Shown here: positions 1 through 64,000 of the stretch, piece after piece
How positions within the stretch are numbered: position 1 is the stretch's first letter
Layout: each line of letters opens with the position of its first letter
DNA from: Phallusia mammillata
Taxonomy: Eukaryota
Length of the DNA stretch: 64,000 nucleotides
NCBI GenBank assembly: GCA_965637545.1
Contig: OZ281496.1
Location: forward strand, 7,688,001-7,752,000
Direction of reading: 5' to 3'
Position numbers and translations under genes: made by a program
Notes under the pieces: generated by a model
Databases searched by the model: none
What the model was told of the DNA's origin: nothing
Seen by the model: only the letters and a program-made list of their open reading frames with translations

Positions 1-200
1 GCATTAGAACGTCCGTTTAACGTTTATCGTGTTGGTGTGAGAATGTATGTTCCACGACTCTCGGAAACCGCGCTTGTGGAAATCAGTTTTTCTTGATACA
101 TTATGCCTGGCAGCAACAGTTTATTCCCACTACACATTACTTTCCCCGATTTGGTGTTCAACAAAGCTGGGTAGAAAGTCAATGTCCAGAAGAACTGATA
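1..200 (-). mobile_element. Penelope-like element 3' remnant (GIY-YIG C-terminal region), cut by the window edge
   Basis: The reverse complement (ttccacaagcgcggtttccgagagtcgtggaacatacattctcacaccaacacgat) is homologous to the + strand PLE remnant at ~9720-9800. Confidence 0.55.
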
Positions 201-1617
201 CAGTATTAGAGATGTGGGCTCTTACTAAATTTTATTGCAGCATTATTGACCCTGCACAATACGAGTGTATTACTGCGACCCAAAACATTAGTGGACACAA
301 TTTATTTTCATGCACACAAAAACATTTGTAGCCATAGTGCTCAAAAAGTAAAGAGTTTTAATCGCGTAAGATTAGCTGCTGGACAACAAAAGAATTAATT
401 TTTTCGTGACTGGCACAAACATTGAGAACACAGTTTTTGTATTATTTTATACTTGGGATGAAACTTGTTTAATTTTGCACAACTTTCATAAATGTTGCAT
501 AGATAGCAAATAGGCAGTGTCGAAATATACAAGCGTAATTGAATTGGGTAGTCAAACTCGATCATCCACTACGCGTTGCGAATGTTAAATAAGGTCCTGC
601 AGTGCTATTAAAAACATTTTTTGGGGCAGGAACTTGGCGGAATGTTCCGGCGGGCTTGACCCATATACAGTCATAAAAACCCTGATGGGCATTCGTAACC
701 TGAGTGTCCTAGGTTCGAACCCCGTGAAAAAAAAAACATTTTCTATGAGTCAGAAACTCGGTGGAATAGTCAAAGAAGCTTGATACAGAAAACCTGATAT
801 TTCCACCCGGGAGCGGCCTAGGTTCAAACCCTGTTAAACATTCAAAAAAAATAAAGAAGTCACCTACAAGATTGACCGTTGCATTAAATCCCATGCTAAG
901 AAGACCACCACTGCTGACGAGCGAAAGAATGAGAATTCTAGCATCAATTTGGAAGTCATGTGCTCCTAGATTCCCAGTAAGTGTTTGTACATTGTCATTT
1001 TCGTCCTTAAACTAGATAATATGTAGAATTTAGATCATTACAATCCAAAATCCTGGGAACGTGTTCATGAAATAGGGGGAGAGGGAGGCAACGTCTAAAT
1101 GCGTTATATTCACATCGAGTCCGCCGTCGAGCTGTCAGTTTTCAATACATTTACAATTTTTCCAATTAATAAGCTAGTGACTTGAATATGTTCACCCATT
1201 GGAAAGTGAAGCCGTTAAATTTTGACTGGTTAACATTTTTTTTCTTGTGCTTGCGAGGTAAACTGCTTTAATTTTATGATATTGATGTAAGTAACAGTTA
1301 ACTCACAAACAGAAGGTCTTCTTCAAGTTCGGTGTCGAAGGAGGAAAATTGAAACACCAAGAACGTCCTTTTTTTCGAGTTTAAATCTCAACACACAGCC
1401 AACGTTAATTACTTTCAAAGTTAGGTGACATTAAATTATACGTCGTGCCAGTAACATTTTCTCCACACGTTTTTGCTGAAATGCGAAAAAGGGGTATGAT
1501 TCAGTTCAACTTTCCTTAGTGGTCAATCTGGCGATCCCCTACTACGAAGCTGACATGTGCAGCATACGAGGCAGGCAACGGTGCTTGTGGTTCGACTTTC
1601 GGCGAATTCTCCACAAA

Positions 1618-1690
1618 GCCTGCGTAGCTCAGTTGGTAGGGCGCGAGTCCCGGAAAGACTCCTGTCGTGGATTCGAATCCCACCGCAGCC
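1618..1690 (+). other. tRNA-like cloverleaf (tRNA-derived SINE head or tRNA pseudogene)
   Basis: A-box TAGCTCAGTTGG and B-box-like GGATTCGAATCC. Acceptor GCCTGCG/CGCAGCC has 1 mismatch, anticodon stem GAGTC/GACTC has loop CCGGAAA (C33 instead of U33), and the T-stem has 1 mismatch. Confidence 0.6.
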
Positions 1691-2475
1691 TAGATTATTT
1701 AGCCTACGCCTTGCCATATGGTGAATGCTTGCTGATCGGCTGATTCTGTATGGCACCTTTAATGGACCTGGCGTACTCGAAATAATTGGAAAAGTTTATC
1801 TATCAGGAAGGGGATTAGATTTGCGTTGTGTTGGCAAAAAAATTGCAGCATTTAGAAAATCTACAATCACAAATATTCACCACAGAAAAATTTGCTAAAT
1901 ACCGTTCGGTGTCGCAAAGAGCATACGCGAATATTTTAAATGCTATTTGTTGAACAATGTCATTCTAAGTCAGACACTCGTTTAGTGCAGAACAAAATTA
2001 CACACAAGCGGCGATAAAAAATACAGAGAGTGCGCTACAAAGACCAAACTGTCTCAGTTTTTAAGCAAAAAAATCCTAAACCGAGATAAGTTATGAAAAC
2101 TGTTAAACAATATTGATTTTTATGCCCGAAAGATGGTTGGGATTGCCGAAATGGGGGAAACACTGATGTAGCTTATTTGTAGTGTCATCTGAAGATAATT
2201 TTGAAAAGTTTATTAATGTATATGAAGAAAACTGTGCTAAAGACCGGGAACTAATGAAAGAGATGATGCTTGGAATTCAAGCACAGTTTCAAAAGAGTGT
2301 TAATGAACTTAAAAAATGATAAAATGCAATAAAGTTGTTGGTGATTGCAACGATTATGATATCTCTGTTTAAGTTTTGGTATCGAGATTACGTGAGGTTG
2401 TCGCCCGTTTGTCTCGTGGTGTGGCTATATTGCTGTGTGTGTTTTGTATCTGTAATTATCGTGTTTAATCGTTGG

Positions 2476-2491
2476 ATTCTATTTGAATAAG
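2476..2491 (+). other. Exact copy of the Ciona-type 16-nt spliced leader ATTCTATTTGAATAAG
   Basis: 16/16 match to the known Ciona SL exon. It is followed by ATCG rather than a GT donor, so it is not an SL RNA gene. Confidence 0.75.
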
Positions 2492-2560
2492 ATCGTACAG
2501 GCAAACTAAGGTAATAATAAAACTGATTTGGTGACCTACAAAAAGTGTGGAACGTTACAA

Positions 2561-2575
2561 TGGTGGCAGCGGTGG
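2561..2575 (+). promoter_or_regulatory. Primer-binding site complementary to the tRNA-Leu 3' end
   Basis: TGGTGGCAGCGGTGG is complementary to ...CCACCGCTGCCACCA and lies 1 nt after a CA LTR end. Confidence 0.65.
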
Positions 2576-3564
2576 CCATTTCAGAAGATTACCTTGATTT
2601 ACCAAAGAAACGAAAACAAAATGGATTTAGCTCGAGGAAAACCATTTGCATCTACTTCAATTTCGGATAAAACTCCCCTTGATACCCCAGAACGTCGTGA
2701 TGAGAAGGTAAAAGAGGCAAAAGCTTGGTTTAAGAAGTATGTGAATAGTGGAGAACCTGAACCAGCTGAACCATGTGCAGCAAAAATTTCTTCGAAATAG
2801 ATAAATACACCGGTTCAATTTGATTCAATTTGGAAACATGACTTTGCAGCGTGGTTAGTAAGTTTTGAAAATTTTGCTGACCTACTTAAAATCCCTATGC
2901 AACAGCGTTCGCTGTCTTTAACAACTTTTTGTGTGCCCGAAATTGGTTTGGAGAGATAGCTCGTCTAGCCTACGGTGATAGTACTGTGAAAAGTGTAATG
3001 CAAATACGTGACCGTTCTGTATGCAGCGCTTTCTTACGTGGCCTACAGGCCACATACGGCGCAATTGTCCTTTAAACGGAAATGGGTTGGAAGATCGCGA
3101 GAGGAGTCTGGCCCAACCCCAATCAATGTAGTTCTGTTAGCCTCTCTGAGTCAACCTGACGACACAGATTCTGTAGTGTATGTGTTCGGAAGCGTACAAG
3201 AACAAGGGATCACCTTCACAGTGGACACAGGGTCACCTGTATGTTTGATGAGTTATGACGTTCTAGAAAGAGTAAGAGGGTCCCGAGTGATCACCTTGGC
3301 GCACCGACCTCTGTTTTGTACCAAGCGGATGGATCGACTTGCTTCCTGCTGATGGTGTGGCGGAATTACGTGTTAAGATCGGTGGTTTAGATGTGTTGTG
3401 TAACTTCTTCGTTACCATGTGTCTGACTGGTAACACTTGCTTGCTTGGTCATGACTTGTGTAACGTTCTGTACTCCCGAGAGTGTTGCATGCTGGTGGAG
3501 CATTTCTGCCGTTCACGTCTCGTCAAGGTGTGTCCTCCCGCTACCGTGTTTATGCAAGTTGTGA

Positions 3565-4762
3565 TCAAGTAATAGCTGCAGGATGTGAATGTTTTGTCGC
3601 TGCAGATATTGGGAAACATTTATTGAAGATTGTACCAAATAAATTACTGAACAGTTTAAATGCCTTATTTGGTTCATTCTCACAGAGAATGCTTGAGGTG
3701 TCAGCTTGGCCCATTAGATGAGAAAATTTAGCAACGCTTTTTTCTGAAAACTGTCTAAATGAGGTTTGGTTGTCAACTTTATTTTTTACATTAACACTTA
3801 CAAAAACAGGAAGATGATCAGATATACAGTCCAAAATTATGAAGGATTGGGTTTGATTTTTTAGGTCATTAGTCCAAATGTTGTCAAGGCATGTTTCACT
3901 TGTATCTGTGATTCTTGTTGGTTTGTTGACTAATGAAATGAAAGAGTTATCAAATAGAATATTGGTAAAGTTGTCAATTTGATTGTTGCTAATATCCAAG
4001 AGGTTGTAATTAAAATCACCAAGAATGTATGAATGATTCTTTTTGTTATTAATACTCAAAAGGGTATCTTTTAAAACTCTTAGAAATTCATCGCTTGTGT
4101 TTAGGTTCTGCCCTGGTGATCTATAGATAGTTCCACATGTTATGGTTTCAGTGCCCAAATCTATATCCACAAAAATAGATTCAAAAACTTTTTCGTTCAT
4201 TATTGTCAGGTCTTTACATAAAGAGTGTTTTATGCCAGATTTAATAAATAAACCAACACCCCCACCAGTTGCTTTACATCTGCTATTTGAGATAAAAGTG
4301 TAGTTTAGCAGGTTGCAATGTAATCCTGGTTGATTTTATTCCTAACCCATGTTTCATTGACACAAATAATAGTAGGTTTAATATTCATATTATGTATTAA
4401 TCCCTCGAGTTTACAGAAGTTATTTGGGTTAACTAATGACCGCGCGTTAATGCAGAGTGTTGAAAAACTGGAAGAAGCATGACAACTTGACACTGGTAAT
4501 TGGTTTGAATAATCATAGCAGCTAGGATCAGTCAACTCATTATATTAATTTCAGTGGAGAGGTAATCTGGGAGTATATTTGGTTCTTTTGTGCCCTTATG
4601 TTGGTAATTGAACTCCTGGTCCGTGAGTGAATTAAATGGGAAATAAGAGTATAATTCAGTATTTAAAAAATTGGTAGTATGGATGGAATTCGACCTACTA
4701 GTTGTGCCCCCTTTTCGGCTTTTAGGTAGATCTCTGACCGGCATAGGGTAAGCCATGCTCAT
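3565..4762 (-). pseudogene. LINE ORF2 N-terminus (APE endonuclease), frameshifted and truncated
   Basis: The domain is split over ORFs 4532-4762, 4305-4535 and 3565-4200; a frameshift lies near 4330-4350 before the GGGVG motif. Confidence 0.8.
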
Positions 4763-4819
4763 AGGTTGTTGCTATAATGAATTACATATGGTACAGTAGG
4801 ACACAGTGTGCTACATTTA

Positions 4820-5533
4820 TCATGCAAAAATAAGTGTGATGATCCAGTTAAAGCAATTAAGATCTTCTATTGTACGGATCACCTTTTTTTGGCCATGGGC
4901 CATTGCATGGATGATTCCATTGTTTGTCCATGTGTTTCTCATTCCAATCCTCTCTTGTACTTGTCGAAGCAGTTGGAGGCGCTTTCTTGTAAGGGATTCT
5001 GTCAGAACAAGTCCACTTTGAGCCAGGTTTCTTTTCTTAAAGAATAGATCGTTCCGAACAGACCTTCGAACAAATTTTATTATTACAGGAGTGCCTTTCT
5101 TTGCTGGAAGGACATGAGCAATGTCAATGTCCTGTTGTGTTACTGGAACACAGGGCTGTAACTTTACATTTAAAATAGGCAAAAGAAAGTTAACCAGGTC
5201 AGAATGACTTCCCTTGGGCACTTTATTAGCACCATGAAGAATCAGGCAGTTTCTTCGGCCATATTGTTCAAGGTCATCCAAGTCCTGCTCACAGCTTTTC
5301 ATCCTTTCATCGAAGGTACGGATCTCCGTCCCAAGTTTGGAAAGCAGGGCCCTCAACTCACCAGCTTCTTTTATCATTCCTTCAGATGGGAGTCCAGTTG
5401 TGGAAACAGTTTCTGGGATTTTAACAGCATTTACTAGCTCGATTTGTTCTTCCAACTTATCTTGTCTTTGTTTGAACTCTTCAAGTGCTTGATTCAGTTT
5501 TTCCATTTGTGTCACATTGGTTGATCTCCCCAT
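4820..5533 (-). CDS. LINE ORF1 protein (coiled coil plus RRM-like domain), 237 aa
   Basis: DDLEQYGRRNCLILHG, DIDIAHVL, PVIIKFVRR, LTESLT and WTNNGII are typical CR1/L2 ORF1 motifs. Confidence 0.8.
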   Translation of the reverse strand: MGRSTNVTQMEKLNQALEEFKQRQDKLEEQIELVNAVKIPETVSTTGLPSEGMIKEAGELRALLSKLGTEIRTFDERMKSCEQDLDDLEQYGRRNCLILHGANKVPKGSHSDLVNFLLPILNVKLQPCVPVTQQDIDIAHVLPAKKGTPVIIKFVRRSVRNDLFFKKRNLAQSGLVLTESLTRKRLQLLRQVQERIGMRNTWTNNGIIHAMAHGQKKVIRTIEDLNCFNWIITLIFA

Positions 5534-8159
5534 TATTTCAGAATTCAGATGTACAGTTCACAAATTTAATTGAGCAAAATGGCTTTATTAAATAATCCTA
5601 AGCAGTCATTTATCCCCTTATTAAAATAGAATGATTACAATTGCAACGATGAAGATCATAATCATACGTAACATATTCTGTTGTTTTGACGCCATTTCGG
5701 GTGTTCTTTCACTGTATTGATTTGCCATCATATCTTTGTGACCAAAAACGTTGTTGTAATGCCCAGCAAAAGTTGGTCAAAATATACAACTGATACAAAA
5801 TTTGCCGTTCCAGTACAGACAAAATATTTCAACTTGCAAAATATGTCGGAGTTATCCTTGTTACAAATGGACCATACCGGGGTTCATTGAAAAACTTGAT
5901 GTCATTGTTTGTTGTCTTATACTGGAGGTTGATGGGTTTGCAAAAGACATTTAAATATCTACGTACGAAAACCTGAAAACAAAATGTAAGTTTTCCCATC
6001 ACGATCGGCCTAAGTGTTTGTATCCAAAACAAGCAATAATGAGCGATAATATAAATTCATAGCAGACGCTTAGAGGCAACGCGTGATTTGAAATAACAAA
6101 AGCTTGAATTTAGTCAAGGTTTGAAACAAGGTTATAAAATAAAAATTTACTAAATCAATCAATTGAAAACTAAATCCTTGAAGCACAAGCTTAGTCAAAC
6201 TATTTAGCCCTACATGAGTGAAAGGATTTCCAGTACGTATTGATTTGAGTTGAGTGAAAAAATCGTAGTAACAAAATTCCACTAAATAATTCACCTTGCC
6301 CGAGATAGCTGCGCAACGTTGAGACGTTAATTATTGCAGCAGTTGAATCAAAATATATTATCGGACAACGAAAATAGAAACTTTCAACCATAATGTAAAC
6401 ATTGTAATCTTCTTAATACTGAAAATAAGCAAATGGTTTTCTACATTTAATGTGACTAAAATGAATGATTTCAAATTTACTCACTTGCCGCGTAGATGCT
6501 CCTTTATTACCCGACTGACATGTTCATCATGTTGCTTTAACCCCAGTGCATGGTTAAAAGATTTCTGCTTCATGCCCAACATTCTGATATTGTTGTGAAA
6601 AAAATATTCATTTGCATTTTTGCTTTGCTATCACATAAGCATAAGGATTGTATTAAATATTTTTGACTAGCTTTGGGTTCAACGTAAAGTCGAAAAAAAT
6701 GATAACATTATGCACAGATTTGAGTGATCGTGATAGCACGACGCAAATTAATACGCAAACAATGTTCAGACCGAAATATCTGTTTTAAGCTGTACATAGT
6801 GTCTTTACAGGATGTTGTAGAATATATTTTGCAACACGAGTTTTGTTGCTGGATGTGGCGATACGACTAGTTGACAAACAGGCAAAGAGTTACAGTTTAA
6901 CATCAACGTACATATTATAATATTTTGGTATTAGTGTTTTGAGTTTAAAGCAAATTAAAACGTAATTGGAAAACATATGAAAGCAATTGTTCCAGTTAAA
7001 GCGATACCCATATTTCTTAACCAAGTAGGTTATCAAATTATACGGTTTTACCTTCCAGTGATTTTTTTTAAAGAATTTTTTGTTATATTGCAAATAAATT
7101 GGCTTAAATATCACGTTTAAGTATAAATACTGCATAAAATTCTATATTAATCAACACAGACCTTTGGTACAATGGAGTATTTGAAGGATTTACAAAATCT
7201 TACATACAAACTGTCATTTAAATCGTATTTAACGATGAAATATTATTATTGTTTAAATCTCTCTAAGAGATTCCAAATAAATAAAAAGTTTGCAAGTACA
7301 AAAATTGGCAAAAAACATAATAAACTCAGATTAAATTCTTGAATGGTTTGCTTCGAAACCAAAGATAACGCAACTTTACTGGACATAACTTTTGCACTAC
7401 GCACCTATTCAAATATACCGCTACGTAGGACAAAGAGAAACTAAAGTCCTCATGAAGATCCAGCTAACCCTGGAGCAGGAGCTGCAAAATTTGACCTGGC
7501 CGTTTCCCCGTGAATGTGATATTATGCTTATTTTAGGCCATACAGCAAATTAATTGTTGTTGTTTGTTTTCTATATTTTTTGTTTGTTTTGGTGAAATTT
7601 GACAGTCTCATGCTTGGATGTTATTGATTTTAATGAAACATTATTATCCGAGTTTATGTAACTAAACATGGCGAGACCGAACCAAGCGTTTTTTTGTAAT
7701 GTTGCAAAAAAAAACCATTGAAAACAATAGGATGTGTCTCCAAATTAACCCATTTACTGGCGCCTAATTTCTAATTTTAATTATTGTACATTTAAACATT
7801 GATAACTGTACATAGAGTCACCGTTTTTATTTTTACTCTGCGTAATACATGTTTCACACTGTTAGAAAACCAAATCTACACAAAAAGGCAACTTTGACCC
7901 AAAGTAAACCTTTCAATAAACTTCTAGTCGGTAACACTACTTTTCGTTGTGAGTCAACAAGTGAATTTTTAAACTTGAAATGACATTAAATGGAATTTCA
8001 CAAAAAACACATTGATGGATCAGCATGTGTTTTTCAAATTCCAGACCAAGTAAATGTTTTACCAAAAACGTCGCATCGATAAGACTTCTTTTTATTGTGA
8101 ATCAACATGTGGGTTTTCAAACTTCCACTTTGGATAAATCATTTACCACAAGTATAACA

Positions 8160-8846
8160 TCATTGTGGTTTCTCTCTAGTGTGAATCAACATGTGTGTTT
8201 TCAGATTTGAAATGATACTGAAACTCTTTTCACAAACATTACATCGATGAGGTTTCTCTTCGGTGTGGGATAGCATGTGTCTTTTCAAATTTGAAATGAT
8301 ACTGAAAGTCTTTTCACAAACATCACATCGATGAGGTTTCTCTTTGGTGTGAGTCAACATGTGTGTTGTTAAACTTTCCATACGAGCAAACCCTTTTTCA
8401 CAAACATCACAACGATGAGGTTTCTCTTTAGTGTGAGTCAACATGTGTCTTTTCAAAAGTCCACTTCGGGTAAATCGTTTATCACAATTATCACATCGAT
8501 ATGGTCTCTCTTTAGTGTGAATCAACATGTGGGTATTTAAAATTCCACTTTGGGTAAATCTTTTATCACAAACATAACATCGATGAGGTTTCTCTTTAGT
8601 ATGAGTCAACATGTGTGATTTTAAAACTTCCATGCGGGCAAACTCTTTTTCACAAACATGACATCGATATGGTCTTTCTTTAGTGTGAACCAACATGTGT
8701 CTTTTCAAAGTTCCTCTTCGGGCAAAAGTTTTTTCACAAACCTCACATCGATGAAGTTTCTCACTGCTGTGTATCGGTATATGTTGTTTTACATTTCCAC
8801 CTTCAGTAAGCCTTTGATCATAAAAACCAAAATCCTTTGATGTCAT
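8160..8846 (-). CDS. C2H2 zinc-finger protein, 7 fingers, 228 aa
   Basis: Seven CxxC-x12-HxxxH units with TKE(K/R)P(H/Y)RC linkers; decayed finger sequence continues past the stop (~8020-8160). Confidence 0.85.
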   Translation of the reverse strand: MTSKDFGFYDQRLTEGGNVKQHIPIHSSEKLHRCEVCEKTFARRGTLKRHMLVHTKERPYRCHVCEKEFARMEVLKSHMLTHTKEKPHRCYVCDKRFTQSGILNTHMLIHTKERPYRCDNCDKRFTRSGLLKRHMLTHTKEKPHRCDVCEKGFARMESLTTHMLTHTKEKPHRCDVCEKTFSIISNLKRHMLSHTEEKPHRCNVCEKSFSIISNLKTHMLIHTREKPQ

Positions 8847-8959
8847 CTCTTTTTAAATTAGTTTTTCAGGTATTACAAAGATAACAGTTAAATTGATTTA
8901 CAATTAATATCGTATGAGCTGAAATAAGATAGGCATTTTAGTTCGCCTGACAATTGTAA

Positions 8960-9900
8960 ACAAGTCGTCCTAAGTTCGACGTCATAAACAGGGTGTCTAC
9001 ATCCCAACACAGCCCTTCTTATAACACCCCGAGATTGAACACAAAAAAGACACAGCGCGAAAGCGGCAAAAAAACGTTGATAAATATCGGACCGATAGCT
9101 AATCGGCTTTAGAACATCAGTTTATCTGTGTTTGGAACATTTAGAATTGTACGTACCTCTTGTAATGCTGGTTAGTTTGTGATACACGCTTAAACAAAGT
9201 GTACAATCCAGGGGTGTCGAAAATTCTACATCCAGGGATAAAATATTCTTGTTTCTGTCTAGAAACAAACCAGCACATCCAGGTACCTACAAGTCCCAGC
9301 AACCAAAACCTTTGTATACCAAAGTGCCGGACGAGCGCTTAAAGGAACAACCAAGAGACGTAGCAAAATGGGTTTCGTTAAATTCGGAGTCACGAAGGGT
9401 ACACGAGGCCCTGGGGTTAAACGGTTACCCGAACTGAATTATCAGTGACCGAAAAACCAAGATTGCACGGAATTGAGTTCAAAGAGCGTGCTTTTGTCAC
9501 TTTGCCATATATTCCTAAGTTAACGGATGTAATCCGTCACATGTTAGATAGATACAAATGCGACAAGGGGCGTGGTGTACGCAATACTTTGTAGAGGGTG
9601 CGGTCTCACAATAGGGACGTGGCTAAGAAAGATGCAAAAAATCGGCATTAGCAAAACATGGTACTGTCCATGATCATACCAATAACGTTTTTGCTGCTAA
9701 AGTGTTAGCCAGGATAACTGGTTTTCACAAGCGAGGTTTCCTAGAGTCGTGGAACATACACTTTTACACCAACACGATGAATGTAAAAACTGACGTTCTA
9801 GTGCCGATAACTTATCGGTCGCTTTTACACCATTAAGCTAGCTGTTTTCTCGCTTTATAAACAGAACTTATTAACAAGACACGGGAATAACAGCTTTAAT
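8960..9900 (+). mobile_element. Internally deleted Penelope-like element
   Basis: Peptides ...LGLNGYPN, GVVYAILCRGCG and KRGFLESWNIH (GIY-YIG C-terminus). The 5' part is homologous to 43680-43930 and 44330-44480. Confidence 0.6.
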
Positions 9901-9938
9901 AAAAAGCAAATTGCCAGCGACGTAGAGTAAAACGTATT

Positions 9939-9992
9939 CATTTTATTAAAACAAACGTTTCGACAAAACTATTGTCATCATCAGTGAAAATG
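9939..9992 (-). ncRNA. Minimal type I hammerhead ribozyme motif (PLE-associated)
   Basis: Minus strand reads CA-CUGAUGA-U-GACAA-uaguu-UUGUC-GAAACGUU-UG, with a distal CAUUUU/AAAAUG pairing. Confidence 0.6.
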
Positions 9993-10115
9993 TAATGCAC
10001 AAGTGGAAACAAGCGCGTTTATATACAGAAAAAGTAAGGAGAAAAGTTTAATCAACTGCGTCACGCTGATAAAAGGTTGCCGACAAAATGGAGATAACGA
10101 TAAAACCAGTGATAA

Positions 10116-11096
10116 TTAGGTGTTAAAAAGCCGCAGGGGCATCGAAGTTGTGTCCACGTTCAGTCCCGGTGCATGTTGCTGGATAAGAAGCGACTCCAGA
10201 ATAAACAAACGAATCCGTTTTGACGTTGCGTCCAATATTTCTGGTTCTGTGAAGTTGACCCTATGCATAGTGTTAGTCTGGAGATGCCTACACACTTCCG
10301 ATTTTTCGTTGGTCCTGTGCTCTTTTATTCGAGTTATTAAGTTTCGCTGCGTCTCACCAATATATGAGGACCCACACGAACATGTCAGCCTGTAAACAAC
10401 ACTGCAGCGGAGGTTGTTGCAAGGGCGGTCCTTGATAGAAAAGAAACTGCCAATTTTTGTCGGTTTGTGGATAACCCGTAGTTCCACATCGAGTATTGTG
10501 CGTTTCACAAATCCCTTGAGCTCACGCGCTATATTGTAAGATGTGGTTCCTATAAAGGGGAGGCGCATGGTCACAAAATGTGTGGTTTCCGATCGTTTGG
10601 GTGAAGATGGAGGTGTGGGGCGATGACATCTGTTGAGAAACCCTTTAACACACCCGTCAAGGAAGGTGACAGGGTATCCATTGGAGGCAAGCATGGATTT
10701 TACTGTTCCAAACTCTTGGTCCATGATTTTGTAGGAACTGGAGATGTTATATGCTCTTTTTATGAGGCAGTTAACGAGGTTGCGTTTATGGTGAAGTGGT
10801 ACAAAGCTGTCCCACTTGCTGTAGAGTCCACTGTGGGTAGGCTTGCGGTAGGTGGTAGTGACTATGCCATTGGGTGTATTCGTTACGAGCACATCTAAGT
10901 AATGGATGGTGTTGTGTAACTCTAGTTCTTGTGTGAAAGATATGCTCGGATAAACTGCATTCAGCCTCTTGAAAAACTTTTGCAGCAAGGTTTGCGAAGA
11001 AAACACAACGATCAGATCGTCGACATACCGACAGAGCAGATCGGGTTTGGTTTTAGACGGTGTTGAAGCTAAGGCTTTGTCGATTAGAAAGTTCAT
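10116..11096 (-). CDS. Penelope-like RT (motifs C-E, thumb) plus GIY-YIG endonuclease, N-truncated, 326 aa
   Basis: RYVDD, YLDV, YRKPTHSGLY, NGYP, LPFIG, CSCGSSYIGET, RIKEH and LESLLI motifs. Confidence 0.85.
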   Translation of the reverse strand: MNFLIDKALASTPSKTKPDLLCRYVDDLIVVFSSQTLLQKFFKRLNAVYPSISFTQELELHNTIHYLDVLVTNTPNGIVTTTYRKPTHSGLYSKWDSFVPLHHKRNLVNCLIKRAYNISSSYKIMDQEFGTVKSMLASNGYPVTFLDGCVKGFLNRCHRPTPPSSPKRSETTHFVTMRLPFIGTTSYNIARELKGFVKRTILDVELRVIHKPTKIGSFFSIKDRPCNNLRCSVVYRLTCSCGSSYIGETQRNLITRIKEHRTNEKSEVCRHLQTNTMHRVNFTEPEILDATSKRIRLFILESLLIQQHAPGLNVDTTSMPLRLFNT

Positions 11097-11219
11097 GAAA
11101 ACATCGGCTAATAAGGCTACAGTTAGCCTATTGAGACTGAATTATCTGTCTCAAGCCCTAAACTGTCGTCACAAACTAAATCTAATTTTATATTCAATCA
11201 GGGGTGAATTCAGTCTAAC

Positions 11220-11370
11220 GCTTACATTTCCACGTTCCATAAACCTCTGATCAAAAACATCACCTCGAAGTCGAAATCCTGTGATTTCATCTCGTCAATA
11301 TAGTTGTTCAGATATTATAAAGAAAAGTTTTATCTGACTTTCGAATACTATGTTATGACCTGAAACAGTA
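11220..11370 (-). pseudogene. Zinc-finger gene stub (splice acceptor, UTR and first ~20 codons, frameshifted)
   Basis: Homologous to the starts of the ZNF ORFs at 30450 and 34488 (MKSQD...DVFDQRFMERGNV); no fingers follow. Confidence 0.65.
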
Positions 11371-11499
11371 TGTTAGCTTTGTTTTTCATCCGTTTGAAAC
11401 CATGGAACATTATGTTTAAAATTGTTAGTTGAACAAACACCACTGCTTTGGTGTGTAGACCAAAATGCTGCAAAGTGTGAATGTGCACATAAAATAAAT

Positions 11500-13000
11500 T
11501 GTATGCCATCCCAATAAAGAAACGAAACTTTTGTGGACGATTCTGGACTTGCTTTGTTGGAAACATTACGAAGGTAATAGAACCAAATTAAGCTTTTTTA
11601 AACAGAACAAACACTTTTGATTACGCATAGTTTAATTTTCCACTGTGTTCAGTGTTGCCGCTAACTGGCATTAACTTGCTTCGCAATGCAGCAGTCAGCT
11701 GTGCAACAATTTTCTTTTCCAGCATGTCCGATTACAAGCGCCATTTATAATGGCCATAAACTGGGCCTGGGATCTGGTAACTGATTAGTCAAAACGGTTA
11801 AACCTGTAATTTAAGATATGTGAAAAATCATTTCAATTGGCCAGGTACTAACACACCAGTGAAAACACTTTTGCGTCAATTTTATTACATTTTGTGGAAA
11901 ATATTACAACTAATATGAACTTACGCTTTATTTAAAACTGCATTTGTATTACACACTCAAATTAACCTCAACAAACCGCTTGTGAAATATTATACCTGTG
12001 TGTTATCAACTCAACTCAACTGGGCTACTGTTTCTAGTTGCTTCGCATACACGAAGTAATTCAAACAGTAATCGGTTATGCAGCTGCGTCCTCCGTCGTT
12101 TGCACGTTTTTGTATTACAGGAAGCAATTGACTAGTTTGACTCAGGGCATGCAGTCAGGGACGAATGGTGTTGCTTTTTGAATAGCAATTTAGGTGTCAA
12201 CTATCCGTGATGTTGCACACTTATTCAGCTATTTTGACGCACTTTAACCCTTCGCTTGTGGTTGCACGCAATAGAATAGATGAACGATACTGTTTTCTGA
12301 ATGGGGAAACGAAGCAACTTATATAGAGAGATGCAAGCAAACACCTATTTACACCTTGTTTTGCACTGTTTTGTTTTGCAAGTAAAGTCAGTGCAACGAA
12401 AACAATTATACAGTGAGCAGCTTTAACATCACCTCATTTTACCACGTTGAACACAAAAGAAAAGAACCAATTATAATCACTTTGGGACACTGGGCCTCGC
12501 ATAACAGTCAATGAAAAGCTTATTGATTTGATTATGAAATTAATATTCGCTGAATTTTGACGGAAAGTCATTTACTTGACATAACAAAACTGCTGGAAGT
12601 ATACCAATCGGTGGAGCAGACAGTTCGCAGCCAGGGTCTAATATGGGCCGGAATACAATATTTTAGTGATACAATTTAGTGTTACAATTTTAGTGATACA
12701 ATTTAGTGTTACTAACAATAGTGTTTTGTTGGTAAAATAATGCAATTTGTAAGCAAAAATAAAACTGTTAAGAAAAAGTGAAATTCGGTTAAAATTTTCG
12801 TTATTTATTGGAAACTTAGCTTCGTGAATACGTTCGTTGCAAAAAAACAGAAAAACATTTTACGAGCGGAAGCACTCATCCAAATCATATTTACAACGCA
12901 AAGAAAAATTGCTTGAAGCTACAACCTACATCTGACTTCCTTAAAGCTGCATGAAAGAAGCAACAGACGTGTTGATGCTTTGTAATCCTCATATTGCTCG
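11500..13000. repeat. Segmental duplicate of ~35640-37400 (ZNF upstream block)
   Basis: Collinear shared blocks, e.g. cagtaatc(g/a)gttatgcagctgcg, ttgtattacaggaagcaatt and atatttacaacgcaaagaaaa. Confidence 0.75.
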
Positions 13001-13034
13001 TGGTTTTCATTTCATCTTCGATCTGCTTGCAGAC

Positions 13035-13510
13035 TAGTTACCGAATCGGTGAAATTTCGATTCGGCCGAAACCGAATATTCGGCGGTTTTGCCGATTAAA
13101 TTCGGCCGAATCAACCGAATCATTGATGACGTCACGCAAAGTCGTATCCTACGCGTTTGACATGAAAGCAGAAGTTTATCTACCAGACAATTAGTACAGA
13201 ATGGTTGTGTTTCGTCCGTATTTTAGTTCTGTGGGGTTTAACATTGTCCCAAGCACGATTGCCAACCCAACAATGGAAAACTGTTTTTTTGTCTGCAGTG
13301 GGAAAAGTCACTATGTCAAAAAATATAATGATTGACGCGATTTTCGCTGCTACTGAGAAGAAAGGGCACGTTTAACGCTTTGAATGGGTGCTCGTAAAAG
13401 ATTCGGTTTCGGCCGAATCGCAACAAATTATTCGGCCGAAACCGAATCTTTGCAAAAATGTCCGATTCGGCCGAATAAATTCGGCAAACCGAATATTCGG
13501 TACATCTCTA
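13035..13510. mobile_element. hAT-type MITE
   Basis: 8-bp TSD TTGCAGAC (13027-13034 and 13511-13518); right end ATTCGGTACATCTCTA, degenerate left end; many ATTCGG/CCGAAT subterminal repeats. Confidence 0.8.
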
Positions 13511-13794
13511 TTGCAGACTGGCTGTTTTACAGATGGGATGTAAGCGATTTATCTATGATAAACAAAGTAGAATTATCAAACATATAAAAGTAATCAAAAA
13601 CGTTAGTTTATTTCAAGAATTTAGTTACATGCCAACTATGTAATAAAAATGTTGAAAGATGTAATGGGTTTTTATTGTGTATAGATAGACTCGAAATTCA
13701 AACCGAATAAGACTGATTGATTAACGAAATAAAATACCGACTTTTAAAGTTTTTTTTTTTTAAATTATTTTTTAACCTGCTACTCCAAAAATCT

Positions 13795-13915
13795 AGAGTG
13801 CTGTTTGATGGCTACTTTGGCCATTACTGTCTATTTCTCGTCACCAGCGGCACAAATGGGACCTTGTGGTACGAAAAAAAGTGTATACTGTCTGCACAGC
13901 TTATCATCTATTGCA
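13795..13915 (+). repeat. Degenerate copy of the hammerhead-bearing element at 43928-44215
   Basis: gagtgctgtttgatggctac...tctcgtcaccagc...gtgtatactgtctgcacagcttatcatctattg aligns to the minus strand of 43930-44035 and to the post-cleavage sequence; the ribozyme core has decayed. Confidence 0.65.
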
Positions 13916-14204
13916 GTGTGCCCAACCGGTGGTACGCCACTGGCAAACACCTTTGGGTGTTTTAAATATTGGGTATTTTTGGACACCAATCGCTTGCTTT
14001 GACAAAAACCGTTTGTTACATGAAACACCGCGTTGCGTATCACTTTCTATGCTGGTGCAAAATCCGGACGCTAATGACTTTTTGTAAACACAATTGTGTG
14101 AATCGTTTCGTCATAACGATAACAAAACGATTATGCGCTCACCATTCAAAGTTTGCAGGGAGTTAAAAGCGCTTTGAAACTAATAAATTCTTTTCGTACC
14201 ATTT

Positions 14205-14340
14205 CAAAGCTCTGATCAAAATCATCACTTTGCTCGAAGTTAAAATCCTGAGATTCCATCTCGTCAAATTAGTTGTTCAGGTATTATATAAAATGTTTTA
14301 TCTGAATCATGAATATTATGTTATGACCTGAAGCAGATGT
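14205..14340 (-). pseudogene. Zinc-finger gene stub (acceptor, UTR and first codons)
   Basis: Near-identical to the 5' end of the ZNF at 34488 (ctgagattccatctcgtcaaattagttg...ttatgacctgaag); no fingers follow. Confidence 0.65.
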
Positions 14341-15655
14341 TTGTAATTTTATTATCGTTTTGGTTGCTTTAATTTCTGTTCCTAAGTTTGAAACAAAGGA
14401 ATATTATGTTTGAAATTGTTTGATACAAACTTACTGTATATACCTGCACATAAGTCGTACTGAAAATCCAGGGATTTAAAAGACCCTTTCCCTAGCTTTT
14501 TTGCATAAACAACTGGTGCAATTCGTTTTTTTTTTTAGCATTGAACTGCATTGCATTGAAACCGCAAAACTATGTTTTCTCAACAAAGCGGGAAAATCCA
14601 ACGCACGCTGAGCTGACGCATGTGCATGTGCGCTCATGAAACTGTCTCGGTATGTGTGTGCACGAGTGCATGTACCCGTATTCGACAGCACATTTCCACT
14701 ACAATTCTTGTCTATAACGCGCTCCCTTAATTTTTATTAAAAATTAGCATAAAATTTTGAGGGTTATACTCGAATAAATACGTTATATCCGCCCAATAAG
14801 CCGACCGGAACATACGGCACTTGCAATAGCCGAAAACTTTCAATTTTGTTCCGACTTGGTGGCGATTAGCACTTATGTCGAGCGTGTAGGTCGCACCTAT
14901 ATTTTTTTTAAATATAAGCAAAAAAGTTGCGACCTATCCGCGAGTATACACGGTAATTGAACAAACGTAGAAGCAAACCTATATTTACGTCATATTACAA
15001 ATTTCCAACAGCATGTGTGCAAGGTAAAATATACTGAAAAAATACTACCCTGGTGTTATGAAATTCAAATAAACAAAACAAATACTAATGCGATTAACTA
15101 CCTACAAAGCACAATTCCCAAGTGAATTTTAAACTAGCTAGTACCAACTTACTTAGCGATGTTGCAGTCTGCTGTGCAACAATTTCCTTTTCCAGCGTGT
15201 CCGATTACGCCTTACTTATATTGGTCCGAAACTGGGCCAAACCAACTGAGGTAAAATCAAAATGTTTTGACCAAAACTCAACAATATGTCTGACTCAACT
15301 AGTCACAAAATGAAGTAAGCAATTTCCAGTAAGATAAGACATAAGAAAGCTTGTAATGTTGTTGAGATGGTTGGTCACCAAGTTTCGCAAAACGTGATCT
15401 GGACAAATTAAATCACAGTCACATCCACGTTAAATGTAGTAAACGATCAGGCTGAAGTCGCACATTTGTTCGTTGCATTATTGCAAACTCTACGTAGATT
15501 CCAATGAGATTTAACGGTAGAATATCATAATTGTTGAATTCTAATCCCTCAAAGAATGAGCATAATCAACTGGAGTCGTTTCGTTCAACACGGTTTTTGG
15601 CAATCCGTTCCAATCTATTTTTAAGTTATAATTTTACACAGAGGAATGTTAAGGT

Positions 15656-15821
15656 TGTAATGTATTTACCCTCAAGTCATCAACGACACAACACGCACAC
15701 CTCGTGCAAAATACTTGTAATGACCTCAAGGGCAAAGCACGCGCTTATAAAGCGGTCGTTACGCTTAAGCGAACACACGTGGTGATACAAGACACGCATG
15801 AATAAACACAAATATATAACA
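15656..15821 (-). repeat. 3' LTR (166 bp)
   Basis: Direct repeat of 19694-19859; no mismatch seen by eye. Confidence 0.95.
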
Positions 15822-15830
15822 CTCCTCCCT
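15822..15830 (-). promoter_or_regulatory. Polypurine tract
   Basis: AGGGAGGAG immediately before the 3' LTR on the minus strand. Confidence 0.85.
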
Positions 15831-15841
15831 ACAAACAAATC

Positions 15842-18800
15842 CTAATTCTCAAAGCCATATCTGGTCGGCGGCTGTCGAGTTCTCGTGGGATAACGAGCAT
15901 AAGAATCGTTCGACATGCTGGAACGGCTATCAAAAGCATTAGAGTCGTTTGAAAGGTTGGGACGATTATCAAAAACAAAATCATCAAAACACGGCGAATT
16001 ACATTTCACATTGCAACGAACATTATTTTCCGACATGTCAATCAACTGATTAGTGTGACGCTTCCAAATAAATTTACAGTCTACACGTACGAGATAAGTC
16101 AGGGGCCCGAGAACTTTTTCTATAACGCCAATTGCCCAACGTTTACTGCGAGCACGATAATCCAAGGTTGCCACTTTTTGACCAACTTTAAATGTTCGTG
16201 GTGGCTGCCCGTGGTGCTTGTCTATTTGCTTTTCTATACACTTCTCAACCCTTTCTTCTCCCGCGGGTTGAACCAGATCTAGCCGTGTTCTCAAATTGCG
16301 CTTGAGGAACAGCTTGGCGGGGGACTCCCCTAACAATGCATGAGGAGCATTGCGATAGGACAACAAAAATCTTGAAAGTTTGCTTTTTAGGTTTCCAGGA
16401 TCGTTTGCCATAGATTGTAAACCTCTCTTGACAGTTTGTACAAATCTCTCCGCTTGGCCGTTGGTGGATGGAGAATAAGGAGCAGTCTTCGAATGACGAA
16501 TACCGTTCATCTTCATGAACGTCTCGAACTCCTGTGAAATAAATTGAGGACCGTTGTCTGAAACAATTTTTTCAGGAATACCGTTCCTTGAGAAAACGTT
16601 GCGAAGTTCGTCTATGGTTGCAGCCGCCGTGGTGGAACGCATCGGGATTACTTCTGGCCACTTGGAATAGGCATCCACGATCACCAAAAGCATGTGGTTT
16701 TCCACAGGACCTGCAAAATCTAAGTGAATGCGTTGCCAAGGTTTAACACAGGTTTGCCATGGGTGATATTTTACGATGGCTGGTGCGTTTCTGTTTTGTA
16801 AGCACCCCGAACAGTTTTTAGACAATTCCTCGATTTGTTTATCGAGGTTTGGCCACCAGACATAGTTTCGAGCGATTTGTTTCATCTTTACAACACCCAA
16901 GTGTCCGTTATGTAATTCCTGCAATATAGAAGACTTTAAACTTTCTGGAATAATCACCCTGGGTCCCCAAACCAAACATCCGTAATATGTAGATAACTCG
17001 TTTCTTCGATAATAATACGCCATGATGTCACTTTCCTGCACCCAATTGCCCGATGTCACACAAGCAAACACCCGTGACAAAATCTTGTCCGAGCGTGTGT
17101 GTTTAGCAATCTCATCAGCCGTTACAGGCAAAAAGTCAATCTGCTTGAAATAAAAACTGCTCGCAGCATCGCACGAAGTTTCAGTTGAGCCTTGCGGTAA
17201 TCTAGATAAACCATCAGCATTGCCATGTTGAGTTGTACTGCGGTATTCTATGGAATAATTATGAGCGGACAAAATTAAAGCATAACGTTGCAAACGCTGT
17301 GCCGACATTACAGGAATGCTTCTTTTTGGATGAAAGATAGAAGTAAGAGGCTCATGGTCTGTCACCAGCGTAAAATGTCGACCAAACAAGTAAATGTGAA
17401 ACTTTTGTACAGCCCACACAATAGCTAAAGCTTCTTTATCAATTTGCGAATAGTTTTTCTCGGACTTCGACAGAGATCTCGAAATGTATGCAATAGGTCG
17501 TTCACAGCCTTCTGGCATTACATGAGACATAACTGCTCCAATACCGTACGGTGATGCATCACATGCTAACCTAATTGGCAAATTTACATCATAATGTGTA
17601 AGAACCTTATCAGAAGCCATAAGTTTACGAGCTTTGTCAAATGACTGAGCGCATTCCAAGGACCAGTTCCATTTATGACCTTTCTCTAAAAGTTCACATA
17701 ACGGATGTAAAAGGGTTGACAGATTGGGCAAAAATCGATGATAATAATTAACTAAGCCAAGAAACGAACGTAGCTGGGACACGTTCTGTGGGATTGGACA
17801 ACTTGTCACTGCCCTAATTTTATCGTGCGATTTATGCAATCCCTCTTTATCTACCACATGACCACAAAATTCGATTCGATCCTTAAAAAACTCGCACTTG
17901 TTCGGATTGACTTTCAAGCCATACTCCGACAGTCGCTTGAGAACATTCCTAAGATTTTCTGTATGTTCTACATCGGTTGCTCCCGTGATTATCATATCGT
18001 CTAATAAACATTGTACCCCTTTCAAACCTTGCAGTACTTGATCCATAGCCTTTTGCCACAATGCTGGGGCTGAAGCTACCCCAAAAACTAGGCGGTTGTA
18101 ACGAAAAAGTCCTTTGTGGGTATTAATGGTAAGAAAATGTTTACAATCGTCTTCCATGGTCATTTGCAAATACGCATTTTTTAAATCCAGTTTTGTAAAA
18201 CGATTTCCTCCAGCCAACGTGGCAAATATATCAGTTACTTTAGGCAAGGGATATTGCTCTATGTTTAGGACTGGATTTAACGTTACTTTAAAATCTCCAC
18301 ACAATCTTACTGATCCATCCTTCTTCAACACTGGTACGATAGGGGTTGCCCACTCACTGTAAGGAACGGGTTCCAAAATGCCTTCAGATGTCAGCCTCTC
18401 TAATTCAGTTTCAACCTTTTGCTTTATGGCGTATGGAAGTGATCTTGCCTTGCAGAAAACAGGTTTTGAGTTAGATTTGAGATACAACTTTCCTTTGATT
18501 CCTTTTAACGTTCCTAATTTGTCATCAAATACCTCTAGAAACTCAACCAGCGGGCATTTAGTTACATCAAACTTCAAACAACTAAAACTTTCATGACTTC
18601 CAGATTTACAAAAAGCACGCAACCACTCACGACCAAACAACGTCGGACCATTTATTCCCACAACATAAAGTTTCAAGTGTAAACGAGTAGATCGGTATTC
18701 CACTGTAACTGGCAGAAACCCCAGTGGAATGATTCTCTCATTTGAATAAGTTTTCAAAACAATGCTTGTTGGTTCAAGTGTAGAGCCTTTAAACAAATTT

Positions 18801-19681
18801 TTGTAATCAGTCTCGGACATTATAGACAGTGCAGACCCAGTATCTAACTCCATTACGACGGGTTTACCATTAATTAATGGTCGAATCACTATATTGTCAT
18901 TTTCTGTTACACCAATGGAATTTAAACAACATTTTACAGGCACCTGTTGATCTTCGGAAGTAATGAAGTTAAAATTCTTCTTGCTTCGGTTTCTGCATGT
19001 TGATGCAATGTGACCTATTCTTCCACACTTGTAACACGTAGCACTTTTGAAAAAGCAGTTGAATTCTTCATGACCCAAGCGACCACATCGACCACACGCT
19101 CTTCGTCCTCTTGGATTCTCATTCCTACTAAACTTGTTAACGGCCATGTCATTATTTCTCATAATTTTTGTATCAGCATCGGCCTTTTCCAAAGTGTTAG
19201 CTATTACCACGGCTTGCGAAAAGTTCAAATTATTTTCGATTAATAATCGCCGTTGTATGGCCTCCGAGAGTATACCACAAACAAATCTCTGAGTTAATGC
19301 ATCATCCAAAAAATCACCATATTGACAATTTTCACTCAACTTTCTGATAACAGCCACATATTGATTGACTGATTCTCCAGGCATTTGATCCCGCTTTCCA
19401 AATTTAAAACGTTCAGAAATTTTTAAAGTGGTTGGGCAAAAATGTTCCGATAAAATTTTCACAATCTCCTTGTAAGTTTTTGAATAAGTTTTAGATGGTG
19501 CAACCAAATCTTTTAGAAGACTGTACGTCTTAGCCCCAACAAAATTCAAAAGTGCCGGTACCTGTTTGTCATTAGGAATGTCGTTAATTTTAAAGAACTG
19601 TTCAATCCTTTCCACGTACGTTGGCCATGTTTCCATTTCAGAATTGAACTCTCCAACACTTCCCAAGTAGGACGATCCCAT
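15842..19681 (-). CDS. Gag-Pol polyprotein (2x CCHC, protease, RT, RNase H, integrase), 1279 aa
   Basis: Motifs CGRCGRLGH..C and CYKCGRIGH..C; LDTGS; CLLDD; LACDAS; HHCC; HLDFAGP, DNGPQF and GQAERF. Confidence 0.97.
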   Translation of the reverse strand: MGSSYLGSVGEFNSEMETWPTYVERIEQFFKINDIPNDKQVPALLNFVGAKTYSLLKDLVAPSKTYSKTYKEIVKILSEHFCPTTLKISERFKFGKRDQMPGESVNQYVAVIRKLSENCQYGDFLDDALTQRFVCGILSEAIQRRLLIENNLNFSQAVVIANTLEKADADTKIMRNNDMAVNKFSRNENPRGRRACGRCGRLGHEEFNCFFKSATCYKCGRIGHIASTCRNRSKKNFNFITSEDQQVPVKCCLNSIGVTENDNIVIRPLINGKPVVMELDTGSALSIMSETDYKNLFKGSTLEPTSIVLKTYSNERIIPLGFLPVTVEYRSTRLHLKLYVVGINGPTLFGREWLRAFCKSGSHESFSCLKFDVTKCPLVEFLEVFDDKLGTLKGIKGKLYLKSNSKPVFCKARSLPYAIKQKVETELERLTSEGILEPVPYSEWATPIVPVLKKDGSVRLCGDFKVTLNPVLNIEQYPLPKVTDIFATLAGGNRFTKLDLKNAYLQMTMEDDCKHFLTINTHKGLFRYNRLVFGVASAPALWQKAMDQVLQGLKGVQCLLDDMIITGATDVEHTENLRNVLKRLSEYGLKVNPNKCEFFKDRIEFCGHVVDKEGLHKSHDKIRAVTSCPIPQNVSQLRSFLGLVNYYHRFLPNLSTLLHPLCELLEKGHKWNWSLECAQSFDKARKLMASDKVLTHYDVNLPIRLACDASPYGIGAVMSHVMPEGCERPIAYISRSLSKSEKNYSQIDKEALAIVWAVQKFHIYLFGRHFTLVTDHEPLTSIFHPKRSIPVMSAQRLQRYALILSAHNYSIEYRSTTQHGNADGLSRLPQGSTETSCDAASSFYFKQIDFLPVTADEIAKHTRSDKILSRVFACVTSGNWVQESDIMAYYYRRNELSTYYGCLVWGPRVIIPESLKSSILQELHNGHLGVVKMKQIARNYVWWPNLDKQIEELSKNCSGCLQNRNAPAIVKYHPWQTCVKPWQRIHLDFAGPVENHMLLVIVDAYSKWPEVIPMRSTTAAATIDELRNVFSRNGIPEKIVSDNGPQFISQEFETFMKMNGIRHSKTAPYSPSTNGQAERFVQTVKRGLQSMANDPGNLKSKLSRFLLSYRNAPHALLGESPAKLFLKRNLRTRLDLVQPAGEERVEKCIEKQIDKHHGQPPRTFKVGQKVATLDYRARSKRWAIGVIEKVLGPLTYLVRVDCKFIWKRHTNQLIDMSENNVRCNVKCNSPCFDDFVFDNRPNLSNDSNAFDSRSSMSNDSYARYPTRTRQPPTRYGFEN

Positions 19682-19692
19682 CCTCGTCGCCA
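19675..19692 (-). promoter_or_regulatory. Primer-binding site, tRNA-Ser(GCT) type
   Basis: TGGCGACGAGGATGGGAT, 18 nt complementary to the ...ATCCCATCCTCGTCGCCA tRNA-Ser 3' end; it contains the gag ATG. Confidence 0.85.
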
Positions 19693-19693
19693 G

Positions 19694-19859
19694 TGTAATG
19701 TATTTACCCTCAAGTCATCAACGACACAACACGCACACCTCGTGCAAAATACTTGTAATGACCTCAAGGGCAAAGCACGCGCTTATAAAGCGGTCGTTAC
19801 GCTTAAGCGAACACACGTGGTGATACAAGACACGCATGAATAAACACAAATATATAACA
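19694..19859 (-). repeat. 5' LTR (166 bp)
   Basis: Direct repeat of 15656-15821. Confidence 0.95.
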
Positions 19860-20990
19860 AAGGTAAATGATAACATTTACTTGTAAAGTCATTGCAGTCT
19901 TTACAGTGGAATAAATCTGGATTGTTCATTCCTTCAATGCACACAAATTCACTTCTCCAATCGTTTACTCTAAATAAGAAACAGCTTTTATACATAATAA
20001 CGTTGCGATTATTAGACGAAGTTACGGCACAAGATTAAGTATAAACTTCGGAAAAGTTGCGCTTCGATAGAAAGCAAAACAGTGTTAAAACATAGAGCAA
20101 TACAATATATTTAAAATTTAGGCTTGAATCTTACAGTTCGTTGCTTGGTGGAAGAATACTACGATGAACCTTATTCTTATTGATTCAAATTTATTAAAAT
20201 CCCTTCATTTAATTTTATGATTTTAAGATAAAACTCTTTCGCCTTTGTGGCATCTTCCGTATCAAAAGCCAACCACATAAGTATAAATTATTAAAGCATA
20301 CATAAAACAATAATAAAGACGCATGAAATTAATGTTAAAAATCGAACATTTATACTGCCGCCCCTGAATTCACACCAAGTAACTACATTGAGCAAAACAT
20401 GTGTAAACATGCAAACGAAAACGCCGTGTAAACCTGCAAACGTTCGGTTCGGTTTTTAACATTAATCGTGGCAGCTGCAAAACGTTTGTTTGAGCATGAA
20501 GTCAAATGGTTTATTTACAAATACAGCGGTTTTTCGACAAAGTTTAACTTTGTGGCTGTGCTTTGTGAGGCATTGTCAATTAAAGCGCAACTATGTGCCA
20601 GGTTGTACTGATTTAAACGAAAGTCTTTTTATCGGATGATTATAGGCTTGATTTACATTTTATATTCACAAAGAATTTGTTTGCTAAGTAGACTGTACTT
20701 ACTTTACAGCAGGACACATTGCGTAGACGCTCCCAGTTCTTCCATAAGCACGAAACTGAACAAAACCGGTCGGTAGAGGTTTTACACTTGGTGGCAGCAT
20801 CGAGTTAACTACTGAATCGTTTCCGATAGAAAATTGAACTGGCACTGAAAGTACGTCATCACCATAAAAGCAATTTGGACCTGAATCAACGGCGCAAAAT
20901 TTTGGAAATCATCAAGTTTATTGTGACGTATTGGTATTTGGGAACACTATACACGGACTTGAAAAGTAGTTTAAGTGGTGCAAAAACAGG

Positions 20991-21026
20991 CACTGATGAT
21001 GACAACAGAGATTGTCGAAAAGTCTG
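20991..21026 (+). ncRNA. Minimal hammerhead ribozyme motif, one core substitution
   Basis: CA-CUGAUGA-U-GACAA-cagaga-UUGUC-GAAA-A-GUC-UG; same stem II arms as 9939-9992. Confidence 0.5.
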
Positions 21027-24000
21027 AACAATGTATTCTATATACACCACTACCTTGGCAGTAATGTTTGTGATTAAACTATTGGTATTTGGTTTTTTGA
21101 AAATGTTTTGCTTACAAAGTTGCGTTTCAGAAATAGTTTCCTATATTTAGAAGGTGAATGCGTTGATCTCTGTTTCAGGTATTTTTCCTACAAAGTAAAA
21201 ACAATATGAAAAGGATGATCAACTACAAAGTGTAAAACAGCAATTTCATTTTACTTCACAAAAAATCGTGAGCGACAAGTTACCTTGAAATCATTGTGTA
21301 ACCGAATACTGTGTTGGTCACGGCTTTATGGATACTCCATCCAAAATAATAATATGTTGAAGGCGTGTATGAGTATAAACTTACACTTGGAATTTGGGAT
21401 GATTTCGAATTCTACATGACAAACAGCAAAAAATCGTTTACAATTGTCCAGCATGCCAGCTTCATTGTAGGTGATCGCCAGATGATCATCCCTAAAACGT
21501 CTATGCGTGTTTGGGCCTTGCGAACTGTGTATATATAAGTGCACCGTGATCGCTGGTCTGCATAGACGCTTTAGGGCTGATCCTAGTTATGATTTTATGG
21601 TGATGTGTGACGTGTTGGAATTGTTGTCTTTCATTATTGATGATTAACTTTGATTATCAGGCGCTTTTAGTGCCTTTGAATGAAGAGTTTGCTGGTAAAC
21701 TGTATTTTAACCAAAGCAGTGTAAAACAGTCTGATTGGTTTTGAGTCTTTCTAAAATGGCGTAAAAATGATAGCATCACATGAATTTATTAAGGCCTATT
21801 TTCAAATTGCCATCCTACAAAAACTGAGATTGCAAACTTACAAAACCAAAGATTGCAAAGATCATGCAACTAACAAATAAACTTTCTGTACTATCTTTCG
21901 GAATTTAGTTAAATTTAAAAGCGCTTTTCAATTGTTTGGCAAACCAAATGGTAAACAAATGCCTGCTTGTGTCAGAAGGTATTCAATGCAACGAACCTTA
22001 ATATTAATGACGTAAAACCAAACATTGCACAAGCTGGACAATGACGAACCATTTCTACATTGTGTTTCGTAATGTAAAAAGAAGTTGTTAAGCGTGTGAT
22101 TTCCTTTGTACATAACTTTTAAGTCAGCATTTGGTCTAAAAGCAAACACCTGCACACATCAAATTCTTGTTATTTTAACACAGGGCAATAATTTGACGCT
22201 GTATTTACGTACATCGAGGGAAAAAGAGAAGAAGCAGTGATCAAAGTTTCCCACAGCAAACAAGGCAAAGAAGGGATGCATTTTTCGGCTTGAACTCATT
22301 ATGTTGCCTAGGTCACATCTACATTGTTCACAAGAATTAACAAAAAATATTGTAAAATATATTAGAAAAGATATCTTAAACCAACCTATAATGCAATCCG
22401 AAATTTAAACGCCACCTGGACAGTTTGTTTGATATGTATGTGGATAAAATGCTTGATATGTATTTGGATAACATGCTTGACGTGTTTGAAAGCTGATCTG
22501 AACAAGATTTATTATTATTCTTAAACAAAACATGTTAATAAAGTTACTTACTCTCATTCCGAAATTGTTACCATACATTTTATTATCATCCAGATAATAA
22601 GCAACAGAACCATAGTCGCAAAAATAGAAATCAGAAATTGAATTTGTAATTTCTGTAGATTTCTCCTCAAGTCGATCCAACATCGAGTTTACGTTTGAAT
22701 AAAAACCTTGAATGACAAACAAAGGAACTACGACACATGCTTTAGTAATGTGAATGATTTTTTGAACTCTAATTAAAAAAACGTTATCCGTACCATTCGC
22801 TTGCTTCAGTGGATAATGATAATTGTAAATTTTATGCAAATTTCCTCCGTAATTTTCCATAAATCTGTTTTCCGTTTAATATTGCAGAAAACTGTTTTCT
22901 GCTGGCTTTTAGTGGTGTTTGGTTTGGGACATAACATAATATCTTTGCCCTACAAAATTGTCTTGTATTTAAACATATATTTTCTTTATACACTATTTGC
23001 CTGATATTCAAAATATGCTTGACTTTTGAAATCTGATCTTGTGCAAGTAGCAAATGTTCCAAAAGTGTTTGTGTTCATCCAATTTTGGTAGTCTGAAATT
23101 TTAAAGAAATATTACCTTTAGCTTTGTAGGAATTAAAAAAAGGTTAAAAAATATAGTTTACCTATTGAAGCTTGAGTAGTCTTTTTTGTTGTAAGAAACG
23201 ACAATTCACTATAAGATTCTTGTAAAGTGAAATTATTATCATTGATGGTAGCAGCAAGAATCCATCCACCACCAGCAGCTATCATGTCACAGTAAACCAA
23301 AACAACGTAAGAAAGTATTTCTTCCCGCTTACTGCTGTTGTAAAAATGTAAAGTGGATTTGCAGAAGAAACACAAAATATGTGCTTCTATCCTTACATTG
23401 CGAAACGTTTTACTTTTTTCTGAGCATATTTTTAATAACGCTACAACTAAATTTAGTTGGATGTAAAGTAGAGAACATAATTTGAATGTATTTTTAGCAG
23501 TGTATATTTCACAGTTTAGTTTATTTTCATTTTAGCGGAACATCAGACACGTCAAAGCAGTTTTGCTTTTTATAGTCTAGCGGCCTTAGATGTTGCGTTT
23601 TCTTAAACCACACACCCTAGCACTTGCGCAATCGTAAAACTGTTTCTTGTAGCCGCCTTTCTTCCGCAGTAGTTATTTCTTTTGTTTTGGAGCGACACTA
23701 CCTTTGCCCCGGGTTACGATACCACGTTGTCGCTTGACTACATATTTGCGTTTGCTAATCTAAGTACTTACTTCTAAATTACTTATTTGAACTTACTTAC
23801 CAGAGGCTAAACGAAGTTATCGCCAACGTTATGCACTTACGTTTGTTGTAGTTATATTCGTTTTGTTTATTAAACCGCTTTAGTTGTTATCAGTCTGGTG
23901 TCATTAAGAGTTTCAGATCGCGCATTTTTCTTCTTAATTTTAACATTGCATAACACCGCAGCCGAATAACTCATATTTATTGCAGCATGTTAAACTACTG

Positions 24001-27000
24001 GTGCGAAAATGAAAAACAAATTTGACATATACTGCTTTGGGTACATATTCCAAAAAAATCACAGTTTACCTGAAAAGGAGTTAGGGAAGGTTGTATAACG
24101 TAGATTCCATCTTGAAACCCAGCGTCTCTCAGTTCAACACATGAAAGTGCTGGATTAAGGAATGTACCAAGCGGTGGTTTTGTTGCAGAATCAATTGTGT
24201 TCACCGTTAAACTTGTATTTGTCTGCTGTGCTGCTCAAAAATAATATTAGAATCAATTTACATATGTGTAGGACAATTTTTAAAGGGAATGTTTGTCACT
24301 GAAACAACCTTTTAGACACAATTTATCGTACAGGTTTTATTGTAGTTTGATTCTTTTGATAAGTTAAGCATTGTGTAATCTCAACTTGGTATTTGAATCG
24401 CATAATTTTGTCCACAAATCTAAATTATCTTTTCAGACATATGGTGACCGAAGAAGTTAAAGGCCTTTGTTAACGTTCATAGATTACCCCGAAAATTAAA
24501 ACATGTTACTTTACTTACTTTGAGAAGTATTTTCATTTATTTTCTGAAACAGCAAAACATAAGGTAGTAATAAAAAAGGATTAAACAATCAGTTGATCAC
24601 ACTATTTCAAGAATTTTCAAACACCTGGTTTGTTGTAAAAATGAGTATCCCGAAAACTAGACTCAAAGCAGCCAGGATTACAACAGCACACGCCAATATT
24701 ATAACCGCGTGCGATAACTTTTGGTGTGTTGAGGATTTTCGCAAACCATTTGGTTGTGTCGTTACAGTTTCTGTGTGATTTACAAAATAATAAAAAATGT
24801 TATTCTGATAATCAGTTGAAACGAGATGCATAAATCTTTATGCAAAAAAGGAAGCAGAAACGCCAAAAATGTTTTTGTTAAAATTAACGTGAAAGTTTAA
24901 AAATCATTCAGTTGCTTAACAGAGGAAATGGAGTAGAGTAAAACAACTTACCATAATTGTGCATTGCTCTGCTTGTTGTCTGGTCTCTGTTGTTACTTTC
25001 TTTTTGAAAATATGCTGAAGATTCTTCGTACACATTACGAAATGTCTCATGATTTCCTGGTTGATTAAATCAAAGATAAAGGTAGGTACAGGTTATAGTT
25101 TCAAATCGTTTATCTTCTGTAAAATTGCGGTTAAATTTGCGGTTTCAAAAATATGATGAGGTAATATTGCTGGTCAAACCGGCATTCCTTTACATTAAAG
25201 TATTGCCAAAGGATAAAAGCTATTAAACTAATGTTTAGTTACTGCACACATTATACCAAATCCTTTCGACAAATCTTTTGATTTATATTGATAATTTAGT
25301 CAACTTCAGCATGTAACAAGTATTGTTACAGCAACATTTTTGCTCATGTTTGATAAACCCACTTGGATTCGTATTATGAGCAACTTGCTGTCCTTTGTAA
25401 CCTCCATAGTTTCGTATGCACCAGTATCACTATTTGCAGAAGCTATAGCCATTTTAAAACTTCCATTAAAATCTGCAAAGCGTACGAACATGATACCTTA
25501 TCACCGTATGTTAACAGTTGCGAACATAAAAAAGTTGCTTTGTTGGTTCCATATACAATCTTTACCCGACGGATCTTGCGTATAAAAGATGTTTCTATAG
25601 TCTCGCATTACCTCTATTGTAACATTTGTATGTAGGGCGCATTGAAAACCTTCCTTTCGTCCAGTAGAAAAATGCTATCTAACGCTCATAACCGAAAACT
25701 GGAATGGCAATGGTTGTATTCAAAATAGCAACATTCCTGGAGATGTTTAACTAAACACTGCTTATAAAAAAGGCCTGTGTGGTATAATTACGTACACGCA
25801 AACTATTGTGTTTGCCCACGGCAATCTTTATTTAAACGCATTCTGTCATCGACAACCAACAAACAGTGGGGTGTTATTTAAAGGTTGTTACGTCTACTGT
25901 GAGAAGCAAAGAAACAACCCCCGCCTATTAATCGATACAACAATTCAAACAACATGTTTTGCAGGAGCTGCTGGATGGTTCAAAATCTTGTTGTTTTTAG
26001 TTTATGTACCACACAAATTGTACAGTGTACTTGTGACACAAAACGCTGGTGTACATCTTAACACATAATTAACATGTAAACAAGTTGCTAATCAAAACTG
26101 CCTAACTATTTGCTTACACTACCAGCAACAAAACGTACCAGACTAATATAATAATTCAATCAAACTATCGCTTAACCTTGCGGTTTATAAAAACTTTTTG
26201 CCGTTTTAATGTTCTACTGTCATTGTAAATCTAATTGTTGCTGTTTTGACCGACAATGTAATGAATGTATTGTTTACTTTTTCTGAAATTCGGTTACACT
26301 GCCACTTAGTCGTTGAATCTTATTGGATGGTTCCAAGAAGTCTCTAAGTTCTGTTGTTTGTGCAATAATGTATTAATAACTATGCGTGTGCTGATTGGAA
26401 TACTAATATTTTTCGTCTTATGCGTGTTGAGCTGGTCAAGTGGAAAAGAGTGGGCCGCGTTTTATACGAGCAAGCAAACAACTAATCACAGTGGCAAGGA
26501 AACAAACAGCATTGCTGTAATACGGTTAAATATAAAATGGTATTATTACACCTTTTTACCTAGTTGACAATACGAAACATTACTGTTCAACACATATCTT
26601 GTTAAAAAATGCTAAACCAGAGGAAAAAATAGACAACATCTTTATGACGTCAGGTCTATTTTCGATATTAAATATAACATAGTTTTCACATGTATCTTGC
26701 GCAATGAAACACTTTTGTCAGGACATATACTTGTTTAGCATGGTTTAATAGGCAATTGGCATTTAAATCCTTTGTAAGAGGCAAAACTTGTATGCGATAC
26801 AACAGAATCCAAAACGCAGGCAAATACAAAGTAAAGGCGTTTCATGTCTGTTCTAAACGTTTTTATGTCCAATTTTAGATTGGTACACACTTGATGCTGG
26901 TTTAAATTGAAGTAAAATCAATGACTCTTAAACATAACACTTCGTATAATTTGGTGTAAAGATCCGAAGTTCAGGAACAATTGAAAAAACAGGAGCATAT

Positions 27001-27129
27001 AATATGCGAGAAGCAATACCATGATTACTAAAACACATTCTTTTACGCAAATACGGGTTATAATATTATAAATCAAATATTAGAACACAAGTAAGAAAGA
27101 ATTAAATCAGTTCCGCTTATATAAACAAT

Positions 27130-27220
27130 CCTAACCACAACCATAAAGCCATTAAAACTATTTACAGTTTTCAGTTTATCATATTTATCGATAAAATACC
27201 ATAATTGTTAAATCCAAATC
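27130..27220 (-). pseudogene. Intelectin-like gene 3' remnant (last ~11 codons DLDLTIMVFYR* plus 3' UTR)
   Basis: Closely matches 50935-51015 (agccattaaaactatttacagttttca...tttatcgataaaat). Confidence 0.7.
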
Positions 27221-27780
27221 TTTCCTAACCAACATACCTTTGACACATTTCTTACCAATATTAGCTCCGTTGTGAACGGCATCAAGTTCTGAAAACAGCA
27301 GGAACGGAATAACTCCATCTCGTTTTTAGACGTTTCCATAAGCAAAACAGTCAACAAAGTTTCAACATCCACTTATCGCAAACCAACAAACAGAGGACTT
27401 TGCAGCAAGTGGTTAAAGCTTTACACCGACGCATTTCAAATGTAACCTTGTGTTGGCCTTGATACAACGCTGCTACAAAATTGTCAGTTCTTACAGGATA
27501 ATTGAAATTGACAGTTCAAGAAAATCAAACAGGTCTTTCGGAACGGTTACCCGTCCCAGTTTATTGACAAGTGTGTGCAACGATTCCTCAGCAAGAAACA
27601 CTCTACTCGAACAAAAGCTCTAGCCGATTCAACCCAAGCTGTTGAATTGCATCTTCCCTTTTTAGGGACAGTTTTCCATAAGTCCGTTAGGAACTGGGCC
27701 GGTTTATCGACTGCTGTGGCGAAGGGAAAATCGATCGAAACCCAGGAGTTGGGCAACGCCGAATCAGGGGTTCGACGGAG
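27220..27780 (+). mobile_element. Penelope-like RT/thumb fragment
   Basis: The + strand translates FPNQHTFDTFLTNISSVVNGIKF..QERNNSISFLDV..TYRKPTNRGL..W and NGYPSQFIDKCVQRFL..LPFLG, collinear with ORF 10116-11096. Confidence 0.8.
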
Positions 27781-27879
27781 GTCTTTTTGAAGTACAATAC
27801 AAATACTCGTTTTTGTCAAACTTTAGGTCCTATAGTCGGTAAAAAGGGCAATGTGTGTTTGCCAAATATCGAAACACTG

Positions 27880-28070
27880 AAAGGTTAAACTTAGTCAGGT
27901 GTGTTTTAAACTGCTCTAAATATTTCTGTGGTACTGAAAAGAGTATTACCAGCCTAATAACCATAAGTGACAGACTTTTTGTTCGCCTATTGTGTGCCAA
28001 CAATGCGACAAAACAGGTACTACAAGTATCATAATATAAATTATGACATCATAAACACGTAAGACTGATC
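27880..28070. repeat. Dispersed repeat; inverted copy at ~45320-45480
   Basis: aaactgctctaaatatttctgtggtactg...aattatgacatcataaac is the reverse complement of gtttatgacgtcataatt...gtttagagcagtttg. Confidence 0.6.
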
Positions 28071-29427
28071 TCCCCGCTGTGCAGCTCAACCTGTGCACCG
28101 AGCCAGAATTAATCTGGGCTTTTTGGGCGCTATTAGATGGTAAATACATGATATAAACCAAGTATTTCAAAACAAAAAATAAGAAGATAAATGACGGCAG
28201 TTGGTGAAATAAGAATCTGCGATGCGGCCGTCCTAGCAAAATAGTTGTGCACCCATGCACTAAGGTTTTTTGACATAACAAAAAGCATTGTTCGCGTTGT
28301 TCGTAAGCAGAAACACAATGAAATTTAGGTGGCAGCAAAAACATATTACAGTCAAACTTTGATACTATGCCACCTTGCTATTATGCCACATTCGCTGCTA
28401 TACCATGTTTGATCGAAACCAAGGAAATTCAATAGAAAATATATTTACTATGCGAACTTTCGGTTTGAGCTCATGATAAAACAAATCGTTGAATAAACAA
28501 AGGTGGTCATGTTAAGAGGTTTGGCGCTTTGCAGCGAGTTATGTAAACGCCGTTCTGTGCTTATGTCATGGCAAAACTAACAGAACTTGTTAGTTCTAGG
28601 CACGATCTATCCGGTTTTTTTTGTAATAAATTATACTGTTAGCTGTAATAAATTATAATCGTACAATACAACGTGGCATTACAGTACATTGTCACGTCAC
28701 AATGCTATGTTTAAAAACAATCCTCGCTATTATGCCACCCTCGCTACTATGCCACTTTTTCTCGGTCCCAAAGGATGTTTCATGTTTGTGTACAGATGCC
28801 AAAAATACAATGCTTCATTTTGGTAAACAAACGCAAATTCCTGGATGTCAAGCAATCATGAAACAAATTACTTGTATTATTATGACAGAATTTAACAAAA
28901 TGACAAACAGTAACTGTTGTCACTATGTTTCAACAAAAACTAATTATGACCCACCAAACAAAATGGGTTAAAAACCTAGGATGTAACTTTGGGGTTCAAC
29001 CTAAGGCTGAAGAATATCGTAGGGGTTCGGCCGTTGTAAAAAGGTTAAGAACAACTAATATAGAGGTCGCCCCATGCCTCGGTAAACCTCCGCTTGCAAC
29101 CTTTCCGCGTGCGTTTTATTTCATCTCTGTTTAATTTCACCCTGAGTAAACATTTTAACGAACATCACATTGGTAAAGCTACTTTTTGTGTTGAGTCAAC
29201 AAGTGTATTTTCTACCCTAAAATGACATTGAATGGCTTTTTACAAATATCGCATCGATGAGGTTTCGTTTTGTGTTAATAAACATGTGGGTTTTCAAATT
29301 CCCACTTTGGGTAAATCGTCACAAACATCGTCACAAACAGCACATCGATGTGGTTTCTCTTTACCGTGGGTCAACAAGTGTGTTCACAAATTGGAAATGA
29401 CACTGAAGTTTTTTCACAAACACCACA

Positions 29428-30450
29428 TCAATGTGGTTTCTGTTTAGTGTGGGTCAACTTGTGTGACTTCAAATCGCTACCACGAGCAAACCATTTTACA
29501 CAAACATCACAACGATGAAGCTTCTCTTTAGTGTGGGTCAATATGTGTGTTTTCAAACTTCTACTTTGGGTAAATCGTTTATCACAAACATCACATCGAT
29601 GTGGTTTCTCTTTACTGTGGGTCAACAAGTGTGTTTTCAAATTGGATATGACACTAAAGTTTTTTTCACACACATCACATCGATGTGGTGTCTCTTTAGT
29701 ATGTGTCAACATGTGTGTTTTCAAATCTCCGCCACGAGCAAATCTTTTTTCACACATATTACATCGATGTGTTTTCTCTTTAGTATGTGTCAACATGTGT
29801 GTTTTCAAATCTCCGCCATGAGCAAATCTTTTTTCACAAACATCACATCGATGTGGTTTCTCTTTACTGTGGGTCAACAAGTGTGTTTTTAAATTGGAAA
29901 TGACACTGAATTTTTTTTCACACACATGACATCGATGTGGTTTTTCTTTGGTGTGGGTCATCATGTGTATTTTTAATAATCCCATGCGACCAAACTTTTT
30001 TTCACAAAAATCACATCGATGAGGTTTCTCTTTAGTATGGGTCAACATGTGTGTTTTCAAATCTCCACCACGAGCAAATCTTTTTTCACACACATTACAT
30101 CGATGTGTTCTCTCTTTAGTATGGGTCAACATGTGTGTTTTCAAAGTTCCACAATGGGCAAAACATTTTTCACAAACATCACATCGATGAGGTTTCTCTT
30201 TAGTATTGGTGAACATGTGTGTTTTCAAATTTCCACGTTGGGCAACACTTTTTTCACAGACATCACATCGATGTGGTTTCTCGTGAGTGTGAGTCGACAT
30301 ATGCGTTTTTGAACTTCCCCTTTGGACAAAATTCTTTTCACAAACATCACATCGATGAAGTTTCATAATGCTGGGTGTCAGCTTATGTCGTTTTACATTT
30401 CCACGTTCAATAAACCGCTGATCAAAAACATCACTATCCTGGGATTTCAT
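29428..30450 (-). CDS. C2H2 zinc-finger protein, 11 fingers (finger 2 has His>Asn), 340 aa
   Basis: Tandem 28-aa units with TKEKPHRC-type linkers; decayed fingers follow the stop (~29200-29430). Confidence 0.88.
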   Translation of the reverse strand: MKSQDSDVFDQRFIERGNVKRHKLTPSIMKLHRCDVCEKNFVQRGSSKTHMSTHTHEKPHRCDVCEKSVAQRGNLKTHMFTNTKEKPHRCDVCEKCFAHCGTLKTHMLTHTKERTHRCNVCEKRFARGGDLKTHMLTHTKEKPHRCDFCEKKFGRMGLLKIHMMTHTKEKPHRCHVCEKKFSVISNLKTHLLTHSKEKPHRCDVCEKRFAHGGDLKTHMLTHTKEKTHRCNMCEKRFARGGDLKTHMLTHTKETPHRCDVCEKNFSVISNLKTHLLTHSKEKPHRCDVCDKRFTQSRSLKTHILTHTKEKLHRCDVCVKWFARGSDLKSHKLTHTKQKPH

Positions 30451-32935
30451 CTCTCAATTTTCGTTGTTTAAATATTATAAAGAAATATTATATTTGACTT
30501 ACGAGTGTTATGTTATAAGCTGAAACAAGACGTTTGCCTTGTTGTTTATCAGTTTGACACAATGAAACATTATGTTTAAAATGGGTTGACACACTTAGTT
30601 TCACAAATTTTCTAGAACGTAGAAGCAAAGTTATATTCACGCCATACTACAAATTTGAACAACTTGTATGCTAGGCTAAAATATACAGCCCAATGCTACC
30701 CTGGTGTAATGAGATTCAAATAAATACAACAAACATTAATGCGATTGACTTTCTGCAAAGCATAATTTTCAAGTGAAGTTTTAAGCTAACCGGCATAAAC
30801 TGGTTTCGAAATGTGGCAGTCAGCTGAGTAACAATTTCCTTCTCCAGCGTGTCCGATTACAAGCGTCAGTTATAAAACCACTAATCGGACACGGTCCACT
30901 AGCGCTGGTAAAATCAGCATGCTTCGTCCAGTACTTGAATAAAAACCAATACGTGTATTCATTTTTGCGCGATATTCGTGTAACTTCAAACTAGAGCACA
31001 ATATATCTCGCTGTAGCCAATGTGACAAACAACCAAACACACGTGACAGAGTCACATTTTTGAACCATAAGCGGTCGACGTCGCAATCAAGTGCTTGTTG
31101 GGTTGTTATCGAGTTTGGCTTTCGGCTTCACAAAGCAATGGTACACATTTGTTAAGCCCTTAAAGCATTGGAGGCCGGAAATTATTTACATACGGTTTTT
31201 GCAGACTGTTCATCCAACCAATGTTCATAATATTCGCAGTACGAAACTTGTTTCTTTTACCAATCAATCTAAAGCCCTCAAATTACATCAATTAAAGTTC
31301 CCAGGAATGTGTACAATGTGAATGTATATGGTGCATCATGGCCGATATGTCTGTGTATTTTTCATTTAAACGATTTTTATTTTTTGTAAATCATTTAATC
31401 AACAACAAAGCACAATTAATCAACATGTCCACAACCCTATTGAATTGAAATATATTGGCGATTCATTAAATAATTATACTTGTGCGTACAGGAATCAAAA
31501 GTCAGATCATCGTTACAAATTGTCGCTCATTGAAGCCCCCAAATTGCGTAAATTAAAGCGCCCAGGAATGTATACAATGTAAAAGTATATAGTGCATCAT
31601 TGCCGATATATAAGCGTATTTTTCATTAAAACTTCGATGTTTAATTTTTGTAAGTCATTTAATCAACAACAAAGCACAATTATTCATTAATTTTTGTAAG
31701 TCATTTAATCAACAACAAAGCACAATTATGTCCACAAACTGATTGAATTGAAATATATATTGTCAATGCATTAAACAATTATAATTATGCGTACAGGAAT
31801 TGAAAACAGGATGATCGTTACAAATTTCTGTCGCTCTATTTTCCGTTGCAGTATTGCAAACTTCACATGGATTCTAATGAGATTCAACAGAAGAACAATA
31901 TAATGCAAAACCCAGTGTATAAAATCCTAGACCGAACAGAATCAACTGTTGTATACAAAATTTTCACCGAATATATATTTCACCAAAAAGTTTTGGCATC
32001 TTCAGTTCCTGTAAGCGTTTACAACACTGTCATAAAAGCGATGGAAAAGTAAAACAATGATATACTTAAACAAGCTGCCAGTATATCTTGCGATTGGCGA
32101 CCAAACTTTCCAGAGTAAACCCCGAACTGTTTACTGTCGGACTGGCAAGTCTGCTTCAGGTGCATTACCGGAAAACTGCTACTGTAGGTCAATTTCGGTT
32201 CAAACTAGACTTCATTTTTGTAGAACAATATAACAAACGGATGAGGAAATTTTAGCTGTGTGACATCTTTGACAAATAGCATTTTGGTTTTATTATTACA
32301 CAGGTCAATTTACAATCTTACAACATGATACTTGTTGTTATGCAACTTTGAAACTAGACAGAGCTCGTTTATACGAAGTACATCTTAAAAAGCATTGTGT
32401 CAAAATCGTAAAGATTCTACCCTTTAGCATTTTTCAGTCTCAACGTTTTATTCCCGAAATCCGGTATATGTGCAAACTAATATAGCGTAAATATCATTTG
32501 ATTTTAAAACAATGGAAAATTAAAGTTGCTATTGTATGTTAGGATACCTTAGAAAGGTGAAAACCTTCTATATATGTTTGTTTATATCACTGATTTAAAA
32601 AGTATCGCATCTCAATAAACAAGTTGTCGTTTCATATAACTGATTTAAAAAGTGAAAAGAATTTAGTAAGTTTTTGGCAGGATCTAAACATTTTAAACAA
32701 TGCAATTAAATCTTTTAACAGTTACGCTTTGTTGCGGCGAAACAGGACACGAAAACAAACCAATTCCCAAAGTTCTGTTTTCGAAGCAGATTAGCTGATT
32801 TTTGTGTTGAGATAACGCAACACCCAATATGAGTTTCAACATAGCCTTATCTGTTTTAGGATCAAGGCCCATTATAAAACGTGTCGATAAAGTTAAAAAA
32901 ATATACTTATTTTCAGAAGAAATTGTCGTCAGACG

Positions 32936-33058
32936 CAGAGTGTTTTAAGGTGTTTTGGGGGACCGAAACGGATTAGGTTTTTTTGATATTTAAATGAAAC
33001 ACTTGTGGTCTCTTAAAACTACTTAGCGGTCACCCAAACCAAACCTTAAAAAACCCTG
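32936..33058. mobile_element. Small hAT-type MITE (123 bp)
   Basis: 8-bp TSD GTCAGACG on both sides; imperfect TIR CAG(A/G)GT(G/T)TTTTAAGG. Confidence 0.8.
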
Positions 33059-33543
33059 GTCAGACGAGATGTATAATTTGTATTAGATCTAGTACATTAT
33101 TGCGCATGTACACAGAAAGGGGAACACGTGCATACTACGTAAGAAAATAATGCTGGTCTACCACCATGTTTGAAACGAATATGTTGTTTATCTGTGTGGT
33201 GAATTAAACAATGTATCGCTTGGATATGATTGAGTTCAATTTAAAAAAATTGCAGCGTTTATAAAGCAAATGATTTCATGATCGAACCTAAGTGTTCTTT
33301 TTTGTGATACAGTGAAGAAATTCCTAAATGTACAGCAATCGAATACCCTACGGACTGGCGCAGAACTTAAACTTCTCTAGATTCAACTGGTTTGGTGAAC
33401 AGCGTCAAATGTACATGGAGTTACCGTTTTCATTGTTACTTTGTGTGGTACATGTTTTTCCACACTGTTTGGAATCAAAATCCATACAAAAAATCCAACT
33501 TTCAGCCAAAGTTAACCTTTTAATGAACATCACAAAGGTAAAG

Positions 33544-34488
33544 TTACTTTAGGTTGTGAGCCAACATGTGTCTTTTCAAATTTGAAATGTCACTGAAACT
33601 CTTTCCACAAGTGTCACATCGATGTGGTTTCTCTTTAGTGTGGGTTAACATGTGTCTTTTCAAATTTCCACTTCGGGAAAACTTTTTATCACAAATATCA
33701 CATCGAAAAAGTTTCTCTTTAGTGTGAGTCAACATGTGTTTTTTCACATTTGAAAGGATACTGAATTTCTTTTCACAAACATCACATCGATGAGGTTTCG
33801 CTTTAGTATGTGTCAACATGTGTGTTTTCAAAGTTGAACTGACACTGAAACTCTTTTCACAAACATCACATCGATGTGGTTTCGCTTTAGTATGTGTCAA
33901 CATGTGTGTTTTCAAAGTTGAACTGACACTGAAACTCTTTTCACAAAAATCACATCGATGAGGGTTTTGTTTGGTGTGGGTCAACATGTGCGTTTTTAAA
34001 TTTGAAATGATGCTGAATTTTTTTTCACAAACAACACATCGATGAGGTTTTTGTTTGGTGTGAATCAACATGTGGGTTTTCAAGCTTCCTCTTAGTGTAA
34101 ATTTTTTATCACAAGTATCACATCGATAAGGATTCTTTTTGGTGTGGGTCAACATGTGTCTTCTCAAATTTGAACTAAAATTGAAACTCTTTTCACAAAT
34201 GTCACATCGATGAAGTTTCTTTTTGGTGTGGGTCAACATGTGTGATTTTAAGTATCCACCACGAGCAAACCCTTTACCACAAACAACACATCGATGTGTT
34301 TTTTCTCCAGTGTGAGTCAACATATGTATTTTCAAAGTTCCACTTCGGACAAAAGTTTTTTCACAAACATCACATCGATGAAGTTTCGGAATACAGCGTT
34401 TCAGCTTATGTCGTTTTATATTTCCACGTTCAATAAACCTCTGATCATAAACATCACTTTGCTCGATTTTAAAGTCCTGAAATTCCAT
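33544..34488 (-). CDS. C2H2 zinc-finger protein, 10 fingers, 314 aa
   Basis: Ten intact CxxC/HxxxH units; an upstream acceptor ttcag|GTCATAAC at ~34560 defines the coding exon. Confidence 0.9.
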   Translation of the reverse strand: MEFQDFKIEQSDVYDQRFIERGNIKRHKLKRCIPKLHRCDVCEKTFVRSGTLKIHMLTHTGEKTHRCVVCGKGFARGGYLKSHMLTHTKKKLHRCDICEKSFNFSSNLRRHMLTHTKKNPYRCDTCDKKFTLRGSLKTHMLIHTKQKPHRCVVCEKKFSIISNLKTHMLTHTKQNPHRCDFCEKSFSVSSTLKTHMLTHTKAKPHRCDVCEKSFSVSSTLKTHMLTHTKAKPHRCDVCEKKFSILSNVKKHMLTHTKEKLFRCDICDKKFSRSGNLKRHMLTHTKEKPHRCDTCGKSFSDISNLKRHMLAHNLK

Positions 34489-34872
34489 CTCGTCAAATTA
34501 GTTGTCCAGGTATTATAACAAAAAGTTTTATCTGAATCATGAGTACTTTGTTATGACCTGAAGAAAGTTGTTAGTAATTTTACTATTGCACTAAATGCTT
34601 TAATTGCTGTTCCGAAGTTTAAAACATGGACATGTTATGTGTAATATTGTTTGACATAATTTTAATTGAACAAACTTACTACGTACCGGAACGTAGAAGC
34701 AAACCTATATCGACTTCATACTCCAAATTTCCAACAACATGTGTGCAAAAGTAAATACTGTATATTGAACAATACTACCCTTGAGTATTGAGAGAAAAAT
34801 AACAGAAGAAACACTTATGCGATTAACTATCTACAAAGCATAATTCACAAGTGAATTTCAAACTAACTAGTA

Positions 34873-35148
34873 CAGCGGCTCCCAACCGGGGAGGAATTCC
34901 TCCAAAGGGAAGAATTTTATAAAAACTGTAAAAAAAATAATTTGCATTGGAAATGTTACAGAATGTTTTTTTAATACATTATTATGTCCATTATAATTTG
35001 GACCCGGTTTAAATTTCAAACTAGTTGTAAAGGATTTAGAAATGGACATCCCTAGCTATAAGGTCTATTTCAAATTGTTATAATTTTTTAAGTTATATTT
35101 GTTTTTCGTCGTATGGGAAAATGGGCAAAGAGAGGTTGGGAACCACTA
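34873..35148. mobile_element. hAT (Charlie-like) MITE
   Basis: 8-bp TSD AACTAGTA; termini CAGCGGCTCCCAACC / GGTTGGGAACCACTA. Confidence 0.82.
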
Positions 35149-38100
35149 AACTAGTATCAACTTGTGGCAGCCAGCTATCTAAAAAACTTCCTTTTCCAGC
35201 GTGTCCGATTACCCCTCACTTATATTGGTCCGAAACTAGGACAATCCAACTGAGGGAAAATAAAAATTATTTGACAAGAACTTAATTATATGTCAGACTC
35301 AACCAGTAACAAAATCCAATAACAAACAGAATCAATTTCGTCAAACTTTAGGATTCTATGGTCGATAAAGTTGGCAATTTTTGTTCTAACTTTTAAAACA
35401 CTGGAAGGTTTTTTTTTTCTTTTGACGTAGAGTATTGTGCACGTTGTTCGCAAGTAGCAAAACAACAAAACTGCAAAAACAGCAAAAACGTAATACTTCA
35501 TATTTTTCATGTTTGTGTACAGTTACTAAAAGCTCAATGCTTCTTTTAGTAAAAAAATATTGTCTGATTTGAAGCAATTTTGAAACAAGCTGCTTATATT
35601 TTTATGTCAGAATTTAACAAAATAAAATAAATTGTAAGCCATCCCAACAAAGAAACTAAACTTTTGTGGACCATTTCTGGACTTGCTTTGTTGAAAACAT
35701 TACAAAGTTAACAGAACCAAACACAAGTTTTAAACAGAACAAACACTTAATTACGTATAGACTAATTTTCGACTGAAGTGTTGAGCGAATCGGCATTATC
35801 TTGCTTCGCAATGCAGCAGTCAGCTGGGCAACAATTTCCTTTTCCCTGCGTGTCAGATTACAAGCGTTAATTATAACGGTCCGGGTCCGAACTGGGCAAA
35901 ACCGTTTATACAGTCCACTGGCGCTGGTAAAATCAAAATGCGTTGTGCTGTGCTTTCTTAAGTAACTTTAACCTAAAGCAACTCGCTGTAGCCAATGTGA
36001 CAAACAACCAAGTTTTTGAACACACGTGACAAAGTCTTTCTTATTTTTATTTTAATATACCATAGACACCTTGTTACTTACTGCGACACACTTGTTTGTT
36101 TGAACTAATGTGGCATAACTGACATACAAGTTGCTGTTCAAGCTGCCTGACTATTTGCTAATGAGATTTATTCTAAATTACCGTTTTGTCTTGCAGCAGA
36201 TAGTATCGTGTTCAATAGAATCCTAATTCACACGCTTTCGGTCACAAATATTGTTTGTGGAACAATGCAGTAAAGTAACTATGCGTGTGCTTATTAACTT
36301 GACTTTACTTAACCGCATTGTGTCTCATACGTGCTGAGCTGATCGAGTGGCTTAGCGACGCGGCAGTCAGCTGTGCAACAATTTCCTTTCCCTGCGTGTT
36401 CAATTACAAGAGTCATTTATAGTGGTCATCATGTCTAACACATCGGTGAAAACACTTTTGCGCCGATTTTATTACCTTTAGTGGAAAATATTACAAGTAA
36501 TACTAACTTTCGCTTTATTTACAACTGCGGTCATATTACACACTCAAATTAACCTAACTGCTGGTCAAATATGAAACCTGTGAAAAAATCGTCTTAACAA
36601 ACCAATTAAACTTCCCACTTGCTTTGCCTCGCTACTGAAAATCCCACAACAGGGCTACTGTTTCCATTTGCATCGCGTACACAAACTAATTTATACAGTA
36701 ATCAGTTATGCAGCTGCGACCTACGACGTTTTCACGTTTTTGTATTACAGGAAGCAATTAGCTAGTTTGACTAAGGGCATGCATGCAGTCAGGGACGAAT
36801 AGTGTATGTGGCGTTTTTTTTTTCAGTAGAACGTTTGGCAGCGTATGTTTTGACTGATTTTTGAATGACAATTTAGGTGTCAACTACGCGTGATGTTACA
36901 CACTCATTCAGCTACAGTGACGCGTGTGAACCCCGTCACATGAGGTTGCAGTGGAACGAAGCGTTTTTCTGAATAAGGAAACGATATTGCACAAAGTGTC
37001 AGTTAACACCTCATATTGCATGATGCAAGCCAACAAGTACCGTAGTTTACACGTTGTTTTCTCCAAAAGTTAACTATTTGATTATATTTATTCGTTTTTG
37101 TATGATGCAAAATTAATTTTCAAACGTTTTTGCTTTGTGTGTTACGAAAAAGTCATTTACTCGTCATCACCAAACTGCTGAGGAGAAGTATACAAATCAG
37201 AGTGCCAGAGAATCCTCAGCCGGGGTTCATTTGCCTTTTATTAATGCAGAGGGTTGTTAGTGTTTATTTAAAAGTAAAGTGTTGAAAAGTGTGTCTTCTA
37301 GGAAATGTTGTTACGAGCGGAGCCACGAATCTTAAGTATATTTACAACGCAAAGAAAAACTGCTTGAAGCTATAACATATTTTAAACACTGATGATGCGA
37401 CATTGTTCAGCATAAAGGAAAAAAATCAGAAATTTTCCACATAGAAATTAAGGCAAACTTTGAAACAATCGAGTTTTAGGAAATATTACAATCAAGAAAC
37501 ATAATCAAACGAAATACTGTAAGACATTAATTGCAATATCTGCCAATCTCGCTTAAATTTGCACAAGGAGCAGACCAGAAAAATCTAACATGCGATGGAA
37601 TCCCACGACAGGGATTTAATTATACTTTGTTTGAACAAATTCACAGATATGAGAGACCTTTGCGGCGCATTATAATGTTTTCTAAGCCTAGCATCGGCCT
37701 TATATTTGCAAGTGAAATTTCTTAGCTGACGTTTCAATCTGGCTTACTATGACCAGTTGTTGCCCGCACACAAAATAATGTAGACAGAAATTAAGTGTGT
37801 AACTGCGACCTCCGACGTTTATACGTTTTTGTGTTACAGTAAGCTATTGACTAGTTTGACTCAGGGCACGCAGTCAATCAATTGACGTTTAGCAGCGTAT
37901 ACTTAGCCTGTGCTTTGAATTCCAATTTAGGTTTCAACTACGCGGTGTAATATTACACACTCATTTATCTACAGTGACCGGTCTGGTGAGCGAAACGTTG
38001 GCAAAAATACAAGTTCTTAATAAAACAACTAGCATTTGGTTTAGCATTACACCACGTGAACGGCAAACAAAAAGTATGCAATTTGCTATCAGCTAAAACT

Positions 38101-38199
38101 AAAAAAAGCTTTCAACGCTGTTGATACGATTATATACTATCACAAAATATTATTTGGAAAATAAAAATATATCACATCCATGTCATCGTAATGCTGCGA

Positions 38200-39030
38200 A
38201 TGTTAACATTACTTTTTTGGACAGTTTGATTCATATTCGTATGGATAACAATTTTGATTTGGGTTAAAGTAGATCTAAGTACATTACGCACTTTGTTAAT
38301 TGTTCAACAAAATCATCAGCGTTTAATAAACTTACTCCAATTCTGTAATCGTTTCTAAACAAATTACCATCCTGCAGCCTGGAAGGGTGGGTGCCATAGA
38401 CGTAAGGATAAAAATAAGTAAGTAAACTTATAATTTCTGTTGATTTTGCATTAAGTCGATCAAACGTCGAATTTACATCGGGATAAAACACTGAAAAAAT
38501 TTGGTTTAATGTCAATTAACTTTACATGGTACTGCATTAAAAGGTTTAAACGATCGCTGATAACAAACATTCCATTGGCGTTTGAATTTGTAATACTAGT
38601 AAATATTCAGTAATTGATTGGCTTAAATTATTTGCAAAAACAACATGTGAAGTGTTTGTCTTACCACTTTTTGGTTTTAGTTGATATCGAGAGTAAAACA
38701 TTTTGTGCATGTATTCTCTAAAAATTTGCATAAATCCGTTTTCTATTTAATATTGCAAGCAACTCTGCTCTCTGCAGGCCTCCAGTGGTGTTTGATTAGG
38801 AGCATGACGTAACATCATGTATTTTCCCTAAAAACTAGCAGGTGCTGAAAAAAATTGCATTATGCAACAAAATATTTGCCTGATATTCATAACAAGCTTG
38901 ACTTTTAAAATCTGATCTTGTGCAAGTAGCAAATGTCTCTAATGTATTTTTGCTCATCCAGTTTCGGTAATCTGGAATTGAAAAACCACGAACAATTTGC
39001 GAGTGGAGAAAATAATCTTTTTCACCTATA
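38200..39030 (-). pseudogene. Intelectin-like gene internal fragment (copy B, decayed)
   Basis: PDYRNWMSKNTLETFATCTRSDFKSQACYEYQ and FYPDVNSTFDRLNAKSTEI are homologous to the exons at 53360-52700; stops and frameshifts are present. Confidence 0.8.
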
Positions 39031-40859
39031 ACATTTTCGTTGTTGTTTGACGACGTAACAAACCACAAATTAGCCACAAACCACAAATTCAAAAAAGGAC
39101 AAATCTTAAAAACAACGACGGCCTTGCAACCCTGTCTTTAGCGCACTAACAAAACCATGGTGAAGTATTTATATTTTCTGCAAAGTAAGAAATTCAACGT
39201 CCACACGCTTGTTTTTAGGTAATTGTCTTCAATTATTTGTATCTCAACAACTTTTTTTAAAGATTCATCCAACAAAAAACTTGTGCAACTGTTATCTTAC
39301 AATGCAATTGGATACGAAACTTGGCGAGTACTTTGACTAAATGCTGACAATTCATCCATTGCAATATTGGAAAGCTCAAACACAAAGTGAACTATATCAT
39401 ATTTATTGTTTAAACAGACGAAAATTTGTATCACTTCGTCAAACAACACGATTATTAAGTCATGTTTGCTAAAAGGTTCGTTGTGCAACACTTACGAGAT
39501 GTAAATTTCGCTGCGGATCCAATGATTGGAAACAGATGAAGATGTACTGCAATAGAAAGTATCTCATAATATCCCATAGATTTTGAACTCATTTTATTGC
39601 TCAGTAGTTAAGCTGTTTGGCTGATGTTGACTGCTTTATTGACTTGCTTGCGATATGCTGTATTGGTTTATTAACTATGCACTATATTATATTTGGATAA
39701 GAATAAGCTGAACTCGTGTTGTTAATAACTAAAAGAGTTTCCAAAAGATCTACTGTTTAACACTATACATATATTTAAACTGGACAAAGTCAATTTTACT
39801 CATCGTCTTTTTGGGTTACGTAAAAGCTGTTTCTCGGTCATCATACAATTGCTGAGTCACCGTTAGGAAAAACAGTTTCACAATTATCCAGTTTTGTGTG
39901 TGTTTTTACTCTTCATAAATAGTATTGGGTCAACAGACCTTGTTTTGTTTAAACAGGAAAAAAAAACGGAGTTTAAACACTTTATTGTTATAACCGAACA
40001 AGTGTGTATGTTATAACAAACATATCAACATTTTAAACGTCGGAATTGGCAAAGTTAAGAAAATTTGAAAATTCCGAACCAAAAAGTGCTTACAGGTGTA
40101 TGCAATCACCTATAAAGTCTGTTTAATGCATAAATTGTTAAAGCTAACAGAGTTTGAAAATTCCACATGATAATTGGTCCTAGTTTTACGAAAAATATCT
40201 TTTGTGGTAAAGAAATTGGAAACAAATGCAGAAAAACCTCAAATGTGTGTCAAGGAAAGGTTGCTATTACAAAATGCTGTTGAAGTAGAAACGAAATTTC
40301 AGATTGTGAAAACTATTTTAACCTCAAAATATTCAAGTTTGTCGCTTGGACCTCACGGGTATATGCATAAAAAAGTAGTTTCAACCATGACTGACAAAAA
40401 AATAGTTTTCCTTGCATTATTTTTCAGTAACATTCAACAGAAAATAAAACAACATCGCTTATTACTGTACTGGCTTAACTATTCCTTGGAAAGTTCGCCA
40501 TAGATTTGAAACAAATTTAACGAAAGTGAATGAGATAAGTTGTAGTACAATGTATTTTTTTCTCGTTTGATGATTTAAAATAATTTGTGAGCACTTTTAA
40601 TTGGACTAAACTAATATTGTTTGGATGTTGTTTACCAGTGTAGGAAAAAAATTCTGGTTTTAACTTAAAAGCTAGATAAATTTCCTGGTTCATCTGTATC
40701 GTAATATCTGTTGGTTTTAAAGTTCTTCATTCCATGTTCGTTTAGATTCAGGTTTCTAACCTAACAATTCTAAACCAAGACCAGTTTTATTTTATGTTCT
40801 ATAAATGCTAAAAACGAGGAGCAGTACCCCAAGTATGTTTAGGCACGACTCGCCACAGC

Positions 40860-41095
40860 CGAGATTTTTATTTAGCACGAGCAATATTTTCAACTTGGAC
40901 AGAAAACGTTACATATAAAAAATTACAAAGTTTTGGAATCGCTGTTGCCACTGAGAGCACAAATACGTTCATAGTAAAAATATCCATTGAATTCGCAGGT
41001 GAAAACTTGTTTTCGCAATAAAATTTCAGCATTTTAATTTGGACTTCTAGAAATTCCCTGCTAAAGCAAACTCTTTTAGCGAACCTCACGTCGAT
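40860..41095 (-). mobile_element. Penelope-like thumb/HTH fragment
   Basis: AKRVCFSREFLEVQIKML..CENKFSP..MDIF...LYV..QVENIAR resembles the PLE RA..ICS..L..E..L..NGYP...LPYV...IAR block. Confidence 0.5.
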
Positions 41096-41225
41096 GATTT
41101 TTTTATTGGTGTTTGTCAAACCGTTTCTCACAAACATCACATCGATGAGATTTCTCGTTAGTGTGAATCAACATGTGTGTTTTCAAATGACTACCACAAG
41201 CAAACCGTTTTTCACAAATATTACT
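41096..41225 (-). pseudogene. Zinc-finger gene stub (about 1.5 fingers)
   Basis: ICEKRFACGSHLKTHMLIHTNEKSHRCDVCEKRFD; a ZNF-type upstream module lies at ~41390-41630. Confidence 0.7.
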
Positions 41226-41974
41226 ATGTTTAAACAAGTTTGCAAACGTAACATACAGATTCTTTGGGGCATTGTAATGTTTTCTGAACACTGCACCGGC
41301 TTGCAAACAGAATCAACATTAATGCTATCAACAATCTGCAAATCAAAATGTCTACGTCTGCCGGCACCATCTTGGTCCGCAATATTACAGTCAGCTGTGC
41401 AACAATTCTCTTTTCCATCGTGTCCGATTTCAAGCGTCATTCATATTGGTATGAAATTGGCCAAACTAACTGCAAGAACAGGTTTTCATTAGCGCTGACA
41501 CAATTGGCATAACGCTGGTTTTCATTAGCCCAAGGTTTGTCAAGTGTTTAATTATCACCTGCTTATGTAATAAGCGAAACACCTGCAACTTCTATCTGAA
41601 GCAATATATCTCGCTGTAGCCAACGTAACGAACACCTTTCTACATTGCCTGTTGCTGCTTATTGCTAAGTAAGTCAAATTAAAGCATGTTGCCTAATGCA
41701 AACTGCAATGGAATAAGCAATTTTTCATTTGGCAAAACCCGTCCTAAAGGAATATGTCCTAAAAGTTTCTCACTGCTCATTACAAAATTTTCAGTTACTA
41801 ATGTGTTTCAGTTTTATCCTAAATTTTCTAAGTAGAGTGGAACGTATTTACAGTACTTTGTAGGTTTGTCTGTTTAAAAAAATTACCAAGTTCAGTAAAT
41901 AATTTGATTTGGTTAAAAATTTTATACAGTTGATTTGGTTAAACTATTAAATGCTCAACACTTTCAATATTTTC

Positions 41975-42300
41975 CAGGGAGTCGAACCGGAACTGAATCC
42001 GAACCCACTGAAAAATACAAAAGGTAACACTTATAGGGCGTGTCAAAAATTAGAGTGCGCGGGCAAAATTCTTTTGTAGTTTTATGAGGCCATGTAGATG
42101 ATGGATAAAATAAAAATGAATAAAAATTTAAACCGGTTTAAAAACCGCAAACCGGTTTGGACCGGATAATTTGGCCGAACCGGAACAAAACCCGAAAATA
42201 TACATTTTTAAAAAGCGGAATCGAACCCGAACCCTTAAAAACAAAACCAAGTGAACCCGAACCGAACCTGAACCCGTATGACAATCGGCTCGGCTCCCTG
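41975..42300. mobile_element. hAT-type MITE with an internal insertion (~42030-42125)
   Basis: 8-bp TSD ATATTTTC; TIR CAGGGAG(T/C)CGA(A/G)CC; many GAACCG subterminal repeats. Confidence 0.82.
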
Positions 42301-42896
42301 ATATTTTCATAACCACTGAATCATTATCATACGATATAAAATTTAACATATATATGCAATACTTTAAATGACTGCGACCTGCTTACTCAACGTGTTACAA
42401 ATTCTAAACCAAAGGAAACGTACCTTAACGTGTTTATTGTGGTTGAATACAAGTAAAATATCACTTCTTTGCCCAATTGAAATTCAGAACAATATTAAAC
42501 GAATACATACACAATGCTGAATCTTACACCTATGTGTAAACAAACCTGAGTTTTATTTGTGTCGTTAAAAATAAACAAGGTAATATTTTGATGTTATTGA
42601 TTTAAACAAAACATCTTCAACCCAGTTCATCAAGTAAAACATAGCGTAATCGGATACAAGTGTTTTTAGTAATATTTTAAAGAAATTACTAATGTAAAGG
42701 AGGCGAATATCCCATCGACTGGCGCCGAACTTAAATTACAAGAGATTCGAATGGTTTGGTGAACAACGTTAAATGGACACAGAATCACCGTTTTTTATTG
42801 TTACTTTGTGTGGTACATGTTTTTCAAAAACTGTTTGGGAACAAAATCCATACAAAAAAAGCAATTTTCAGCTAACCTACACCAGTAAAGTTAACT

Positions 42897-43498
42897 TTAG
42901 TTGTGAGTCAAAATGTGTCTTTTCAAATTTGAATTGTCACCGAAACTCTTTCCACAAACATCACATCGATGTGGTTTTTCTTTAGTGTGGGTCAACATGT
43001 GTCTTTTACAACTACCCATACGAGCAAACTCTTTTTCACAAACATCACATCGATGAGGTTTCTCTTTGGTGTGAGTCAACATGTGGTTTTTAAATTTCCA
43101 CTTTGGGTAAATCTTTTATCACAAGTATCACACCAATGTGGTTTCTCTTTAGTGTGAGTCAACATGTGGGTTTTCAAATTTGATATGATACTGAAACTCT
43201 TTTCACAAACATCACATCGATGTGGTTTCGCTTTAGTATGTGTCAACATGTGTGATTTTAAAACTCCCATGCGAGCAAATCCTTTTTCACAAATATCACA
43301 TCTGTATGATCTCTCTTTAGTGTGAATCAACATGTGTCTTTTTAAATCTCCACTACGAGCAAATTGTTTTTCACAAACATCACATCGATAAAGTTTCTTA
43401 ATGCTGTGTTTGGGCATATGTCGTTTTACATTTCCATCTTCATAAAACCTTTGATCACAAATATCACTTTGATCCAAGTCCAAATCCGTTGATGTCAT
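42897..43498 (-). pseudogene. C2H2 zinc-finger gene, 6 fingers, frameshift in finger 4 (~43080)
   Basis: ORFs 43076-43498 and 42897-43082 join by a 1-nt shift; could be a real lesion or a sequence error. Confidence 0.8.
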
Positions 43499-43927
43499 CT
43501 CGTCAAAATTAGTAATTCAGTTATTATATTTAAAAAAATGAATACACTGATTTACGAATAGTATGTCATGACCTGAAACAAAACAGACTTTTTTGTTCAT
43601 CTGGCAAATGCAAACAAGTCATCCGACGTTTCAACGTCTTATACTATGCGTCTAAGGGTAACGTCAGCTAGTCAACCAGTCGTTCTTATAACAACAAGAG
43701 AGTGAACACGAAAAACACACTGGCGCGAAAACGCCGATAATGCATTGATTAAAACGTGGATAGAATCGTAGTTAAGTGTTGCAAATGCGACCGATAGCTA
43801 ATCGCCATTAGAACATCAGTTTTTATGTTTATCTTGATTTGTAGAGTTATCTTGTAATGCTGATTGGTTTGTAAAAATATACCATCCGAAGGCTTAAAAT
43901 TTCTGTATCCAGGAAATAAATTTTGTT

Positions 43928-43977
43928 GTTGCAGATAGTGCACACTGTTTCGACCTATAAGCTCTCATCAGTGCAGC
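43928..43977 (-). ncRNA. Type I hammerhead ribozyme
   Basis: GCUGCA-CUGAUGA-GAGCUuauAGGUC-GAAACAGUGugCACUAUC-UGCAAC; all three stems are present, and the neighbouring partial copies give the consensus CACUGUC|UGCAGC. Confidence 0.78.
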
Positions 43978-44320
43978 TGGTGACGAGAGATCGGCCGCAT
44001 TGGCTAGTGTAGCCATCAAACGGCACTCCAGTTTGTGGTGAGCAACAGGGTTCAACCCCATACATCACCCAGTCTGTGCGATGCCACAACTGGGCATACA
44101 GCACAAATGAAACTGGCTCACAGTGGCCAAGCAACTGCTTGGGAACCACAGTGAAGTCGGCTCAGTGTCACAGTATCAATGTAAAAGCATATGAGCCAAT
44201 AAATGATAAGCTGCATAGGTCGAAACAGTGTGCACTGTCTGCAGCTTATCATTTATTGGCTCATATGCGAAACAGTGTGCACTGTCTGCAGCTTATCATT
44301 TATTGGCTCATATGCTTTTA
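43928..44320 (-). mobile_element. Retrozyme-like insertion: ~282-nt cleavage-to-cleavage monomer plus inverted junction copies
   Basis: The minus strand from 44215 starts UGCAGC (post-cleavage sequence) and ends at the hammerhead cleavage site at 43934. The + strand 44216-44320 holds two copies spanning the GUC|UGCAGC junction. Confidence 0.65.
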
Positions 44321-45769
44321 AATTTTGTTGTTTTTCTCTACAAACAAACCAGCACAACCAGGTACCTGCAGTTCGTGTCCCACCAACCGTTAAACCAAAG
44401 CCTTTGTACATCGAAGAGCCGGATAGCTCATTAAAGGATCGCCCAAGGAACACCAAAGAGACATAGCAAAAGGGTTTCAGAGTAATTGGCCATGGTTAGC
44501 CACGCAACTGATTATGTTCACGTAATTCTAGAACTGCTTCCTTTACCAACGAGACAGATTGTAGAAAAAAAGGTTCTTATAGTCGTTGAACATTCAAGAC
44601 GTCGATTAGCTATCGGTCGGTTTACAGTGCGGAACAACGGTTTTATCTACGTTTTTGCGTCATTGTCTTTTTCGTGTTTACTTTCGGATTGTTGTAGGAA
44701 CGAATGTGTTCGCTGACATTAGCTGTGGACTATTAACTTTGGAAACATGAATGTATGATAAGCATTTCACCAGTCTGAACAATAACATCCAATAGAATCT
44801 AGTATGATTCCCAAGATACAAAATTATGTTTACTCACAAAATATTGTTTATTTTAGATTGATACATAATTGTCAATCTAATTCTAAATTATATATCAATA
44901 GAGTTATTTGGTGATTTATGGCCACCCACAGCTGATGTGAGCTCGAAATGACTTCCAGCATTGTATTTACTAAACTAAGATATGCACCGAGGGATGTAAG
45001 TTGGATTAGGACAGTCACCAAGCATAGTGTTATCGGGCCTTATTGGTTGCGAAAAAGAACATGAGGTATTTTTTCCGCCTGATGTTTTACATAGTTTTAC
45101 AAGGGCCGCATGTGATTTTCATCTTGTTTTATACGTTTAAAGAACTTTTTCGCTACGACGGCCGCATTGTTAGATTTTTATTTCGCCAACAGCACCAATT
45201 GACTTCTAGTTTTGATTTACAGATGTAATGAAATAGGTTTATATCTGCCCAAAACGCTCAGACTAATTTTTAACTCAATGCAGAGATTGAGCTTCGAAAT
45301 GTGAAGATGAGTCTTAACTGTTTATGACGTCATAATTTATATTGTGACGTTTGTGGTACCTGTTTTATCGTTATGTTTGTACACAATAGGCGTACAAACG
45401 TCTGACGCACAAGGCTACTAAGCTGGTAATCATCTTTCCAGTGCCACAATATCTGTTTAGAGCAGTTTGAAAATCAAAATATTTGGCAGAGGAGTTTTAA
45501 TTACACAGTCGGCAGTGCATATTTTTAACATGTTTACGGCCGCACAAACTCGCCTCTGTGACTGCATGTAGCCTTGCGACTGCAGGTTGTGGATCCCTGA
45601 CTGCAACTTAACGCTTTGAGGAACTGTTTTTCTGTCGTTTCTATTCATAACAGAATATCAATATTTTTATGAATTAAATTTCTGTAAATGTCCGTTCAAA
45701 TAACAGCTTTCACTTTAAAAGGTAAGAATAATTGATTATAATTAGATAAAAATGTGACAAATGCTACAA

Positions 45770-45852
45770 ATGTTGCTGATGTTCGTGAGCGTTCGTGGGC
45801 CGCATTGGAGGGCTTCGTGAGCCGCATGCGGCCCGCGAGTTTGACACCCCTG
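45770..45852. mobile_element. hAT MITE terminal remnant
   Basis: ...gcatgcggcccgcgagtttgacacccctg, a typical Charlie-like end; no matching left end found. Confidence 0.5.
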
Positions 45853-46946
45853 TTTTACATAGTTTAAACCATAGCTATAAAAACCCAAGCAGTTACTAGT
45901 GTTAACGACCTAATTCTGGTCAGTATTTTTCCATATGTCTGACTTCGTTAAAGTTATAACAATTCTGCATTCTGGCAATCCGCAGGTTACCAAGCAACTT
46001 CCATGTGGCAAGGCGTGGTAACTTAAATAAAAATCAAAATTACAGTAAGAAAGAATTTGTTTTATATTATAGTCCAGAATCCAGACCATTGCTAATATTA
46101 CGTGGTAATTTAGTATTTTTATCGTTTTTGTATTTCCTATAAGCTAGGGCAGGTGTCATAAAAAACTACAAAAACGTTCCGAATTAAACAGAAAGTAGTC
46201 AACAACTTAAATCGATTGTGTAAATTGCCCCAAACCTAAGGTGAAATCTCGTTATTGCAAACAAAACACTAAAACTCTGCCCTTAGCTTTTCTTGTCTAA
46301 ATGTTTTATTGCTACACAGGTCTGTAGTCCGAAACGTTTTCTTTTAAAGCTTTTCGGTTTTGGTTCGGTTACTTTCATATTGAACCTTCTGTATGGAGTG
46401 GAAGGTAATGCTGAAGCCTACCACCATGTTTAAACGAACCTGTTTGTAATTGAGTCGCTAATATTAAACAATTTCATGATTGGTTGCTATTGATTTTAAT
46501 TAAACATTTTAACCGAGTTCATGAAGCAAACAATCGCAAGATGAAACAAACCCAAATATTGTTTTTTTTTGCAATATTCCGAAGAAATTTCCAATGTAAA
46601 GCACTCGAATATCCCATGGACTGGTCCCACATTTCTTGCTTAATTTGCAGTAGGATTTTGGTGAACAACGTTAACTGTACACATAGTCACCGTTTTTATA
46701 GTTACTTTGTGTGATGCATGTTTTCTCAAACTGTTTGTAAATAAAATCCATACAAAAAGGCAATTTTCACCCCAAGTAAACATTGTAATGAACATCACAC
46801 AAGAAAAGCTACTTTTGTTGTGAGTCAACAAGGGTATTTTCAAAGATGAAATGACATTGAATGACTTTTCCCAAACATCACATTGATGAGGTTTATTTTT
46901 TTGTGATAATCAACATGTGGGTTTTCAAACTTCCGCTTTGGGCAAA

Positions 46947-47927
46947 TCAATTATCACAAGTATAACATCGATGTGGTTTCTTTTTAGTGTGGGTCAACAT
47001 GTGTCTTTTTAAATTGGAAATATCACTAAAGTTTTTTCCACAAACGTCACATCTATGAAGTTTCTCTTTGGTGTGGGTTAATATGTGCCTTTTTAAATTG
47101 GAAATTAACCCGAACTTTTTTTCACAAACATCACATCGATGAGGTTTCTTTTTAGTGTGAATCAACATGTGTGTTTTCAAATCTCCACAACGAGCAAACC
47201 TTTTTTCACAAACATAACATCGATGAGGTTTCTCTTTAGTATGGGTCAACATGTGTGTTTTCAAATATCCACCACGAGCAAACCTTTTTTCACAAACACC
47301 ACATCGATGAGATTTCTGTTTAGTGTGAGTCAACATGTGTGTTTTTAAATCTCCCCAACGAGAAAACCCTTTTTCACAAACATCACATCGATGAGACATC
47401 TTTTTAGTGTGAGTCAGCATGTGTGTTTTTAAATCTCCCATGCGAGCAAACCCTTTTTCACAAACAACACATCGATGCGGTTTCTGCTTAGTGTGAATCA
47501 CCATGTGTATTTGCAAATATCCACCTTGAGCAAACCTTTTTTCACAAACACCACATCGATGAGGTTTTTCTTTAGTGTGAGTCAACATGTGTCTTTTCAA
47601 ACTTCCACCATGAGCAAACCTTCTTTCACAAACATCACATCGAAGAGGTTTTTCTTCTGTGTGAGTAAACATGTGTCTTTTCAAGTTTCCACTACGAGCA
47701 AACCTTTTTTCACAAACATCGCATCGATGTGGTTTCTTTTCATTGTGAATCAACACGTGTTTTTTTACATCTCCACCACGAGTAAACCTTTTTTCACAAA
47801 CATCACATCGATGAGGTTTTTCATTGCTGTGTTTCAGCGTATGTCGTTTTACATTTTCACCTTCAATAAGTCTTTGACCACAAAGTTCACTTGCCTCTGA
47901 GTCCAAATCCAGACATGTCATCTTCAT
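46947..47927 (-). CDS. C2H2 zinc-finger protein, 10 fingers, 326 aa
   Basis: Ten intact units, a truncated 11th (HRCYTCDN*), and decayed fingers to ~46780. Confidence 0.9.
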   Translation of the reverse strand: MKMTCLDLDSEASELCGQRLIEGENVKRHTLKHSNEKPHRCDVCEKRFTRGGDVKKHVLIHNEKKPHRCDVCEKRFARSGNLKRHMFTHTEEKPLRCDVCERRFAHGGSLKRHMLTHTKEKPHRCGVCEKRFAQGGYLQIHMVIHTKQKPHRCVVCEKGFARMGDLKTHMLTHTKKMSHRCDVCEKGFSRWGDLKTHMLTHTKQKSHRCGVCEKRFARGGYLKTHMLTHTKEKPHRCYVCEKRFARCGDLKTHMLIHTKKKPHRCDVCEKKFGLISNLKRHILTHTKEKLHRCDVCGKNFSDISNLKRHMLTHTKKKPHRCYTCDN

Positions 47928-50900
47928 TCAAATTAGTTCTTCAGGTATTATAAAAATGTTTTGTCTTACTTGCTGCAACTAAGGTATTACCAAATTTGCC
48001 GCCCCTTCTGTTAAGAACAACGGAACATTATGTTTGAAATGGTTAGGTACAAGTTTGATTGAACAAACTTATTTCATCCTAGAACGCAATGCAAAAATAT
48101 TCTCACGTCATATCGCAAATTTAAAAAAGCGTAAGTGCTATGCTTACAAATATTACTTAGATGAATTATATTGGATCTCGAAACTCAACTAAACCCTTTT
48201 TTTGGACAAATTCGCAGGCACAACATACCTACTTATTGGCGCGGACTTAGAAAACAATCATCGGCCTTACAAACAGAAGAAACATTAATGCGATTACTAT
48301 CTGAAGTTGCAAATCACAATTCTAAACTTATGTTGCCGCTAACTGGCATAAACTGACTTCGCAATGCGGTAGTCAGCTGTGCAACAATTTCCTTTTCCAG
48401 CGTGTCCAATTACAAGACTCCCAAACAATGCAAAACCTATTGAGGGAATATCAAAATGGTTTGTCTAGGACTTCATAAAATGTTAGACTCAATGACACTA
48501 AAATATAGCACGAAATATCCAATCAAGTCAATCTAAAGAAGGCGTGTAATGTTGTTGAGAGGTAACAAACTTTTACAAAACCCATTTCATGAACCAAACT
48601 CAAATGTGAAATTAAAGTTCACCGATTCTACGTGTAGACCAAAGGGTTGGTAGTGCTGCAAAGTGTGACAAAGCGACTGTCAGATCCCTCTCAATTTTCG
48701 CGTACGGCTAGACTGGAAGTGTTTACATTTTGACTCATGCCGTGAGCCTATACATACCATATTTAGACCAAAGTGTTTGTGATACTCGGAAGTTAACATA
48801 AAATAAATTCCGTTGCAACCCACTACATTTTAATGCTTCTAGTTGTCCTTTCAAGTTCGAAGTAACTGCCAAAGGCATCATATATAACGTCACTAAATTT
48901 CAATCATAATCTTAGGTAAATGTAAATTACGTCCTTGAGATTATGATCTACTCCATTAGTTAAGGCTTTCTTAGTGCTAATTATAGCTTAAAATAAAAAC
49001 TGAAATTTAATATCAAGACATCAACTTTATCTAACTTGCTTAGGCAAAGAAGTATTTGCACCTTACAACGTTTACAAAACCAAACAAAGGCCTAACATTT
49101 ATGTAATAAAATTTGTGCAAAGCTTTTTTTCCACTGAACGCATAAGCTTACAGACATCAACTGGCTTCATAATGTGCAGTCAGCTGTGCAACAATTTCCT
49201 TTTGCAGCGTGTCCGATTACAAGCGTCAGTTATATTGGTCCAAAACTGGGTCAAACCAACTGTTGGAACATAATATTCCACTGGCGCTGCTAAAATCAAT
49301 ATGACTCCAGTGCTTCAGTACAGTGATATCAAATTATGGACGGTTTATTTTGTGACCCACCGGGCGACATCACCATCCTGTGCTTGCTGATTTATTATAC
49401 GTATACGTGTAAATATTCACGTAAATTTTGAATTAGCTTTAAGCCTTCTTACAATGTTATCGTGCTTGCAGATAAAAATCTCCGCCATGGTAGGCAGAAA
49501 TATTCAGTCAAAACAGAAAGTGCTACAAAAAAAAACGACCCAATATCCATTGCCTTTGTGTAGCATTATTATTATTATTGCGAATATGCTACATTAATGG
49601 CAAATGAAAGTTTGTTTTGATAAGCTCATGTAACGGTTAGGAGCACAACTTGTTTATTCAGCTGTTTCGTGTTTTGCTCTCTTCCATATTAAATTGAGCC
49701 AAAAATTCTGATTCGTGGGATTGTCAAAAAACTGTTTTTAACCCTCGTGTTGTGCATACATTATTATTTTACGTAAGAGTGACCTTAACTGCTTAATTAC
49801 TGCAAACTTACAGGAAATGTTTAAACACAACACAATAACTTTGTTAGTCAGATAATGTGTAACTACCCTCAGGTGCGTTACATTAAGGGAATTACACAGG
49901 TCTGTAAATATTTCTACATTCTACATATTAAAAGAAAGTTGCGTTTGGAAAAATACAGGCAAAACGGGTATTTTTAACATGTCCAAACATAAGCCTTTCA
50001 AACAGGACAAACGCATGCGATTAACTATAGTCTAACATGCTCTGACTTCGCAATGCGGCACGCAGCTGTGCAACAATTTCCTTTTCCAGTGTGTCTGATT
50101 CCAAGCGTCATTTATAAACTCACTAATCGGACACAGTCCACTGGCGCTACTAAATCAAAATGCTTTCTCCCGTGCTTCAATAAAAACTTATACGTATATA
50201 TATTTATGCGCGAGATTTGTGTGATTTGAACCTGAAGCAATATAACTCGCAATAGGCAATGTGACAAACAACCAAATACCTTTCGAACACAGGTGACAAA
50301 GTCACTTTTTCAAACAATAACCGGTCGCTTTGTTAAGCCCTAAAAGCGCGAGTGGACCGGAAATTATTTACAAGCGTTCGATTTTTGCAGACAGTTCACC
50401 AAACCAAGGTTCATAATATTTGCAATACGAAACTTCTTTATTTTCCTATTAATCTAAAGCCCTAAAATTACTTAAATTAAAGTTCCCTGGAATGTATACA
50501 ATCCAAATGTATATGGTGTATCATGGCCGACATGTGTGTGTACTGTTCGGCAAAAACAAGTTGTAATTTTTGTAAATCGTTTAATTAACAAAAATGCACA
50601 ATTAATCAACATATCCACAAACTTAGTAAATTGAAATATATTGCGATTTATTAACTAATTATTAGGGCAACGTTTTGTTGCACTAAAAACGTAAGAAAGT
50701 TGCACGTAATTTCAACAAAATGTACTAAAAACGTGAGAAAGTTGCACTTAATTTCAACAAAAGTTGCAGTAAAATGTTGCATTTATGCACAAGTTGCATT
50801 TATGCATACTTCTTGGAGTTAATGACTAGCGGGCCGCAGGCTGGACAATCCCTGACTTAGACCGTCATTTTAACAGATATCAAGGTTATCGCTTCATACT

Positions 50901-50979
50901 TTTTTAAATGAGTTAATTTGAAATGTACAATGATAACCACCAGCCATTAAAACTATTTACAGTTTTCAATTTATCGTAT

Positions 50980-53900
50980 TTATCGATAAAATATCATAAT
51001 TGTTGAATCCAAATCTCTCTGAGAATGAGCATAATCAACTTTTTGGACCGCGGTATTCGGCAATCCGTTCCAATCTGGGTTGAATCAAAATGTTACGTTC
51101 AAGGATAAAATGTTCAAGAGAACGAAAGGTAATTTACTTGTAAAATCATTGCAGTCATCCAAGTAGGGAGAATCTGGATTCTTCATTCCTCCAATACACA
51201 CAAATTCGCCTCGCCAATCATCCACTCTAAAAAAATCAGATTTTGTATCATTTAGGCACCAATGTGAGCCCCGTTACTTTTAACCGTTTACTACAGTTAA
51301 ATTGTATCTGTATTTTTGTACAGTTTGTTGTACCTGAACTGCGACTTACTTAACAGCAGGACACATGGCATAAACACTCCCAGTTCTTCCATAAGCGCGA
51401 AACTGAACAAAACCGGTCGGTAGAGGTTTTACACTTGGTGGCAGCTTCGAGTTAACCACTGAACCGTTTCCGATGGAAAATTGAACTGGTACTGAAAGTA
51501 CGTCATCATCATAAGTGCAGTCCGGACCTGCAACACCAAGGTTACTTAAACAAGAACGCAAGAATGTGAATGTGGTAAAGGTAATTGTAACATTTTTGTC
51601 GACTAAACAAATTAACTTGTCATTGATTGTTGCTAAAAATGTTTTACTTACAGAAGTTGTCAGATTCTGAAACAGTTTCCAATATTTTGTAGCTAACAGC
51701 GTTGATCACTGTTTTAGTGATCAAAGTAGCATTTTTTCTGTGGAGGAGAGTCAAAAGAACAAAAATATGACGATGTCTGTATTAGTAATATCACTTCACA
51801 TCCATCAGTGATCAACCGTATACCTTGAAACCATTGTGTAACCAAAAAGTGTGTTGGATACAGCTTCACGAATTCTCCATCCAAAACGATACGATCTTGA
51901 GGATATATAGTTGTATGGTTCTGTTAAAGGCGTTCCAAATGAGTTCCAATTCTGCTTGACAAACAACAAGCTAGTTGCGTTATTATGAATGTCGGTTGTC
52001 ATTACAGTGCCTAATTGATTAACATCATATTAATTAAACACATCACAAATGGTAAAATATTTCATGTAATGTTGTACGTCAACATCATTAGTCTATGTTT
52101 TGCCTAATTATATTAGTGAAAAAGCATAAAACAGTGTAACATGGCGAATCCAACGTACCTCAGTATTACTGACGTAAAACCAGACATCACACAAGCTGGC
52201 ATACAAACTTCCATTTCTACATTGTGCTTCATAATGCAAAAAGAAATTGTTGAGAGTGTGATTTCCCTTGTACAAAACTATTGAATCCGTACCTGGTCGA
52301 TCAGAGTATACCTGAACAGATCAAGCATAAAAAACTATTTGTCACAAATTATCTATACAACATCCCCTACCCAAAGTAACATGTTGTAAAAACAGCGATC
52401 AAAGTTTCCCACAGACAACAAGGCAAAGAAGGGATGCGTTTTTAGGCTCGATCTTTTCGTATTGCCGAGATCACATCTGTATTGTTTGGCAAAGAGTTAA
52501 ACTTGGCATGAAACCAGTTAAACTTGAAACCAAAACAATATTTGACTTACTTATAATCCAACTCATATTGTAAATAGCCGTTTTGACAGTTTGCTTGGTA
52601 TGATCTTGGATAGCAAGATTGGGTTGTGGAAAAGTAAATCTGTGTCAATTTTTTTATTTGTAAGTCCACAATAATACGGTCATGCAGATAACTTACCTGC
52701 ATTCCATAATAACTATACAAATTGCTATCACGCAAGTTGTCCGAATCAGTGCCATAGTCGTAAAAATAGAAGTCCGAAATTAGACTTGTGATTTCTGTGG
52801 ATTTTGCAGCAAGGCGACCCAACATTGAATTCACATCGGGGAAAAAAGCTAAAATAAGGAATGTCATTAGTAAATTAAACTAATCAGAACTGTAATCAAA
52901 CAAATCATCCATGCAAAGATCACTTTTAACCCTGTCCCGCCAACAATCTCATTCGCCGCCTATATTACCATTTTACTTACTCACATGTTTAATGTGCAGG
53001 CAAAAAATGAGAACTAAGAAGAAACTATCGCAAAAGTTAGGTATATTACCACTTCTTGGATTCAACGGATAATGATAATTGTAAATTGTATGCAAATTTC
53101 CTCCGTAATTTTTCATAAAACCGTTTTTCGTTTGATATTGCAGAAAACCCTTTTCCCTGCTGGCCTGCAGTGGTGTTTGGTTTGGAACATGACGTACCAT
53201 AATGTCTTCTCCCTAAAAGATTTTCTCCGTTTTACAAAAAAGTACGAATTTCACACCACATTAAATTTGCCTGATATTCATAATAAGCTTGGCTTTTAAA
53301 ATCTGATCTTGTGCATGTAGCGAATGTTCCAAAATAATTTCTGTTCATCCAATTTTGGTAATCTGGAATTAAAAAGCTTATAATAAGCTTTTGCCATTGA
53401 TGTAACGTTGTCAAACTAACTCATGTAATTCTGGTAATTGTTTGACATGGCAACAAACCACGATCCACCATAAGCTTCAGTCATATTGAAATTCCTGTCG
53501 TTAATTGTGGCCGCGAGAATCCATCCACCACCGGCAGCTTTCATGTCACAGTAAACCTGAAGTTAAAACCAACTGTGACCAACTTTTTCTATAGCTTTTA
53601 ACTGATTGAATTTTTATTAGTCTTGAAAGCTTAATTTAAAGTTATGGCGACCACTTTTGCATGTTTACATTCGTGTTTATCGAAACGTGCGTTATGCCGT
53701 TTTCTCGCTCTGACGTTGTTGCCTTACAAGCGCGTTTTTATTGTTAGGTGGTCTTATTGTACTGCTGTTGAATAAAGCATCCGCTTAAAGTAATGGATAA
53801 TTTTGTTTCAGCAAATGACTTTTGAAACGCAAACAAAACTTACACAAACGAAATATTATTTACCTCAAATGCCGTATGTGACGGTTGTATGACGTAGATT

Positions 53901-56900
53901 CCATCTTTAAATCCAGCGTCTCTCAGTTCAATACATGAACCGGCAGGATTGGGGAAAGTACCAAATGGTGGTTTTGTTGTCACTGATTCAGTTGTGTTAG
54001 TTGTTTGTTCAGTTGTGTGTGGTGCTAAAACTTTTCATGGATAATTTGTTTTCATTTTGCTTTATAAAAGGGCGATAATCCTAAAGACCAAGTTTATTCT
54101 TGCCATTTCTCTGGTTTAGTGTTTATTTATTAAGCATTTACCAGAAGTACATTAAGTACTTTTTTTCACGCTACCAACTATAAAATTTTCACAGATGAAA
54201 AAACAATTTGAAACTCTTACTTTCAGATGTTGCTTTTTCTCCGTTCTGAAACAAGACAAACAGAAACAACTTTAATAACCATAGTTACGAAGGCAGTTGT
54301 TTTTTTTCCTTCTGCTGAGTCACCTGACTTTTTGTGAAATTGATTATGCCGAAAATGAGTCCCAAAGCAGCCAGAATCACAACCACCAACACCAAGATTG
54401 TATTCAGATGGCACATCTCTCGCATATTCCAACATTTTTTAGGTGTTTCGTGACGTGATTGAGCACTTTTATTGTCTAAAAATATTGAACATATTGTAAA
54501 TGTGCAATTGCTACAGCTCTTCGGTTTCATATTGAGTTTTAAATTTATCTTAACTAATGGCAATTAACGTCGATCCACTCTTTCTCCGAACTTAGGTTAC
54601 AGAGCTTGAGACTTACTTCACAAGACTTATCTTTAAAAATCTTACTGTATGGTTGACTTTAACTCAAAATTAAAAAGCAACTAAAAATACTGGCGCCAGC
54701 TTGTTAAAAGGAATTTATTGAGAACTTACTAAAATTGTGAATAGTTTTATCTCTTGTTGTAGTTTCATTTTGCCGCAATCCTGTTACATTACGAGCATTT
54801 GATGATGATTCCTCGTATATGTTTGAGAATCCTTGTCGACTTTCTGTCGTAACAAAATTTGCTTTATTCCTAAATTAAACCATACCATATTAAATCATAC
54901 ATTAAAAGAGCGCTAAAGTTTGAAATACCTGGTTCTCTTTTGAGAGTTTGTTTCATCGCTTGTCCTTCTTTAATTCCGACCGTTTCGTATGTGTCTATGG
55001 GGCGCCGTTTGTAAAAATATCAATGACATTTCTAAAAAGCCTTTTTTGCCCAAATAATGAAGCCCTTTGTAAAAATATGCATGTGTAAAGAACCACGTCA
55101 TTTTGATTTAGCTATATCAGAATGGGAATGCCATTCCGATTTAGCTATATCAGAACGGGAATAACAGTTCCATTCCGATTTAGCTATATCAGAACGGGAA
55201 TGTCATTTTCATTTCGATTTAGTTAAATCAGAACGGGAATAACATTTCCGTTCCGTTTTAGCTATTTCAGAACGGGAATGCCATTCCGATTTAGCTAAAT
55301 CAGAAGAGGAATAAAATTTCCGTTCCGATTTAGCTAAATCAGAACGGGAATGCCATTCCGATTTAGCTAAATCAGAACGGGAATGCCATTCCGATTTAGC
55401 ACTGAACCATGACGAACTGAGTGATGGACCGGACCATAATAACCAACGGGGTGTAAGGACTTAAATTACATGCAACGTTTCGGGGTTTGTCTAATTCGCA
55501 ACCGGTCAGAAATCTGCTGTTAGTTGACAACTGTAACATATTATTTAATTGCAATCAATTAGGTTAGGAGAGGTAAATACAGTTAAACATTAGCAATGCA
55601 ATGAACGAACGGTGTGGATAATCTCGGTTCCAAAACCAGAAATATGGAACGTGGACGTCGTAGAGGCGGACCTGCATGTGTTTTATTATGGTTAGTTTGG
55701 TAACATCCATGCAAGAGCATTTTTTTATTTTCTTTATTCTACTTCAAGGGAAGGCCAAAAAAGCAAGTTCCGATGGACAGGTTGTTGGAACTTTTGCAAC
55801 TTAAAGTCTCAATTACAAAAATTGCAAAAATCTTGGAAATTTCCCGACCAACCCTAAAAAGGGTTATGAGAGAAAACGATGTGGATATTAATCAGTACAG
55901 GTATATCATGAACTTTGTTTTGGTTCTAAATGAGTATACTGTATCTGATCAATGTGTATACACAGGTTCAAAAAGTACATTTTCTCAAGGTCGGGTATTT
56001 ATTTTGCAGTTCGTTGACCAATAATGAGTTGGATGATGTAGTCCGCAACATAAAACAAAACCACCCAGCAGCTGGAGAGGCAATGATGAAGGGTCATCTT
56101 CAATCACAGGGTATACGTATCCAAAGAAAAAGATTGCGTCAGAGTCTTCACCGAGTTGATGGCGAGGGGATCCATGCAAGACAGCTGACTACAATAAGCA
56201 GAAGGACCTACACTGTTCCGTGTCCTAATTATATTTGGCACATAGATGGAACACATAAGCTCATAAGATGGAAATTTGTCATACATGCAGCTATGGATGG
56301 CTTTAGTCGTCTCATTACATTCTGCCACTGTTCAACCAATAACAGATCATCTGTAGTGTTAAAATTGTTTAAGGAAGCTGAAGCAAAATATGGTTTACCA
56401 TTACATGTTCGATCCGACTATGGAGGAGAAAATGTGCAAGTGTGGAATTACATGCTAGAAAAGCATCAGAACTATCATGCAGTTATTACTGGAAGCTCTG
56501 TCCATAACCAGCGCATTGAAAGGTTCAACCGTGATATAAACACACAAGTTGTAAATAAATTTTACAATGACTTTTTCTTTCTTGAAGAAAGTAATTTGCT
56601 TGACCCAACAAATGATACAGATTTGTTTTGTTTACATTTTGTGTTTTGCCACATCATTAATAAGCGAATCCAGGAGTTTGTTAATGCTTGGAACAAGCAC
56701 AGTCTTTCCACTGAAAAAAATTGCACTCCTGAACAGTTGTTTCATCTTAACTTACATTTACTTCAACTGCAAACTTTAAACGATACTGGTAAAATAGATA
56801 GTGAGGATATTGTATGCCCAGGTACAAGTTCTGTTGAAGTAGACGCTATTCCCCATTTACCACATGAATGTGTGAGTGAGCTACAGGACCTATTGCAGCA

Positions 56901-59900
56901 AAACTCTAATCTAGATGGAATTATTTTGTATAAAAATGCAGTCAACAAAAAGTTGGAATATTTAATCCGGACACAACACAATGCTTTGGTAGTGTAAATT
57001 TGATGCATGAACTAATGTAACAGTTTTTTGATTTGCATGTTTTGAAAACAATACAAAAATGTGCCAGCAAGATGTCATTTATTTCGGGTTTAAATCCAGG
57101 TAGTGACCAGAAAAGCACTGGCTAAAAAAGATCAAAAACAAAAGAACACCCAACTAGCCATTTCAAAGGATCCAAAATATCAGGGTAGATTTGTGTTATA
57201 TTTCAGTTAAGCAACACCAAATCCGGGGGAATTCAGGATTGCAAAATCCATTGCTTCTTTGAAGTTTTCATACTTGCTGTATCTTGTGGGTACAGTCAAT
57301 ATGTTCGCACAAGTGTTTGCCAAAGGGTACATAGACTCGTTCGAGAACTCAATGGATGGAGTTGGAGAAAAACCAAGAGGAGGCACTTGATCTGCCCCAG
57401 TTGCAAATATTAAAATTTCTTTTATTGAACATAAGGATTCCCCATCTGAAATGAAAGTCAAAACACAAGTCATGTGTTGTATGCTAATGTGCTGAATGTG
57501 AATACCTTCAACATCCAGTACGTAATCCCTCCAGAAGGAAACCGCCCGATTTTCCTGGCATCTTTCGTTGCTTCCAGGTTCTGATAGATTTAAATTGATG
57601 AAAATTGAGTCAACAATTTCTATGCCACTCAATGGTTTATTGTTTTGCCACAGAAAAATATCCTCAAATCCATTTGGTGCCAATTTTGCCTTATGTAGCA
57701 AATTATGTGTCATTAGACCAAGTCTAAACCTTGAAATAAACAAAAACCTCTTACTGTCTCAGTAATATAAATCATTGCTTTTAAGCCATACCTGGCCAAT
57801 AACTCGGTAAGGCGATCCTCTGTATAAAATTTAATTGCTTTTTCAACAATGTCATTTTTGCATGACAGGTCCTTCACAAATGTAATGGAACCACAAATAG
57901 ACAAGAAATCATCCATATCTGACAATGCCACATTTAATTCCTCTACTGTATCAGTATTTTTGATCTGTTGACAAGTTGAATTTATCTTACAAAGTTGACA
58001 GTTTAACATACAAATACTATACAATTGAATTAGCGCTTACTTTTGTTAACTTGGAAAACAAGACAGGGTCATTTATAGTTGCAAGAGCGTCCAAAAAATT
58101 TCTTGATCTATCAAGAACTTGATCATACAATAACTGGGAAAAAAAGCGTGGAGCAGGCCCACCATGAATGATTGAAAGGGAGATAATACACCCATACACA
58201 TAATACAGGTCCTTGGCAATTGCTATAAAATAAACACAACTATTAATTTGGTAGTATTTTTCATTCTTAATTTGCTTCAATATACCGTAACAAAAGTACA
58301 CATTTTACAAAGTTGTTTGCTAATCAACAAACTGTAGAACTAAGGTATATCTAATGTACTATTATGTACCTGTTTCATTTCTTGTGAGAATTTTTGCTGT
58401 TTCATTTCCTTCAAATATTATGCTGTTTGCCACAGCTTGCATTACTAATCTTAAAAATTCTCTGGTAGGTCCACCTGCATCTACAGCACCCTCAGACTGG
58501 CCAATATCATCACTAAATTTCACACTCATTCTTGCATTAGCACAAAAACTTTTTCGCTTTATGGCACGGACAGCACAGTCCAGAACATTTTGGCGATTGA
58601 CATTAAAGAAGTTTACTTGACTTTCATCGATGCTGTCTCTAATACACCTTATAGACTCATGAGCAGATAATTCCTCAACTTGGCACCTTCAGAAACACAG
58701 TTAATTAACCTTCTTTGTACCAAATATTGCTACCATGTGTCAAATTCCAAACTCATCGAAAAAACTAACACTGAAACATGTACCTATCTTTGTTTGGGGT
58801 TTCTAGCAATGAAGCCTCAATTGCCTCTTGAATCAGAGTGTCCTCATCAATTTCCTCAGATATCAAGTTTACATAATCCCTAACAACATAAGTGCAATTT
58901 GGTAACCAATACACAAACATACCTGAAGTTATTTTGTTGTGTGCAAGTCAATTTTAGTAATTACAAATAACCACAAAAAATTAAGAGATAAATTTAAGTG
59001 TCCACTTACATGTACAAAGAAGGTGTCTGACATGTGCCAGGTTTGGTATTTGAGCACTCCTGTAAACACAAAATATTTTTGCAATAAAAAATAATTTGAA
59101 ATGTTAGAAAATCTAACTAGAAAGTTTTGCTCACCCCACACTTGAAATCTTCATCTAAAACTGAATTATATTTATGCAAAGAAATGTTTGAACATGTTTT
59201 GTCACCTTTCTGCAATAAATTTATAAAATTGTCATTCCCTATTGTTTTATGATTGTTAATTTGACATTTACATACTCATATTACCTCAACAGTTTTTTCT
59301 GTCAAAAGATTCATGGAGGATTTCAAAAGTTGGTGTTCTTTTTGTACAGTGACGTAAATAATGCTTTTACCGAGTGAAAGCACTGCAGCAGCATCCCATC
59401 TAAATGATTCACTTACTTTTGGCTTAACAAGTACTTTCAAACCAGGCAAATTGCTGAGATAATCAAACTGTAGTAAATCTTTTGATAATAATGGTGTTTG
59501 AAATGGAGTAAATTGACTTTTGAAAACATCTGAAATCTCTCTTCTTACTTCCTGTTCAGACCAGCTGTTACTTATTGAAATCTTTGCAACTAACCCAATA
59601 GCAGCAAGTTCACTTCTGTTTTTTCCTCTTGGTATTTTAAACGCAATGTTGTGCGAGTTGTTTTGTACTTGCTCCATTATATTTGCAGGTATGCAAATTA
59701 TAGTTCGGGTGTAATACATTGTTTTTGGTTTTGTTCGTCTTCTACCTCCTTTTACTGCGGTTGGCACATACCTAGATCCTCTTTGTTTTGTGCACGAGGG
59801 TAGTGAATGTTTGTAATCCTGCCAAACATTTTTATTTTTTTCAACAATACCAACCCAAATAGCCGAATTAACCGAATGAAAAACACTAACTGTCATATAC

Positions 59901-61143
59901 AAAACTACCTTTCTAAAATCGTCATCATCACTGTCAGATTCTATAAACAACAGCTTTGTTGCTTCATTTCCACCAGGCCTTGTCACCTAATTTAAAGTAC
60001 AACATGTTTAAATGATAATGCTAGTGATTATATACATTTAAATGCAAAAAATACCTACAGGGCACAAAGTTTTTATTTGTTTTAATTTTTAAGGTGTCAA
60101 ATACTGAATGATATTAATCCAACAAGAACCATTTGGGAGTGTAAAAATGTTTGGCCTAAAGATAACTTATTTTTGTATGGGTGTTACCTAATGTAAATCA
60201 AATGGCAGAATTGAAATTTAGTTTACTTTTGATGGTTGTTCATGGTTGGGTGTCACTGGTCCAATTTTATCAGTTGTGGAAGAGCATGTTGGAGAATCCG
60301 AATTGTTGGTTACAGTACCAATAATTGCTGCAGCAAAGTCACCTACAGCTTTTTTTATGTGCTCTTGCAGGTTTGCATCCATATTATCGTTTCGCCCAAA
60401 AAAACGAACTGAAACAAATCCTACGTGATAACGAGTACCTTCTATGTTACACCCACCGGGAGTTCACATAAAAATATTTTTTTTCTGGTTTTGGAACCGA
60501 GATTTTTCACGCCGTTCGTTCGCTGCATTGCTGATGTTTAACCGTATTTGTCACTATCAGTCCTAACCTGTTTGGTTATATTTTTTATAAAATGGTACAG
60601 TTGTCAATGAACAGCTGATTTCTGAACGAAATCAGAAACGTAGCATGTAATTTAAGCCCCAACACCCTGTTGATTATAATGGTTCGGTCCATCACTTAGT
60701 TCGTCATGGTTCAGTGCTAAATCGGAATGGCATTCCCGTTCTGATTTAGCTAAATCGTAATGATTTAGTTAAATCGGAATGGAAATGTTATTTCTGTTCT
60801 GATTTAGCTAAATTGGAATGGCATTCCCTTTCTGATATAGCTAAATCGGAATGAAAATGTGACTCTCGTTCTGATTTAGCTAAATCGGAATGGCATTCCC
60901 GTTCTGATTTAGCTAAATCGGAATGAAAATGTTATTCCCGTTCTGATTTAGCTAAATCGGAATGACATTCCCTTTCTGATTTAGCTAAATCGGAATGAAA
61001 ATGTTATTCCCGTTCTGATTTAACTAAAGCGGAATGGCATTTCCGTTTTGATTTAGGTAAATCTGAATGGAAATGACAACAAATATTTTTACAAACGGCG
61101 CCCCATATGTGTCATCACCATGATTTATGTAAATATGCGCCAT
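50980..61143 (-). CDS. Type II membrane intelectin-like protein, copy C (~15 exons, roughly 700 aa), exon 1 interrupted by IS3EU
   Basis: ATG at 61143: MAHIYINHGDDT|YETV. Exons include 54324-54475 (TM TILVLVVVILAALGLIFGII), 54221-54245 and 53864-54024 (SCIELRDAG), then YCDMKAAGGGWILAATIN, FKSQAYYEYQ-GEDIMVRHVPN, YGGNL, TGFVQFRAYG, EFVCIGG, DCNDF, WNG and STIMIFYR* (stop 50980-50982), collinear with vertebrate intelectin. No stop was seen in the exons I translated. Confidence 0.8.
55100..55480 (+). repeat. Left subterminal array (~8 units of 33-40 bp) plus inner inverted repeat
   Basis: Unit ccGATTTAGCTAAATCagaacgggaatgccatt. Confidence 0.9.
55749..56997 (+). CDS. IS3-like DDE transposase/integrase with N-terminal HTH; intron 55901-56009; possible upstream exon from ATG 55644
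   Basis: GRPKK..HTH; in-frame GT-AG splice (NQY/S/SLTN); WHIDG, RSDYGGEN and SVHNQRIERF give the D-D-E triad. Confidence 0.88.
57207..60382 (-). CDS. Multi-exon G2E3-like HECT-domain E3 ubiquitin ligase carried by the transposon
   Basis: Exon 1 is 60227-60382 (MDANLQEHIK). Later exons encode VNRQNVLDCA..VKFSDDIGQSEGAVDAGGPTREF, SIIHGGPAPRFFS and ILIFATGADQVPPLGFSPTPSIEF..PLANTCANILTVP..AILNSPGFG with the catalytic Cys retained. Confidence 0.8.
60635..61075 (-). repeat. Right subterminal array (~10 units) plus inner inverted repeat
   Basis: Reverse complement of the left array; gcatgtaatttaag...ttcgtcatggttcagtgctaaatcgg mirrors 55390-55475. Confidence 0.9.
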
Positions 61144-62219
61144 GATTTGAACATTAATAACTTTTCTAAATCTGAGAAATCTCTTAGACACAAATTAAAA
61201 AATATTTGGCATATTTTCGATGTAAGAACGTCGGAAAAAGACCTTGATTAAACTTTGCCCGTCAACTTTGAAATATGTTTCTTTTTTGTTCATTGTCTAT
61301 AATGTCCTTACATTATTCCTTATATTTCGATGCATAGACACTAGGCAAGACTGTTCTACTAATCTAAGATACTCACAATATTACCTTTTACTAAATTCGT
61401 ATTTTAGACAATTATAGCTTCTTTGTCTGCTTTCTACTTGCAAGCAATTGTGCAATAAAGCAAAAGAAACAACATTGCTACAGGTACAATATGTGTCAGC
61501 TTACACCGAAAGTCTTAGTCTTTGAGGTAGAACAAATAATTTGCTGAAAGTTTATTTGCCAATAAACCTGTAGAGATGGGTATTTCTACCTTCTCGTTTT
61601 ACAACCTGCTTGGACAATAGTCTGGCTCTTAATAGTAGTCACACAAAGAACAGAATGCGTGTTTGCCTTGTCGCAAAAAAAACTGACAAAACGGATAAGT
61701 GAAATTGGGCCGTGTGACATATTTGGCGAATAGCTCTTTGATTTTAATTTTACACAGGTCTATTTACAATATGACAACATATCATTTGCTGATATCCAAC
61801 ATTGAAACTAAAAGGTATGCATTTCAATTGATCTGATTTTATGTTGACTTTTGCTCTTTGTATCATTAACATCCAGCTTGAGACTGAGAAAAAAAGCGTC
61901 TTGCTGTGGTATTTGGTAAGTAAAGTATTGTTGTGCAACTACTCAGTACACGTATTTCTCTTCTCACAAGCAGTACAGACAGCAGAAATAATCCACAAGT
62001 GACAGAAAGTGCTCGTTACTACGAATTACACCTTACAAAGTATTGTGTCGAAATCGTAACGGTTCCCTTTACCCTTTTCTAGTCTCAATATTTTATTACT
62101 AAGATACGTCTGTAGTCTGAATCCTTTTTGATCTTATTTCGTTTAATTCTGCTGAGATGACTTTAACAAAATATTACAAATATAGCAGTGCCAAGTCACA
62201 CAATGGATAAGAAGTTGTG

Positions 62220-63900
62220 TAATTCTGCCGTCTTTTGGAAAAACCTAGTAACCGACATATTTTTCAAAATGCGTTTTTTTAGTGGAATGGTTACTTAATG
62301 TTGGCTAGTTTTCTGTGTTAAAATTTGGAATTTGAAAGATATCTAGTTGTCGATATATTTACGGTTAAAAAAACCTAGTAAGTGAAACACAACGCTAAAA
62401 GTATTTGGCAAAACCTAGTATTGCTGTTTGACCAATCATGACGGTCGAGTTCGTCACGTGACAACTTTTTTCTGACAGCTGCTTGTTGTCGCCTTGTTTA
62501 CTTATCTATTGACATTGTGATTCAGTTTTGTTTGCCATTAAGTAAATACCGGTATTTTAAGTTTGTTTAGCTGTAACTATACCATCCAGTTTCAGTGTTT
62601 GTTTAATATGGCTACCACAAGAGGAAAACTAATCTTGGCCCTTAAAAAAAACAAAGAATGAAGCTCCAGTTTCCAGTAAGTTTGGATTAATAAACTTGCT
62701 TGCCAGGTTACACTTCTGAAGGCATTAAGGTAGAAATTTAAGTTGAGATTAGAAACACATTGTTAATGACTAAGAGAATAAAAGTTTGAAATATTATAGT
62801 TCATGTAAGTACACTTTGATTTCAGCACTATAACCAGGGTTGCCATACCGTCTTTATTTATAAGATTTGTCCTTATTTTGAAGGTCTGTGTCTTAGAAAA
62901 GTTCATTGTCCTTATTTCTAAGAAATGTCCTATTTTTAAGAAATGTCCTACATTGCACATGATGTGTCATGGCCCATAAAAATGCAAAGATTTGTTCAAA
63001 AACGTTGGTTTCGTTTCGTATGACAATTATATTTTTCGGTTGTCCTTTTTTTTGGTTTCAAGTCGATGGCAACCCTGACCATAACCATAAGCAAAAAATA
63101 ACACATAGATTTGGCTCAGAAACAGGTTATTGTGCTGAAATTAAAACCGCAAGTGTGGATGATATTAATCATAACGTGAGTAGTTGTTGTCATTTGTAGT
63201 CTTATCTGACATGACAACTGAGCATCATTCAACTCATCAAATGATCAGGATTCAAAACTATTTCAGCTCCAAAATGACAGTTTTTGGTTAGGAAGAATTG
63301 TGCCACTGGACCAAGATTCAGATAGTTTAACCAAAGAAAATCCATATGTTACAATTTCATCTAAGCTTGAAAGTTTACATGCTGAACCTTATTACAGGTA
63401 TTTTTCTTTCACGCTTGAAACCTTGCATGATGTTAATTTATGTTGTTAAAAGTTAATGATGATTTTTAGCTGATAAAATATAAATGTTCACAAACAGATA
63501 AACATAATCATTTAGGTTTGCTCATCTCAAAGTTAACCATTCCAATGTTTTATTAATATTGATAAGTTTTCATGTCTAAAAATATTATAAAAACTGCTGG
63601 TCGCAGGACTTCGCTGGAAGAAGGAAATTCATGAAGGGCACTATTCATAAAACTGCAATGTTGGAGCAAAGATATCATGCCATTTGCTGCATGAACTGCC
63701 TGGCTGCTGTGGTGCCAAGCTCACAGTTTGCAAAGTGTTTTATATGAACAAATTTGGGAATAAAAACTGATTGTTTATTACTGAATATTCGAAATGGTGC
63801 AAATATGGATTGATAGTGTCTTTTTCCTTTCTTTTTGACTAGTTTTGTAAATATATGACAATTTAATAATAAAAAAAGAATATTGATAAAACTTTTTTGA
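62220..63900 (+). mobile_element. Possible decayed DNA transposon (weak Sola-like similarity)
   Basis: Three AAAACCTAGTA repeats (62240-62420), CCAAT/CACGTG motifs, a broken exon MATTRGKLIL, and peptide TVCKVFYMNKFG resembling the Sola VCK.FFL.TL motif. Weak. Confidence 0.25.
62835..63077. mobile_element. hAT-type MITE
   Basis: 12-bp TIR CAGGGTTGCCAT; 8-bp TSD ACTATAAC/ACCATAAC (1 mismatch). Confidence 0.8.
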
Positions 63901-64000
63901 GGCAAACAAGTCTTTTTTCCAAAATTACTGAAAGCTGCATGGAGCTTTATTCTTTTTTTCTTTCTTTAAAAGGTCCAAGATTAGCTTTCCTTGTGTGGTA

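What the first reader, a model, noticed from the sequence alone, without database searches (positions are those of the whole stretch)
2336..2575. Spliced-leader sequence built into the LTR of a gypsy retrotransposon
Seen: exact ATTCTATTTGAATAAG at 2476-2491, AATAAA at 2516-2521, an LTR end (GTTACA) at 2559, a tRNA-Leu PBS at 2561, then gag and protease remnants. Established: this 16-mer is the Ciona SL that is trans-spliced onto mRNA 5' ends. Inference: it sits where the R region would begin, so either a trans-spliced element RNA was reverse-transcribed and the leader became fixed in the LTR, or the element mimics the SL to borrow SL-dependent translation or stability without trans-splicing. 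My rough chance estimate for the match in a window of this size and AT content is 1e-4 to 1e-3.
Basis: partly seen in the sequence, partly recalled or inferred. Interest (0 to 1): 0.75.

Follow-up and report, generated by a model that had tools for sequence, protein, structure and literature searches.

The report
Host spliced leader built into LTR
A family of gypsy-type jumping genes in this sea-squirt genome carries, inside every long terminal repeat, an exact copy of the 16-base leader that the host normally adds to messenger RNAs only by trans-splicing. This suggests that a leader-tagged element RNA was once copied back into DNA and that the leader now heads the element's transcript.

Summary
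ATTCTATTTGAATAAG lies at 2476-2491, at nt 131-146 of a 214-bp LTR. The LTR spans 2346-2559, not 2336 onward. AATAAA follows 25 nt after the leader, and a PBS starts one base after the LTR.

The 16-mer is this species' own leader. 2,887 copies are followed by a GTAAGCAT donor and sit in 553/555-bp tandem arrays. About 970 further copies are dispersed.

The leader sits at the same LTR position in 5' LTRs, 3' LTRs and solo LTRs with 5-bp target duplications. It is exact in 16 of 28 copies. In diverged subfamilies it is, with the U5 end, the best-conserved block.

The LTR shares only the 16-nt exon with the leader gene, with neither promoter nor intron part. That points to capture from a spliced RNA.

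- **Shown:** the leader is fixed in the LTR, and the element is Ty3/gypsy.
- **Inferred:** the leader is the first 16 nt of R, and the RNA still begins with it, either by renewed trans-splicing at the leader's own AG or by initiation there.

The available RNA data were contigs only and did not decide this. The scan reported the same thing before in another LTR family of this genome (s1-395747). I found a further LTR-like family myself. Verdict: a new variant of a known kind, of moderate to high interest.

The parts
2346..2559 (+). 5' LTR of a truncated Ty3/gypsy copy (214 bp, TGCAACG...CGTTACA)
   Evidence: 34 genome matches have boundaries at query 11-224. Solo copies carry 5-bp target duplications, and 3' LTRs follow a GGGGGGAG polypurine tract.
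2346..2475 (+). Inferred U3
   Evidence: Assigned by position only: everything upstream of the leader. No 5'-end data are available.
2453..2459 (+). TATA-like TAATTAT, 23 nt before the leader
   Evidence: Read from the sequence. Kept as AATTAT or AATTTT in diverged subfamilies. Function not tested.
2465..2469 (+). Branch-point-like TTAAT (CTAAT in subfamilies), 23-24 nt before the leader's terminal AG
   Evidence: No AG lies between it and 2490-2491. Function is inferred.
2476..2491 (+). Exact copy of the host 16-nt spliced-leader exon, LTR nt 131-146
   Evidence: Identical to the exon of the SL RNA genes, with no similarity on either side. Exact in 16 of 28 family LTRs.
2492..2545 (+). Rest of the inferred R, with the poly(A) signal AATAAA at 2516-2521. 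The end of R is approximate.
   Evidence: Read from the sequence. AATAAA or close variants are kept in subfamilies. The poly(A) site was not mapped.
2561..2575 (+). Primer-binding site TGGTGGCAGCGGTGG
   Evidence: Present after every 5' LTR of the family. Its complement is a 594-copy motif in the genome. The tRNA identity was not verified here.
2621..3077 (+). Gag remnant, starting at ATG 2621 and carrying internal deletions
   Evidence: An intact relative (L063:6317-7327) has Retrotrans_gag and a CCHC knuckle.
3070..3615 (+). Protease-region remnant. The copy ends at 3615 against a LINE on the other strand.
   Evidence: Matches element positions 1681-2245. The aspartyl protease hit is in the corresponding ORF of L062.

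Best explanation
The 16-mer is a DNA copy of the host's spliced-leader exon, fixed at the U3/R boundary of the LTR of a Ty3/gypsy family.

**Origin (inferred, about 0.85).** An ancestral element RNA was SL trans-spliced near its 5' end. Minus-strand strong-stop DNA copied the leader. After the first strand transfer the leader was carried into both LTRs, and all descendants inherited it.

**How it works now (inferred, about 0.45 for this full version).** The genomic RNA begins with the leader, so R is the leader plus about 50 nt that include AATAAA. The leader at the RNA 5' end and its copy in the 3' LTR give the homology needed for strand transfer.

The 5' leader is renewed in each cycle. Transcripts that start upstream, in U3 or in flanking DNA, are trans-spliced at the encoded leader's own terminal AG. 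That AG is the first one downstream of a conserved YTAAT branch-point-like motif. A fresh host leader therefore replaces the encoded one, and this keeps it exact while the rest of the LTR drifts.
For: **Shown**
- The exact leader is at LTR nt 131-146 in 5' LTRs, 3' LTRs and solo LTRs.
- It is the species' own leader: 2,887 SL+GTAAGCAT genes sit in 553/555-bp arrays.
- The LTR matches the gene over the 16-nt exon only.
- Both LTRs of a 5,639-bp copy with a GTGGG target duplication carry it.
- The element order is gag-PR-RT-RH-INT.

**Supporting**
- In five diverged subfamily copies the leader window is 0.90 identical against an LTR mean of 0.76. It ranks 15 of 199 windows, and only overlapping windows and the U5 end rank higher.
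- AATAAA lies 25 nt downstream, and the LTR ends 68 nt after the leader, a normal R-U5 layout.
- One old copy (L071) begins exactly at the leader, lacks U3 and runs on through the PBS into gag.
- A contig from a run guessed to be RNA spans flank, whole LTR and PBS. That is the precursor expected for trans-splicing, if it really is RNA.
- A second, unrelated LTR-like family has a perfect 5'-most leader followed by decayed leader relics, with TTCTAAC plus a pyrimidine tract upstream.
- A LINE family in this same window starts at a leader copy.
- Cer1, a gypsy element of C. elegans, has an SL1 trans-spliced RNA (PMC3315495).
Against: - There is no direct 5'-end or cap evidence. The four runs laid were contigs, none begins at 2476, and they may be DNA.
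- A conserved TATA-like TAATTAT lies 23 nt upstream of the leader, which fits initiation at or inside the leader without any trans-splicing.
- The encoded leader is a mediocre acceptor (GAATAAG).
- The same acceptor in the 3' LTR would cut the genomic RNA unless it is weak or suppressed.
- Conservation of a block around a start site is expected under any promoter model.
- All copies examined are broken, and the LTRs of the full copy differ by 3.3%, so the family may be extinct.
Confidence: 0.45

Rival explanations
1. Encoded leader, with no trans-splicing today. The leader was captured once from a trans-spliced RNA. The LTR promoter now initiates at or within it, so the RNA carries a leader-like 5' end with an ordinary cap. 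It serves either as a mimic that borrows leader-dependent translation or stability, or simply as the start-site region.
For: The conserved TAATTAT lies 23 nt upstream of the leader, and the block TCGTTGG plus the leader is conserved as a core promoter would be. R works with any sequence that is repeated at both ends.
Against: The leader starts G|A, not the usual pyrimidine-purine initiator. In the second family the 5'-most leader stays perfect while the next one decays, which fits renewal from RNA better. No data show that leader sequence without its special cap gives any benefit.
Confidence: 0.3
2. Inert fossil. The leader entered a master copy once by reverse transcription of a trans-spliced RNA. 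It is carried along inside the LTR, in U3 or R, with no role.
For: Among close copies the leader decays about like its flanks, 0.97 against 0.93. The family looks old and broken.
Against: It is one of the two best-conserved LTR blocks across subfamilies that are 70-85% identical.
Confidence: 0.2
3. Not RNA-derived. The match is a chance or convergent match, or a piece of an SL RNA gene captured as DNA.
For: None beyond the AT-rich composition of the leader.
Against: The chance expectation is 2.7e-4 per window. The match covers exactly the exon, with no gene promoter, no GT donor and no intron part. It is fixed across the whole family.
Confidence: 0.03

Closest known systems
Cer1 (Ty3/gypsy) of C. 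elegans, SL1 trans-spliced RNA (PMC3315495)
   Same: It is a gypsy-type element whose RNA receives the host spliced leader at an acceptor near its 5' end.
   Different: In Cer1 only the 2.4-kb spliced RNA is trans-spliced and the 8-kb genomic RNA is not. No leader copy is described in its LTR. Here the leader is part of the LTR DNA.
Relict spliced leaders in retroposed dinoflagellate genes (Slamovits and Keeling 2008; cited from my own knowledge)
   Same: The leader is copied back into DNA through a trans-spliced RNA. Tandem relics are seen with the newest copy 5'-most, as in the second LTR-like family here.
   Different: Those are host gene retrocopies, not the terminal repeat of an LTR retrotransposon. 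The dinoflagellate leader has an internal AG that truncates the relics.
Dispersed leader-containing short elements and SL RNA pseudogenes in Ciona genomes (Yeats et al. 2010, cited in PMC7986045 as pseudogenes 'rife in this organism')
   Same: It is the same 16-nt leader, scattered outside the SL gene arrays. There are about 970 such copies here.
   Different: As far as I could find, those were not tied to LTRs or to the U3/R boundary of a retrotransposon.
Leader found inside Schistosoma mansoni retrotransposons (PMC5832876)
   Same: The authors suggest 'trans-spliced retro-transcribed elements'.
   Different: It is only a passing remark, with assembly error offered as an alternative. There is no position in the element and no family analysis.
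Leader-headed LINEs and Penelope hammerhead retrocopies of this genome (earlier scan notes s1-375379, s1-395754, s1-375378)
   Same: The same host leader is reverse-transcribed with a retroelement RNA. One such LINE lies in this window.
   Different: There the leader is simply the 5' end of a target-primed copy. In an LTR element it must pass the strand transfers and ends up duplicated inside both LTRs.

Membership tests
Ty3/gypsy (Metaviridae) LTR retrotransposon | Direct LTRs ending TG...CA, flanked by a short target-site duplication | tested here: met
   The LTR is 214 bp, TGTAACG...CGTTACA. 5-bp duplications are seen on solo LTRs, and GTGGG flanks the full copy.
Ty3/gypsy (Metaviridae) LTR retrotransposon | PBS next to the 5' LTR and polypurine tract next to the 3' LTR | tested here: met
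   TGGTGGCAGCGGTGG lies one base after the 5' LTRs, and TTTAGGGGGGAGCTC lies before the 3' LTRs. The tRNA-Leu identity was not verified.
Ty3/gypsy (Metaviridae) LTR retrotransposon | Gene order gag, protease, RT, RNase H, integrase | tested here: met
   Pfam hits occur in that order along L062. Gag carries a CCHC knuckle. The best protein relatives are gypsy/17.6-type pol proteins at 37-56% identity.
SL RNA gene or unspliced SL RNA pseudogene | Leader followed by a GT donor and the intron-like part with a stem-loop and U-rich site | tested here: not met
   The genes read SL|GTAAGCATCAGCACATCTTTTTGTGCC. The LTR reads SL|ATCGTACAGG, with no similarity beyond the 16 nt.
SL RNA gene or unspliced SL RNA pseudogene | Gene promoter sequence upstream of the leader | tested here: not met
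   No match between the LTR U3 and the 555-bp gene unit.
Processed (LINE-made) retrocopy of a trans-spliced RNA | Leader at the very 5' end of the insert, poly(A) tail and target duplication around the insert | tested here: not met
   The leader is internal to the LTR, 130 nt from its start, and is present twice per element. Only one old fragment (L071) starts at the leader, and its 3' end is missing.
R region of an LTR (leader as its first 16 nt) | Begins at the RNA 5' end and ends at the poly(A) site | tested here: inconclusive
   The layout fits, with AATAAA 25 nt after the leader and 38 nt before the LTR end. The runs available were contigs with no mapped ends.

The most novel reading that the evidence does not exclude
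This would be an LTR retrotransposon whose terminal redundancy is partly supplied by the host. Its genomic RNA is made by SL trans-splicing onto the encoded leader's own AG. The host leader is therefore renewed at every cycle, serves as the first 16 nt of R for the first strand transfer, and gives the element RNA the host's leader and cap. Several LTR families of this genome would use the same device.
Probability: 0.35. Interest if true: 0.85.

Novelty: new variant of a known kind. Interest (0 to 1): 0.62.

Why it matters
Spliced-leader trans-splicing is seen as a host mRNA-processing step, and LTR retrotransposons are seen as defining their RNA ends with their own promoter and poly(A) signal. 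A host leader fixed at the U3/R boundary says that leader-tagged element RNA went through the full reverse-transcription cycle, strand transfers included. It raises the possibility that these elements depend on, or exploit, trans-splicing for their 5' end, cap and translation.

The encoded leader also gives a simple sequence tag for finding the RNA start of LTR families. It offers a directly testable case (cap type, marked-leader reporter) in a tractable chordate model group. I found no description of this in the papers I could search. The scan noted one other LTR family of this genome with the same feature.

Tried and rejected
- **Sm-site search for SL genes.** A search for SL RNA genes with a Ciona-type Sm site (SL+GT...TTTGG) gave only 6 scattered hits. 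The genes were found instead as SL+GTAAGCAT arrays.
- **264-bp spacing.** Two leader copies 264 bp apart on C1 looked like the C. intestinalis gene repeat but lie in unrelated contexts.
- **First count of dispersed copies.** My first impression that most of the 3,860 copies are dispersed was wrong. 2,887 are genes.
- **RNA evidence.** Four runs guessed to be RNA were laid on 2000-3700 and gave six contigs, none starting at the leader. One spans flank, LTR and PBS, and two match gag remnants at 100%. This neither shows nor excludes a start at 2476.
- **Cross-species test.** Gag found no relatives. PR-RT found only relatives at 37-56% identity. No related LTR from another species could be fetched.
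- **Second family.** Pfam on ORFs downstream of the second leader-bearing repeat gave nothing, so its class is unknown.
- **Rejected readings.** Chance match and DNA capture of an SL gene piece were both rejected.

Full report
**What is there**

The window holds the exact 16-mer ATTCTATTTGAATAAG at 2476-2491 (+). This is the published Ciona spliced leader (PMC1488885, Table 1; PMC7986045). From base composition it is expected 2.7e-4 times in the window and about once in the 240-Mb genome.

Genome copies of the surrounding repeat match from 2346 to 2559. The leader occupies LTR nt 131-146. AATAAA is at 2516-2521, 25 nt after the leader. The LTR ends 68 nt after the leader. The PBS TGGTGGCAGCGGTGG starts one base later, at 2561. 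The gag ATG is at 2621.

The window copy (2346-3615) corresponds to positions 1-2245 of a 5,639-bp full-length copy, with three internal deletions. It ends against a LINE on the other strand.

**The element**

The full copy (L062, contig 6) has two 214-bp LTRs and a GTGGG target duplication. It has the PBS after the 5' LTR and TTTAGGGGGGAGCTC before the 3' LTR. Its Pfam hits run protease, RT, RNase H, integrase.

A relative's gag has Retrotrans_gag and a CCHC knuckle. The nearest database proteins are gypsy/17.6-type pol proteins at 37-56% identity. This is a Ty3/gypsy family. All copies I looked at are broken into pieces, and the two LTRs of L062 differ at 7 of 214 positions, so the family is not young.

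**Is the leader part of the family?**

Yes. An alignment of 28 LTR copies shows the leader at the same position in three settings:
- 5' LTRs, followed by the PBS
- 3' LTRs, preceded by the polypurine tract
- solo LTRs with 5-bp target duplications

It is exact in 16 copies, has one change in 6, and is hit by deletions in the rest.

Among close copies it decays about like its flanks, 0.97 against 0.93 identity to the window copy. That is expected after insertion.

Across five copies from diverged subfamilies (70-85% identical) the leader window is 0.90 identical against an LTR mean of 0.76. It ranks 15 of 199 windows. The only better windows overlap it or lie at the U5 end. So the leader, plus about 5 nt upstream, is one of the two best-kept blocks of the LTR through the family's history.

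**Is it the species' own leader?**

Yes. The 16-mer occurs 3,860 times in the genome, against 0 for the reversed control. Of these, 2,887 are followed by GTAAGCAT and stand in tandem arrays of 553 and 555 bp, for example on the window's own contig at 11.1-11.27 Mb. One unit reads leader | GTAAGCATCAGCACATCTTTTTGTGCCATTTTTT, that is a donor, a small hairpin and a U-run. A second class has a different intron-like part.

About 970 copies are therefore dispersed, non-gene copies.

**Origin**

The LTR and the SL gene unit share exactly the 16 exon bases. There is no promoter sequence before them and no GT donor or intron part after them. The only known way to join that exon to another RNA at precisely this boundary is trans-splicing. 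The leader therefore most likely reached the LTR through a trans-spliced element RNA that was reverse-transcribed. I put this at about 0.85. DNA capture of a gene piece, or chance, is close to excluded.

The position fits what LTR replication predicts. Minus-strand strong-stop DNA runs to the RNA 5' end, so whatever heads the RNA ends up directly after U3 in both LTRs. This is established retroviral and LTR-element replication, applied here by inference.

**How it probably works**

The layout is U3 (130 nt), leader, about 25 nt, AATAAA, about 20 nt to a likely poly(A) site, a short U5, then CA. This reads as a normal LTR in which R begins with the leader.

One old, 73%-identical copy (L071) begins at the leader, has no U3, and continues through the PBS into gag. 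An RNA-derived copy would look like this. It is a single decayed case.

Two conserved motifs lie just upstream, and they point in different directions.
- **YTAAT** (TTAAT here, CTAAT in subfamilies) lies 23-24 nt before the leader's final AG, with no AG in between. This is the geometry of a branch point and acceptor.
- **TAATTAT** lies 23 nt before the leader's first base and could be a TATA box that starts transcription at or inside the leader.

I favour renewal by trans-splicing at the encoded leader's own AG, at about 0.45. It explains why the leader stays exact while its surroundings drift.

A second, unrelated family also supports it. That family is an LTR-like repeat of about 0.5 kb that occurs as direct pairs 2.2-2.4 kb apart. 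It has a perfect 5'-most leader followed by one or two decayed leader relics. TTCTAAC plus a pyrimidine tract lie upstream, and again there is no AG before the leader's own.

Initiation at an encoded leader (0.3) and an inert fossil (0.2) remain open.

**RNA data**

Only contigs of runs guessed to be RNA were on offer. Laid on 2000-3700 they gave six pieces:
- two match the gag remnants at 100%
- one spans upstream flank, the whole LTR and the PBS
- the rest come from solo or 3' LTRs
- none starts at 2476

If the spanning contig is RNA, read-through precursors exist. It may equally be DNA. This does not decide the mechanism.

**Context in this genome and in the literature**

The same window holds a LINE on the minus strand, with ORF1 at 4820-5533 and an endonuclease hit in the ORF at 3565-4200. 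Its family copies all begin 2-4 nt before a one-mismatch leader at 5632-5617. In a sample of 30 dispersed leaders, many are followed by CTGATGA...GAAA hammerhead-like cores.

Earlier notes of this scan report related features:
- leader-headed LINEs (s1-375379, s1-395754)
- Penelope hammerhead retrocopies (s1-375378)
- another LTR family with the leader built in (s1-395747)
- a BEL LTR with a leader acceptor (s1-368990)

I did not re-test those loci. The LTR case was thus found before by the scan on other DNA.

In the papers I could search, the nearest items are these:
- Cer1's SL1 trans-spliced subgenomic RNA (PMC3315495)
- a passing remark on leaders inside S. mansoni retrotransposons (PMC5832876)
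- Ciona SL 'pseudogenes' (PMC7986045, citing Yeats 2010)

None describes a leader at the U3/R boundary of an LTR.

**Verdict**

The reading that a trans-spliced element RNA was reverse-transcribed and the leader became fixed in the LTR is well supported. The leader's role as the start of R, and whether it is renewed by trans-splicing or merely encoded, is inferred and untested. It is a new variant of a known kind, an LTR retrotransposon with a host leader in its terminal repeat, and of moderate to high interest.

Noticed in passing
window 3565-5636 (-): This is the 5' part of a LINE, with ORF1 at 4820-5533 and an endonuclease domain hit in the ORF at 3565-4200. Its family copies all start 2-4 nt before a one-mismatch leader, ATTCTATTTTAATAAG, at 5632-5617. 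It is a leader-headed LINE next to the leader-bearing LTR. It lacks its 3' part where it meets the gypsy remnant at about 3615.
   Followed up: partly
L004, L005, L006 (contig 1: 1.15, 1.55, 2.18 Mb): This is an abundant LTR-like repeat of about 0.5 kb that begins TGTAGCG, with direct pairs 2.2-2.4 kb apart. It has a perfect leader followed by one or two decayed leader relics and AATAAA. TTCTAAC plus a pyrimidine tract lie upstream. Its class is unknown because no Pfam hits were found downstream.
   Followed up: partly
L062 (contig 6: 588837-594487): Six of the seven differences between the 5' and 3' LTRs of the full copy lie downstream of the leader, in the inferred R-U5. Only one lies in the 130-nt U3 (binomial P about 0.005). 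This is unexplained and could be gene conversion.
   Followed up: no
L048-L051 (contig 3: 5.89, 6.31, 7.07, 7.15 Mb): Four copies of a diverged subfamily share the same upstream flank. They carry the leader variant ATTCTATTTAAATAAG, a 30-nt deletion that removes AATAAA, and tandemly repeated LTR-end/PBS units. They look like one insertion spread by segmental duplication.
   Followed up: no
L009-L014 (contig 1: 2.63-2.69 Mb): A tandem repeat of about 6 kb. Each unit holds an exact leader followed by a hammerhead-like CTAAAGATGC...GCGAAATAT context.
   Followed up: no
contig 4: 7.37-7.44 Mb and beyond: The 13-mer CCCACCGCTGCCA, complementary to the PBS, occurs about 590 times on one strand in a 486-bp tandem array. 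This is probably a tRNA gene array.
   Followed up: no
window 1617-1692 (+) and 650-830: ARAGORN calls a tRNA-Ser(GGA) at 1617-1692. tRNA-like GGTTCGAACCC pieces at about 700-830 look like SINE or tRNA-derived repeats.
   Followed up: no
window about 8000-8850 (-): A run of 84-bp repeats with the look of a C2H2 zinc-finger array, read by eye only.
   Followed up: no

What the first reader, a model, noticed from the sequence alone, without database searches (positions are those of the whole stretch)
15511..61143. Intelectin fold rebuilt as a type II membrane receptor with conserved cytoplasmic tyrosine motifs
Seen: two paralogues (A 25452->15511, C 61143->50980) encode, in order, an N-tail with YETM/YETV at the same position (residue 13) and N(V/I)YEES, then a ~20-aa hydrophobic helix about 100 aa in, a Thr-rich stalk (TPHTTEQTTNTTESVTT), and the fibrinogen-like plus intelectin-specific domain ending FYR*. 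The two Tyr motifs are conserved while the tail around them has diverged. Established: canonical intelectins are secreted lectins with a signal peptide that bind microbial glycans; YxxM/YxxV motifs recruit SH2 proteins or AP2. Inference: an expanded family of signalling or endocytic glycan receptors, architecturally like type II C-type-lectin receptors but built on an intelectin domain; a candidate innate-immune or recognition system that I do not know to be described.
Basis: partly seen in the sequence, partly recalled or inferred. Interest (0 to 1): 0.82.

Follow-up and report, generated by a model that had tools for sequence, protein, structure and literature searches.

The report
Decayed membrane-anchored intelectin gene cluster
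This sea-squirt (Phallusia mammillata) window holds three copies of an unstudied kind of intelectin that is anchored in the cell membrane instead of being secreted, but every copy here is broken, interrupted or a fragment.

Summary
The sequence features are real. Both copies encode a Met-started tail with YETM/YETV at residue 13 and N(V/I)YEES, a 20-23 residue hydrophobic helix, a Thr-rich stalk and an intelectin domain split by a ~240-aa insert.

The type II architecture holds at family level. Ciona intestinalis RefSeq models LOC108950076 and LOC100179075, both "uncharacterized", have the same layout and form a 100/99 clade with copy C. A fold model of the Ciona protein best matches XEEL and human intelectin-1.

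No intact gene is shown in this window:
- Copy A is a pseudogene: lost acceptor, three frameshifting deletions, an in-frame TAG and a gypsy element in its last intron.
- Copy B is a relic.
- Copy C has a 6.1-kb DNA transposon inside coding exon 1 in this assembly and needs a weak donor to keep the helix in frame.
- RNA-derived contigs from three studies carry an extra A in C's exon 3, which puts the helix out of frame.
- C's main mRNA is a spliced-leader trans-spliced 211-aa 3' form without helix (UniProt A0A6F9DJY8).

Signalling or endocytosis is untested. Only a [V/I]-Y-E-[E/Q]-[S/D]-like tyrosine recurs in Ciona. This scan has already reported the same family from other windows of this genome, some with intact copies.

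The parts
61114..61143 (-). Copy C, exon 1, first 30 nt (ATG at 61143, codons 1-10)
   Evidence: The contig of run X5 continues from 54995 directly into this sequence.
54996..61107 (-). DNA transposon inserted inside coding exon 1 of copy C, between codons 12 and 13. It has a 6-bp target duplication GACACA, 15-bp terminal inverted repeats, long subterminal repeat arrays, and carries HECT-domain ORFs.
   Evidence: ends and duplication; inverted arrays; HECT, E 4e-12; empty-site allele in run X5.
54929..54995 (-). Copy C, exon 1, remainder. It encodes the rest of the first tail segment, including Y13-E-T-V. Donor CCAG|GTATTT.
   Evidence: The 85-nt intron 54928-54844 is seen as a spliced joint in run X1.
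54730..54843 (-). Copy C, exon 2 (tail, NIYEES)
   Evidence: Spliced joints 54843|54929 and 54475|54730 in RNA contigs. Frame.
54324..54475 (-). Copy C, exon 3: membrane-proximal basic residues and the hydrophobic helix. An A-run at 54435-54440 is A6 here and A7 in RNA contigs. There are two candidate donors, with exon ends at 54329 (weak) and 54324 (strong).
   Evidence: (insertion behind 54434 in X1, X2, X5; the X1 contig ends at 54324).
53050..54024 (-). Copy C, exons 4-7: Thr-rich stalk and the N-terminal half of the intelectin domain (CDM..GGGW motif). The exon 6-7 intron is GC-AG.
   Evidence: Fibrinogen_C; XEEL/ITLN1, E 1e-7 and 1e-3; GC-AG joint 53211|53270; GC donor conserved in A, B and C.
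51652..52848 (-). Copy C, six exons encoding the ~240-aa module inserted in the intelectin fold
   Evidence: canonical intelectins align only to residues ~149-299 and 562-661. Joints 52308|52368, 51951|52159 and 51737|51824. Beta-rich module in the Ciona model.
50980..51527 (-). Copy C, last three exons: the C-terminal intelectin region ending IMIFYR and the stop codon
   Evidence: joints; XEEL 7e-11 / 9e-7; ITLN1. A 9-nt in-frame indel lies behind 51036.
51824..52012 (-). Internal spliced-leader acceptor (AG at 52012-52011), then the first exon of the short mRNA (ATG at 52003)
   Evidence: In one search the X9 contig ends at 52016 with the loose letters GTACGGG+ATTCTATTTG.. P0002 (CAB3263286.1, 211 aa) matches this ORF. 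The SL sequence is confirmed in PMC1488885.
15511..25452 (-). Copy A, a pseudogene. The tail, helix and stalk exons are open. Its lesions are a lost acceptor (23299-23298), deletions near 22935, 22899 and 22410, a TAA at 22407-22405 and a TAG at 15543-15541.
15656..19859 (-). Gypsy-type LTR retrotransposon in the last intron of copy A. Its two 166-nt LTRs are 100% identical and its gag-pol ORF of 1279 aa is open.
   Evidence: (RT, RNase H, integrase, zinc knuckle).
38221..38999 (-). Copy B: relic holding only the equivalents of exons 6, 7, 8a and 8b
27147..27226 (-). Remnant of a last exon plus 3' flank, 94% identical to copy C 51019-50942

Best explanation
The window holds a decaying tandem cluster of a phlebobranch-ascidian gene family. 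Its ancestral product is a type II (N-terminus inside) membrane-anchored intelectin. That product has a 55-95 residue acidic, tyrosine-bearing cytoplasmic tail, one signal-anchor helix, a Thr-rich (probably O-glycosylated) stalk, and an intelectin ectodomain interrupted by a ~240-residue beta-rich module.

Shown:
- The architecture exists in two Phallusia copies and in Ciona gene models.
- The ectodomain is an intelectin fold.
- Copy A is a pseudogene and copy B a fragment.
- Copy C is interrupted by a transposon in exon 1 in this haplotype.
- In C, exons 1-2-3 and most 3' exons are spliced as modelled.
- RNA-sampled alleles of C carry a +1 frameshift that removes the helix from the reading frame.
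- The abundant C transcript is a spliced-leader trans-spliced 3' form encoding 211 aa without tail, helix or N-terminal lectin half.

Inferred:
- Intact family members sit at the cell surface, bind an extracellular ligand and are internalised through YxxPhi-type tail signals, much as FIBCD1 works. Tyrosine phosphorylation is a possible second output.
- The copies in this window probably contribute little or no membrane receptor.
For: - Exon chain of C. It gives a 661-aa ORF with GT-AG sites and one GC-AG. It is colinear with Ciona XP_026693525.1 over residues 133-661, 39% identity, E 2e-108.
- RNA joints for introns 1, 2, 6, 10, 11, 12, 13, 14 and 15 of the 16-exon model, plus the empty transposon site.
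- Helix and orientation. Kyte-Doolittle 3.36 in C and 2.7-3.0 in Ciona. There are 3-4 Lys/Arg in the 15 residues before the helix in C and both Ciona proteins (one in pseudogene A).
- Coding conservation between A and C fits the helix frame: 5 synonymous-only codon changes against 3 in the other frame (alignment, my count).
- Intelectin identity. Hits to XEEL, ITLN1 and lamprey lectin on both halves. The fold model of the Ciona protein has TM-score 0.76-0.78 by target, E 1e-17 to 5e-18.
- The membrane-anchored group is its own clade at 100/99 support.
- Lesions of A.
- A7 allele in three studies, and the four allele/donor combinations.
- Exonic differences between reference and RNA allele in the 5' half: 17 non-synonymous, 3 synonymous.
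- Short form. SL loose end, acceptor and ORF match the deposited cDNA-derived protein.
Against: - No spliced contig was shown for five junctions of C: helix exon to stalk exon, exons 4-5, 5-6, 7-8a and 8a-8b-9. There the contigs are colinear with the genome, so a full-length mRNA is not demonstrated.
- The RNA contigs of the 5' half differ from the reference by ~2.5% and could come from a near-identical paralogue rather than an allele.
- The A6/A7 difference sits in a homopolymer and could be an assembly error.
- Ten of eleven small indels fall in introns, which hints at some remaining constraint on C's exons.
- Contigs drop rare variants, so absence of a spliced form is weak evidence.
- Function (surface location, ligand, endocytosis, phosphorylation) is untested.
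- Ciona LOC108950076 has no YxxPhi motif in its tail.
Confidence: 0.7

Rival explanations
1. Copy C is a working membrane receptor gene in the population. The transposon insertion and the A7 frameshift would then be haplotype-specific null alleles of the kind common in fast-evolving immune receptor clusters, and an intact haplotype (empty site, A6, donor at 54329) makes the 661-aa protein.
For: - The reference exons give an uninterrupted 661-aa ORF once the transposon is removed.
- Exons 1-2-3 are spliced in RNA.
- Small indels between haplotypes are nearly all intronic.
- The excess of non-synonymous differences could reflect diversifying selection.
Against: - No observed haplotype combines the empty site with A6.
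- The contig carrying the empty site also carries A7.
- The X1 exon-3 contig stops exactly at the strong donor (54324), which gives a truncated product with A6.
- The 5' half has low depth and mostly unspliced contigs.
Confidence: 0.2
2. In copy C the 5' and 3' parts now act as separate units. The 5' part would be a short tail-plus-helix membrane protein (135 aa with A6 and the strong donor). The 3' part would be an independent SL-trans-spliced mRNA for the C-terminal lectin fragment.
For: - Internal SL acceptor at 52012-52011 with a 5'-complete contig.
- Depth of the 3' exons is 4-20 times that of the upstream exons, and there is no upstream coverage in run X9.
- The public cDNA-derived protein is the short form only.
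Against: - A cis-spliced joint 52159|51951 links upstream exons to the 3' exons in run X2 at depth 44.
- The short product starts inside the inserted module and lacks a signal sequence and half of the intelectin fold, so it is unlikely to fold or be exported.
Confidence: 0.1
3. The hydrophobic segment is an ordinary signal sequence. Translation would start at a Met just before it (MREMCHLNT... in C), the upstream exons would be 5' UTR, and the protein would be a secreted intelectin.
For: C has two Met codons 5-9 residues before the helix, and canonical intelectins are secreted.
Against: - The ~95-codon frame from the first ATG to the helix is open in both A and C across RNA-verified junctions.
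- A has no Met in the helix exon before the helix.
- Ciona models have 55-60 residue tails in frame.
- The hydrophobic core is 20-23 residues, long for a cleaved signal peptide.
Confidence: 0.05

Closest known systems
Secreted intelectins / X-type lectins (human ITLN1, Xenopus XEEL, lamprey serum lectin)
   Same: - Same fold and sequence family. The CDM..GGGW fibrinogen-like start, the HVPN..GGNL middle and the GF(V/I)QFR...C(I/V)GG...FYR end all match.
- The structural match of the Ciona relative has TM-score 0.76-0.78.
   Different: - No cleavable signal peptide; instead a cytoplasmic tail and an internal helix.
- The domain is split by a ~240-aa module.
- Of the ligand-site residues of ITLN1 (N260, E262, H263, E274, W288, Y297; numbering from my memory of Wesener 2015, consistent with the aligned sequence), only E262, W288 and Y297 are kept in copy C, and only W288 and Y297 in Ciona.
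FIBCD1
   Same: Type II transmembrane protein with a C-terminal fibrinogen-related recognition domain. It is described as a tetrameric endocytic receptor for chitin (abstract of PMC9994688). This is the nearest known architecture.
   Different: - FIBCD1 carries a classical FReD, not the intelectin variant. In one search the exon with GGGW scores E 0.13 to FIBCD1 against 0.001 to intelectins.
- FIBCD1 has a coiled coil rather than a Thr-rich stalk, and no inserted module.
- There is no evidence here of oligomerisation or endocytosis.
Collagen-stalked split intelectins of other ascidians (Clavelina LOC143452591, Styela LOC120332903 and metagenomic/transcript relatives)
   Same: They share the split intelectin ectodomain with the inserted module, at 31-32% identity to copy C over ~530 residues.
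   Different: - They have a signal peptide, a Cys-rich segment and collagen-like Gly-X-Y repeats (a ficolin-like secreted design), and they end in FTR.
- They form a separate clade with 97/97 support.
Type II C-type lectin receptors with tyrosine-based tails (Dectin-1/CLEC-2 hemITAM, ASGPR YxxPhi); from general knowledge
   Same: Same topology and logic: an N-terminal tail with tyrosine motifs, a stalk and a C-terminal lectin domain. In copy C the first tyrosine follows acidic residues (DDTYETV), loosely like a hemITAM.
   Different: - Unrelated lectin fold.
- The +3 position is V/M, not L/I, and ITAM and ITIM consensus are not met.
- No functional data.

Membership tests
Intelectin (X-type lectin) family | Fibrinogen-like N-terminal subdomain with the CDM-x3-GGGW-(T/I)-L motif | tested here: met
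   The exon at 53556-53421 hits Pfam Fibrinogen_C at E 4.7e-4, just under its cut-off. Its best PDB hits are lamprey lectin and XEEL at E 1e-3.
Intelectin (X-type lectin) family | Intelectin-specific region, including the C-terminal GF(V/I)QFR...CIGG...FYR stretch | tested here: met
   - Exon 7 against XEEL 123-167, E 1e-7.
- The C-terminal 112-116 residues against XEEL and ITLN1, E 9e-7 to 4e-6 for the copy C product and 7e-11 for paralogue P0004.
Intelectin (X-type lectin) family | Overall intelectin fold | tested here: met
   Tested on the Ciona relative P0020, not on copy C itself. The AlphaFold model has mean pLDDT 76. Top Foldseek hits are 4WMO, 6USC, 4WMQ and 7E1E, with TM by target 0.76-0.78.
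Intelectin (X-type lectin) family | Calcium/exocyclic-diol binding residues of ITLN1 | tested here: not met
   By alignment, N260 becomes R, H263 becomes F and E274 becomes S in copy C, while E262, W288 and Y297 are kept. Residue roles are recalled from Wesener et al. 2015, which I did not read here.
Intelectin (X-type lectin) family | N-terminal signal peptide, secreted protein | tested here: not met
   The only strongly hydrophobic segment lies at residues 97-115 of 661, after a 95-residue tail. The Ciona relatives are the same.
Type II membrane lectin receptors (architecture class, e.g. FIBCD1) | Single internal signal-anchor helix with basic residues on the N-terminal side and the recognition domain at the C-terminus | tested here: met
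   The Ciona model has a helix at 50-82, flanked by a low-confidence tail and stalk.
Type II membrane lectin receptors (architecture class, e.g. FIBCD1) | An intact gene and a transcript joining tail, helix and lectin exons in this window | tested here: inconclusive
   - A is a pseudogene.
- For C, exons 1-3 and the 3' exons are spliced in RNA, but five junctions were not seen as spliced.
- The haplotypes seen are either transposon-interrupted or frameshifted.
Type II membrane lectin receptors (architecture class, e.g. FIBCD1) | Surface expression, ligand binding, endocytosis | not testable with these tools
   Needs expression and cell assays.
Tyrosine-based tail signals | YxxPhi (AP-2 type) motif | tested here: met
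   By sequence only: YETV in C; YETM and a second YETV in A; YNSI in Ciona LOC100179075. Ciona LOC108950076 has none.
Tyrosine-based tail signals | ITAM (two YxxL/I 6-12 residues apart), ITIM ((S/I/V/L)xYxx(I/V/L)) or hemITAM (DEDGYxxL) | tested here: not met
   The tyrosine contexts are DDTYETV, SNIYEES, TGAYETM and RNVYEES. Position -2 is D, N, G or N, and +3 is V, S, M or S. Only Ciona AIAYNSI fits ITIM, and that Y is F in XP_002126755.1.

The most novel reading that the evidence does not exclude
Phlebobranch ascidians may carry a lineage-specific, rapidly diversifying family of membrane-anchored split intelectins. Their phosphotyrosine or endocytic tails would make them germline-encoded recognition receptors for immunity or self/non-self. 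The mix seen here (transposon insertion, frameshift allele, pseudogene, relic, excess of amino-acid-changing differences) would then be the birth-and-death and null-allele polymorphism typical of such receptor clusters.
Probability: 0.15. Interest if true: 0.75.

Novelty: new variant of a known kind. Interest (0 to 1): 0.45.

Why it matters
Intelectins are treated as secreted lectins. A clade that is membrane-anchored by an N-terminal signal-anchor and carries tyrosines in its tail would show that the X-type lectin fold was also recruited as a cell-surface receptor in the sister group of vertebrates. That would parallel FIBCD1 and the type II C-type lectin receptors.

The Ciona members are already public gene models, which makes the idea directly testable in a transgenic model animal.

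For this particular window the value is mainly cautionary and descriptive. The copies here are damaged, and the main transcript is a truncated trans-spliced form. A transposon insertion and a frameshift differ between the assembly and RNA-derived contigs. Intact members elsewhere in the genome are the ones to study.

Tried and rejected
- **Single-exon searches.** The exon-12 search of solved structures was too weak to use (E 0.17). Whole cDNA-derived proteins gave clear hits instead.
- **Spurious hits.** The 58-aa exon search of the representative library returned four true relatives plus repeat proteins (P0001, P0005, P0007-P0009; tandem-repeat or RCC1-like). I rejected these as spurious.
- **Homologue search with P0004 alone.** It found only itself.
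- **Alignment A2.** An alignment that mixed proteins with single exons was misaligned and I dropped it.
- **Exon 1 of C.** I first read it as ending at a donor before Tyr13, which would have put YETV in an intron. The spliced joint 54843|54929 and the empty-site contig disproved that.
- **Transposon target duplication.** I considered an 8-bp duplication. It leaves two bases unexplained, whereas 6 bp (GACACA) with 15-bp inverted ends fits.
- **Literature.** Hayashibe et al. 2017 on Ciona intelectins is not held. Searches for the Ciona LOC identifiers found nothing.
- **Copy C model.** The spliced 661-aa model has no reference form, so I did not submit it to the search or fold tools. I used Ciona P0020 as a proxy for the fold.
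Full report
**Organism and setting.** The window is from the ascidian Phallusia mammillata. A 58-aa exon of copy C is 100% identical to CAB3263286.1 / A0A6F9DJY8 of that species. RNA contigs carry the ascidian spliced leader ATTCTATTTGAATAAG (identified in PMC1488885). All intelectin-like exons lie on the minus strand. tblastn and blastn with copy C's exons find three copies:
- copy C (61143-50980);
- copy A (25452-15511);
- relic B, which holds four exons at 38999-38221 and a last-exon remnant at 27226-27147.

**Observation: what is confirmed.**
- In A, the ATG at 25452 gives Tyr13 in YETM. NVYEES, a hydrophobic exon and a Thr/Ser-rich stalk follow.
- In C as assembled, the ATG at 61143 is followed by Y-G-A-P-F. 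This is because a 6.1-kb DNA transposon (54996-61107; 6-bp duplication GACACA, 15-bp inverted ends, long inverted subterminal arrays, HECT ORFs) sits between codons 12 and 13.
- A contig of run X5 runs from 54995 straight into the first 30 nt of exon 1, so an empty-site allele exists. On that allele residue 13 reads YETV.

**Gene model of C.**
- Spliced RNA contigs give these introns: 54928-54844, 54729-54476, 53270-53213 (GC-AG, with the GC donor conserved in A, B and C), 52370-52312, 52158-51952, 51823-51738, 51651-51528, 51349-51227 and 51137-51075.
- The remaining junctions were set from conserved acceptors and donors and from matching phases.
- The result is 16 exons and a 661-aa ORF. It has one strongly hydrophobic stretch (residues 97-115, Kyte-Doolittle 3.36), 16 Cys, all but two of them after the helix, and the stalk TPHTTEQTTNTTESVTT.
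- Residues 133-661 align end to end with Ciona XP_026693525.1 (39% identity, E 2e-108). This validates the ectodomain chain independently of splice-site choices.
- Canonical intelectins align only to ~149-299 and 562-661, so about 240-260 residues (six exons) are an insertion.

**What is wrong with the copies here.**

*Copy A* is a pseudogene:
- the acceptor of the GGGW exon is TG, not AG (23299-23298);
- exon 7 has 5-nt and 2-nt deletions relative to both B and C;
- exon 8b has a 1-nt deletion followed by TAA (22407-22405);
- the last exon has TAG in place of a Leu codon, nine codons before the stop (15543-15541);
- the best exon-1 donor is out of phase;
- a gypsy-type LTR retrotransposon with identical 166-nt LTRs and an open 1279-aa gag-pol ORF lies in the last intron (15656-19859).

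*Copy B* is a fragment.

*Copy C* is interrupted in exon 1 in this haplotype. Its helix frame also reaches the stalk exon only through the weak donor AAAA|GTCAGG (exon end 54329). With the strong CAG|GTGACT donor (54324) the frame breaks after 135 residues.

**RNA evidence on C.**
- The runs are RNA-derived. They contain GT-AG joints and a template-switch adaptor fused to the spliced leader.
- Exons 1-2-3 are joined as modelled, at low depth.
- In all three studies that cover exon 3 (runs X1, X2, X5), the A-run at 54435-54440 has seven A, not six. Read from exon 2, the helix is then out of frame. With the strong donor the ORF stays open for 663 codons but contains no hydrophobic segment.
- The X1 exon-3 contig ends exactly at 54324, and its intron 3 has no coverage. 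This fits use of the strong donor.
- Between exon 3 and exon 6, and across the exon 7-8a intron, the contigs shown are colinear with the genome. Splicing of those junctions, including helix exon to stalk exon, is therefore not demonstrated. Contigs can lose minor paths, so this is not proof of absence.
- The RNA allele differs from the reference at 20 listed exonic sites in the 5' half. Seventeen of these change the amino acid. The 3' half is identical apart from a 9-nt in-frame indel. This fits relaxed constraint or diversifying selection on the 5' half, or a close paralogue as the source.

**The main transcript of C.**
- In run X9 a contig starts with adaptor plus ATTCTATTTG and joins the genome at the acceptor AG 52012-52011. 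An ATG follows at 52003.
- Spliced through the verified 3' introns, this gives the 211-aa protein deposited as A0A6F9DJY8.
- Depth of these exons is 4-20 times that of the upstream exons, and X9 has almost no upstream coverage.
- A cis-spliced joint 52159|51951 also exists in run X2, so both forms occur.
- Mapped on the model of the Ciona relative, the short product begins within the last strands of the inserted module. It lacks the signal-anchor and the N-terminal half of the lectin fold. I infer that it is unlikely to be a functional secreted or membrane lectin.

**Is the architecture real?** Yes, at family level.
- A profile search found ascidian split intelectins of two designs.
- *Design (i):* signal peptide, Cys-rich segment, collagen repeats and a split intelectin ending in FTR (Clavelina, Styela, several transcript contigs). 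Locus L001 shows the collagen repeats in frame upstream of P0011.
- *Design (ii):* proteins with a 55-60 residue tail, an internal helix, a Ser/Thr-rich stalk and a split intelectin ending MIF(Y/Q)R. These are Ciona intestinalis LOC108950076 (605 aa) and LOC100179075 (633-637 aa), plus a 288-aa paralogue model.
- Copy C and Phallusia P0004 group with the Ciona membrane forms at 100/99 support. They are apart from the collagen clade (97/97) and from canonical intelectins (100/98).
- The helix frame is also the conserved one between A and C: 5 synonymous-only codon changes against 3 in the alternative frame (my count).
- Lys/Arg cluster on the N-terminal side of the helix.
- The AlphaFold model of LOC108950076 has a low-confidence tail, a helix at 50-82, a low-confidence stalk and a confident ectodomain. 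Its best structural matches are XEEL, human intelectin-1 and the lamprey lectin (TM by target 0.76-0.78, E about 1e-17).

**Tail motifs.**
- Phallusia C has DDTYETV and SNIYEES.
- Phallusia A has TGAYETM, RNVYEES and a further MHNYETV.
- Ciona has EAVYEQD and DIGYNVE (LOC108950076), and AIAYNSI and EEIYFNE (LOC100179075).
- What recurs across genera is an acidic tail with a [V/I]-Y-E-[E/Q]-[S/D]-like tyrosine, not YETV/YETM itself.
- One Ciona tyrosine is Phe in an older RefSeq protein.
- YxxPhi is met by sequence in three of the four tails. ITAM, ITIM and hemITAM consensus are not met in Phallusia.
- With two Phallusia sequences, one of them a pseudogene, 'conserved while the rest diverged' is suggestive only.

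**Ligand site.** By alignment to ITLN1, copy C keeps E262, W288 and Y297 but has R, F and S at N260, H263 and E274. Ciona keeps only the two aromatic residues. The residue roles are from my memory of Wesener et al. 2015; PMC8185196 confirms only that a calcium ion binds the exocyclic diol. Binding of microbial glycans in the ITLN1 manner should not be assumed.

**Comparison and novelty.**
- The nearest sequence family is the intelectins.
- I found no paper on membrane-anchored intelectins or on the Ciona loci. The only Ciona intelectin study cited in the held literature (Hayashibe et al. 2017) could not be read.
- The Ciona proteins are public but named 'uncharacterized'.
- I rate this a new variant of a known kind.
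- Earlier notes of this scan report the same family, including intact and expressed copies, in other windows of this genome. I used them as leads. I tested one of their claims myself, that such genes sit unnamed in other ascidian annotations, and it holds.

**Verdict.** The design is real and apparently undescribed. In this window, however, it is represented by one pseudogene, one relic and one polymorphically disrupted gene whose principal mRNA is a truncated trans-spliced form.

Noticed in passing
window 51824-52016 (-): Spliced-leader trans-splicing onto an internal acceptor (AG at 52012-52011) in the middle of copy C. The X9 contig carries a template-switch adaptor plus the start of the SL, so this is a true mRNA 5' end. 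The resulting 211-aa ORF equals UniProt A0A6F9DJY8.
   Followed up: yes
window 54996-61107: Presence/absence polymorphism of a 6.1-kb DNA transposon with HECT-domain ORFs. It has a 6-bp duplication GACACA and 15-bp inverted ends beginning TATGGGGCGCC. The empty site was seen in a contig of run X5. It sits inside a coding exon.
   Followed up: partly
window 15656-19859 (-): Gypsy-type LTR retrotransposon with two 100% identical 166-nt LTRs and an uninterrupted 1279-aa gag-pol ORF (RT, RNase H, integrase, zinc knuckle). It looks like a very recent insertion. Described only.
   Followed up: partly
window 53213-53270 (-), and the homologous sites near 22995 and 38870: A 58-nt GC-AG intron (CAG|GCAAAT) is conserved in all three copies and is verified as spliced in runs X1 and X2.
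   Followed up: yes
window 51036: All four runs carry a 9-nt in-frame insertion (adding Thr-Pro-Val) relative to the assembly. Copy A and paralogue P0003 also have TPV, so the reference allele of C has a 3-codon deletion. Run X1 holds both alleles.
   Followed up: partly
window 52775-54995 versus 50950-52775: The RNA contigs differ from the assembly by about 2.5% in the 5' half of copy C (17 of the 20 listed exonic differences change the amino acid). They are identical in the 3' half. This could be a recombinant haplotype, a near-identical paralogue, or very different constraint on the two halves.
   Followed up: partly
window 2476-2491 (+) and 5617-5632 (-): An exact copy and a one-mismatch copy of the 16-nt ascidian spliced leader sequence lie in the window, far from the intelectin genes.
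   Followed up: no
L001:3-134 (Logan contig ERR1739839_217713): The frame upstream of the called start of P0011 is open and encodes collagen-like Gly-X-Y repeats. This split intelectin therefore belongs to the secreted collagen-stalked design and is truncated at its 5' end.
   Followed up: yes
protein P0003 (CAB3257380.1, Phallusia 'intelectin-like protein', 190 aa): Its first ~65 residues match the out-of-frame translations of the exon-10 and exon-11 equivalents. It lacks the 86-nt exon. It looks like the longest ORF of an aberrantly spliced or pseudogene transcript of another paralogue.
   Followed up: no
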